Assembly (NCBI GenBank): GCA_963575745.1
Contig: CAUYUJ010000114.1
Location: forward strand, 124,001 to 188,000
DNA from: Prorocentrum cordatum
Taxonomy: Eukaryota
DNA: 64,000 nt
Reading direction: 5' to 3'
Part shown: in pieces, positions 1-64,000 of the stretch
Layout: each line of letters begins with the position of its first letter
How positions within the stretch are numbered: the first letter of the stretch is position 1
Notes under the pieces: model-generated
Seen by the model: the letters and a program-made list of their open reading frames with translations, nothing else
Told to the model about the DNA's origin: nothing
Database searches by the model: none
Program-made: the position numbers and the translations under genes

Positions 1-1339
1 CTCGGCCTCCGAGCTGTCGTCGTCTTCCAGTCCCTTTGGTTCCTCCGCCTCTCGCAGGCGGCCCCATCTCGTCGCCGAGGGCGCAGTCCAGGAATACAGA
101 TACAGCCCACCGAGGATTGGTAGGCTCCGCTACCAATATCAATCAGAAACCTCCTAGTCCTCGACGTCCAGGCGGCCAGTGTCGTAAGGCAGGGTAAGGT
201 ATATCAAGACTTATCAACCACTTTACAGCACAATGAAGATGAGTTTGGAACTGTCTGCTATGACTGAGGGCGCCCTAGTAAAAGATCAGAGCATCAAATG
301 GCAGTGTGCATGCACGAACGTGTCTTAAGCACACACGCACACAACAAAAGATAAGTTCTTCAAGTGAGTTTCCATTGCTGAGACCGCATGCAATGTCAGG
401 AGTCATACTGGGGTCGTCTTGGGAAAAGCGTGGCGTCAAGTACAAGTGGTGTTCTGATGCTGGGGGCATTTTCAAAATCTAGCTCTCCTAAATCCCTCTC
501 GAAGTCCTATTGGGGCGCTGGTGGCGTCTTCGTGTGGACATCCGAGCTCGTCTTGAATATTTCCTGAGCCTTTCTGGACCTCTCGTTGTCGATCTTCGGG
601 CAGTAGCCTTAACCTGTCGGAAGCTGGAAGGCGGAGAGGCCAAAACCGTTGAATCACCTCAGGCTTCTCAAGCTTTTAAGCTCTTGAAGCCATCCTGGGA
701 AGGCTCCATGGCTGCCTCGGGCCGCCTGGTGGCGGTCTGGATGTCTCTTGGATGCCTCGTGGAATCAAGTTTGGACCATCTTGGACCATAGCGTGCCATC
801 TCGGCGGCTGCCTTGGAGACAGCCTTGCCGTGCCTTGCCTTGCCGAGGCCAAGACGGGGACCATTCACGCAGCTGCAGTGACCGAGGGATGGTTGGAGGA
901 GCTGACCTGCTCCATCATGGGACCTTCCCATGGGTCTGGAGGGGGGGGAAGGCGGAGGTGTCAGAGGGTCCGTTGGGACCCAAGATTGCTCCAAGACAGC
1001 CCCGGCTACCCCAAGGATGGCCTCCAAGATGGCACGAGGTAACTCCAGTTGGACCAACATGGCGTCAAAACATGCCTCCAAGAGGCCACAAAATGCCTCC
1101 TCCCCAATAATCCCTCCAACAGGCCTGACTCTTTCAAACGCCTCACGATTTCTCATAAGTTGAGCTTCTCACCCTCTCGGGCACCCAGAGGCGACTGTGC
1201 AGCCTCCGAAGGGGGGCATTAATCGGAATCACAAAAAACTGGATATACCTATACGACCACCCTGCGGGTGATAAGGAGGTTGGGGGGGAGGGGGGCCAGC
1301 AATGTGCAACAGTGGTGATTGTTGCGTTGCCGCTCGCAC

Positions 1340-1535
1340 TGTCGATCTCACGCTGGATCTCGCTATCGATCCCACTAACGATCTCCCTATCGATATCACT
1401 CGATCTCACAATCGATATCACTATTCATCTCACTATCGATCTCACTATCGATCTCACGATCGATCTCACTATCGGTCCCACTATCGATCTCACTATCGAT
1501 CTCACAATCGATTTCGTCATCGGTCTCGCTATCGT
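1340..1535. repeat. Degenerate 12-bp tandem repeat (CACTATCGATCT)n
   Basis: The unit repeats directly, e.g. 1431-1500, and explains the periodic ORFs (IDLT/SHYR). Confidence 0.85.
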
Positions 1536-1547
1536 TTTCGCACCAGC

Positions 1548-1690
1548 GGGATACCGGGACACCGGCAGGACACCGGCGGGACACCGGCGGGACACCGGCG
1601 GGACACAATGGGCCACCGCTTGCCGGAGGGAGAATCATTTACTCTGGCCGGGGCCCAGCCTCAAGCGGGACACCGGCGGGACACCGCGGG
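1548..1690. repeat. 11-bp tandem repeat (GGACACCGGCG)n within a short local duplication
   Basis: The unit repeats at 1557-1605 and 1668-1690; each block is followed by GGGCCACCGCTTGCCGGAG.GAGAATCATTT. Confidence 0.8.
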
Positions 1691-2305
1691 CCACCGCTTG
1701 CCGGAGAGAGAATCATTTGGTCTGGCCGCGCCTCATCCACAGGAGACTTTCCTCTCGCCCGCCCACGCAGCTTCGCCTCGCCCGCACGCACGGCACGCAC
1801 GAACACGAAACCGAAACCGATTCCCGGTGGGGGGTTCTCCGTTCCACTTCGATCTCACCCCCCAACCTCCGACATAAACTTTCGGCGCTGGAGTCCGCTG
1901 CAAATCCAAGATCCAAGACATCCGCGCGGAACTCCGAACGTTTCTGTTCATACCGCTTTTCTTCTTCGACAGCAGGGGGGGACCTTGATTGACGAGGGCA
2001 TGTTCGCGCAGCACGAAGCGCAAAGCACGAATGATTTTGTCTCTCGCACCGCCCCCCCAGGGAAGGGAAGATGAAGACGAAAAGGATGAGAATGAAGAAT
2101 CGCGAAATGCGAACCGCGAACCACGAACAACCTCGCGCCCTCGCGGCCGCCCTTGACTCGCGGACGCCCGCCCTTTTTTCCAGATGGAGGGTGAAAAGAA
2201 AGGACAAACGAAAGGGCGGCAGAAGCTGCTTGAGGTCCGCCCCGATCAGCCCGCCCCGCGCCGAGAGAGCCGCGGGGCTGATCGCGCGCTGGGACGAAGA
2301 CCCAC

Positions 2306-4480
2306 TCACTGCGACTCCAGGTCCAGGGCCTCCGCACCGCCCGAAGACCCTGAGATCCGGGCGTTGCAATCTTTTCACACCTGGCGCTTGCGCCGACAGC
2401 AGCTCTTCGGAGGAAGATGGTGCGATGCCCCCGCTCGTCATGGAGAACTCTCGCCACCACAGCTGGACTCTCCTCGAAATTCTGTCCAAGCCCCCACTGC
2501 ATTGCAATGTTTTCACACCGGGCGTTTCCGCCTGGTTTCGGGCCACGGGACCATCACAGATCGATCTGGCTAAAATAGTGCCGCAGAAGATTGGGCATGG
2601 GATCCGAGTCGAGATATTTCGCTATGCTGCCACTTCATCGCGACGTCGGATCTCAGGGAACATCCAAATCCGCAGCCGTCGAACTCGTGCACTGGATCCA
2701 TGGGCGTCCACGGCGGCAGCAGAGCCGAAGTACGAGAACGGCGCTGATGCACCGTACCATGTTTGAACTCCCTTCGGGCCTCGCTCCCACGCCGTCCTGT
2801 GTATAGTGTGTTGGCCCTGAGGGCCGATAAACGATGCACGGTATATTAAAGGGGCCCTGGGACACACAAATCAATAGACACAAATAACTGGATTCCCCAT
2901 ATTTTCCCATATTTTCTGGGTGTTCGTCTTCCCCCCCACTTCCCATATTTTCCCATATTTCCCTGGGAGTCGACGATTAATTGTGTCTGTGTGTTTCTTG
3001 CCCTCCTGATATATACACCATTCCTGGGTCGAAGATCGACAACGCCTCGGGAGACGCCAACGTGGTACGGTGCACAAGTGCCGTCCGCGGACGAAGGCCC
3101 ACCGAAGCGACAGCTGGACCGAAGACCGACGGACGCGGCGGCGCAGCGACAACGGACCGAGCCGAGCCGACCGACGCAGCCGCCCTTCGAAGCAGCCGAA
3201 CACCAACGGAACTCTGCGGACACCCTCGGGATCCACGGGGAGAGCTGGGCGCGGCTGCAGTCGACCCCCGTACAGTAAGGGCGCACGATAAGGATGCAAG
3301 GGCCTTGGAAGGCCACGTCGACACTTTGCGGGCGGGGCGCGGCCAGCGAAAGGGGCCAAGGATGGGCCGAAGGGGAAGGATGCGAGGGGGACCTTGGAAA
3401 GTTGCTCATCCTTACTGTGCGGGCTGACTGTACTTTCCCGCCCGCAGGGGCGAGCACATATCCACACCCACGCCACTCCTCCAGAGGTCCTCGAGGTCCC
3501 AGGGCACGACTCCGAGATGGGTATGAATCTGGTCTGGGAGGTGGAGCCTCCACGCGGGACGTGACGCAGCCCATGAGGCAGTTCAGCTCGAACTCCAGGT
3601 AGAAGTGGCCGCCGAGGTACGCCATGTCGCCCAGCGCGATCCTTGTCACGGTGTAGACCTCGCGGCCCCTAATCACGTGGAAGTTGTCCCCGTGCCCCGG
3701 GGTGTCGAGGATGTAGCCCTGCCCGGACTTGACGATGTCGCCGAGCTGCGTGTGCACCTCCATGAGCCTGGCGGGGGAGCTGGGCGGAGCCGTCAGCCCG
3801 TCGACCAGATCGGTCAAGGTGGCGACGCCGTCCCAAGCAGCGTTGATGCCCTCCATCATGTACATGGCCTCGGCCCAAGTGATCTGCACGACGGGGTAGG
3901 CCAACCGCAGCGTGCGAGAAATGCTGATGTCGCTCTCCTCGGCGATCGCGTTCAGCTCCGCAACCGTCTTGAACTTCATCATGACGCCCGCGTCCGCGAC
4001 TGGATCGCAGATCTTCCAGGACAGGTTGCTCGTGCTGGCGAGGTTGTTCCACCCGCCCAGCTGGAATCCCATGATGTTGGTGGCGTAATCGCCACCGTTC
4101 AGGGTGTCGCAATCGTTCGACACATAGCACCACTGGGAAGCGGCCAGAGGGTCGGCTGGGAAATTGTTCGCCGGGTGGAGGTTATCATCAGCTGTGCTCG
4201 TCGCCAACAGGTCAACGTTGACGCAGGAGTTGTTCTTCAGGTTTTTGAAATAGTCGTTGCACACCTTGTGCGGCAGGCCGGCGATGGGCTCGGTGGCGGC
4301 GTACGCGGCGCTGAAGCCGTACTTGGAGAGGAAGTGAAGCTCCTTGCCTCGGCCGCAGGCGGCCAGCTGGTCGTAATACACTCCTGCCCACTGCAGGCAT
4401 TCGCAGGAACCCCGCTTCTTGGTGTCGAGGGCCCGCGCGAACGCAAGGCAGGCCAGCACAGATGCCAACTTGGAATACAT
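2306..4480 (-). CDS. Secreted cysteine-rich protein of unknown function, copy A (318 aa; exons 4480-3548 and 2329-2306)
   Basis: Signal-peptide-like N-terminus (MYSKLASVLACLAFARA) and Cys motifs (CECLQW, CVNV, WCYVS..C, WKIC). Splicing a GC..AG intron (3547-2330) restores the C-terminus VEALDLESQ*, identical to copy B. Spliced length is 957 nt in both copies. Confidence 0.88.
2330..3547 (-). mobile_element. Introner-like intron (1218 bp) in gene copy A
   Basis: Absent from copy B. 6-bp direct repeat GCCTCC at 2328-2333 and 3546-3551. Degenerate inverted ends (CTCCACCTCCCAGACCAGAT vs CTCCGCACCGCCCGAAGACCCTGAGAT). GC donor and AG acceptor. Confidence 0.7.
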
Positions 4481-5394
4481 GGTCGTGGGTTCGACTCAAA
4501 TAAAAGTCGACAGCACGCGCAGTGCTAAACCGAGATGTGTAGTATCCAGAGGCAATGTGGACAGCTTCAGCCAAACACGCATGAAAGCTCTTTCAGTTCA
4601 CGTTCTGGCCCAGGTCTGACATGCAGGATGGTGCCCTAAGGTCTCACGCGCTCTTGACCCGTTGGACCATATCATCGTGCTTAGATGATGATTTGCACGT
4701 GCACAATGGTTCACCACTGCCCAAGTCCGTTCCCCTTACTTGTGGCCCATGCGCTGCCTGCGCGGGAGGGCTCCTGGCACCGTTCACTCCTGGGAGCCTT
4801 GGTGTTCAGAGCTTACTACGTCACCGTTCGCTCTTGGGAGGCTTGCTGTGACAACATGTTTACGACGGCGATGTACAGGAAAAAACGAGGAGCAGGAAAG
4901 AAGGTGGAAGTGTAATGGAATTGGTGAGGGAGAAGGAGTAGGAGCGGGAGGACGGGAGATGAGGCGGAGGGAAGGGAAGCGTGGATGGGGGACGGAGGCC
5001 TGGGAACGACGAACGACGAGGGGGAAGGGACTGGCCACCCTCAGTCTCAAGGCCGACACGGGAAAGGAGAAACGAAGAGGAGCTGCCGAGGGAGAAGACT
5101 GGGAGGGGGATCGTGGGCGGGAAACATACCCGTGTGCACGGCCTTCGGGTCCGGGCTCTCCAGCCACGACAGCCCACGGATACGGGGCGGCTCTGCGCGC
5201 ACGCCCCGCGCGAAGCGCACGTCTACGGCGCCGCGCACCCGTGGGATCGCTGCCTCGGTGCACAGATCGCGAGGGCACGGCTGCGAATATGGTCGCCGCT
5301 CGCGAGGCCGGGAGGCGGAGGAAACGAAGAAACAGCCAGCAGGCTGCCCCGAGGCTCCGAGCCGACAGGCCGCCCTCGTCGCCGCGGCGCCCGC

Positions 5395-6528
5395 TCACTG
5401 CGACTCCAGGTCGAGGGCCTCCACGCGGGACGTGACGCAGCCTGAGGGGGGACGCCAGCTGTATCCCATGCGCCGATCCCTGGCCAGGCCCGTCCTGGGC
5501 GGGTCGGTCGGTGCATGCGACCTCCTGGTCGGGCCAGGGAGGCATACGCACCGATCCTGAGCTCAGGATCCGCCAGGCCAGGATCGGTGCAGGTATACAG
5601 TTGGCGCCCTCCGACAGCCCATGAGGCAGTTCAGCTCGAACTCCAGGTAGAAGTGGCCGCCGAGGTACGCCATGTCGCCCAGCGCGATCCTTGTCACGGT
5701 GTAAACCTCGCGGCCCCTGATCACGTGGAAGTTGTCCCCGTGCCCCGGGGTGTCGAGGATGTAGCCCTGCCCGGACTTGACGATGTCGCCGAGCTGCGTG
5801 TGCACCTCCATGAGCCTGGTGGGGGAGCTGGGCGGAGCCGTCAGCCCGTCGACCAGATCGGTCAAGGTGGCGACGCCGTCCCAAGCAGCGTTGATGCCCT
5901 CCATCATGTACATGGCCTCGGCCCAAGTGATCTGCACGACGGGGTAGGCCAACCGCAGCGTGCGAGAAATGCTGATGTCGCTCTCCTCGGCGATCGCGTT
6001 CAGCTCCGCAACCGTCTTGAACTTCATCATGACGCCCGCGTCCGCGACTGGATCGCAGATCTTCCAGGACAGGTTGCTCGTGCTGGCGAGGTTGTTCCAC
6101 CCGCCCAGCTGGAATCCCATGATGTTGGTGGCGTAATCGCCACCGTTCAGGGTGTCGCAATCGTTCGACACATAGCACCACTGGGAAGCGGCCAGAGGGT
6201 CGGCTGGGAAATTGTTCGCCGGGTGGAGGTTATCATCAGCTGTGCTCGTCGCCAACAGGTCAACGTTGACGCAGGAGTTGTTCTTCAGGTTTTTGAAATA
6301 GTCGTTGCACACCTTGTGCGGCAGGCCGGCGATGGGCTCGGTGGCGGCGTACGCGGCGCTGAAGCCGTACTTGGAGAGGAAGTGAAGCTCCTTGCCTCGG
6401 CCGCAGGCGGCCAGCTGGTCGTAATACACACCTGCCCACTGCAGGCATTCGCAAGAACCCCGCTTCTTGGTGTCGAGGGCCCGCGCGAACGCAAGGCAGG
6501 CCAGCACAGATGCCAACTTGGAATACAT
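5395..6528 (-). CDS. Secreted cysteine-rich protein of unknown function, copy B (318 aa; exons 6528-5619 and 5441-5395)
   Basis: Near-identical to copy A. Removing the 177-bp GC..AG insertion restores ...CLMGCVTSRVEALDLESQ*. Confidence 0.88.
5442..5618 (-). mobile_element. Introner-like MITE intron (177 bp) in gene copy B
   Basis: Absent from copy A. 5-bp direct repeat CAGCC at 5438-5442 and 5615-5619. ~37-bp imperfect TIR (5453-5489 CGCCAGCTGTATCCCATGCGCCGATCCCTGGCCAGGC vs reverse complement of 5571-5606). GC..AG ends. Confidence 0.85.
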
Positions 6529-9500
6529 GGTCGTGGGTTTGATGAAGATAAGGTTCACAGCACGGGCAGTGCCAAAAGGAGCGTGTGCAGCATCCAAGCG
6601 CAATGATGGCTGGTTGAGCCCAACATGTACACGGACACTGCAATGAGCGCCTTGAGCGGCAGCCCCGAGGATGCTCTACACAGACACCTGAACCTCCCAT
6701 GGGTCCGTAGGACGTCACTCCGCTGAACACCCCAACGGCGCTGCAAAGTGGTGCCAGCCGAACGCTCGGCAGAATCCGAAGGGAGGCGACTCACTTGAGT
6801 CTACGCAAGATATCATTCCGCTGGAGCCCCCAGGGGGGCAGGAAAGTGGAAGAAGCTTTGCTCTTTGCAGCGCCCAGAGGGGGAGAGCTTCCCGTTGGAC
6901 CCGCGTGAGGCCACGTAACCCTTCTGGGCCGCCGAGGGACGCGTGAAAGTGGTGACAGCTGCATTGTCCGCAGGGCGAGCCTCCTGCCCTCAGCATTCTT
7001 AGCCCACTCACACCAATCTCCGACTGCCTGGCTGCCTCGCCCCGAATCACGGAGCCTCCCTCTCAGCCCGACAACGCCTCGCTGGACCCAGTGCGAGGCA
7101 GATGGCTCAGGGTGATCTTAGGGCACTCCAGCCTCCGACCTCCCAGGCACGAGACCTTCCCGCCCACCTCCCTGCCCGAACCGCCACTCCCCCTACCTCA
7201 ATAAGCCACCTGAGGACCCTTGGTCGGAGGCGACGATAGGAGCGAATATCCCAAAGGGCAGGCGTTACACGCATTCGCCTGGGAGCCTCGCCGAAGGCAC
7301 GAACCATCGGCACCCCTTGGGTACGTGGTGTGTTGCTCCCCCCTGCGAGACTCGCCTCATCGTCGCCTCCGACATGCCATGAGATCCGACGCTGCGAAAA
7401 AATACACCCACATGCCTGCTGCAGTCTCCAAGCCGGATCGACTTTCCAACTCAGCCAACAAATCCCAGAGCGCCCCAAAACTATAAACCACAACATAATC
7501 AGCATAAGCTTAGAAGGTCCGCGCGGACCTCCGAAAGTGTATCGGAACATTGCAACGCCTATATCTACAGTCAAAATTGATAGTAAGAACGCACGATAAG
7601 CATGTAAGAGCCTTGGAAGGCCATGTTGACACTTCTTCGACCGGGGCGCGGCCGAAAACCACAGGATACAAGGGTACCCAGCGAAGCCAAGAACGGGCCG
7701 GCAAGGGCAACCTAAGAAAGCCGCTCATCCTTGCAGTGGATGCTGACCGCACGGGTGAACCTGCGGCCAGCGAGCCCGTCGCTCCTGTTCTGGTCACCGC
7801 GCAGGGCGCTCGCTCGACACCGGCCGCCCGTTGGGCGCCGGCCGCCCGTTCAGCAGGGCGGCCGCGCGGAGCTCCGCCCGGAGCTCGGGCGTGGCCTCGG
7901 CCCGTCGCAGACCAGGATCGGTCAGCATCGAATCGGGACACCGGATCGAGTCGAAATGTGCATCGGATTGGGCTGCACCGGCACGAAGACGAAATCGAAT
8001 CGGGTCGGCTGCGCCAGGATGCACAACCGCGCCGTGCAAGCATCGGGCAGCAGCGGATCGTTGAAACATCGGAACCAACTCGGATCGAACCAGCCATAAT
8101 AGATATCGAATTGGACATGTCCGATCGAAATGGACGCTGCAGACTGGCCACCGCCGCGGCTGCGACTGCCACACGCGACGACGATCGCAGCCCACTGGAT
8201 ACTTCCACGGGCCCCTTGTTACCCATCGGTCCTGGGCGGTGTTCGGGCGGTCCTCTGACTGACTGTCTTCGGCAGTCTCTGGCGGCCTTCCGACGGTCTT
8301 CGGCGGCATTCGGTGGTCTTCGGTTGTTCCTGGCTGTCTTGTCAGGTTTCTGGCGGCCTGCTGCACGAAAGCTGGATGGCTGCGTTCAACAAGTGTTCCA
8401 TGATTGAACACTTATCGAATCCAAACGCGAGTCCACAGGGCAGTACCGAGGCCGTCCACGGCGACAGCACAACTTGAAACCGACCGAGACCGCCAGGCCG
8501 CAGGCACACGAGGACGGCGCAGCGGCGCGGCAGCGGTGCAACAATCAACCGATGCCGAGCCGACCGAACGCAACCGATCGCGGCGCAGCCGAATCGAGCA
8601 CCCAGGATGCCGCCAGGTCCAAAACCCTGCGTTTCCCGCGCACAGGTGGACAGTACCCGACCAGCTGTCAGCCAAAGGTCAGACACTTGTCATGGCGACC
8701 CTCTGGGAAAGCATATGCGGTAGATATCGATCCCCAGACTGCGCCCGCATCGCATGACATCTATGAATGAAGACTGCACAGGTCGATGATGTTCGCCGTC
8801 TTGGCGCACGCCGTTCAAAAACGGCCCCGCACGCAACACGTGTGGAGGTGCTGCCCAACCACGGCTCTGGATCATCGAACCTGAAAACTGTCGCCAAATC
8901 TTTCCGTACGGCGGGCTCCTGCCGTGACGACTCTTGCTTTGGTTTCTGACACCGCGTGGATCGTTCAATCTTGAACGATCGCGGCACTCCGATAGTGCCG
9001 ATCGTTCAACCTTGAACGCCTGCGCCGAGGTTCGCGTCGACACTGCGCGAGTATATCGCGCTCTACTCGCGATCCAATACCATTGCCGACAGAATTCCAA
9101 TCTGGCCAGCGCTAAGGCCAACGCGTACTGCATGGCCTGCTGATTCTGGGCCATCGCCGCTGCGACAACCTCTGCACAATACACAGCCACCAACTCATTG
9201 GCAACTAGGGCAATAGGGTGAGAGCAGGCAGCTAGATGGTAGAGGGGAAAGAGGCCGAGAGAGAGGGAGTCAGAGGGGGTAAGAGAGAGAGGGAGAGAGA
9301 GAGAGAGAGAGAGAAAAAAGAGAGAGAGAGAGAGAGAAAAAAAAAAGAAAAAAGATAAGAACACAAGAGAAAAAGAGACGAAATGCAGAAAACGAGAGAG
9401 AGAGAGGGGGACACAAACATCCGATATCTATATCTATATATATACATATGATACACATACACGTGTGTGTGTATAGATACATACGTATCATAAGCATACA

Positions 9501-9814
9501 TCTACTCACATACGGCTGGGGAAACCGGAAAAGGCCCGCCCCCGGCCCCTCCCCCACCCCCCCCCAACGAATTTAGAACTTTTCGGGCTGGCCAGACACC
9601 CTCCCTGGCACAGGGGGGCGGTCTAGCAATCCCTGCACACAGGCGGGTGGCAGTCCCAAGACGGTCGGCGCAACGCCCATGAGACGCCCAAGGCGGTCGA
9701 AGATGGTTTCACGTTGCCCTTGACCCTCGCCAGGCACCAGAAGACGGCTCCAATGTCACCACCAGGAGGCGTTCGACCCTAAAAAAGTAGTGGTGTTGCA
9801 GTATTTGTCGTTAG

Positions 9815-10630
9815 ACGTTCGGGTACTCGCTCATTCGGGCCTCCAAGCGTCCGAGAGCGTTGGGGAACCATTGAAGTCCGCTCGGAGACGGCGCAGCGGG
9901 CCTCCGCACGCCCCAACACGGTCACATGAAGGCCCAAGACGGCCGCCGAACTGCCCACAGGCAGCCCCACGACTAGCGCAAAATGACTGCAAACAACCGG
10001 CACAAGGCCCAAAAGATCCCCAAAACTATCGCAGATGGCATCAATCGGCCCAGACCCCCGCTGGACGCCCGAACACGGCCCGAATGTCACCTGGAAGAGG
10101 CGCTCGAAACTGGGAATAACATTGATGTTTCATTGTTTTTTCGTATGATGTTCGGACACTCGCTCACTCGAGCCTCCAAACGTCCGAGAACGCTGGAAAC
10201 GTACTGGAAAGCTCTCCAAGACTAGCCAAGCGCCCTTCCTGTCACACCAACACGGTCTCATGAAGGCCCAAGACGGCCCCCAAACTGCCCACAGGCGGCC
10301 CCATGACTGGCCCAAAATGACTGCAAACAACCGGCACAAGGCCCACGAGGCTCCCAAAACGATCGAAGATGGCATCAGGCGGCCCAGACCCCCGCTGGAC
10401 GCCCGAACACAGCCCGAATGTCAGTTGGAAGAGGCGCTCGAAACTGTGAAAAACAGTGATTTGTTGATTGCTTTCTAAAATGTTCGGATACTCGCTCATT
10501 CAGGCTTCCAAGCGTCCAAGATCGCTGGAAAAATACCGAAAACCGTTCCAAGACAAGCCAGACGGGCCCCCTGACAGCCAAAGAGGGCCCCATGAGGGCC
10601 CAAGACGGCCCCCAAACTGCCCATGGGCGG
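9815..10630. repeat. Diverged tandem repeat, ~333-bp period, ~2.5 copies
   Basis: GTTCGG..ACTCGCTCA.TC..GC.TCCAA.CGTCC recurs at ~9817, ~10150 and ~10482, with matching downstream sequence. Confidence 0.85.
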
Positions 10631-11074
10631 CCTCACCACGGCCCCCAAGTGTCTTCAAGACAACTTCCCCAAGAATGCAACACGTGATCTGGAACCACGA
10701 CTTCCGGTCTGGTGGCTCGAGGACCTCCCCACTGGTCGCCGAAAGGCGCCACGGCCGCCTCCAGAGGCTCACAAGGAGCCCTAACAATGCTTCCGCGAAG
10801 CTCTCCAAAGATTCGCCAAGAAGGAGCTTCCGAGAACGAACCAGAAGAGGACGAAGTAGCCTTCGTGTGGCAGTTCACTCGAGAATGAGGAAGAAAATTG
10901 ACGAAGACAAACAAACAGGAAAGTAACAAGAAAAACAATGTAACCACGGTGATGGCGACATCGGCCACCAAAAACGATACCTGTCTTGATCGGATTACCC
11001 CTCTCAGTCTGCCTGCACCGTCCACTTATCGGACCAAGGTGGATGGCGCGAAACGCCAATGCATTCTTAAATGT

Positions 11075-11121
11075 GCATATACATATACACATGCATGTGT
11101 GTATATATGTATGTATGTACG

Positions 11122-11182
<61 letters not shown>

Positions 11183-11209
11183 GTGTATATGTATATGTAC
11201 ATGTACATG

Positions 11210-11248
<39 letters not shown>
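11075..11248. repeat. (TATATG)n/(TA)n microsatellite
   Basis: Directly visible. Confidence 0.95.
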
Positions 11249-11251
<3 letters not shown>

Positions 11252-12284
11252 CCGACCCCGTCGGCGTGTGTGAGGGGCTTGTCTGTTCGAGTCGTCGTCT
11301 CCGTCAGTCGTCGTATCCGTCGCCCCCTTTCCCTGCGCCCTCCTCTTCAAGCCTGTTCGCGAGAGAAAAATCTTGCACTGTCGCAGTCGAGTCGAAAGGA
11401 AGCCCCTTCCCTTTGATCCCTCCCCCGTCAAGGGGGGAGGGTCCCAGGGGTGGTACGGGGGGGGGGGGGGGGGCGGAGTGGGGAGGGGGGGCGGGGCGGG
11501 TAGGGGGGAGGCCGGGGGGGAGCAGGGTGGGGGGGTCCCACGGGGAGAGAAGGTGCTTGTGTGGCCCGTTGTGTATTTGTGTGGCCCAATGGGCGTTCGT
11601 ATGGCCAGGAGCGATCCGTTCCCTATACATGTTCGGGTGCGGCAAAAGGCGGGGAGCTCCCAGGAAGAGACCCAGACCCCCCCCCCCTCTCACAGCGGAC
11701 AAAAATCGTATGGCGAGCCTCGTCGGGCATCTGAAGAGTTTCATTGGGGCTGACCTACAGGAAGATATCCTTCTGTATACATTTCTGTGTGTATATATAC
11801 GCATAGATATACATATGTGTATATATATGCATACACATGTATACTAATATGAATTAGAATAACAATAATAATAATCATAATAATAATGATATGACGAATA
11901 ATAACACTGCACGAAATAGTACTCTTGTGAAACCATACAACACAAATAATATAATACGAATACTATTCGAAATGGTAATACTACAACGCACTATTATGGA
12001 AAAGTGCGACAACTAGTATCTAAGAATAAAATAAATACGATACCACACATGAACAACACACGATGAGTTTCTTCGGGCATATGAAGATATGTTTGAGGAC
12101 GCTGAAGATCTTCTTGGGATGAAGAAGAGCTTTGTGAGGTTGCTGAGGCGCTCCTTAAGAGGGTGGGAAAGTGTCTTTGGAACGGCCCTCTTTTTATCAA
12201 GATCATGTGGACTTCCTAAGAGTTGGCTGGGGCCTCTGGGGAGCTTCTTACGGCATTTCTAAAATTGCATGCAGCTCGATGAGA

Positions 12285-12650
12285 TGGTGATGATGATGAT
12301 GGCGGCGGTGATGATGATGATGGCGATGAAGATGGTATGAGGCCGAGGATGAAGACCAACTAGGATGAAGATGGCATGAGGCCGAGGATGAAGATGAACA
12401 TGATGATGAAGATGAAGATGAGAAACGGCAATGAGGAAGTTGATGACGATGATGATCGTGATCATGATGATTGTGGTGGTGATGGTGTGGTGATGATGGT
12501 GCTGGTGATGATGGTAATGATGAGTCTGACACCGATGATGATGATAGTGATGAAGGCGGTGATGGTGTTGGTGTTCGTGATGATGATGATGATGGTGATG
12601 ATGATGGTGATGAGGATGGTGATGGTGATGATGATCGCGATGGTGATGAA
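12285..12650. repeat. Degenerate (GAT)n/(GGT)n microsatellite
   Basis: Directly visible. Confidence 0.9.
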
Positions 12651-13200
12651 GATCAGAAGAAAGAGACAGAGGAAGAGGAGAAGGGAAAAGGGAAGACGGA
12701 AGAGGAGAACGAGGCGGAGGAGAGCCGTCACATGTGACACCTTACGTCTTAACTTCTCGGCGAACGCGCATGGACCTGACGTTGGCTGTCTTGAAGCTGT
12801 CTCAGGCCCCTGTGGAGCTTTGGGGTTCCTCGGGTGCCCTCTCTGGCCTTTTCGGGGTTCTTGGCTCTCTTGGGGCCCTCGCGGCCGTCTGGGGGATCTC
12901 TCGGGGTCGTCGCGAGGCCGCGTTGCGCCGTCCACAGATCGCCCTAAGCCGCATCGGGTTCCGGTGGCCCTCTTGGGTCAGTTGAGAGCCCGAATTGGTC
13001 CCTCCAGACCCGTGTTGATGCCGTCGTGGAGGCCTCAGGAGCCATTTCGAAGCCTTCTTGGGCTGTCGCGGGGCCGTCTGGGAGACCTCTCTGGGCAATC
13101 TCGAGGCGACGGGAGCCCGATAAGGCGGGAACGCCAACAACCTTCAAAAGTGAAGGCTGGCAGAGACAATGGCCTCTGCTACCATTGCCTGTGCCACTGG

Positions 13201-18056
<4,856 letters not shown>

Positions 18057-18123
18057 TTGAGAAGTTCGTTAGCCGTAGGAACTGGACATGCCGCAATCCC
18101 AACATAAAACACTTTTCAAACAC
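18057..18123 (+). repeat. Left terminal inverted repeat
   Basis: First 14 bp are identical to the right TIR; similarity continues through GTAGGAAC to ACACTTTTCAAACAC. Confidence 0.85.
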
Positions 18124-19034
18124 CTTTCAAACAGTTACGACGCACATAGAAAAATCAAATCGCCTTCAAAAAATCGATTCTCCGATCGCTGCCACAGCGC
18201 GCCTGTCGCGCTGAAATCACACAAGAGATCGCGCGACGAGGCCGCGGCCCCGCAAACCGCGCAGCACTCATCGGGCGAGGTCCCAGCACAGACCCCTCAA
18301 CGCGCGAACGGCCATGGGGGCAAGCGCCGAACCAGAGCGCGCTGACGCGAGGTGGCCCTGCTGGCTTCGGGGGCCCAAGCTGCCTCTGGAAAGCCCCCGC
18401 CATCGAACGCGCAGATCGCGCGGGTGAGCCCTGGCTGCCTCTTGGGTGCGAGCCCGCCCTGCACTGAAACCCAGGGTTCGCCAAGTGATAAACCGCCGTC
18501 GGTTCCATCCGCGCACGCGCTGGCACCCAGCAAAACACGCCGCCATTGCGCAATTCACCCGACGCCGCCGCGCAGAAGGCATCGGGCAGCCGATGGGTCA
18601 CGACGGCCCGAACGGCCCCTCCGCGCGCGGGGGGCGGGCGTTGAGACCGATGCCGAGGACGCGCACCATGCGCGATATGTTGCGCAGACCCTCTCGGGTC
18701 CCACTGCGGGCCCACAGCGGCGCCCCGCGTTGACGGGCGCGGGGCGCCAACGAGGCCCGAACCCCCACTGGAAAGAAAGCGCCGGGCGCACCTTCGCGAC
18801 GGCGCGGATATGATTAGGCCCTCGCGCCACTGAACAGCCACGAAAACAAACATTCGCCCCGCCAGCGTCGCGAGCCCTCGGCGCGTTCGGCGGGGCGGGG
18901 CAGCGTAGTCGGGCAACCCCCAGATGGGCCCTGGGGGGTCGCAATGCAACTGCCCGATGTTTGGCGGGCGGTGCTGGTGTAGATGGGCGGTTCCACGCGG
19001 GCCGATCCGATGCTTCAGATGGGGGCGCATTGCG

Positions 19035-19084
19035 CTTGAGCCATTGGCGCCAGGCCACGCGCAGTGAGCCAAAATGGCGACGGA
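19035..19084 (-). other. Tandem relict dinoflagellate spliced leaders
   Basis: Minus strand TCCGTCGCCATTTTGGCTCA (19084-19065) matches the leader at 19/20. A second partial copy, TGGCTCAAG, ends 4 nt before an ATG at 19030. Confidence 0.75.
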
Positions 19085-20249
19085 GGAGGGGGGGGGAGAC
19101 AAAGGGGGCAAGCGGGAGACAAGATGGCGCGGCGATGGCGGAGACGGGCGACGGGGGATTGAGAAGCTGGACGGGGCGCGGGGAAGTACGAGGCCTACAT
19201 GGTGGAGGCTTGGAGTTGGGGGAGGGGGCGCGGTGGGGTCCTCCTGGCGCAGCCCTCCTCCCCCGCCCCCGCGGCTCCGCGGGAGTCCGCGAAACCCAGC
19301 GAGGCCCCAAGTGGGCGCCCAGCGCCGCCAACGCGGCCCCGCGCCCGACCACGCGGCTACCTGCAGCCTCCACGACGGCCCACTGCGACAGCGATGGCGG
19401 CCGCGACGGGCCCGCGGCGGCCTTGCGAAAACGCAGGGACGGCCCAACGGGGCTCTCGCGTGCGACCCAAGGCGCCCCCGAAACGATTACACTATCAAAA
19501 CACATCTAAGCGGCCATGCATAAACTACATAATCGGCCCGCGGTCTTAGGCGCATCCAAGACGGCCCAAGATGCATCCAAGATCGCCCCTGGATTGCTTA
19601 GGGGGGCACCCGCGAGACCCACGTTCAGACCCGAACCCTAAACACCCTGAGAAGCCCCAAGAACCCCCTGCGCGGCCCAGCCGAGGCCCCGCGAGCCCCT
19701 CGAGCAGCCACCAAAGGCCATCAGAGGCACCCCGAGCCGCACGTAACTAAACGCTCAAGAGGCCACCGCATGCCTCCAAGAAGACTTCAGGGAGCACCCA
19801 AAACATAGGAAACCACATGCGAAATGACGCCCCAGGAATCCTCCGGTAGCCAAGAAGCCCTCTGAAGGCCCACCCGCCCCCGCCTGGACACGCTCAGCAA
19901 ACGGCGTCGACATATCCAGCCCCTTATGTTTCTGCGTCGGTCCTAGACCACTAGATTGTATATTCATGTGTCCGACGCTTGTTTAACTTATGTGCCCTCC
20001 TCATCCCCCCCCCCCCCCCCTCCTCCTCACCCCATCCCTCCCCTGCCCTCCCCTTGCGCGCCCCTCGCCAGACATGCCTGTGGCAGGGCCTGGTGGGCCA
20101 ACGGGGCGGCGACACCAATGCTATATGGCGCAGGCGAGTGCGACGAGGATGGCGACAACGGTTCTCGCCCAGACCAAGGGCGCCGCAAGTTGCGACGCGG
20201 CGGCCACGAGTGCCCTCGCACTCAGGTCCACCGAGCGGCCCGACGAGCT

Positions 20250-22067
20250 TCACAGCAGCAGGTCGATGCCTTTGTCCACGAGCGCCCTCAGCCGACTGTC
20301 CACGCGATCCCAGCACTTCGCTTTCTGGATGGCCTTCTTCTCGCTGGCGAGAGACATCTTCAACATCGTGTCTTTCCCCTTGTACTTGATGATGGGCGCC
20401 ATGAGCACCCCCTCGCTGTGGCTGAGCTGCATGTCATCGCAGATGTTCTTGTGCTCCTGCTCGAGCACCTCGTTTGCCTGCATGCCGTAATGCTCCCGCA
20501 CCTGGTTCGCGGACTCCAGCTTTGCCTCCAGGACAGATCGAGCATCTTTTTAGGCGTCAACTCTGAGAACCAAGAGCGCGTTCGTCACAGCCTCAGTGAC
20601 CGCCTCGAGCGTGCCGTCGGTCAAGCAGTCCGACCACTTCTCGTGGCTGGGGCCCTGCAGCACACCGCGCCTGACGGCGCGGATGCACTCCGATTGCGAC
20701 TCGTGCTTATTGCACGGGCTGCCCACGAAGACCTTGATATCATCCATGGCGGACTCATGCAACCATGGAGCGTTCTCCTCGACGAAGGTCTTGGCCTCTG
20801 ACGTGATCTTGTCGGCGTCCGCGGGCAGCGTGACGACCTGCGCTATCAGCGCCTTCACCCCGGCCACTTTCTCACCAGAGCAAGCGAGGGCACGGAGGAG
20901 CTCGGTGCCGTGATCGCCCCTCAGCCTAAGTGCCGCGGTCGGGCCCCTGGCGATCAGCACCGCCATGCCCTCAGACACCCGCGCCACCTCGTCGATCCAA
21001 GTGGAGACGCTGCGCCACGACGAGTACAAGAGCGCGTCTTTCGGCAAGAACTCCAAAAGCTTGCCGACCACCGAGCAGAGGCAAGCATCCTTGGACTTGT
21101 TGTCTGGGCCCTCTACCGCGAACGTCAGGGAGGACACGATCTCGCGATTGACGCGGCTGACCTGGTTGGCCAATTCCTCCTGGTAGAGGTCGGGCGCGTC
21201 GGAGGAGGTGAGAACGGCGAGCACTTGCTGCACTAACCCGTCCCTCATCGGATATTCGACAATCTGCTGGCCCTGCACACTGGACATGAAGGGCTTCAAG
21301 ACCTCGCGGGACATGGCCGCGCCAACGCGCGAGGCGAGCTCGGTCGCGGCCTCGGCGGCGGCATCCCAAGGCGGCCTCGCCTTCAGGCCAGTGGTCTTCA
21401 AGACCTCGTAGAAACTCTTGTAACTATCGAGGACGTTGGCCATGCGCTGGAGGGCCTGGGCGTTCTGGAAGTTGTACTCGACGTGGTCGCCCTTCCGCAT
21501 CTCGGACATGAGCTTCGCCCCATCATCTGCCATCGTGCATATCATATTCTCCCAGTCCGTCACTGTGCCTACCTGGTCTATTACATGGGGGCCCGCCTTC
21601 GCGGGGAAGTAAGGGAATTGTTTCGGTGGTGCTCCCAGGCGGCCCCAGCTTGCCCTCTCCCTCACCCGTCCGCTCCGACTATCATGCCAGCGCCTTGCAT
21701 TGCGCTTCCCCGTCGTCGAATCTGGCCTGAGCCAGAAACGAATCGCGCAAGACAATGCGCCTGACTGGCCATGGCTCCTCCTAGCTCCTCCTACCATTTA
21801 CTACCCCATCCTACCTCACCCTCCCCTCTTCTTACTTCCCTCATATGTCTTTCTACCGCTCCCACCTCCTCCAACCTCCTCCAATCGCACCCTACCTGGT
21901 AGGGTGAGGTGGGGGGACGTCGGGCGAGGCGAACGTGCGGTGTGTGTGTGTGCGTGTGTGTGCGTGTGCGTGTGCGTGTGCGTGTGCGTGTGCGTGTGCG
22001 TGTGCGTGTGCGTGTGCGTGTGCGTGTGCGTGTGCGTGCGTGTGCGTGTGCGTGTGCGTGTGCGTAG

Positions 22068-22131
<64 letters not shown>

Positions 22132-25100
22132 TGTGCGTGAGTGCGCGCGCGCGCGGGGGTGGGGGCGGGGCGGGGTGGGGGGGGGGGGTGGGGGGGGGGG
22201 GGGGGGGGGGGGGGGCGCGATGAGGAAGTAATCGGGTGGCAGAGGCAGGAAGAGGCAGGGCGAGGTAGGGGGTAGGCCCTTAGGCGGGCGAGGGGTAACC
22301 AGAAGGAGGTAGAAGGATGCAGTGGGAGGCGAGAGGAGGCAGGGGGATGCAGGGGGAGGGTGGGCAGAGTAGGGGAAGGTAGGAGAAGGTAGGAGGAGGT
22401 GTGAACAGATCCTATCCCTGCCTGCCCCCCTCCACTTCCGCCTGCCCCCAGCAGCTCGCCCGACACTTGCGTCCCCCGATCCCCGTGTCCAGATGGTCCG
22501 TGCGAGAGCGGCTGCATCATGCTGGGTGCGATGTGGATTACCCTGAGGGCACTCGGAACCAACAATGCCCCTACTACCCCCCATCGGTTGGTACCCCAGG
22601 GAATCACCACGGATCCGGAGCGAGAATTCTGCTTGATGGTGCTGAACTCGTTCATGGCCCTGGTCTGGGCAACGATCTTGGTGTTCAGGGTGGTGGCCGA
22701 CCTGACTCCGTCGACGGCGCTAGTCATCTTCGCCGCGGCATTCACGCGCGTTGCCCTGGTCATGCGGAAGGGCACAATCATCGTCTTGAAGTACGGGACG
22801 TCCTTCAACAAAGCCCAGGTGTTGTAGGCGACGCCCTGCCACTGCGACCCACTCACATCTCGGGCTGGGACCTGCGAGATTGCGCCCAACGCCTTCGCCA
22901 GCACAGCATCCCGCGGCGAGACAAGGGCCCGAATCGCACGCGACGGCTTCACCACTTCAGCGATGCTGCTCGATACCCCATCGTCGATGTCGGTGGGCTG
23001 CGCAAGCATCATCTTCTCTGCCCTCCCGAGAAGACCCATCATCTTCGCCTGGCAATTGACGTCGATGGCGCGCACGATCGGCGCGATGAAGTACTGCACG
23101 CACCACCGCTCAACCTGCGCGCCGCACTGATCTAGCACAATGGGGATCTTGCACGCCAGGGGGCTCAGCGGATCGAATGTCGAGACCTCGGCGGCCCCCC
23201 TCAAGCCGTCGTCGGAACCCTGAGCAAGACACGAAACGCACAACAGAACACACATGCGCCTACCTGGCCCTGGCTCATCCTAGCTGTCCCGGCTCCTACA
23301 TCCTGCCACCTCATCTTACCTCACCCTCCCTCGCCTTCCATCCTCCTGTGTATTTCTACCGCTCCCACCTCCTCCAAACTACTCCAGACTCGCCCTACCT
23401 GCCCCCGCCTCATCCTGCCACCTCTTACCTCCTCCGACCTTCCCGTGCTCGACCAACCCTCCTCCGACATCCCCCATGCAGTACCCCGTCTGCCCCTTGC
23501 CTTCTCCGAGCCCCCTCTGCTTTACCATATCGTACCTCGCCCCATCCTGTCATATCCTACCTCATTCCACGTCCACATACCCCACCATACCTTCTCATGC
23601 ATCCTTTCGGCTCGCCCGACGTCTTCCGACCTCTTCCAACCTCCCCCCCCCTTTCCTACCCCCCTCCACTTTCCCCTACCTCATTGTACCTCCCCCCACC
23701 TACCTCTCCCCAACGCCTCCAAGCTCTGCATCCGTCCTCCGACCTCCTCCTGCACCCAGCCTACCTCCTACTACACCTGCAGACCTCCCCATGGCTCCTG
23801 GCTCCTCCAACTTCACCCTGCACCCTCCGATGTCCTCATACCTACTCGAGCCTGCCCTCGCCTACCTAGCATTTCCTCAATATACCCGTCCCCGACGTTA
23901 CCCCGCACCATCCTGACCCTCGCCCTGTCCATGTGAGACTGCCCGCGGGCCTCGTCGTCAACCAGCGACGTGTCCCACGGGAGGGCGGCGCGGAAGAACT
24001 CCTCGACGGAGCCGTTCTGGGTCACGATCTTCTCGCCGAGCTCCCGCAGCTCCCTCAGCGCCAAATTTATGGCCAGGGGCACGGGCAAGTTCGCGTCGGC
24101 AGTCACCAGGTCCTGGAGCTTCCTCGCGAGGTCGGCCTTCCCCCAAGCCATGATGTTCTCAAACTTCGAGCAGTCCTCCGCGACCTCGGCCAGCTCGAGC
24201 CGCTTCGTGAAGCGCCGGGCCTCCTCCCGCTTGGACGGGTCGTCATGCGCGGCCATATCATCGCGAAGCTTCTCCATCCTCTGGCGCCTGTGCCCGAAGC
24301 GCTTGGCACCGCTGGCAATCACGGTGAGGCTGGCGCCGTCGATTCTCGCAGTGACGGGGTCTGCAGCCTCGTGTGTACCAGCATCCGATGCGTCGTCCTG
24401 CGCGACGGCATCTCCCTGCGCGGATCGACCCTCCACAGGAGCAGCAATCGCCACCCATATGGCGATGGCCCGTAAGCCCGAGGACCATATATAAATATAG
24501 ATGCGCATGGTATTTGGATTCTTCCCCCGTAGAAGCTGGGCAAGCGCCGCGAGGGAAGAAGCGCGGGGGTAATGTGGAGGGGATAAGAGAGAGGTGGAAT
24601 GACGGAGGAATGCCAAGGTAAGTAACGGATAAGTGGAGGAAGGCCGTCGGGGAAGGACACCGCTCAAGACGAGGGCAACGCCCTACATATGAGCGGTGTG
24701 GTAATTGACGCTCCGCGGAGCGAACCTCCATGCTTCGCACGGTGTGGATCGCCACGCTGTTGACCGCGAGCTGGTTCCGCGAGCCCTTGAACGCGGGCGA
24801 CGCCGCCACGGACCCCTCGGCATCCTCGGCCGCGTCGGCGCCCCCCTCGAAGCTGGCGGCGTCGGCGCCTTCCGCGGCGGCCCCGTCAGCATCCTCCGCG
24901 GGCGGTCCGTCGTCGGGAGGAATGCCAGCCTCGATGTAGGCGATGATGTCCTCGTAGGTGTCGGTGCAAAGGCGCGGCTTCTTAGCCTCCTCGTGCTCCA
25001 ACCCAGAGGGCCGCAGCAGCTCCTCGTAGTATTCGCGGGCCTGGCTCTCGCGCCGCCGGTTTGCATGATGCAACTTGAACTCCGTATCGCAGGACTCGGC

Positions 25101-25856
25101 GTCGCTGGACAACTCGTGCGCGATGCCGATGCTGGGGTCGATATTGGGGGGGGCCCTGATTAGCGCGCCCTTGATCTTCTCGCCAGAGTGGGGGTCGACC
25201 AGGCCCTGCAACTTGCGACCCGCACCGCTGGGCGGCTTGTTGAATACCTTCTCGAACTCGAATGGGCGGAGGCCTCTGTACCGCACGATCGCTCTCACGA
25301 AGCTCTTGGTTGAGCGGGTCACGCTGGCTGGGTAAAAGGGCTGGATGTTCTTCTTCCTCCAGCGCATCGTGTCGGTGAACTCGGCGTCGAAAATTTGACA
25401 ATTGTCGCGCTGCTCGAGCACCTCCGAAGCGTTGCCGAAGTTCTCGTACCCAAACCAACAGTGATCCGTGCAATCTCCGCACGCAGGCCCCGCGGGTTTG
25501 GAGAGCCAGGTGCCGCCCCCGGCCTTCGTCTCCTCGTAAGCGCCCCACCTATCCACCTTATCGGGCGTGTCGCCGCAACTCTTGCGCATGCGCTTGACGG
25601 CGCCTGGCATCTTCAGGAAGGACCTCTTGGTAGCACGCATGGCGCTGGTGAGCTTCATGGGCTGGTCAGTATTCGTCTTCTTGATCGTCTTCTTGACGCC
25701 CTTGACCACCTCGTCGGCCCTCCCGTTCGCAGAGCCAGCCGTCGAGCCAGCCGCGCTGCGCGCGACCGAGAAGCCCGCGTCGGACGAAGCCCGCTGAAGC
25801 CGCCCAGCCTTAGGAGGCGGAGCGGACGAGTCGCCGCCAAGCCTCTCCGGGGCCAT
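20250..25856 (-). pseudogene. Four-exon cargo gene, ~1177-aa largely helical protein of unknown function, with one in-frame stop
   Basis: Exons 25856-24726, 24430-23951, 23219-22616 and 21568-20250 join in frame using GT, GC and GA donors and AG acceptors. GC3-rich codons; low-complexity introns. In-frame TAA at 20550-20552, after which the same frame continues for 100 codons. Confidence 0.65.
21940..22150. repeat. (GTGTGC)n/(GTGC)n microsatellite, intronic
   Basis: Directly visible. Confidence 0.95.
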
Positions 25857-27429
25857 GGCTCAAGAGCGCCCGCGGCTGGCGTCGGGGCACTCGCGCAGTG
25901 GGCCAACGCTGGTGACAACCTGCGCAAAAAAAACTCGAGCCGAGGCAAAAAAGCCGCGGCCAGAATATGGCGCAAGCACCGCCTTTGTGCGTGCACCACC
26001 TGCACATATCATGGCATATACACATATGGTATGCACACATAGGCCCTGCAAAAGCCCATTCGGCAAGGCCCGCTGCCAAGCCGATCCTCGCCGAACGTCT
26101 CTGGTACGAATACACATCTGGGTGAGTGCCAGACAAACAGACCAAGCGGCGGCATGTCATATCGAATAGCGCGCCTTGCCCATGCCCCGCAAGCACTCTG
26201 GGCGGAGGTGTTGTCACGGGCTCGCTCAGCTAAGCCCCCCATCATCCCCTCGGGGAGGGCCCCTTCCATCACCTGCACCTCGCCCCCTGGGTCAGGAGAC
26301 CGCGCCCCGAGAGTGGCCAGGGCGTCCAAGATGTTCAGGGATGGCTACGGGGCACCAGGCGGCTTCAGATATGCCAACACGGCTTCCAGGAACGCTCAAG
26401 ATAGGTTAAGATTGCCCAACGCGGCTCCCAATATGCCCCCAAGAGACCCCGAAACAGTGCCAAGGCGGCTTCGCATGCCCCCGAAAACCTAGAAGGACAC
26501 CCCCGAAGAAGCCAGAACCGTTGAGAACATGAGAGCTCTCATATGTGTGTTGGTTGTCTGCTCGCATTTTCGCTTCCGATTGAATGGCGAGGCCTCAAGA
26601 TGACGCAAGGGTGGGTCCCAAATAACCAGAGACGGGCCGTGCACATCGGCACCGAGAGAGCCCACGAGCGCCCCAGCGGCGCCGCACGGTGGCCCCGAGA
26701 CGCTGTGTTTTCAAGCCTCGACGAGGGTGCGATACTTTAGCACCCCCCGCTCTCATTGATCGACTGCCTCCAAGATGGCCCCAAGGGCGCCCCCCTAAGC
26801 CTCCTAGATGGCGAGCCCCAGGGTCTCCCCAGAAAACCAAACGAGAGCCTCAGGAGAACCCAATAAGCTCCCAGCATGGCACCGAAAAGGCACCACGATG
26901 GCCCCAAGCAGCATCGAGTACGCTCCCTGAGCGAAAGATGTTCAAAGACCTGGAGGGCTGACTCCTGCCGCCGTCGCCCTGTTATTCTTGTTAATCGTCG
27001 CGATCGCGCTCTCATTCGCCTTGCTCGCCGCCGTTCCATTCCACCCCCGTCATCTTACTCCTCCTGCTCCCCCCTATCACCCCTCCTCCTCCTCCTCCTC
27101 GGCCGCACCACCAGCATCATCCATCCTTTCCTGCTCGCGCATCTCCTCCGCCTCCTCACCCGAACAATCACTTTTACAAGGGCAGCGGCTGCCCCGCTCC
27201 CCCGTCAGCGATGCATTCGGCGTTGCCGCGCGTCCCCTGATGAAAGCACAGCGCCTGAGCATTCTATCTGGATTGGTTGGAGTGGGTGCGCGCAGCGCCG
27301 AGGATCTCTCCCCCTCCGATCTTAAACACCAGCGGGGCGGAAATAACAAAACGCAAAGCTCTACTTGGGAAATCGGTTTCGGCCTGACCTGCCCCGAACC
27401 CCCAGCCCCCTCATCGCCCGGGGGGTGGT

Positions 27430-28400
27430 CCTAGATACGCGCCCGAACTGGACAGCCCAGGACGCCTCGTCTTGCTTCAGGGCGGAGCTCGCTCGCTGCT
27501 TCAATCCAAGACTCTCGAAAGCTGAGGGGCGCAAAATGCGTCGAGGGGCAATCGCACGCATGACAGGCACGCAAAACGCGCCAAGCGCATGCACATGGGG
27601 GTTAGCCCCTGAAAAACTTGATGAGGAGCCGAACTGCAAACTGCATCTGGCGGCACCTGGTCGCATGCGCAACGACGTAGCCGGGCCGCATCGGCATGGA
27701 GACGCCGTCGGCGTCATGCACTGTGGCTCCATCAGCACGGACGAGCCCCATCGGCATAGACGATCCATCAGTCATGGCATCTAGGATACTGCCTTGGTCG
27801 GCTGCGTCGGCATCCGCATCGGCATAGAAGAGCTGCATCAATCGCTGTCGCCCCCCATCGCAGTAACTGCACCCTCCGACTCCATCTTGAGGGCCACGGT
27901 GTATATAGGAGGGCCCGCCCGTGGGCCGCCCGAGCTGCAAGGAGGGACTGCTGCAGCAAACTGGGGCGCCGTGGCTACGAAGTAGTTCCTCATCAAGCTT
28001 GGCGTGTAGTCTGTGGACTCGTACCGGTGCTTAGAGATGGCCATCGTCTTCTGCTTCGACACGGCGACCTGGACACGCTCAATGCCGCCGCCCACCTCGA
28101 CGTCCGCTGGGCCGCCACGATCTCCGTCGCCACCCGCTGCGCCGCCACCCGCTGCGGAACCATCCACGCTGCCAGCCGCGTTGGTGGGAGCCGCGTCGGG
28201 GGCCGCGTTGCCCTCATCTTCAATGTTGATCACAGTGGGCAGCACGGGCACGGCTGGAGAGACGGCGCTGCCGTGGTCGAGGGTTGCTGGAACTGCCTCC
28301 TCCATCCGCAGCGCGGGGGGCGCGCGACGCCTCTCAGAATCGCTCCTGCGTCGCGGCGGCCCGAAGCCACTGTTGCCTGTCTCAGGTGGTAGAACCTTGA
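27430..28400 (-). pseudogene. Frameshifted coding remnant of unknown function
   Basis: The protein-like ORF 27838-28407 appears to continue in another frame (LMQLFYADAD...SILDAMTDG). Its 5' end abuts the putative nested element. Confidence 0.35.
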
Positions 28401-29003
28401 GTTGCAACCTAAGCCTGCCCCTAGGTATTTCAGAATGGTTCCGAGTTTCCCCTGTTTGGTTTCAGACTGGTTTCAGACAGTCCTTTCTTTCAGCACTGAA
28501 TAGCATGCTGGGTATACTACTAGTAGTGAGGTTAATCTACAGAACACTTAGCTGTGTCTGTTGTATGCTAACATTGAGGTTGTAGTATGTTAGTAGTCAG
28601 TACACAGAACTGTTAATATACAGAACGTTAATATTGAGGTTGATTGGGGTTAGTATGTTGTAGTCTGTGTCACGTGGTAGCTCTCGTCGGGTACCCCGCT
28701 CTTGCATGAACATGAATGCGATTCCCCCCCGCATATCCGAGCGCGACACGCTACTCCATAAAAAGTGCACGCCCCCAATTAGATAACGAGCATGAATTAC
28801 AATAGGGGGATTTGGTAGAAGCTTCCGACTCGGGAAACTCATAGGAGGGAGGGCGGAGCATAAAACTGGAAAAGGGAGGAGCATGGGGAAAGAGTTGGAT
28901 AGGGGAAAGATCCGACAGCGGAGGATTAGGCGGAGGGTAACTAGTGTTTTTTAGCTTCAATCGGTTACGATTTCTTTGCGTCGTCACGTTTTGCACCACT
29001 CTG

Positions 29004-29025
29004 TCCGCAACCGTCCTGGCTCAAA
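29004..29025 (+). other. Relict spliced leader upstream of the inner transposase
   Basis: TCCGCAACCGTCCTGGCTCAAA matches the leader at 16/22, all mismatches being transitions; 65 nt before the ATG at 29091. Confidence 0.55.
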
Positions 29026-29090
29026 CAATTTACATGTCGGCTCATGCCGCGTCTTGACTGGAGCCACGGTGCGCCACACATTGATTGTGT

Positions 29091-32000
29091 ATGGATGGTA
29101 TCGCTGGCTCTGGTTCCGAAAGTAATGAAGTTCTGATTGATGGTGGTGACGTGTCTGACGATCCACAGGCAGCAGTCGTGCCGCGCAGGATGCGCGCGGA
29201 AGTTCCTGGACGGCGGCGGGCAATCTTCCTTCTCGTTGTGTGTAATGCCGCCCTGTTCCCGAACTGGTGCCCACCAGATTTTCGCGGAGAGCCTGTGGAA
29301 GCGATTGGTTCCGTCTTCCTCAGTGGCGCCGTGCTCGCAGAGTGGACGCTGACATCGGATGCGGAAAATGATGAGATGATTTACATGGACAGTATAGCTC
29401 GCAAAATGGTCTCTGCGCGGGAGGTTTACGGCAATGTCTTTTACTTAGCTGTGGAGACTCTGGAGTTATTGCATCGCCTTGAGGTGGATGACCCCCGCAA
29501 CCTCAATCCGATGCAGCTTATCGCACAGGCTGGGGACGCGCTCGCTGACAGAAGCCTTGGGGGACAATGCTCATTCGGGAACTGCATCACAGAGTGGCTG
29601 AGAGACGTGAGGCATCGCATCTTTTCAATCCGAGTGTGTCCTCGATTGTGCGCTGCAACGCTTCAGAAGAGATGGCAAGTGTTTCACGCCGTGGCCGTGA
29701 CTAGAAAAATCAATAGAGATCGATTGTTCGGTGGTCCCTCGCCAGCTGAGCTCAGCAAGTTCAGAAGCGAAGTGGATGCACTCGCTAGGGTCCAACATTG
29801 TGGTGTTGTTCAACGGCGTGCTCATTTTATCACTGCTATCCCAGTTGCAATCATATTGGATTGGCTCTGGGCGTCACGGCACCTCAAAGATGCAGCCAAT
29901 ATCAATGACGCCAAGAGGGACTGGGTCAGGGTGTTCTCGTCGAGCGCGGACACTCGCGCAGCCATGCTGGAAGACTCGTCGGTCATGAATCGCGAGACGC
30001 TCAGGCGTGCTCGCGTTCGGCTGGATTGCGTTGCGATGCTACTCACCAGGGCCTTCTTCGCCAACATCCCCGCCGACCACACGAACTTGTACATTTTCTG
30101 TGATGGGAGCCCCCAGCATAGAGGCCTTGAGCTCTTCGCGTCGACGCTCGACGTGCACTTACCTGGACACCACCGTCGCATCTTGTTGCCCATGGTTTCT
30201 TTGGCGAAATGCTGCTTGGACACTCAAGGTATGGGGGGCTCGTGAAATTTGCATGGGGGTCTGTAGTTGGATGTTTGTCCGAGCGCCTTGGGACCCGATG
30301 ACAGCGACTGGGGCGGGGGAGGATGAGAGGTAGGCGGAATGGGGGGAACGCAGAGAGGAGGAGGGAGGCAATGGGAGGATGGGGGTCGACAGATGAGGAG
30401 AAGGATGAGAGGGATGATGAGGGCGGCGAGGGCGCGGGGGGGGGACCACGTCGAGGAACGAGAAAGGTGAGTGCGAATGACGAGGTGGATGAGGAGGGCG
30501 CATGCGATCGGGACAAGGCCGCCCCACCCCACCCCCCACTGAGACCCGAATGCAAATTTGGCGCCCCCATCTGCGAAGGGAAAGTTGCTGCTCTTGTCTG
30601 GCAATTATTCCTCGTTGTTGGCCTGGCTTTGCTCCGCCCACTGTGCAATCGAGTATTGTCGATCACCACTGACATGGGCACGGAGAGCATAATCCCAAAC
30701 ATTCACGATATGTTACCACAGCTGCTCCGATATTACGGATGCCCCCTACCAAGCTTGCCCGTGAGGACAGACAAATTGTTCCCCAGAGCGTTGCACATCC
30801 GAGGGTGGCGTCACACATGGGATTTAGTAATGCAGACTGCCCTCAATGGCTGCAGGTTCTGGCCAGGCTTCCTCGTGAAATTGAAAGCGATGGTGGCGTT
30901 CTTCCGCGACGTATCCAACGTGCAAGAACTTGTGCGGCACTTGCAGCGACGCGGCCGTGTGGGCGCTGCCCAGGTCCTCGGCAAGGTATCGCTGGCGCCG
31001 TTTGCAGAGTGGCGTTGGCACACCTTGCATCGCGAGCTGAAAGCATTGGGTAAAGTGTTGGGCACGCTACGTGATAACTTCGATGTGGCTTGGTTTGCGT
31101 TCGGTGACGCCGTCGGTGTACAGAGAGTTGCTGCGGCATTAGGCAGCGCAGAGTGGATGTGCCAATTCCACCGTATATCTGACTACACTGAGTGGATCGA
31201 TTATGCTATGGGTTGGATTGGGAAGTGTGTCTGCCACCCCGACGATTCGTGTGCATGTTGGTGGCGTGGACGTCGATTGAACTTAGCAGGGGATTTCTTA
31301 TCGGACACGCTGGCGGAGATGCTTACGTTGGTGAATTCATTTACGGCTGGTATGTTCCAAGGCGGTGTCTTTTTGTTTGGCGTAAGCATTACACCCCCGC
31401 TCGAGAGTTAGGGTTTCTTGAATGCATGTGCCCGCGTACTCCCCGCCCGTGTTGTGCAATGCCGAGGGCGCCCCGAATCACAATGCCGCAACTTAAGTGG
31501 ATGATGGCAGTTGGATCTGCGGCTAGCGGAAGCGTCAATTAAATAAGGGGGGGGTGTCGAAGGCGAGGCGAGGTGGGAGGTGGGAAGAGATCGGATGAGG
31601 GGGAGGGACATGGCGATGGGGAGGGATGATGAGGGCCAGTGGGAGGGGGGGACGATGGAGGATGAGGGACGAGGATGAGGATAATGCGTGCGTGGTAAGG
31701 GCACCTCTGCATTCCTCCACCCCCTGCCACACAGAAAGACATCTCACACTCACATAGGCGACGTGCACCTTTGGCAGCATGTATCTGGATTATGGCGCCT
31801 TACTGTTCACCTGGCTAAGCGAGCCTTCCACTACCTTGACACGCTGCCATGGCTACTGGCTCGATTGGACAAGCCTGGAGTGAAGGACACCTGCATTGCC
31901 CGATTTGGCCAAGTACGCCCTGACCAACATCATTATGTGACGCGTGAGTTCCTCGACGCAACGTTCCCGAACAACTTGAGGGCTGACGTCGACCACATAT

Positions 32001-33859
32001 CCCCCAATGGTGGTAATATTATGCCGTGTCTACGGCGGGCGCTGGATGGGCTTCATGCTATTCCCATGGACGACGTTGTTGCTGAAAGCCCCCACGCCCG
32101 CGCCAAGAGGGCGTCATTAGGAGTACCGCACCACGGGTTTCCTTGGATGGCATCTACGAGCAGGTTGCTGCAGAACCTCAACGACGCTGATGAGATCCCT
32201 GGAGGTTTCCCCGTGGACTTGCAAACTGAGTGGGACAGGTATTCCAGCGTCATCAAGTTCAGGCGTGCATGGCGACCTGCACGGACGAAACCGAAGAATG
32301 TCATTCATCGCGTGTACCACTTGAACGCCCCGTGCGACGTCGACTCGGAGAGCGACCCTGCCGATGCTGACGACGACGAGCCACCTGGGCCTGGACCTGG
32401 CCACGACCACTCCCACGACAGAAACACAGACGACGACGGAGACAGTGCTGGAGGCGGCGAGGGCCCAGGCGACCCTGGGCGCAAGCGCCCCAAGAAGCGA
32501 CGTAAAGGCAATGATGACGATAAGCATGGCAAGGATGGCAAGAAAAATGGGGGTGCCAGCTCATCTGGGGCACCGTCATTGGTTCGGTCTACCAGGGAAT
32601 GCACATTACTCCGTGAATGGCTTTATGCATCCCTGGAGATGTACACCTACATCACCATAACAGTCCCGTCTGAGTTACACAGCGACGGATCCGAGACTGT
32701 AATCCCCTACCAAGTGCCCGACAAAAGTACCAAAAGGAAGCAGGTTCAGACATTCGACGAGGACGGCGAGCAGCTCCCTGAGCTCGGTAACGTGGTTGTC
32801 CAGAGGATGGAGAAGTGGACCCCCGACCTGGACCATCTCACAGGTTTGCCTCCAGAGCTTGACGTCTACGCACGGGACGATCCAACCACAGTGGACGTCC
32901 TGCTCATGACTGGGACGTCGATGGGCGCAAGGCTCAAACTACTGCAATGGGACGTGCGGGAATCAGAGGTCGACGGGTGCATCACGCTCTTCGACGCCCA
33001 CCCACTTCAATCGAAGCGACGGTTGAGCGAGAAGGGAGCACCGTTTCTTGCATTAGTCGATGCTCTTGAAGGCAGGGGTTGCGAGGGCACGCCCCACCAC
33101 GTCGTGCACCAACCTGGCAACAAGGACCTGTACGACACCAGGGTGAAATTCAAGACGTACCTCAAGTGCGTGCTCATGAAGGACGAGTTGTTCGATAGGG
33201 GCTGCCCTTCGTTCGACAGTTCGCAGCTATCCATATATTACGAAGTTCTGTTGAAACTACCCTCCGTCAGCCCAGGACTTACCGCGCTGGAGTACCGACA
33301 GCTACTGGGGCGCAAGGACGTGCCACCCAATGCTGCCATGATGGAGTTGCTGGACAATCGGGCGGCAATACTGCCAGTGATCAAGGAGCCTCGGAAATCG
33401 AAACAGAGCGTAGTTGGAGAACCGCCACCTGAGCAGCAACCAAGTGCATCGTCGTCCTCTGAGCGGCCAGCGGTGGACCCCCCAACTGTGGCGACTGGTG
33501 CTTCCTCCACTGGGCCTAAGCCCAAGATCGACGTAAGCGTAGGTGAGTTGGAACTTGCAGAAGACGGTTTCCCTATGTATTTGCACGGGTGCAGGCTCAA
33601 GCGGGAAGTCGAGAAGACGGGGCGGGTCGGCTTGAGGGTGGCGTGCCCGAATGTTGACCATTGCAATGCTGGCCTGTGCTCGAAGTACCGATCCATCACG
33701 ATAGACGTTGCGAAGTTCGGACAGCGTGCGCCAGTGCTTTACCTCGGTGCATGGATCGATCGAGCCAGCACCGACAGCTTTGGCACTCATAAATGGTACA
33801 AGCCAACTCACAAGGACATTGCCGCGTATATGGAGAAGTATCCACATGCAGTGGGCTGA
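29091..33859 (+). CDS. hAT-like DDE transposase, 3 exons (29091-30228, 30579-31361, 31758-33859), ~1340 aa
   Basis: Phase-1 GT..AG and GC..AG introns give an uninterrupted frame. Motifs in hAT order: YIFCDGSP (D1), SITTDMGTE (D2), GWRHTWDL (CxxH-equivalent), FAEWRW (RW), DDVVAESPH (E). Cys/His-rich C-terminal domain. Confidence 0.72.
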
Positions 33860-35290
33860 GCAACATCATCACATCATACAGCATCCCTCCTTCACCCCTC
33901 CCACCTCACCCTATCCCTCCTCGTCCCCGCCTCCTCCTCCTCCCCCTCCTCCTCCTCCTCCTCCTCCTCCTCCGCCCTCGGTCCCCCATTGCCCCTCCTC
34001 CGCCGCCCCTCCACTGCCCTCCGTGCGCGTGCGTCTGAGTGCGAATAATGTGCCGTGCCAAGCCGTGCGCGAGCTGCTGTGTGAGTGTGAATGCGAAGAT
34101 GTGCGCGAGTGGCGGCGCAATGTCCTACTTGCGGCGCGAGTGTCAAGCATTGCGCGCTCGTGTCGGGACGCGCGTGCACCCCCGCACCCCCAATCTAGTC
34201 CTCCTCCTCTTCCTCCTCCTCCTCATCCTCCTCATCCTCCTCATCCTCCCCCTCCTCCTCCGAAAGGGGCCTCCGAGACCCCCTCTCCACCACCCCCATC
34301 CCCCCCCCTACCAGACGTACGACGTCCTCCTCCTTCTCCTCCACATCCTCCTCCTACTCGCCCTCCTCATCCTCCTCCTTCCCCCCATGATCATGTTCAT
34401 TCCCCATCCTCGTCGTCTAACCTCTCCGATTTCTCCCCTCCCCTCCCCTCTCCCCGCGCCCCGTTGGTCCTTTCCCAACAGCATTTGCAGTCGACAGTCG
34501 AGTCGCCATGTGGCCCCAGAGTACGTCCACTAAGTCTTGGCCGCGTCGCTGTCGGCCCTGTCGGCCTAGAGCGATAATCGTGGCAATTCGAGGTCTACCG
34601 ATCTGCTCCAGAGTCCCCTGGGCGCCCGAGCGCCCTGCACCTTGTCATCGCCGTTCTCGGGGAGTTCAGTGTCAGGCGAAGGAGCTGTGCTGAAGAAGAG
34701 GTTTGATGATAAGACTTTGTCTTGGGACTCCAACTCCAACTCCAACTCCTCCTCCTCCTCCTCATCCTCATGCTCCCCTTCCTCGTCCTCCACATCCTCC
34801 TGCCTCCTCCTCATGCCTCCTCCTCCAGACACTTTCCGCCCCAGCCTCAGATCGCACAGGGGGTGGGCGGGCCCCCCCCCTCCCAGTCCCGCAGACGCGT
34901 GACCATCAGTCTCGCAAATCCGCCGACAGCGCTCTGCGGACAGCGTTTAGTCACGCTTGGAGACGCCCCCCCCCCCCAAAACAGGCGATCGGTAACGCAA
35001 AAAAGCTCGTGACACCAAGGCTCCCACCAGCGAACGGTGACGTGGCAAGGTCGTAACACCAAGGCTCCCAAGAGCGAGCAGTGACGTAAACGGTTCTCGA
35101 AACCAATGCTCCCGAGAGCGAGCGGCAGCGGAGGAGGAGGAGGAGGACGAGGAGGAGACAGGATGAGGAGGCAGGATGAGGATGATGAGGGGGGGGGGTA
35201 GGATGAGGATGCGGAGGGGGGGAGCGATCAGGAGCGATCAGATGAAAGGACAGCGTACGGCGCCATGGCCATCGGTGACCTGGCCCGCTT

Positions 35291-35335
35291 GAGGGTTAAA
35301 ACTGAGGCCACAGCTTGGCCTCAGTTTTAACCCTC
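35291..35335. repeat. Perfect 20-bp inverted repeat with 5-nt loop
   Basis: GAGGGTTAAAACTGAGGCCA-CAGCT-TGGCCTCAGTTTTAACCCTC. Confidence 0.95.
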
Positions 35336-35739
35336 GGAAGTGGCAACTGGAGCCACTCCCTCGGGGGGTGGAACGCGACCGATGAGGAGGAGGAGGAGGT
35401 GTAGGGGGAGGAGGAGGAGGAGAAGGAGAAGGAGGAGGAGGAGGAGGAGGGGGAGGAGGAGGAGGAAGAGGAGGAGGATCATGAGGAGTAGGGTGAGGAG
35501 GGATGGGGTGTGAGGGAAGAGGGGGTGGGAAGAGGGTGAGTAGGAGGAGGAGGAGGAGGAGGAGAAAGAGAAATAGGAGGAGGAGGAGGAGGAGGAGGAG
35601 GAGGAGGAGGAGGAGGAGGAGAGGTCCTTTTCGGCTTCATTCGGGCAAGTCAACAACAATAGTCTGATGGATCAAGGCAGTGTTGAACCAGGGCAGCGTG
35701 GCTGACTCGTGATGCGCTAGCACTCAAATACATGGAAAA

Positions 35740-35950
35740 ACCTGAAACCAGCTGAAACCACCTGACACCAGTCTGAAACCAGTCTGACACCAGCTGAAAC
35801 CATCTGAAACCAGTCTGAAACCAGCTGAAACCAGTCTGAAACCAGTCTGAAACCAACCTGAAACCAACCTGAAACCAGTCTGAAACCAGTCTGAAACCAG
35901 TCTGAAACCAACCTGAAACCACTCAGGACACCAGTCTGAAACCAGTCTGA
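35740..35950. repeat. 10-11-bp tandem repeat (CTGAAACCAGT)n
   Basis: Directly visible; inverted copies lie near 28457-28478. Confidence 0.92.
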
Positions 35951-37557
35951 GTCGCGTTGTTGCAATATGAATAGTGCTGCGCCAACGAAGCGGTGACCAC
36001 AGGCCCTGGGCCAAGTTAGTTGTCGTGGCTCGGCGCGCTCAGTCGGGGTACGATCGACCCATTGTGTGTCGGGGTGCGCAGCCCGCCACGATGCGCTAGA
36101 CCAGATCCTCGGCGGTTGTGGGGTGCCCCAACGCGCAACTGCGCCTCCCTATGTCGCGCGTGCCTTCCGATGCGTCTGTCTCTGCGCAAATCCTCCGTCG
36201 GCGCGGGCGCCCCTGCCAGACTGCGCAACTGGCCCCGTTGTTTGCCTTCAGGCCGACTCCTCGTTTATATTAATATTGGTCTACTTCTTCAATGGCCCGA
36301 CCCCCCCCCCCCCCCATCCCCACGACATCCGTGAAGGCCGCGACTTCGCTGAACCTCGCTTGGCGTCGTTGCTGAACTTCATTGACCTGGCCATTGGCCA
36401 ACGGCACGCTAACGACGTGTAACCCACTGGCACAACGAAATCATTCCCGCGCTTCCCGCGCACCCAATCGCAATGACAATATCGCCGATACTTACTGCGT
36501 TGTGGCCGCCGCGTGAATGACGCAAACTCGAAACGCGACCCCCCCCCCATTCACCCCCTGTCCTCCCGTGGAACATCTGGACATCCGCGACGGACCGCCT
36601 CGGCGGCGCTGTGTATGGACTACATTGGCATTGACAACTTCACGCGAGCCGCGTGAAACACCATGATCGCTCGCCCCTGGTCACCATGCTCACGCGTATC
36701 TGATGCGGGGGGGGGGGCATCGGCCACCTGCTGATTGCTGATTACCCTCTTCCAACTCCTGCCCCCGCCGCGCGAGCCCCGTGTGCGCTGACAGCGGCGC
36801 CTGGTGGTGGTGGCGGTGGTGGTGGTCGCGGCTGTGGTTGTGCTGGTGGTGGTAGCGCGTGCAATTTCTTTTTTGGGGAGGGGGGTGCTCTTGGCGAGCG
36901 ACCTCCCTGCCCCTCACCTCGTCGCAACGCCATGCTTTCCGCTTCATCAAGGCCCGCGCCCGCGAACGAACTGGCGCTGAGCCTTGACGCAAAGTCGGGT
37001 CCTTGAACCCTCCGCACCCGCGCGCACTCGCGAATTCAAGGCCGCGCGCATCGGAACCGTGTCGGGCATGTCTGTGCCGTTCGCGTTTGTCGCCGTGCCG
37101 ATCACACCGCAATTGGTACCGCCCCCTTGCTTGCCCTGCCCCGTCGAGGCCTGTGTTGTTCGGTCCGCCATGCCGCTGCGTTCCGCCTGCATGGCCGCAG
37201 CGGCCATTCGCCGAACTTCAGGCGATGATCGCAACTTCCCGATCCAAGCCTGCAAGCGGTGGCTGGGTGCGTGTCTGCGGCGCGGCTGGCGCAGCAACCT
37301 CGCCGCGCTAGCATCGACGCCGCGCGATCTGCCCCAGCCCCAGCCCCCCGCCCCCCCGCCCCGTGACTCCAGCCGAATGGTTTCGTGGGCGAGCCCATAG
37401 CGTGCGCCCTAATGATCGAGCTTGGTCCGACACTCGCACGATTCGAACACGCGCCCAATGACGGGGCAATGTTTGGAGGGGGGGGATGCTAGTCCGTGCT
37501 CCGCAGGGAGCAGTAACCAAATGCCTCGGGCTCTAATCAGCCTAAGCTTGTTCGGGC

Positions 37558-37592
<35 letters not shown>

Positions 37593-37760
37593 ACCCCCTC
37601 CCGCAGCGCCGAAGTTTGCACGCTCGCATGCGCGCGATTGCTCAGAACCAATCGGGAATGGGGGGGGGGGGGTCGCCGAGGGGTGATGTGTGCGCTTTGG
37701 GTTTCCTTGGGTCCGCTCGCGGGATGGAGTCAGTCTTCGCCCCACACACACACACGCACG

Positions 37761-37797
<37 letters not shown>

Positions 37798-38551
37798 GCA
37801 CGCACAAACGCACACACCACCTCACCACCGCAACCCCGCCCGCCACCACCACCACCTGCGGGCAACGCGCCCTCCGACCGAGCTGGGTCTGGGTCGCACG
37901 TTACACGGGGCCTCGGCGGCGCTGGATTGAACGCGGGGCACGTGCTATCCATCAGGAGATCCCGAGACATATTGGAGACCATTTGCATTGCTTGCGTTGA
38001 ATTGTGCAGCGTGGCAAAAAAGGAGGATCGGGGAGGAGGAACCTATATGCGATGATGATGTCAATGGGCGGACTATCGGGCGGGGACAGGATATGCTGGG
38101 ATTAGAACAGTGGCAAAACGGTGGCCGAGTAGGAAACAACATATTTGTTGTCCGCTGGGGCGTCTGGGAAGTGCGGTTAGTGCGTGTAGGGTTTGCGCGC
38201 GAGTGGCACCATGTTGTTTCCTCAATCCCACCCGCCGCATTGGCCTGCAGCCTGTTTGCCCCCCCCTGCTTTCTGAGAGTAGCATTCTTGAAGCTCTTGA
38301 AGCTTCCGAGCGTGCCAACGCACTCACTCACACGCACCCCCCCGCCCCCCCCCCCCCGTTGTGCCTGGAAGGGGCGCCGTGCTGTCTACGTGACCTTCTG
38401 TCGCCAAGGGATCTAGGCGGCAGAGGTGCAGCCCACGCGTCGCTCACTTTTGGCTCGAATATTTTACAAGAGGAACTGTTCGTCTTGTCTTGCGTCAGCG
38501 ACCTTTGCCAGCGTCGCGCGTCTTTTTACTTCTTCTCGGGGTTGCTGCCTG

Positions 38552-41500
38552 ATGTCGGGGTCGGAGGTCGAGGCGCCCATGTGTTGGGTGTGCGGCGAGT
38601 CTGGCCCGACGTGCTTTTTCCAGAGGCACGAGGTGCACGCCCACTGCCGCAGCGGCTGGCGCGCCTGTTACAGGGCGGTCGGGGACAACAAGAAGGAAAA
38701 AGAGAAACTTGACACGCTGAAGAACGAGGACCCCCAGGCGTTCAAGCAGAACATTCTCCCGTGGGTCCAGAAGCCTGGCTCTCAAACCAACCCTCGCCCG
38801 CAGCTGAGGCGGGATCTGGCCCAAGAGCTCAGGCAGGAGTACGAGGAGGACTACGCAGACAGCTTCGACGAGGAAGAGACCCCCAAGCTAAAGCTGAACG
38901 AGACTCGGTTCATCAGCTACGTTGGGTTCTGGGACAGGGTCAAGCCCGACGAAGCCGCTCAACGTTTCCGTGAGGCGATGGCTTCTTATACATCCAACCA
39001 CGCACCCCCACGCACTACCCCATTACCCCATTGGCTCCTTGGCCCCACCCCACCACGTGCCCCACCCCCCCGTACCCCGCAGCACCCTTGTAAAAAATCC
39101 GAAGGTGGAAAGAAGGGGGAAGGGAGGTTGGGGCCAACTGAAACGCGGGGTGGCAGTGCGTGGCGGGGTGTATGAGGAGCCACCGATGTTCCCAGGCCCA
39201 CATCGAGCAGCACGGGCACTCGCCGAGACATGGCCCTGGCTGGGTCTGGGTCGATGATAACGAGAAGAAGTCGTCCAAGAAAAAATCTGGTCACAAGTCG
39301 GGGGGGATGAGGGCGACTACAATCGCCCGATCTGGCATTCGCAACGCTCTGCCCCCGACGCCCGAACCAGTCTCCATGTCGCCGCCGCCGCGGGCGCGGA
39401 GCTCGGAGCGCCAGGTGCGGCACCGCTCCCGGTCTAGCCACAACCCGAGGGGCAGCAGGAGGGAGCAGAGTCCCCGCGGCAGCCGCGGCAGGGCCTCACA
39501 CCGAGCCCGCGGTCGCAGCCTGCGCAGCTACAGGCGCCGCAGCTCGCCGTCGCCTTCAATCGTCAGCGTCACGACTCAGTCTCGCCGTTCAGCACACCAC
39601 GGCGACGACGACCGCACCCCGCACAGCAAGCAGCGGAGCAGGAGCCGCGTCTCGGACGCCCAGACGGCCGTCAGCAAGAAGCTTCCCATCAAGAAGGGAG
39701 TCGATGATCCGTCAAACTCGTGCCTGGGCTGGCTGAAAGAGAAAGATCTGATCAAGAAAGATGTCGAGTCAATGGTAGCTGAGCTGGAGCCCCTTTCCAC
39801 CAAGGTCCGCAAGCTGTTCCAGAAGCTGAGTCGTCCCGACGAGGTGGAACTCCCAGATACGCAGGAAAACATAATGAAGAGCATCACTTCCCACAACACT
39901 AACATGGTGAGCATCGTCAACCGCGTCAAGGGCATGCGCCTGGCGAGCCGCGGCAGCTTATGTGCGGATGTTGATGGCGCAAAGGCCAAGCACGAGGAGG
40001 TCTTGAAGACGATTGCGCACGTCATCCCCGCACTCGAGTACTACTTCAAGTCGTCGAAGAAAGATGGCAAGTCCGCGACCAACCACACGGCCTACATGAA
40101 GCGTAAGGCTGCGCCTTCCCTCGAACCATCAGGCCCAATTGTCTTCTAACGCCTTGGAGAGTTCTGTTATGATTGGGGGTCGTCGGGACCTGACTGGGCA
40201 GATTCGGGTTTGCAGTATGGGAAATGGAGTCACGGCTCCACGACGAGATTATTTACCTACGTCTAGATGTTCAGAGTATGGTGCGTATTGGCACGCTTTG
40301 TTCGCATCGTAGGTCAGATACGTAGGATTAGAGCAAACGCCACGTTGGCGGCAATACGTTTACAAACATCGGGCGTTAACAGGCAGAGTGCACTGATAGG
40401 TCCGAGGGTGTTCGGCATTTCTGAACTCCAAATGTCGATATCGTCAGCGCCCCTGCCAACCCGAACCAACGTCGATCGAACGGGGGGGCTACTCTAGTAA
40501 AGTCAGCTTCTGGTGTATGTTCGGGCCACTTGACGCCCTCACTCGGGCGTTTCTGTGTCAACCCGTTTGTTACTAAGCTCGGTTGCAGACCCACTCGATC
40601 GAGGCAAGGTTTCGATTGCAAAATCAAGTGGCAGCGGTGTTGGTGACATCCGATTGTGAGCTCTTCGCCGACACATGCGGGACGCATTCGAGGTGAAAGA
40701 CTTGCTCGCGCTTGGCGGCTGGGGCCAGATGAACGCAAAGAGGGTCGTTGAGGAGCTTCTTCGCAACGGCGAGTTCGCGGATCCCAAGGACGGGAACGGC
40801 GGCGACACCAAGGATACAGACGAGAAACACCCAGACAAGAAGAAGGGCCCCGCCGCCAAGTTGCCGAACATGATGGACATGCCCGAGAAATTCAACAGCG
40901 AGATTCCTGGAGTCTACAGCGTCGGCTCGACCGTCCACAACTTCGTCGCCAACTACGTGCACGCGTGCGGTGGCTGGCCCGTTTCCACTGTCAACGAGCT
41001 GGACAAGCACATGGCCAAGAACAGTAAGCACAAGAGTGCAGTTACTACTTTCTGGAAGCTCGCACGCGACGTGGAGCGCACCACCGATGACTTACCTGAG
41101 TTCGACAACTCGCTACAGAGAGAGGAGGGTGCTGAGGCGTGGACCGTCTCAATTCGGGCCAGGGTCTTCAGGTGGGGGCCGTGTGCGATGCCGTTTTCAG
41201 GCATCGGTTCGTTTGTCACGTGCCCAACTAGCCAGATGTTCTTCCAGGTCCACAAGCTGGCTGGGCTGACTGAGCAAGGCATTGCCCTCGCAGACGCCCC
41301 CCAGTTCTTCGAGACGGCCAGCGGCGACATGCTCTACACCACCGACTCTCCATCAGCTTGCGTCTTCAGTATGGATATGGGCGATGTGGCGTTCATTCCG
41401 TACGGGTACGTCGCCTCGCCGTTGTACTTGCCATTGCAGAAGGGAGATGCCAATGCCAAGGAGTGGGTCCACATGCTGGTGATCCCAATGTTCGTGCAGA

Positions 41501-41649
41501 AGTGGTTCGCCGACCAGTGCGACCAGTCCATCCGCAACGCCATCGCCAAATGGAATACTGACTACATGACCAGCAGGGGCGAGACCGTCTACAAGAACCG
41601 CATGAAGTTTTTCAAGGAGTTCGTGGCAGATGCAGGCGTCACGGATTGA
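38552..41649 (+). CDS. Three-exon cargo gene (38552-38974, 39196-40107, 40693-41649; ~763 aa): N-terminal zinc-finger-like motif, Arg/Ser-rich linker, coiled coil, C-terminal cupin/JmjC-like segment
   Basis: Two phase-0 GC..AG introns give an open frame. CWVC...HAHC motif. MDMGDVAFIPYGY resembles the cupin/JmjC GDxxxIPxG strand. A leader-like CGTCGCTCACTTTTGGCTCGAA lies at ~38438-38459. Confidence 0.7.
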
Positions 41650-42288
41650 ACAGACACACGGGCGCCAACATCAGAGTAGCATTGGCATTACATCGCGGCA
41701 CGGCGCCATAGGAATTGAGATCATACGTGCCGCAGTTTTTGTTAGACCGTGATGCTAGCCAACTTCAAACATCATTGGAATATGTATTGTGCATTGCTAC
41801 GTACAAACATTTGCATCACATAGTTGAAACACGGCTGTTTTACAATAGCCTTTGTGTTGGACCAAGTTGGCTAGCATAACTGGACGTCACGCGCGTGCTG
41901 CAACTCGGCGGCAGTGCGACAGCAGTGTGCAGGTACGAAGGCACGCGGACTAACACTCGTGTTCCTTCGGTGCGAGCTTGCCTGCTGCACATATTCAACT
42001 CGAGTCGGTGGCAGCTTCGATGTGGAGCGACGTGCGCATTCTCTTGCGAAATGCGGCTCCATGACAGCATGATGCAAATACGGATCAATGGACAGATGCA
42101 TGTTGATACACGGAAGTGGTACGTGTGAGAGGGATGTATAGGCATGGGAAGGGGCGGGGGAGGGAGGCATTGTCAGAGGGAGGGTAGAGAGAGGGTGAGA
42201 GCGAGGGATCAGAAGGGAGGGGGATGAGTGACCCCAGGGCGGGTGGGCACGAGAGGGAGGGATATACAGATATCAGGGGGTGGGAGGG

Positions 42289-42330
<42 letters not shown>

Positions 42331-43981
42331 AGGAGGGAGAGCGAGAGGTATAGACAGAACGAGATGAGAGGGGCATGGGTGGGGAGAAAGGGGGGGGGGA
42401 AGCATGGGAGGGACTGGGGGGGAGAAGATATATAGGACAAAAGGGGGCGTGGGAGAGAGGGGGCATGGAAGGATATGGGGGGGGAAGGAGAGGGGGAGGA
42501 GGAGGAGGAGGAGAGGAGAGGGGAGGAGAGGCGAGGAGATGAGAGGACATGGGAAGAGAGAAGAGAAAAGAGGAGAGGAGAGGAGAGGAGAGGAGAGGGG
42601 AGAGGGGAGGAGGGGGGAGGAGAGGAGAGGAGAGGAGAGGGGAGGAGAGGGGAGGAGAGGAGTGGAGAGGGGAGGAGAGGAAAGGGGAGGGGAGGAGAGG
42701 AGGGAGAAACCTACAGCGACATGGGGGGGGCATGGGGGGAGAGGGAGGGGAGGAGAGGGGCATGGGGGAGGAGAGGAGATACACAGAACGAGTAAGGAGG
42801 AGGAAGGAGCATGGGGGGGGAGAGGGAGGGGGGCGAGGAGCGAGAGGGGGAGGAGGGCGAACGATGGACGAACGAGTAGGAAAGGGGACAGGAGTAGCGA
42901 GAGGAGGAGGAGGGAGACGGAGGAGAAGGATTTGTTGGCTCGACACCCTGGCACATCCCATTAATGGCACTGCGTGCCGACACCTTTCAAAACCTTGCAA
43001 TGAGGGGTAGCGCGCGGCTGGGATCTCCAGACCGCGTGCCGCAAACAATGCCCAATATACGCGGTCGCTTGCATCGTCTGACTTACCTGGCACATTGCGA
43101 CCGTTCGGGTTCGCCTTTGGCGAATGACCGAAACTCGCATGCGCACTCACGGTGTTGGCTTGCGCCCCTAGTGCGTTAGGCCGAGGCCACGTGCGAACGG
43201 CCCCCCTTGGAACTTAGTACACCTCCAAGGTTGGGGACCATGCTGAAACCACACCACCATTTCGGGTACCAAACTGAATCGCCTTATCCCACCTCACCCA
43301 GCAAGTCGCTGTTTCACCAGTCTCAGGAGTCGGGGACCTCGGCCTCGATCTCGACTGTTCGGCCAAGGAGCTCATGATGGGAGCCTGAAGGTAGGGATGC
43401 CAGACACTGGAGCACTGGAGTGAACGATCCGGATGCCACCAGGACTTGAGGCTTGCCCCAGAACGGCCACAGACAAGGGGAGGGGGGGCAGGAGGGAGCG
43501 GGCGAGTAGGGGGGGTGAAAACATGCGCGAAGCGTTTCGCCAGAAGGCGCAATTTCAATAAGGCCCTGGGGCCTGCACTCTACGGGCATTGGGAGTTAGG
43601 GAGGGTCTAAGCATCAAGCTCTCGGGGCCAACGTCGCCTATTGGGGCTGGAGTGTTAGCTCCCTGCGCGGTGCCCCCCACAATCTTACCCCCCTCCCCCT
43701 CCTCCTCCTCTTCCCCCATCCCCCCGCCACCGCTCCCCGATCGGGGGGGGGGGGGGGGGGGGCGGCGGGTGACGGAAGGGGATGGGGACATATAAGGGGC
43801 AATCGTATCTGTGGCAAGGACGACAAGCGACAAGACGACGACCCACTTGCAGGGCGAGACGCTCTTAAGCCCACCCACCGTTATCTCCTGACCCTCCTCC
43901 CTCAGCCTCCTCTCCATCTATCCCCCTCTCCCCTTATCCCTCATCCTCCCTCAGCCTCCTCCGCCGTTTTGGCCAGCGACC

Positions 43982-44554
43982 TTAAGACTGGCCGACATTT
44001 TCGGCCTGGTGACGCCGCCGCTCCGCCTCCGTCGGCATGCGCAGCGCCTTGTCGAGGGCCCCTCGCCTGCAAGCCCGCGCGCTGACCATGGCGAGGCGCG
44101 AAACCTGGCCATGGTCGGCGCGCGGGCGCACAGGCGAAACGCCCCCCCGAACCATGGCTTTCTTGTAGGAGTCCAAGTAGTTGTCATGCGCCAAGTCTGC
44201 CTGGCGCCTGTACTCCGCTGCTTTCGCCTCCTGGCGGTCGGCCCCCTCCTGCACAATGACCCACGCGCTGCGCGCGTGAATCGTCTCGCGCCAGGCCGCC
44301 GCGGCCTCGGTCTCCGCGGCGGCCTCCGCGTCGGCGGAGTTCGTGCCCGCGGCGGCATCGGCCGCCCCAGGGCCGGGCGCGGCCTCGGCCGCCCCCGGCT
44401 TGGGCGCCTCGTCGGCAGTCTCGGTCGAAGTTGCCTCGGCGGCCTCGGCAGCCGAGGAGTCCTCGACCCCTGCAGAGCCCTGAGCGCCCAGAAGGCGCCA
44501 GACGACATTCGGCTCCTCGAGCCGCTCGCGCTTGGGCGGTGGCTCCCCAGCCAT
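43982..44554 (-). CDS. Hypothetical Ala/Glu-rich protein (~190 aa) with an N-terminal basic motif (PPPKRER)
   Basis: GC3-rich ORF starting GCCATGG; weak leader-like TAGCCGCTTTGGTCGAAG at 44595-44578. Confidence 0.45.
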   Translation of the reverse strand: MAGEPPPKRERLEEPNVVWRLLGAQGSAGVEDSSAAEAAEATSTETADEAPKPGAAEAAPGPGAADAAAGTNSADAEAAAETEAAAAWRETIHARSAWVIVQEGADRQEAKAAEYRRQADLAHDNYLDSYKKAMVRGGVSPVRPRADHGQVSRLAMVSARACRRGALDKALRMPTEAERRRHQAENVGQS

Positions 44555-45029
44555 GGCCTTCCAAAAAAGCGGCCAGGCTTCGACCAAAGCGGCTAGGCTC
44601 ACCTCCTGTTCCTCCTTCCGCGCTCTATGGGGCCACGAAGCGCGCGACGCGTGCGCCGAATGCGCGTGCGGGGGGGGGGGGGAGGGCGCGCGCGAACACC
44701 GTCGCCGACGCTTTTGGTGGAACTCCCAATGTGGCCACGAAACGCGCAAGGGGTGCAGCGCGCGGGCCCCGCGGGGCCTTCGGTGGAGCCCCCGCGGGGC
44801 CACTTAATAGCGTGAAGGGGCGTGCGAAAGCGGCGTTGGGTAGGGAATGAAGAGGGGGGCGCGCGCGCCTGCCGACGGGCCCTGAAGCATGACATGTCCA
44901 ACAACCGCGCGGATGGAGGGCGGGTTGTTTCCAAGATGCAGCTCTCGCCTTAGCGTCGCGCACACTCGTCTTGAAAGTTCCCACATTTACAATGTGCAGA
45001 CGCCAGGGCTCCCTTACGCGCGCGCGCGG

Positions 45030-46385
45030 TGACCCCATGGTGGCGCGAGCTCCCCGGTGGCCCGAGCACCATGGCGGCGCGCGCCACCATGGACCTCATG
45101 GCGGCGCGAGCCCCATGGCGGCGCGAGCCACATGGTGGCGCGCATCACCATGGACCCCATGGTGGCGCGAGCCCCATGGTGGCGCGAGCCCCCATGCAGT
45201 TCGCGCCCCCATGGGGGTTCGCGCCCCATATAAAGTTCGCGACCCCATGGTGGTTCGCGCCCCCATTGGTTTCGCGCCCCCATAAGGTTCGCGCCCCAGG
45301 GGTGTTCGCGCACCCATAGGGTTCGCGCCCCAATGAAGCTCGCGCCCCCATGGGTGTTCGCGCCGTCGTAAAGTTTGCAGCACCATGGGGGGTCGCGCCC
45401 CTGTAAAGTTCGCGCCCCTATGGGGTTCGCGCCCCCATAGGGGCTAAAGTCCCCGATGGGGTTCGCGCCCCCGCACATGGGGGTCGCGCGCCCCATGGAG
45501 TTCGCGCCCCTATGCCCCGATGGGGATCGCGCCCCTTTGGGGTTCGCGCCCCCGTGGGGTTCGCGCCCCTATCGAGTTCGCGCCCCCGTGGGGCTCGATC
45601 GCGCCCCCATGGGGGTTCGCGCCTCCATGGGCTGGCGCCCCGTATAGGATTCGCGCGCGCATGGGGTTCGCACCGCCATGGGTTTCGCACCCGCATGGGG
45701 TTCGCGCCCCTACGGGGTTCGCGCCCCCATAGAGTTCGCGCCCCCATACAGTTCGCGTCCCCAAGGGGGTCGCGCCCCTATAACAATCGCGCCCCCATGG
45801 GGATCGCGCCCCCGAGGGGTTCGCGCCCCCGCTTGGTTCGCGCCCCCAGTGGGTTCGAGGCCCTCATGGGATCCGCGCCCTTATTTAGCTTCGCGCCTCT
45901 ATGGCGTTCGCGCTCCCATAGGGGCTCGCGCCCCAATGGGTTCGCGCTCCCATTGGGGCTCGCGCCCCCATGAAGTTGCGCCCCCATAAGGGGTTCACGT
46001 CCCCATGGGGCTCGCGCCCGCGTACGATTTCGCCCCGATGGGGTTCGCGCCCCCACTGGGTTATGGCGTTCGCGCCCCTAGTGGGTTCGCGCCCCAATGT
46101 GAGGATTCAAGCCCCAACGGGGTTCGCGCCACCATTGGGTTCGCGCACCCATGGGTTCGAGCCCCCATTGGGTTCGCCCCCCCGTGGGGTTTCGCGCACC
46201 CATGGAAGTTCGCGCCCAAATTGCGTTTGCGTCCCCATGGGGGTTCAAGGGCCACAGTGGGGTTCGCGGCTCGCGTCCCTTATGGGGTTCGCGCCCCCGT
46301 GGGTTCGCGCGCCCATGGGTCTCGCGCCCCCATGGTGGCTTGCGCCCCCATGGGGGCTCGCGCCTCCAAGGGGTTCACGCCCCGT
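45030..46385. repeat. Minisatellite, ~18-20-bp unit GGGGTTCGCGCCCCCAT
   Basis: Dozens of degenerate units, each quasi-palindromic. Confidence 0.92.
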
Positions 46386-47014
46386 GCGCGCCGCGGTGGC
46401 AGCGACCGCGTCGGCGCCCGTTCCAAACCACGCAACGTGAGCAAGCTGGCTCTGTCGGGCTTTGCGGCCACCTGGCGCGCCGCCGCTAACGGGAACACAA
46501 ACGCAACGCATTCGGAGTCCACGCGGTTTCGCGAATGTTGGGCCAGCGTGAACGCCCGATGGCGGCCAGCGCGCTGCTCGCCCACGCCGATGCCGTTGGC
46601 CCGCGGGCGCGGTGCATTACTTCGGTGGAACCACCCCCGCGATGGGGGGGGGGGGTAGATTGACGTTTCCCGAGCATTCTTCGCTATCTGAGCTGCACGG
46701 TGCCTACATCATACAACAGCCGAGCGCTATACGTGCGGTCGGATGCCTACAGAAGAAAAAATCGAATGTTGGCTCGGCTACGAAATGCCTAGACCAAGAA
46801 TTATCGATCTCAACATGGGCTGCCGAAAAAATAGCCCTGCGAAGGACCCGACCATATGCAGTTGTGAATACCGCGAGTGTGGATATCATCTTCGCTCGCG
46901 CTCCCGATGGGGCCACGGACCGCGTGAGGGGGCGTGCCGAAATTCGTGGCGGGGCCCCCAATACGAACAAAGACGATCGCTCTGAGTGCGCGAGACTGAG
47001 ACATATTCCTCGCT

Positions 47015-48003
47015 GGGGCCTTCGGTGGAGCGGGGGCCTTCGGTGGAGCTCTCTACGGGGCCACGAAACGAGTGAGGGGTGTGCCGAAATGGAGGAGGTG
47101 GAACCGCATGCGGGCGCAGCCACTGGGGCGTTCGGTGGAGCTCCCTATGGGGGCACGAAACGTGTGAGGGGTGTGCGACAATGTGGGGTGGAACCGCATG
47201 CGAGCGCAGACGCTGGGGCCTTCGGTGGAGCTCTCTATGGGACCACGAAACGAGTGAGGGGTGTGCCGAAATGGGGGGGTGGAACCGCATGCGAGCGCAA
47301 CCACTGGGGCGTTCGGTGGAGCTCCCTATGGGGCCACGAAACGTGTGAGGGGTGTGCGAGAATGGGGGGTGGAACCGCATGCGAGCGCAGCCACTGGGGC
47401 GCTCGGTGGAGCTCCCTATGGAGCCACGAAACGTGTGAGGGGTGTGCCAGAATGGGGGGTGGAACCGCATGCGGGCGCAGCCACTGGGGCGTTCGGTGGA
47501 GCTCCCTATGGGCCACGAAACGTGTGAGGGGTGTGCCGAAAGGGGGCGGAACCGCATGCGAGCGCAGACGCTGAGGCCTTCGGTGGAGCTCTCTATGGGG
47601 CCACGAAACGCGCGAAGGGGTGTGCCGAAATGCGGGGGGGGGGGGGGGGAACGGCATGCGAGCGCAGCCACTGGGGCGTTCGGTGGAGCTCCCTATGGGG
47701 CCACGAAACGAGTGAGGGGTGTCGGAGAATGGGGGGTGGAACCGCATGCGAGCGCAGCCACTGGGGCCTTCGGTGGAGCTCCCTATGGGGCCACGAAACG
47801 TATGAGGGGTGTGCCGAAATGGAGGGTGGAACCGCATGCGAGCGCAGCCACTGGGGCGTTCGGTGGAGCTCCCTGTGGGGCCACGAAGCGTTTGAGGGGT
47901 GTCCCGAAAAGGGGGATGGAACCGTGTGCGAGCGCAGCCACTGGGGCCTTCGGTGGAGCTCCCTTTGGGGCCACGAAACGTGTGAGGAGTGTGCCGAAAT
48001 GGG
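47015..48003 (+). repeat. 90-bp tandem satellite, ~11 well-conserved copies
   Basis: CCACTGGGGC recurs at 47301, 47391 and 47481; unit GGGGCGTTCGGTGGAGCTCCCTATGGGGCCACGAAACG... Confidence 0.95.
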
Positions 48004-48019
48004 TGCAGGGGACGCATGC

Positions 48020-48262
48020 TGATGATGATGGTAATGGTGATGGTGATGATGCGGAGGATGATGATGATTATGATGATTATGAGGATGATGATTATGATGA
48101 TGATGCTGATGATGATGAGGAGGAGGATGGCAATGATGATGATGGTGGCGGTAACGGCGATGATGATGGCGATGCTGGTGATGATGACAATGATGACGAC
48201 GACGATGGTGACGATGACGATGACGACGATGATGGTGGTGATGATGACGATGATGATGATGA
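48020..48262. repeat. (GAT)n microsatellite
   Basis: Directly visible. Confidence 0.92.
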
Positions 48263-50789
48263 CGGGAGGAGGGAGGAGGGGGGAGGAAGGGGGGGGGGAA
48301 CGCGGGGCACCGTCTCTTCAAAACAAGGACCCAACACCACAGGATGGTTGGGAAAAATCTGCTTTCAATGTTTGTTGATGGGATTTTCCATTCTTAAATG
48401 GGATTTTCCTTTTTTTGGCTTCTGGGAAAAATCGACCCCCCGACTTGCCCCCGCCATCGGTCGAAAAAAAATCGGTGCGCGCGGCGCCTCCGATGGCTCG
48501 CGCGTCGCGGCCGATGGGGGCGGCTCACAGCCCAATCCGCCCGCCAAGATGTGGCACCGCGTCTGCAAGGGGGCAGGCGGAAGCCTTTCGTGCGCGCGTG
48601 ACTGCCCATGTTGCCCCTGAACCAAGGCCGATGCCGTAGGTCGGCGGATCGGCCGTGAACCTCAAGTTGCGAGATGGCGCGCGGGCGCCCCGACGGCGCC
48701 CATGCCGCTGCAGCCCAAGGTCCGCGGGGGGAGGGGGGGGCGCCCGAAATCTCCTATATGCCGACGCCCTGGAGGGCGCGACACCGACGCGTGACGTCGC
48801 GCCTGTCGGGCGCGCCCAGGGCGCCCCCATCGGACCTCCCTGGGCGCCACGTCGAGGTCATCCTGCGCTTCATCAGAGAGCCCATCGAGCGCCGTTGGCG
48901 CGCCCCCGACCGACGCGGCACCGCGCGCGGCATGGCGCGCCCATCGGCGCGACAGCACGGCCAGCTTGACATTGAAACGCGCCGAGAGGGGGAGACCCGT
49001 GCGAGCCCGAGCATGCTCAGGCGCGGCTACCAGCGAGCAATCCGACAAACGCCGATGCCGTGGTCTGCGTTCGTCGGGGGGCTTGTCGGGCCGTCTCGGG
49101 CGGCACCCAGACTACATGTCGGCCCCGTCTTGGGCGGCCCGAAAGCGCGCCCACCGCGCCTCGGCGTCGCCCCCGACGGGAGAAGAAGGCCGCCCCCGTC
49201 AGATGCTACCTCGTGGCCCCGCGGGCGGAGGGCGCAGGGGGTGGGTGCGCGGGGTGTGGTGGGGGCGGCGGGGGGGTGGGGGGAGGGGCTGCCGTTGGCG
49301 CGGCGCTGGGCAGCCCCGCGGTTGCCCGCGCGCGCCCCGCGATTGTCTGGCGCCGGAAGGGAACCCGAGACTGGCCTTTAGGAGCACCGCGGGTTCCCCA
49401 TGTTTACATCGGAGAACCAGCTGCTGACTTTGGAAATTGTCTTCATCGGGGGTATATCAATATCTCTCTGCAGGCTCTGGGCCGCGTCGGGGCCGCGCTG
49501 GGCAGCCCGACGCGGCCGCCCCCTGCGCCCCCCCCCCCCAGCGGGGCCCCGAAAGCCCCCCCACACACACGCACACACACACACACACACACACGCCGCA
49601 ACCCAAGCCCAGCCGATCGCAACTGCGGGTTGCACGACCTGCGCCCTGCTGCCCCTCGGGTTTATCTCCGCACCTTGTCGCGTCATTCCACGGCGGCCCG
49701 AGGGGGCGCCGCAAGGGCCAGAGGCGGCAACGCGCGCCATCGAATAGCAACCCGAGGGCTCCGACAACGGGTGCAACTTCTGCTTTCACTTGATGGCGCG
49801 CGGGCGGCGCCGCAATGACGCGCCGACAATGCCCGCGCCGCTCAGCGGTGCAACGTGCCAGCGCCGTTTGTCGGCACGGGGGGGGCTGGTCCAGGGGGGA
49901 ACCAGCCATGCCCAGGCGGTCACGCCCGCCCGACAACCCAATCATGGGGCGAAGCGCCCGCTCAGCTGACCCGCGGGGGCCGCACCGCGCTGTTCGCTAT
50001 GGGCACGTTGGGCGGGGGGGGGGGGGCGCAGGGGGGATGGGGCGCGCCCGAGGGCGCCCGGGGGGGGGGGGGGGCGGGGGCGCGGGGCACGGAGCGCGCC
50101 GAGAAGAGCAGAATGGCGGCGCACCCACGCCCGCCGAAGGGCAACGCCCCCGCGCCCGTTCAATGGCGCACGATGGTGCGCGGGCCGCGGTCGCGAAAAA
50201 ACAAACACCGCTGTGAGTCTCTGCAGCGTAACGCGACAGCCAGCCCCCGCAGCTGGCCAGCGGCATGGATACGCGCCGCCCCCGTGTTCACGGACCAGCA
50301 CGGCTGCGCAGCTGGTGTAAAAACATGATGCGCGCCCGCGCCTGTCCGAACCCCGCGGCGCGGCATGCCCGCGCCCGCGGGGCGAACGCGGGGGGGGGAC
50401 GCGCGCGCCATCTGCGATCGGGAGGAAGTGGGCAGGCGCTCCTGGGCCGCAGCGCGGCTATGCCATCACGCCGAGGCGCGGATCGAATTCGGCTCCTGCA
50501 GGAAGAAGTACGGCGCCAGCGCAACTGTTAAATTAAGCGCACTCACCCTTCAGGCCCGCGATATGAGAACGCATGTTCAAGCGCTGGGCGCGCGCAAAAG
50601 GCAAGCACATTTCCCATGTGCGCGCGCCCTCGATTGGACAGGGCGAGCGGCGCCCGCGTCGGCGATGCGATGTAAGCCCAGCATTCTACAGGGGGCGACG
50701 CGCCAGCGCCAATGATTTGCATCTGGGCGATGCGACAATCATGCCCCCGTGTGTTCCAGTGCACCCCTCACGCGCCTCTGGGCACCGCA

Positions 50790-53230
50790 TGGATCCCCGC
50801 CGAAGGCCCTCTTGGCGGCGTTCGCACGCCCCCCCCCCCCCCCCCCCCCCCGCCGTCGGCGGCCGCCCGTCGCCGCTTCGGGGAGGGGGGGGGGCGCCGA
50901 AAACCGCAGCTGCGGCGTTCGCATGCCCCCCCTCCCCCCCTACCCCCGTAGTATATCATCGCACATTTCGCGGGGCTCCACCGATGGCCTTAGTGGCGGC
51001 GTTCGCATGCACCCCCCACCCCCCCTCAGGCATGTCTGTGCAATCCTCGCAAGCTTCGTGGCCCCACAGGGGGCTCCACCGAAGGCCGCAGTGGCGGCGC
51101 TCGCGTGCCCTCCCACCCGCCCCACCCCCCACCCCACCCCCGCACCTCCTGTATTTCGGCATGCTCCACCGCGCGTTCCGCGGCCCCATCGGAGGCACCA
51201 CCGCAGGCAGTGGCGGCATTCGCATGCGTCCCGCATGCGTGCGCTTCGTGGCCCCATAGGGCGCCCCACCCTAGTGGCGGTGTTCGCATGCGCCCATCCC
51301 ATGCACTTCGGAACGCCAACGCACGCTTCGTGGACCCACATGAAGCCCAACCGAAGGCTGTACTTGCGGCGTTCGCACGCGCCCCCCCCCCCGCGCATTT
51401 CGGCCCACCACGCACGCGCTTCGTGGCGCCATAGGGAACCCCACCGAAAGCCCCAGGCTGCGTTCGCACAAACGGCCCCCGCCCCCCCCCCACCCCACCC
51501 CCCTCCCATGTATTAGGGCACACCCTCACACATGCTCGTTGCCCCATACAGAGCTCCACCGAATATCCCAGTGGCGGTGATCGCGCGCGCGCCCCCACCT
51601 CGCACTTTTCGCACCCCACGGACGGCCCCAGTGGCCGCGTTCGCACCCCCCCCCCCCCCACCCACGCAAAACAGAACACCCCATGCACGTCTCGCGGCCC
51701 CATAGGGGAGCTCCACCGAATGCCTCAGTGGCTGCGTTCGCACGCGCACCCCTCATTTCTTTCGGCGCACCCCTCGCACGTTTCGCGGCCCCATTTGGAG
51801 CTCCATTGAAAGCCTCAGTGGCGGCGTTCGCTTGCGCCCCCCCCCACCCACCCGCGTTTCGGCATGCCCATGAAGTTTCGTGGCGCCATATACAGTTCCA
51901 CCGAAAGTCTCTTTGGCGGCGTGGGCGTGCGCCTGTTTATCAAGCCTGCAACAGACCTCACGCGTTTCCTGGCCCTACAAGCAGCTCCACCGAGTGCCTC
52001 CGCGGCGCGGTGTTTGCATGCGCACTCGAATGATGCCGGCGCACACCCCGCATGTTTCGCGGCCCCATAGCTCCATCGAAGGCCCCGCTGGCACGCGCGC
52101 CCTGCCGACGTCGGCACGCCCCTCGCGCGCTTCGTGACCCCATAGGGAACTCCACCAAAGGCCTACTGGCGGCGTTCGCACGCGCCCACACCATGCATTT
52201 CGGCACACCCCTCGCGCGATTCGCGGTCGCATAAGGGCCCCACCGAAGGATCTCAGCGGCGGTGTTCGCATGCCCCCATCCCCCTCCCCCCCCAATGCAT
52301 TTCGGCGCGCCCGCGACGCGTTTCGCGGTTCCTCAGGAGGCTCCACCGAAAGCTTCAGGCTGTGTTTGCATGAGCCCCCCCCCCCCCTCCCCTGCGCAAC
52401 CCCGCGCGCCCCGCGCACGTCTCGCGCCTCCACAGGGAACCCCTTGCATGCACCATCGGCTGCGTTCGCATGCGCCCCGCCAGCATATTTTCGGCGAGCC
52501 CTTCGCGCGTCTCTGGGCCTCATGGGGGGCAGCACCGCATGCCCCAATGGCAGTGTGCACGCGTCACCGTCGCCACTGCTGGAGCGCGCCTCAAATGTTT
52601 AGCGGCCCCATGGGGAGCTCCGCCGAAAAGCCTCAGTAGCCAGCGGCGGCGTTCGCACGCGCCCCTCCACCCCCACCCCCCCCCCCACACGCGCCCATGC
52701 GCACGCGCCCTCCTCGCTGTGCTTGGCCCCATGGGGAGCTCAGCCGAAGGCCCCAATGGGTTCGCACCCGCCGTACTCGGCCCAGTTCGGCGCAGCCATC
52801 ACGCACTTCGGGGCCCTATACGGAGGCCCGTCGAACGTCCCAGCAGTAGCACCTGTCGCTCGCGCCTCGCGCAGCCAATTTCGGCACGCCCCATGCGCGT
52901 TTCGCAACCCAATGCGGACTTTCACAGAAGGTCCTTCGGCGCAGTCCGCACGCATCTCGCCCTCCGGTTTCCCGCGGCACCCGCCCCGCGCTTCTCGGCG
53001 CCAAATGGAATTTCACCCAAGCACACAGGAACACAATGCGCACGCGCCCCCCGCGCGCATATCGCCACACCCATCACGCGCTTCGGGGCCCGATGGAAAG
53101 AATCACGGAAAACCTTATGTGATGCATTTCCAACGCGCCCCACCTCCCCCAGCAGCCCACATTTGGTTCCCGCCGCATGCTGGCGGACCCTTTCCACGTT
53201 CACAAGTCTCACGCGCTTCGCGGCCCCGTG
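50790..53230 (-). repeat. Degenerate inverted array of the same ~90-bp satellite
   Basis: Recurring CGTGGCCCCATAGGGAGCTCCACCGAAGGCC..AGTGGCGGCGTTCGCATGC, the reverse complement of the 47-kb unit. Confidence 0.85.
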
Positions 53231-54137
53231 GCGCGTTCCACCGTGCCCGCCGCCGGCCCCGCGGTGCCCCCAACAGCGCGGCGCCGGGTCCTTCGCAAGG
53301 GTCGCCTTTTCAATGCGTGTTCATGATGTCCGAAGAATGATTCGGCATTTAAAGTCTAATGCCCTAGGGGTGTCTTGTGAATGTATACATGGCGCCCCAA
53401 ACAATGTCTGGATTATGCCAATTGCGATTCAATCAAATCGTTATTGCAAATGTATTAACTCAGCATGACATCAATGATTGAATAGTGTCGTCGCACATGC
53501 ATGCTCATAGCATACGTAAGACTAATGGTACTGCTACCGCAACGTTGTGGGTAACATGAGAATGGTTGCATGAAAGTCCCTCAAATGGTGGATACGCTGG
53601 TTTTTGACTATGTCCCCATGGCGCTGTAACAACTAATCCATAGTGTTCGAATACACTGGCGATGCTCAAAACCATATTTCGGCGTTGGGCCCTCGCTGTG
53701 GGATCGCAACACCCCGTGCCCCGCCCCCCCGCTGCCCCCCCCCCCCCCCTTCCCCCATCCCGATTCCTGCCGCACCATCCCTAGCACGAACCTGTCGTAA
53801 TGTGAACGTATCGTATTAAAACGACCGCGCAGTACATATCATCGTGTCAAGCGTACGCGCGTAAAACATATTGCGACTGCATGCGAAAAAGAATCGCACA
53901 CATGGGCTTATGAAGAGGTGGCATGGGACGGGAGGGTGTACAGCAACATCGCTGATGCGCCCTGGATTCTGCCGTGTCCTCCTCCTGTTCCTCCTGCTGC
54001 TCTTCCCCCTCCTCCTCCTCATCGCCCTTCTCCCCCCCCTCCCCCTTCCTCCTCCTCCCCCTTCCTCCTCCTCCCCCTCCTCCGCCTGGAGAGGGCGAGG
54101 TGGGGGTGGGGGGGTTGCAGGTTCGCCCGGAGCATGC

Positions 54138-54866
54138 TCAATGATCATCTCGGCCGCCGTGAGCCCGCACATGGTGGCGGACATCGCGTCTGACCTCCTG
54201 CGGGAGGCACTGGCTGGCGGCGTCGACCGCCCCCCCAGCGGTGCGCCATTTGTCGTAAGCTGAGTCACACTTCTCGGCGAACATGTCGAGCTCGCTCGAA
54301 CGCTTGCTGCACTCGCCCGAAAGGCGCTTGAAATCAAAAAACAAGTAGTCAACCTCCTGCCAACGACGGACGAGCGCGGCACTGACCCGCACACAATCAC
54401 CGTTGTTGTCGACGACGTCGAGCCCATCATCGTCGGGCACGAACTGCATCCTCGACCCTGGCTGCTGCGCGGGGCCCCGCGACTGACCGCGAGGCTCGCG
54501 ACCAGGGCTGCGCGAACGGTCGCCAGCAGGGCGAGGCGTCACCGCGGGCCCCGCTTGGAAATCGCAGCCGCCATGCGGGGCGCGAGCCCTCGCTGGCCCC
54601 TCGGCGATGCCAGCTCCGCGGAGTGGCGGAGTGGTGGGCGCGCCACGGCGCGGTGGAGTAACGGGCGCGCCTCGGCGCGGCAGCGCGCTCGGCGCACGCG
54701 GCGGGGCGCGGAACAACGGCGCACTCGGCGCAAGCGGCGGCGCCGCCTTCGACCGCGGACGCCAGGCTGGCGGGAGGGCGGACGACGGCGCACTCGGCGC
54801 ACTCGGCGCACGCTGAGCACGATCACACTTTGGCGGCGGCACCACAACGGGCCGCTGCGCCCGCAT
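54138..54866 (-). CDS. Hypothetical protein with Pro/Ala/Arg-rich N-terminus and helical C-terminal domain
   Basis: The C-terminal ~100 aa are protein-like (RMQFVPDDDGLDVVDNNGDCVRVSAALVRRWQEVDYLFFDFKRL...). Start uncertain. Confidence 0.4.
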   Translation of the reverse strand: MRAQRPVVVPPPKCDRAQRAPSAPSAPSSALPPAWRPRSKAAPPLAPSAPLFRAPPRAPSALPRRGAPVTPPRRGAPTTPPLRGAGIAEGPARARAPHGGCDFQAGPAVTPRPAGDRSRSPGREPRGQSRGPAQQPGSRMQFVPDDDGLDVVDNNGDCVRVSAALVRRWQEVDYLFFDFKRLSGECSKRSSELDMFAEKCDSAYDKWRTAGGAVDAASQCLPQEVRRDVRHHVRAHGGRDDH

Positions 54867-55794
54867 GGGGGGCCGCCGCGACGGCCGCGGCGAGAGCGGC
54901 TGCTGGAAGGCGTGGGCCGACGCGGTCACGAGGTGGGGGGAGGAGGGAGGGCGGGGGAGGAGGAGAGAGGCTGGTGCAATCTATGCGGTGCAATCTGCGG
55001 CGCAGTAAAGGTGGTGTAGTATATGTGGTGCCAGAGATGTGGCGAACTGCATGCGCCCCATGCAATCTATGTGCCGAGTCGGAAAAAAGCGCGGGAAGGT
55101 GCAACGCAAAGAAATGCTGTGCAACTCGATGCCATGCATTGCAGCGCCTCAACAAACGACGCAAGGCAACTTAGAACACTGATAAGCAACGCAACGCAAT
55201 GCTAAGCATAGCAACGCAGTGCAAGAACACGAAGAGCAGCGCAATACATTGCAATGATTTGCAGCCCGACGCAATACAGCGCAAAGCAATGCACGTGGCG
55301 CCTGGCGGCGGCGACGGGCAGTGACGGGCGACCACCAGGGGCCCATCGTGGGTTCAGTAGCTGTCACTGGGACTGGTCGCATGTCGCCGCTCTCGGCGCG
55401 CGAAGCGTCAAGTATTTCAAACGATAGTTCCCCCACTCAAATGCGGCCCCAACGCGATTGCTGCTCAGGAAATGTTGCCACGCAGTTGTGAACGCATGAG
55501 CTGTTGATGTGTTCCCGCCAGCGAGCACGGAGTGATTATATGCGAGCAAATGAGCCATCGACTCATGCGTTATGGACGGCTCACCCTGGATGCGAAACTC
55601 ACGATAAGATGTGTGCCTTGGGTGCCAAAGAAGGAGCTGCTAATACAACATTGCACGATGCATCGATGCCTTCCGCCTCTCGCGCCGCGCGCGGGAATCA
55701 ACCCAGGCGGGGGGGATGGCAGGGGGCAGCGCGAATCACATTTACCTTGTCAATATCAAAGCACAGAAAGCAACAGTGACAGTACACGCGCGCG

Positions 55795-56690
55795 CTATGC
55801 TGGAGGCCTCCTCAGCCTCGCAATGCACGCATCGATATCGGCAATCTCGCTCTCAGTCCACACATCGCGCCCTCTGGCGTCTTGGACGATGCGAACGCTA
55901 CCTTCCGGGTGTGGTGTATTCTCGAACGTGGCGCAAACGACGCGCCGATAACATGATGGCTTCCCCTGGGCCACGGTAACCTCCAAGCGCAAACCCCGCA
56001 AGGGGATACATTCACCGCACGCGGTGCACTTCGACCGCGTAGAGGGGGCGCGCTGCACGCCACGCACGCCCAGGCGCAACTGGAAAAACGAACCACCCGA
56101 GGAACTTGCTGGAGGGGCGGCAGGAGGCGCGGGGGGAGGCGGCAACGGAAGCTCCGGCGCCGCTGCCTCGTGGAGGGGGGACATTCGTCCTCGCTGCCCC
56201 CAGGCCCGATGGGAAGGGTAGGGGCAGCGCCGTGCCCCCCCTCGTCCCCGCATGCAGAGGCGACCCAGACAACTCCCAAACGACTTCATCGAAAAAAAAA
56301 AAGCCTCGTCGGACGACGGCTGAGGACGTGGGGCATGATCCGATCCATCACCTGGCTCGGAAGAGCTAGCCTCTGCCGCCCATGCTAGAGCCCTCGCTGC
56401 CAGCAGTTCCCTCTTGAATTTCCGAGGGTCCCAGATTTTTATATTCGTGCAATCACGAAGGTAAACTTCGAAGCGAGACGGCCTGAAAACACTGACGCGC
56501 TCGCGCCTCAAGCTCACGCCCCAGAAAACAACTTCCCAATGCATCGGCTGGCCGAAACGCTCCTGCAACTGGAAAGGGGCGTGGTTGCCTAACCGAGCAA
56601 GAGCGGGAAGACGGCGACCTTCCAGCTGCGGCTTATCCTCGAGACGAGCTCCGCCCAGAGCGGCGCAATCCAGCCGACGATCGCCATCGC
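55795..56690 (-). CDS. Exon with a PARP-type zinc-finger-like motif; probably the last exon of the outer transposase
   Basis: RAPSTRSKCTACGECIPLRGLRL...YRRVVC resembles the zf-PARP pattern AxSxRSxCxxCxxxIxKGxLR...HxxC, with the His replaced. Same strand as, and ~0.75 kb downstream of, the transposase frame. Confidence 0.5.
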
Positions 56691-57422
56691 CCCCCCCGAC
56701 GGGGGCGGGGAGGGGGCTAGACATCATGGACGCGGGCGAGGGCTCGGCATGAGAGAGGAGGCGATGGTTTGACATGGGAGGCAAGGGCGCGGGGAAGGAA
56801 TGACGCAATCACGAGGGATGCCAACGGAAGGGGCGAAGGGGAAGTAGCGGAGAGCCGAGGAGGGAAGGCGGAAGATAAGGATGGAGCCGGATGGGGAGGA
56901 AGTGATGAGGGTGAGGGGGTTGGCGTCGGAGCTCGCGCATGCGTGTCCACCTACTCGGCGCTCGCCCCCGCTCGCTCCTGCGCCCCGCTGCGGGAGAGCG
57001 GGGCACCAATGCTCGGGCCCTTGCACAGGGAGAGGGCGCGAGAAGCCAATATGAGGGCGAGTGTGAGAATAGATGCGATGGCGGGGGGTCCTGAGGCACT
57101 CCCGCGGTTTTCTTTCGGGGCCCGACATGCACTAGTGATTTGAGCTGCGTTGTCGGGTGGGGGGCCCGCTGGCATTGGGAGCGGGGCGACTGGGACGCAA
57201 TGCAAGAGTTAATCATACAAAGACCTGTCAGCATGCCCCATCCAGGCCCCCTCCCGACGAGCAAATCGTTGCCCGAGTGCCCCGATGCTGTGCTAGCTAA
57301 TCGCTGGTGAGGCTGACGCACATCACACACGTGCGCTTGTCTCTCCGACCCCCCCCCCTGTTCCCCTACTCCTGAAACGCCCTACCCCGCCGCTCCTCCC
57401 ATCATCATTAACCCTGCTTCAC

Positions 57423-60400
57423 TCATTCACTCATCGGTTGCTTGCTATGCTGATTGCCCCGATCATGCAACCCCCGCCTGTCCTGAACAAGTCGGCCCCA
57501 ACTAAGCCTGTGCGGCTTGAGCTTCTGGAACACCGCGTGGGCGAGGAAGAAGCCCAGCGTGCCCGCGAGCTGGCTCGGGCTGTCTGAGCGGAGAGCCCTG
57601 CCGATGAACATGGCGACGACTTCGCCGCGAGCGATAGATTCATCATCACCCGCCCCGTGCTGGAATGATTTAGATACCTTCTCTATGTTCTTCCGCATGC
57701 GCTCGGAGGTCCTACCGAACGGGTTGCACAGACAGCGATTAGCAGCCCTGCATAGATAAGCCGCCAGTGGGGGAGGCGTTGCTCTTGCAACCTCTGGCAC
57801 GACGCTGTCCTGCACCACCCTGCACAATTCGCCGCACGTGGCGCCGATAAGGCCAAGCGTGAGAGACACGTCATGGTGTCCGCCGCGCGCTCTCAAAGAA
57901 GCAATATGCCCCGCCATCATCCTGCACTGCGGGAACCCCGCAGACATCATGTACAAGCGTCGCCCAAGCAAGGCGCTCCAATCTTCAGCGCCCCCACCAT
58001 CGTGATCACGGCGGAGGTGGTGAGGATATATGCCTTCGAGTGCCGCCAGGGGACCAGTCGGCGAAGTCTCCCACGAAGCATTCTCGGCGGCATCGGCATC
58101 GGATGATGCCAGCGCGGAAGCTCGACACCTCCGAAGCGCCTGCCGCGCTTCTCGACCTCTCGCGACGAGCTGATCTGGGCCGAGGAGTGCCAGCTGCATA
58201 TCCGACGACTGGCGAGCCACAAGCGCGGGGGCGGCGCGCGGCCGCGCACCGCCGCCACCGCCGAGCGGCCTCATGTCCCCTGCGTCCCGTGCATCGTTGG
58301 CTTTCTCTGCCAACTCCTTGTAGTTCTGGAGGCCCTCTTCAACGAGCTCCGCGCACCTCTCGGACAACTCCCTGCACGATGGGCGAGCCGCCCCCCGCAG
58401 CCCCGCCGCCCGTTCGCCACGAAAGGCATCCCAGGACGATATATTGCGAGACTTCGGCTTCGGTTCGCCCTGGGCCTGGTGGCCCTGGTCGTCGTCGCCG
58501 CCCCCACTGGCGGCACGTCCACGCTCGGCTCTGGCAATCGATCTATGTCCCGACCAGCCCTTGGCCGCAGCCTCCAACTGCTCATTGATCCAATATGTGT
58601 TCAGGCCATACATATCAACAACTCGTCGTTGCACGGGCCCCCCCACCTGGAAACGCATGTTTTTTCTGATGGCGGTATTCGATTTGAACTGTCTCGTCTG
58701 CCATGAGAAGCGCAGTGCTCCTCAGGTCGGCCTGGGTACTGGGCGAAAGCAACTGCTTATCGTGGAAAAGAACAAACTGCATAGACCATGTATTCATCCG
58801 TTTACCGCACTCGGCATCTCTCACCACCTCTGTTGCGAGCTCAGGTATGCTGATGATCCCGAACGTCTTGTACGGATAATTGCAGTGATCGGTGCGCAGC
58901 TCGTGCATGATGCAGAGGCCGCGCGACAGCATCATAAACACCTTGACCTGCCACTCCTTAGCCATGTGCGTTGCTGGAATAATTTGCCACGCATCTGAAT
59001 CTGACATCAGCCTCCACGTCTCGTCGATGAACGCACTCTCCACGATGCCGTCGCACGCCAAAGGTAGCCGAAGGTCCCGCCTCGGAACGGAGCCCAAGTC
59101 GACGCCGCTTGTTGAACCCTCCTGGCGAGCAGCTTTGGACTCGATATCCGTTTGCTTCTTCTCCCATCTATCTCCAGCAATGTACAACAGTTCCCCCATG
59201 ACATTGATGTGCGGGGCAAGGGTTATGAACAAGGTAGCGCTATCGGCAAGCACGCTGCCAGAATCAATACATTCGCATACTGACCGTCGAAATATGTGTT
59301 GCTCTCTCCTTTTTTCCTCTTCGGCGTTGACGTCGTCCTTTTTCCCCTCATGGTCTGGCATCTTGACGCCGGGCTCAGTGTCGCCATCGATGCCCTCGGC
59401 TCTCTCACAATCACCCTCCTCTCCAGGGGCGTCCTCGAGAGGTAATGGTAATGGCCGATCGCCATCGTCGGCGGCGTCGCCCACGGCGGGCGGCCCGCGG
59501 CCAGCGCGCCTGGGAATGCTGCAAAGCGTTTCCGCAAAATCCCGATACGCGGTGGAGAACACGCCGAAAACCAATTCCATAATGCAGATCCATTGGACGG
59601 CATCTTCGCAATCAGTCCAGTTGCGGCTGGGGAATGATCCAGGGCCGTTCCAGACTAATGCTCGGGTCCCTCTGGTAACAAGCTGCTTGATGATGGCATC
59701 GTCGCTCTCGCCCCCAGTCGAGTGCACGATTACCTTTCCTTTGCAATATTCCCATGGCCCGTTGAACAGCGCAAGCAACTCGCTCCTGCGAAAAGCCTTA
59801 TCTGGCGTATCGGGTAATACACTGTTCAACGCTCGAACGTTCCACAGAGACTCGCGATGGCTCAGGGCGTGCCTCACGATGGTCGCCTCGCAGAGCGCGC
59901 GACGAACCGCACCGCGAAATATCTTCAAGTGGTTCTGAAACGATAGCGACAAGGACACGTGCTTCATTTTGGACACGACTGTCTTCATCAAGCCGCATAC
60001 ATCTTCCCTCGCATTACAGCACTTGTGCACGAAACACTGCGTGCGAAGAGCAGCAGCGGCAGCCTCCTTTTCTCGTGTAAGTGCTCGTGCTCGCTCAGCC
60101 CGTTCGATAGCTTGGTCCCCGTCGCTGGCCACGCACCGCTGCTGCCGCTTGAACTTCGGGCCAACGTCATCCAAGTTCAACAGCTGCTGCAACAAGTCTG
60201 AACATTAGTAGAAATTCGATGCTGTCGTTCGGGCCATGCACAGAAGGGGCAAGGGCGGCACCCATGTGAATAAGACCCATTTCGAATGCATGCGAACCAA
60301 TACCCCGACCACGATCTCGGACTGGAATAACTTAGCAACCCCAGTGTCCCGTTCGCCAACCGTCCTAGTGGCATAATTGGGCACCTGCTCGAGCCTCTCC

Positions 60401-61341
60401 AAGACCTCGTCGGGCAGACCGTACAACCGATCCTGGTCGATGAGCGTCATTGCCATTGGGGTTTCGTCGCGCCGCCAGCACGTAGATAGAGTATGCAGCA
60501 TCCTGTCGGCAGCTGCCACTACAGTCTCACATAGCTTAGTGATGTTATCCCGCATCTGCCAATAAAACAGCAACAGCGAGATGCATGCCAATCGGGAGGC
60601 TGTGGAAAGCAATGCTCGTCTGGAGACACCGAACCGCTTAGCATGATCAGTGTGCGCGTTGACTTTCCGCCATGCGCATCGCCTGGACACGATATCATCC
60701 ACGACCTTGCCGAAATTCATATCTTTGGTTATGCTGTCCAGGCCCCCACTCGCCATGAGTTTCACGATGATGGCGAATACCTTGGGCGTCCCACTGAGAA
60801 TCCGATGGCTATCTGGCAGCGGCCGGCTGGGCTGGCCTGCGCTCCCTGGGGCAGGCTCATCGGGGGGTGGGGGTGGGCGGGCGCCGCTTTCACTCAAATC
60901 CGCAATTTCTGGCAGCAGGCAGCGCGACTGGCCCGACGCACTTTCCACGAGACGTTTTGATTGCTCTGCGATCTCCCTCAACATTTCCCTGGCAACCCCG
61001 GCGGACACGACGGCTGGAGCAGGAGGCGCGCTTTCCGAAGCTGCTGGACGGGCTGCTTCCAAGACGGGCTGAGCAATTGACACTGCGCCCTCACATGAAC
61101 GCGGCTCCGCATCTGGTGGCTCATTCCCCCCGTCTGGCCGTCCGCCACTCTCACTCGCGGCGGGAGACACCCATCCAATCAATAATTCATCAACGTCCTG
61201 CTCAGGACCAGCTGCTGCAACAGATTGCCCGAAATCCTCGACGAGCTCGCTGCTGACATCAATATGTTCGAACAGGCCGTCGCAGCTGGAAGAACCATCT
61301 GAAGCCAACCAATCATCTAATCGAATTCTGGGATCGACCAT
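57423..61341 (-). pseudogene. hAT-like DDE transposase with an HMG-box-like segment, disrupted by one stop and one frameshift
   Basis: ATG at 61341. ORFs 60205-61575 and 58615-60195 share a frame across TAA 60205-60207; frameshift near 58660. Motifs WRRDETP (D1), VASDGD (D2), CFVH (CxxH), FPSRNW, TVQIEYRH (E), followed by SSWDAF...ELSERCAEL...YKELAEKAN (HMG-like). Confidence 0.7.
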
Positions 61342-61357
61342 GCTGCCAGGATAATAT

Positions 61358-61380
61358 TTTGAGCCAAAAACGGTTACGGA
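61358..61380 (-). other. Relict spliced leader 16 nt upstream of the outer transposase ATG
   Basis: TCCGTAACCGTTTTTGGCTCAAA vs TCCGTAGCCATTTTGGCTCAAG. Confidence 0.7.
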
Positions 61381-61841
61381 TTGATTGAACCGCCTTGTAT
61401 ATTTTCGTTTTCGTTTGCCACTGTGGCTATACACCCTACCGTCCCGCGTCCACTCATCACAAGTACATGCAACCGTTCCTCTTCGCACCTGGATGAGCAC
61501 GCAAGCATTCCTCATACGGCCATACAAGCAATCCTCATAAGTCAATCGTCCCGTTGCATACGGCCATACAATCATTCCTCATAAAGGTCATACAAGCATT
61601 CCATACACGCGCGTGCCACCGATGCGGGCTTATCGGTGCTGCTGCCCCCCTCGCTCGTGAACAATAAAGGGTCAAGCTGTGGGCCCGTCCGAGCCCCCCC
61701 TGATGCTGTCCTTCACGAGGCCGCTTCCCAATCCTCCCAAACAGTGCCCTTCACGAGGCCCCCCCCCCCCCTACTCCGATGGGCAGCGTCCCCCCACTAG
61801 ACTGACCGCTGATGGTATCGATTGTTCGCCCTCACCCCTAC

Positions 61842-61919
61842 GTGTTTGAAAAAGTGTGTGAAGTTTTTTTTTTTTGAAAAATTGTATCAGATCTGTTCCT
61901 ACGCAAACGAACTTCTCAA
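61842..61919 (-). repeat. Right terminal inverted repeat
   Basis: Reverse complement TTGAGAAGTTCGTTTGCGTAGGAAC...ACACTTTTTCAAACAC matches the left end. Confidence 0.85.
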
Positions 61920-62002
61920 TGCTACTACTACCACTACTACTAGTACTCCCACTCCGACTGCTACTGCTACTACTACTACTACTGTTACTTCTACTTCTAC
62001 TT

Positions 62003-62064
<62 letters not shown>

Positions 62065-62079
62065 GCTGCTGCTGCTACG

Positions 62080-62111
<32 letters not shown>

Positions 62112-62136
62112 CACTACCACTTCCACTACCACTCCG

Positions 62137-62181
<45 letters not shown>

Positions 62182-62279
62182 GTACGACGACGACGACTAC
62201 TACTACTACTGCTACTACTACTACTACTACTACCACTACTACTACTACTACTACTACTGCTACTACTACTGCCACTACG

Positions 62280-62331
<52 letters not shown>

Positions 62332-62372
62332 ATACTACTGATACTACTGCTACTGCTGCTACGACTACTGCG

Positions 62373-62422
<50 letters not shown>

Positions 62423-62460
62423 TACTACTACTACCGCTACCACTATCACTACCACTACCA

Positions 62461-62518
<58 letters not shown>

Positions 62519-62674
62519 GACTACCACCACCACCGCCACCACCACCACCACCAACTACCACTACCACTACCACTGCCATTATCACTACCACTACCACTAC
62601 CACTACCACTACCACTACCACCACTACTGCTACTGCTACTGCTACTGCTACTGCTACTGCTGCTGCTGCTGCTG

Positions 62675-62709
<35 letters not shown>

Positions 62710-62752
62710 GCTACTGCTACTACTACTACTACTACTACTACTACTGCTACTG

Positions 62753-62798
<46 letters not shown>

Positions 62799-62850
62799 CA
62801 CTACTTCCACTACTACGACTGCTTCGGCCACTGCCACTGCCACTGCCATC
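61920..62850. repeat. (CTA)n microsatellite, right flank
   Basis: Same orientation as the left array; begins with the TSD copy TGCTACTA. Confidence 0.97.
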
Positions 62851-62987
62851 GCCGCCGCAATCACCTTTCCTACTCCTACCAAAGTGCCCCCCACACGCAT
62901 CAAGATCGGAGTGTGTGTGGCCACTTTTTCTGGGCGGGAATGAAGCCCCATAAAAGCCCACCAGGGTTTTTCATCTAACAGAATGAA

Positions 62988-63169
62988 TATCGTTTAACCG
63001 ATCCCCAGCCCCAGCGACGTGGCCTAGGCCCTACTGGCCGATTTACCCCCCTAGATTGGGATATGGGCCGTTCACTTAGAGTTTCGAGGGCTGTATCCCT
63101 AACTGGGGCGGTAATTTGGTGGGGGTCTCGACGGGGATGGGAATGGGGATGGGGATTGATTAAACGATA
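62988..63169. mobile_element. ~180-bp MITE-like element
   Basis: TATCGTTTAACCGATCCCCAGCCCC (62988-63012) is the near-perfect reverse complement of GGGGATGGGGATTGATTAAACGATA (63145-63169). The outer TA may be a TA target duplication. Confidence 0.65.
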
Positions 63170-64000
63170 CTGACAGAAGAAGCCTTCATATGTTACTTCT
63201 AATTGACAGGCCAGCGCGGGCCGCGGTACCATGCATCTGGCCGCGCGACGGGCCACACAAACACGCAACGTGCCACACAAACCCCCAACGGGCCACACAA
63301 ACACGCGGTCGGCTCGGGGGAGGAGGGTCAGATACGCATCCCCCCCCTGTGGGTCCCGCGGCCTCAGAAAGCACCAAGACAGGCCAAGCGTGCCCCGAGA
63401 GGCCCCCGAGACGGTCCAAGAGGGCCCCCAATCGCCAACCTGTCGGTCCAAAACGCATTGACGCCCTCCAGACTGCCCAGGAAGCCGCCAAGACGTCCCA
63501 AAAAGCATCCAAGAGCACTCCCGAGAAGGGCCCCACAAGGCAAAACTCATTGACTTCCCTGAGGTTGTCCAATGATTTGGGCTCCAACACGGTCCACCGA
63601 ACATCGCCCCAAGACAGCCCAAGAAGCCTCCAAGAGGGCCCCAAAACAGCCTAAGAGGACCCCCAAAACACCCCACAACGCCTCCAAGACGGCCCAAGAA
63701 GCTTCCAAGACAGCTCTAAGAGCGTGCCCAAACGGGGGACCCGAACAGACATGTCGAACCCTCGGCTCCAAGAGGCTCCCAGGAGGCCCCAAAGATGCCT
63801 CCACGAGGCCCACAAGAGGTCCCCAGGAAGCCCGAAGAGGCCACAAGAGGCTCCCAAGAGGGCCCCAAGAGGCTCCCACGAGGCCCCCGAATTCCTCCCC
63901 AGAGGCCCCCGAGAGTCTTCCGAAGAGATCCCAAGAAGCATCCCTCTGGCCCACGCCAGCGTCGTCGTCGCCGCCGCCGCTGTTGTCGTCGTCGTTCCCC

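What the first reader, a model, noticed from the sequence alone, without database searches (positions are those of the whole stretch)
18049..61927. Candidate 44-kb giant cargo-carrying hAT-like DNA transposon
Seen: inverted ends 43,863 bp apart (14 bp perfect, degenerate to ~70 bp), an exact 8-bp flanking duplication TGCTACTA that includes a non-consensus G of the microsatellite, a DDE transposase reading inward from the right TIR, and several spliced genes inside. Known: 8-bp TSDs and the D-D-CxxH-RW-E motif order typify the hAT superfamily, whose members are usually a few kb. Inference: the whole block moved as one unit, making it a giant gene-carrying eukaryotic transposon family in a dinoflagellate that I cannot match to a described element.
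Basis: partly seen in the sequence, partly recalled or inferred. Interest (0 to 1): 0.92.

Follow-up and report, generated by a model that had tools for sequence, protein, structure and literature searches.

The report
Giant dinoflagellate transposon, size unproven
A 44-kb block in a dinoflagellate genome splits a simple repeat and has the matching inverted ends, duplicated target and (broken) transposase gene of a jumping element from an uncatalogued family, but nothing yet shows that all 44 kb ever moved together or that it carries ordinary host genes.

Summary
A 43,863-bp block (18057-61919) interrupts one (CTA)n array. Its ends are inverted: 14/14 bases, then 24/26, with a shared subterminal 9-mer found nowhere else in the window. 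The flanking duplication is TGCTACTA, but a 15-bp TIR with a 6-bp GCTACT duplication fits equally well.

A ~1,380-codon gene reads inward from the right end. It has an invariant D-D-CxxH...E pattern and 760 relatives, none with a Pfam family. This copy is broken by one TAA and one frameshift.

"hAT" is not supported: no hAT Pfam domain appears in 34 family members, and the motifs and 8-bp duplication are shared with MuDR, P, Kolobok and Dada. The protein also has an HTH-like stretch and an HMG-box-like domain.

Inside the block are:
- a companion gene near the left end, also linked to the transposase at a second Prorocentrum cordatum locus;
- a second, spliced, transposase-like gene;
- other orphan ORFs;
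- about 13 kb of arrays and high-depth repeats.

None of 465 ORFs reaches a Pfam cut-off, so known-function cargo is not shown.

No second full copy or empty site could be examined. One insertion bounded by cognate ends is very likely (~0.9). Movement of the whole 44 kb as one unit is open (~0.45).

The parts
13201..18056 (.). Left part of the interrupted (CTA)n/(TAC)n microsatellite, which is the target
   Evidence: TRF finds period 3, 1,616 copies, 80% matches. GC is 41%.
18049..18056 (+). Left copy of the target-site duplication TGCTACTA (alternative reading: GCTACT at 18050-18055)
18057..18082 (+). Left terminal inverted repeat: 14-bp perfect core at 18057-18070, extended match to 18082
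18114..18133 (+). Two subterminal copies of TTTCAAACA, a candidate transposase-binding repeat
   Evidence: 3 copies in the window, all subterminal; 0.13 expected by chance.
   Evidence: 1 match against 0.00 expected.
20346..21797 (-). Gene A, last exons: an orphan companion gene of the transposase family
   Evidence: P0002 (P. cordatum, a second locus) residues 164-487 match 21530-20346 at 45% identity, E 2e-79. The same model also holds transposase pieces in the same order and on the same strand. GC3 is 0.80.
21819..25859 (-). Further coding-like minus-strand ORFs (21819-23279, 23816-24682, 24261-25859), possibly upstream exons of gene A. No relatives were searched for.
   Evidence: Composition. 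GC3 is 0.74-0.75. No Pfam match.
29085..33856 (+). Gene B: a spliced, roughly 1,480-codon second transposase-like gene. Exons end or begin at 30230/30578 and 31363/31757. Introns are 30231-30577 and 31364-31756, both GT...AG|G.
   Evidence: P0158 (1053 aa) runs without a gap across all three ORFs, and P0157 matches at E 1.9e-127. The D/D/..H../E-like motifs were read. The Atlas gives weak leads to hAT-type families at 0.76-0.78.
38059..41646 (+). Gene C: coding-like plus-strand ORFs (38417-39172, 39142-40146, 40660-41646), orphan
   Evidence: GC3 0.69-0.78. No Pfam match.
42088..54700 (.). Repeat-rich zone: purine-rich simple repeats (42486-42894), a 17-bp array (45172-46383), a 90-bp array (47033-48003) with inverted copies near 51.0-51.85 kb, and stretches covered by contigs of very high word depth
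   Evidence: In one search, bins 48300-48755, 51036-52859 and 53316-53771 have depth 4e3-9e4, against 1-12 over 55.6-62 kb. The tool warns that depth is not a copy number.
57426..61575 (-). Transposase gene, broken. The three ORFs are 61575-60208, 60204-58618 and 58721-57426. There is a TAA at 60207-60205 and a frameshift at a G7 run near 58640. Catalytic candidates are D (60468-60466), D (60123-60121), CxxH (60036-60025) and E (58680-58678). An HMG-box-like stretch lies at about 58469-58272.
61843..61851 (-). Right subterminal copy of TTTCAAACA
61895..61919 (-). Right terminal inverted repeat: 14-bp perfect core at 61906-61919
61920..61927 (+). Right copy of the target-site duplication TGCTACTA (alternative reading: GCTACT at 61921-61926)
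61922..62820 (.). Right part of the interrupted (CTA)n microsatellite

Best explanation
The block 18057-61919 is one insertion of a large, multi-gene, TIR-bounded cut-and-paste DNA transposon into a (CTA)n microsatellite of a Prorocentrum-like dinoflagellate.

THE ENZYME. Its transposase is about 1,380 aa and belongs to a large family with no Pfam model. It has an invariant D...D...CxxH...W...E pattern, an HTH-like stretch before the catalytic region, and an HMG-box-like domain and a Cys cluster after it.

INFERRED MECHANISM. The transposase binds the 14-26-bp TIRs and the TTTCAAACA subterminal repeats. It excises the element by double-strand breaks, probably through a hairpin on the flanking DNA, as in the other C/DxxH transposases. 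It then joins the 3'-OH ends to staggered cuts 8 bp (or 6 bp) apart in the target, and repair of those cuts gives the duplication.

THIS COPY. It cannot make its own enzyme, because it has one TAA and one frameshift. It would depend on a paralogue acting in trans; at least one diverged version exists in a sequencing run.

SHOWN. The ends, the duplication, the split array, the transposase family and its conserved residues, the breaks in the gene, and the linkage of gene A with the transposase at a second locus.

INFERRED. The catalytic chemistry, the binding sites, and my lean (about 0.45-0.5) that most of the 44 kb was already between the ends when the element landed. On that lean, genes A, B and C belong to the element or to an older nested element, and are not captured host genes.
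For: 1. ENDS AND TARGET. The TIR arms lie exactly at the two break points of a single microsatellite, and removing the block plus one duplicate restores the phase. The subterminal 9-mer is unique to both ends.

2. NO INNER ENDS. Nothing inside the window resembles either terminus. blastn of 400 bp from each end finds only poly-C matches, and there is no 14-mer match at up to 2 mismatches.

3. TRANSPOSASE. phmmer of the read-through 987-aa ORF finds 760 proteins at E<=1e-3 and 49 at E<=1e-30. The best hit (7.8e-109) matches query 283-979 in one stretch, across the stop. D89, K134, D204, C233 and H236 are invariant in 34 sequences, and W327, W372, W582 and E685 are present in at least 88%. C233 lies 29 aa after the second D, within the 15-45 aa reported for hAT and MULE (PMC5499845, passages).

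4. THE BREAKS ARE MUTATIONS. The TAA aligns with Y/F/W in relatives. The frame change sits at a G7 run, where dropping one G would restore the family consensus. A run-X1 contig over that spot has no gap.

5. BOTH HALVES BELONG TO ONE FAMILY. P0002, from another P. cordatum locus, strings together transposase pieces (66% and 48% identity) and gene A (45% identity, E 2e-79) in the same order and on the same strand.

6. OTHER VERSIONS EXIST. Run-X1 contigs over 55.0-61.85 kb include identical pieces and pieces 4-6% different. One of these reads a sense codon where the window has TAA.

7. YOUTH OR SELECTION. About 1.6 nonsense changes are expected per 1% neutral divergence in the transposase, and 1 is seen. 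About 1.5 are expected in gene B, and 0 are seen. No LTR-like direct repeats or convincing TSD-flanked nested TIR pairs were found inside.
Against: - Only one copy was seen. No second 44-kb copy, no empty site and no read spanning a junction could be examined, because no genome is held and the scans of other collections were empty.
- About 13 kb of the interior is arrays and stretches covered by very high-depth contigs. Such sequence can arrive or expand after insertion, or mislead an assembler.
- Gene B looks like a transposase of another family (hhalign against the terminal family gives probability 0.3%). That is what a nested second transposon would look like.
- A published review notes that cut-and-paste efficiency drops beyond about 6 kb of cargo (PMC6431247, passages).
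- If the copy was already defective when it landed, the youth argument says nothing about the time since insertion.
Confidence: 0.5

Rival explanations
1. An ordinary-to-large element, roughly 10-15 kb and made of the transposase end plus the gene A end, inserted into the microsatellite. It later swelled in place to 44 kb through nested insertion of another transposon (gene B, perhaps gene C) and through insertion or expansion of satellite arrays.
For: - Gene B is a second transposase-like gene unrelated to the terminal one. Its GC3 is TE-like, 0.61-0.64, the same as the transposase.
- The 42-55 kb zone is arrays and high-depth repeats.
- P0002 joins transposase and gene A pieces in one gene model at another locus, which is easier if they lie closer together there.
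- P. cordatum is reported as repeat-rich, with signs of active transposition (PMC10666404, passages).
Against: - No TIR pair with a flanking duplication and no LTR pair delimits a nested element.
- The transposase has only one nonsense change and one frameshift, and gene B has no nonsense change. There may therefore have been little time for about 30 kb of later insertions, unless the genes are under selection or the copy was defective on arrival.
- Mean introns of 4.7 kb in this species (PMC10666404, passages) mean that the P0002 model does not fix the distance between its parts.
Confidence: 0.33
2. The ends and the insertion are real, but the interior length is an assembly artefact. A misjoin or collapse through the high-copy repeats of a hybrid assembly stitched unrelated sequence between the two ends.
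For: - The interior holds arrays and stretches where 1,368 of 10,098 laid contigs fit two places.
- If the window comes from the published P. cordatum assembly, that assembly is a hybrid PacBio/Illumina MaSuRCA build with RNA-based scaffolding (PMC10666404, passages).
Against: - The window has no N.
- Both junctions carry the same duplication and repeat phase, so the two ends belong to one site.
- Transposase-family sequence at the right and its companion gene A at the left lie in the expected order and strand.
Confidence: 0.08
3. The two ends belong to two separate short elements, each with its own partner end. Alternatively, the inverted match and the duplication are chance products of microsatellite sequence.
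For: - Two random 8-mers from the two arrays match 5-7% of the time.
- Short inverted matches are common in 64 kb.
Against: - There is no other copy of either terminus in the window.
- Given their orientation, each partner would have to lie between the two ends.
- The arms sit exactly at the array break points, and the subterminal 9-mer is shared.
- The 8-mer is a rare variant: 22 of 4,849 and 7 of 894 positions.
Confidence: 0.04

Closest known systems
hAT superfamily (Ac, Hermes). The cargo-bearing example is ToxhAT, 14.3 kb, in wheat-pathogenic fungi (PMC6737239, passages).
   Same: - Short TIRs with subterminal repeats.
- A possible 8-bp duplication.
- D-D-CxxH-W-E order with a long insertion between the second D and E.
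- Weak protein-language-model leads to DUF659 and FAM200-ZBED5 RNase-like clusters at 0.75-0.76.
   Different: - No Dimer_Tnp_hAT, DUF659, DUF4371 or DUF4413 Pfam match in 34 members at E<=5.
- No BED finger. Instead there is an HTH-like stretch and an HMG-box-like domain.
- The protein is about twice the usual length.
- The TIR starts TTGAG and the duplication is TGCTACTA, which do not fit the hAT end and target consensus as I recall them.
- The element is three times the size of ToxhAT.
MuDR/MULE superfamily, including Pack-MULEs, and bacterial IS256
   Same: - The (C/D)xxH motif 15-45 aa after the second D, and a conserved W.
- Duplications of 8-10 bp (PMC5499845, passages).
- A tendency to carry foreign DNA between the TIRs (PMC6431247, passages).
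   Different: - No MULE or Transposase_mut Pfam match.
- No IS-family NCBIfam match.
- TIRs are much shorter than the >100 bp typical of MULEs.
- The D-to-E distance is about 480 aa.
- Pack-MULEs are reported not to exceed about 7 kb (PMC6431247, passages).
Dada superfamily (Kojima and Jurka 2013, PMC3706591, passages)
   Same: - No Pfam model (PMC5751038, passages).
- C/DxxH group.
- Protein of about 1,400 aa.
- Present in an alveolate relative, Perkinsus.
- Duplications of 6-7 bp that can look like 8 bp.
- Targets read CT|GC..., and here the 6-bp reading gives CT|GCTACT.
- Inserts into multicopy sequence.
   Different: - Dada has no TIRs and targets small-RNA genes. Here there are none (Rfam 0 matches, tRNA 0).
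- Dada spacing is D-68-D-176-E, against D-115-D-481-E here.
- Dada has DxxH, not CxxH.
- Dada has a conserved N-terminal CCCC finger, which I did not see.
- Dada elements are 4.7-11 kb.
- Direct sequence comparison was not possible, because Dataset S1 cannot be read.
Known giant eukaryotic mobile elements: Starships, Teratorn, Mavericks/Polintons, and enlarged 16-20-kb CACTA elements of Chondrus (PMC6431247, passages; search listings)
   Same: Tens of kilobases in size, several genes between defined ends, and a flanking duplication.
   Different: - Those elements move by tyrosine recombinase, by piggyBac plus a herpesvirus, or by integrase plus polymerase B. None of these was found here.
- Their mobility as units rests on many copies or on presence/absence polymorphism. 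Neither is available here.

Membership tests
hAT superfamily | 8-bp target-site duplication | tested here: inconclusive
   An 8-bp TGCTACTA with a 14-bp TIR and a 6-bp GCTACT with a 15-bp TIR fit equally well. Only one copy is available.
hAT superfamily | DDE triad with a C/DxxH motif and a conserved W | tested here: met
   D89, D204, C233 and H236 are invariant in 34 sequences, and W and E685 are conserved. [quoted passage not shown]
hAT superfamily | hAT-marking Pfam domains: Dimer_Tnp_hAT PF05699, DUF659, DUF4371, DUF4413 (list from PMC5751038, passages) | tested here: not met
   0 of 34 members match at E<=5. 0 of 30 top relatives match at E<=1e-3. The window ORFs give 0 matches.
hAT superfamily | N-terminal BED zinc finger | tested here: not met
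   There is no Pfam match. The region before the catalytic core gives only weak HTH-type hits (HTH_8 in 2 of 34 members; MntR HTH at E 0.53).
hAT superfamily | Terminal YARNG and target nTnnnnAn consensus (recalled from memory, not from a call) | tested here: not met
   The TIR begins TTGAG, or ATTGAG in the other reading. The duplication is TGCTACTA.
hAT superfamily | Fold like Hermes (RNase H-like core with an all-alpha insertion domain) | not testable with these tools
PDB sequence searches found no transposase.
MuDR/MULE | MULE (PF10551) or Transposase_mut (PF00872) domain | tested here: not met
   There is no IS256-type NCBIfam hit either.
MuDR/MULE | 8-10-bp duplication and long (>100 bp) TIRs (PMC5499845, passages) | tested here: inconclusive
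   The duplication length is compatible if it is 8 bp. The TIR identity is only 14-26 bp, with weak similarity to about 85 bp.
Dada | 6-7-bp duplication, no TIRs, insertion in small-RNA genes | tested here: not met
   A 6-bp reading is possible. However, clear TIRs are present, and no RNA gene lies at the site.
Dada | Sequence similarity to Dada transposases; CCCC and CCHC fingers | not testable with these tools
   The Dada protein alignment (Dataset S1) cannot be read. No conserved N-terminal Cys pattern appears in 7 aligned N-termini. A C-x5-C-x-C cluster is conserved at the C-terminus.
Giant cargo-carrying transposon (mobile as one unit) | Defined ends plus a flanking duplication around the whole block | tested here: met
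Giant cargo-carrying transposon (mobile as one unit) | Further copies, or presence/absence polymorphism, of the whole unit | not testable with these tools
   No genome is held. The one run that holds the stretch is kept as short contigs, and only 48.3-62 kb could be laid.
Giant cargo-carrying transposon (mobile as one unit) | Passenger genes of recognisable host function | tested here: not met
   0 of 465 stop-to-stop ORFs of at least 60 aa inside the block reach a Pfam cut-off: 105, 125, 235. Short exons and Pfam-less 'dark' genes could still be missed.

The most novel reading that the evidence does not exclude
This is the first glimpse of a class of giant (about 44 kb), multi-gene cut-and-paste transposons in dinoflagellates. 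They would be driven by a so far undescribed DDE superfamily of the C/DxxH group, with an HTH, a long insertion domain and an HMG box. That superfamily is widespread in dinoflagellate transcriptomes. The elements would travel with a conserved companion gene and a second transposase-like gene, and would prefer a rare CTGC variant inside (CTA)n arrays.
Probability: 0.3. Interest if true: 0.85.

Novelty: new variant of a known kind. Interest (0 to 1): 0.6.

Why it matters
Dinoflagellate genomes are huge and repeat-rich, and most of their genes are unannotated. Their autonomous DNA transposons are barely described.

If it moved as a unit, this TIR element would be about three times longer than the largest cut-and-paste elements named in the passages I read: ToxhAT at 14.3 kb, and the 16-20-kb CACTA elements of Chondrus. 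It would show that DDE transposition can move tens of kilobases in nature, and it would offer a route for block-wise gene movement and genome growth in dinoflagellates.

Independently of size, the transposase family is worth describing. It has 760 representatives at 50% clustering, no Pfam model and no solved relative. It would also improve repeat masking and gene prediction in dinoflagellates, because P0002 is a gene model stitched together from pieces of such an element.

Tried and rejected
- WHOLE-GENOME CENSUS OF THE TERMINI. Not possible: no genome is held.
- SCANS OF OTHER COLLECTIONS.
- SEQUENCING RUNS. One holder, X1, has share 0.35 and is kept as contigs. No RNA holder is listed. Among the pieces shown after laying 48300-61964, none bridges 61919/61920, and no joint or loose end at the terminus was listed. 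Most rows (11,990 pieces and 461 loose ends) were not shown, so this says nothing either way. X2 and X3 are other organisms and matched only low-complexity stretches.
- STRUCTURE PREDICTION.
- SIX-FRAME PFAM SCAN. I replaced it with stop-to-stop ORFs.
- WORD-INDEX SEARCH. A search with alignment A1 returned nothing.
- GENE B AS A DISTANT PARALOGUE OF THE TERMINAL TRANSPOSASE. hhalign gives probability 0.3%, so I rejected this at the level these tools can see.
- GENE A AS A COPY OF THE TRANSPOSASE C-TERMINUS. I rejected this: no BLASTP similarity within the window, and only P0002 of 151 stored proteins matches gene A.
- THE TAA AS PART OF A 75-nt INTRON. I considered this from the sequence and rejected it, because relatives have residues throughout that stretch.
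- RFAM, tRNA AND PROMOTER SCANS. Nothing relevant.
- EARLIER NOTES OF THIS SCAN. None bear on this genome or these sequences.
- LITERATURE. Searches for a giant TIR transposon, or for this family, in dinoflagellates found no such description in the library. That is not proof of absence. Repbase entries and the supplement of PMC3706591 could not be seen.

Full report
WHAT IS THERE

TTGAGAAGTTCGTT lies at 18057-18070 on the plus strand and at 61906-61919 on the minus strand. These are the only two matches in 64 kb at up to two mismatches, and nothing closer than 3-4 mismatches lies elsewhere. The arms continue at 24 of 26 positions and then weakly to about 85 bp.

The 9-mer TTTCAAACA occurs three times in the whole window: twice 58-77 bp inside the left tip and once 69-77 bp inside the right tip, in inverted orientation. 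The chance expectation is 0.13.

TGCTACTA flanks both ends. Both flanks are one (CTA)n array, 13201-18056 and 61922-62820. Taking out the block and one duplicate restores the repeat phase.

Short inverted matches are common in 64 kb (334 seeded pairs), and two random 8-mers from the arrays agree 5-7% of the time. What makes this more than chance is position. The 14 bases just inside each of the two array break points are reverse complements. The duplicated 8-mer is also a rare variant: 22 of 4,849 positions on the left and 7 of 894 on the right.

There is one caveat. A18056 pairs with T61920, so a 15-bp TIR with a 6-bp duplication GCTACT fits equally well.

THE TRANSPOSASE

Reading inward from the right end on the minus strand are three ORFs: 61578-60208, 60204-58618 (same frame, separated by a TAA) and 58721-57426 (another frame).

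With the TAA read as X, phmmer against 1.84 billion representatives finds 760 proteins at E<=1e-3, 351 at E<=1e-10 and 49 at E<=1e-30. The best hit (7.8e-109, 35% identity) covers query 283-979 in a single stretch, across the stop.

- The TAA aligns with Y/F/W in relatives, so it is a nonsense mutation and not an intron.
- The closest relatives run straight on into the third ORF.
- The frame change sits at a run of seven G near 58640. One G fewer would give the family consensus.
- A short-read contig of run X1 covers that spot without a gap.

The gene is therefore about 1,380 codons long and broken twice.

In an alignment of 34 sequences, D89 (YDETPM), K134, D204 (CTDxxxA), C233 and H236 are invariant. 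W327, W372, W582 and E685 (IExxHAxxRR) are present in 88-97% of sequences. The spacing is D-115-D-481-E, with CxxH 29 residues after the second D.

Before the core lies an HTH-like stretch (weak hits only). After the E, a profile of the five closest sequences hits HMG boxes as its three best solved-structure matches: NHP6A at E 0.004, TFAM at 0.046 and NHP1 at 0.075. A conserved C-x5-C-x-C cluster follows.

IS IT hAT?

No Pfam family is found in the window ORFs or in 30 top relatives. Even at E<=5, none of the 34 members shows a transposase family. There is no IS family in NCBIfam and no transposase among solved-structure sequences.

The only pointers toward hAT are weak protein-language-model leads at 0.75-0.78.

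Dada (PMC3706591, passages) shares several traits:
- it has no Pfam model;
- its protein is about 1,400 aa;
- it occurs in Perkinsus;
- its 6-7-bp duplications can look like 8 bp;
- its targets read CT|GC....

But Dada lacks TIRs, targets small-RNA genes and has much shorter spacing between catalytic residues. Its alignment could not be read.

I therefore file the enzyme as a DDE transposase of the C/DxxH group from an undescribed or Pfam-less family, not as a hAT.

WHO HAS IT

The only word-index hit is a P. cordatum protein. Of 20 relatives looked up, 6 carry names: 4 are from Amphidinium carterae and 2 from 'Pyramimonas sp. CCMP1952', the latter at 82-86% identity. The rest come from unnamed Logan, ENA and JGI contigs of 2.6-7.5 kb.

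Window GC fits P. cordatum, reported as 59.7% (PMC10666404, passages).

THE INTERIOR

Coding-like ORFs form three groups.

Gene A (minus strand, 20.3-25.9 kb).
- Its last exons match residues 164-487 of P0002 at 45% identity (E 2e-79).
- P0002 comes from another P. cordatum locus. It also contains transposase pieces (66% and 48% identity) in the same order and on the same strand.
- No other stored relative has gene A.
- This ties the left part of the block to the transposase family and argues that the two ends are not from unrelated elements.

Gene B (plus strand, 29.1-33.9 kb).
- It is three ORFs that one 1,053-aa relative, P0158, covers without a break.
- Its two introns have GT...AG|G borders.
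- Its motifs (CDGSPQ, TTDMGTE, GWRHTWD, ESPHARAKR) and its Atlas leads suggest a second transposase. It is not detectably related to the first: hhalign gives probability 0.3%.

Gene C (plus strand, 38.0-41.7 kb) is an orphan.

GC3 is 0.58-0.68 for the transposase, 0.61-0.64 for B, 0.74-0.80 for A and 0.69-0.78 for C.

From 42 to 55 kb lie simple repeats, a 17-bp array and a 90-bp array with inverted copies. Run-X1 contigs of very high word depth also lie there. The tool warns that depth is not a copy number.

Of 465 stop-to-stop ORFs of at least 60 aa in the block, none reaches a Pfam cut-off. For one search, I dropped 21 of 166 ORFs that were translations of the microsatellite.

Cargo of known function is therefore not shown. 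Short exons could be missed, since the mean exon is 240 bp in this species (PMC10666404, passages).

DID 44 KB MOVE AS ONE?

For:
- a single split array;
- cognate ends with no inner ends;
- family sequence at both extremes;
- no LTR pair or duplication-flanked TIR pair marking a nested element;
- little decay. About 1.6 nonsense changes are expected per 1% neutral divergence in the transposase and 1 is seen. About 1.5 are expected in gene B and 0 are seen.

Against:
- only one copy was seen;
- a second transposase-like gene and about 13 kb of repeats are what nested insertion, or a misassembly, would leave;
- a review notes falling efficiency beyond about 6 kb of cargo and names 16-20 kb as enlarged for CACTA elements (PMC6431247, passages);
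- the copy may have been defective on arrival.

Run-X1 contigs show that other versions of the right 7 kb (55.0-61.85 kb) exist at 4-6% difference. One of them has a sense codon in place of the TAA. Nothing could be learned about the rest of the block.

VERDICT

One insertion bounded by cognate ends is very likely (about 0.9). A transposon that was about 44 kb when it landed is my leading reading, at about 0.45-0.5. In-place growth of a 10-15-kb element follows at about 0.33, and an assembly artefact of the interior at about 0.08.

The finding is real and of good interest. The labels 'hAT' and 'cargo-carrying' are not earned, and the label 'giant' is unproven.

Noticed in passing
window 2849-6675: A tandem duplication of roughly 2 kb. 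ORFs 3527-4525 and 5446-6603 are 98% identical in protein, and 2849-4495 and 5566-6675 are 99% identical. No Pfam family.
   Followed up: no
window 19030-19083 (- strand): A relic-like dinoflagellate spliced leader, CCGTCGCCATTTTGGCTCACT, with 3 mismatches to the consensus I recalled; 0.00 expected by chance. About 15 bases downstream there is a second partial copy ending GGCTCAAG, seen by eye. This suggests a retroposed transcript fragment within 1 kb of the left TIR.
   Followed up: partly
window 13201-18056 and 61922-62820: The target (CTA)n array totals about 5.7 kb, which is unusually long for a trinucleotide repeat. The insertion sits at one of its rare CTG variants.
   Followed up: partly
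window 47033-48003 and 51000-51850: A 90-bp-unit array with inverted copies about 3 kb away. Run-X1 contigs on these stretches have word depth up to about 88,000, and weaker matches occur in two runs of other organisms. This is probably an abundant satellite-like repeat family.
   Followed up: no
proteins P0016 and P0017 (EukProt 'Pyramimonas sp. CCMP1952'): Two short fragments labelled as a green alga are 86% and 82% identical to this dinoflagellate transposase. The cause could be contamination, a mislabelled transcriptome or a recent transfer. It was not resolved.
   Followed up: no
window about 33300-33700 (C-terminal part of gene B): The gene B family profile gives weak, sub-significant hits to the PARP1 zinc-finger domain in 5 distinct PDB sequences, at E 0.13-0.65. 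This may be a zinc-binding DNA-recognition module.
   Followed up: no
protein P0002 (P. cordatum gene model, another locus): This annotated 818-aa 'protein' is stitched from transposase fragments, gene A exons and about 330 residues of low-complexity sequence. It shows that elements of this family are being annotated as host genes.
   Followed up: partly
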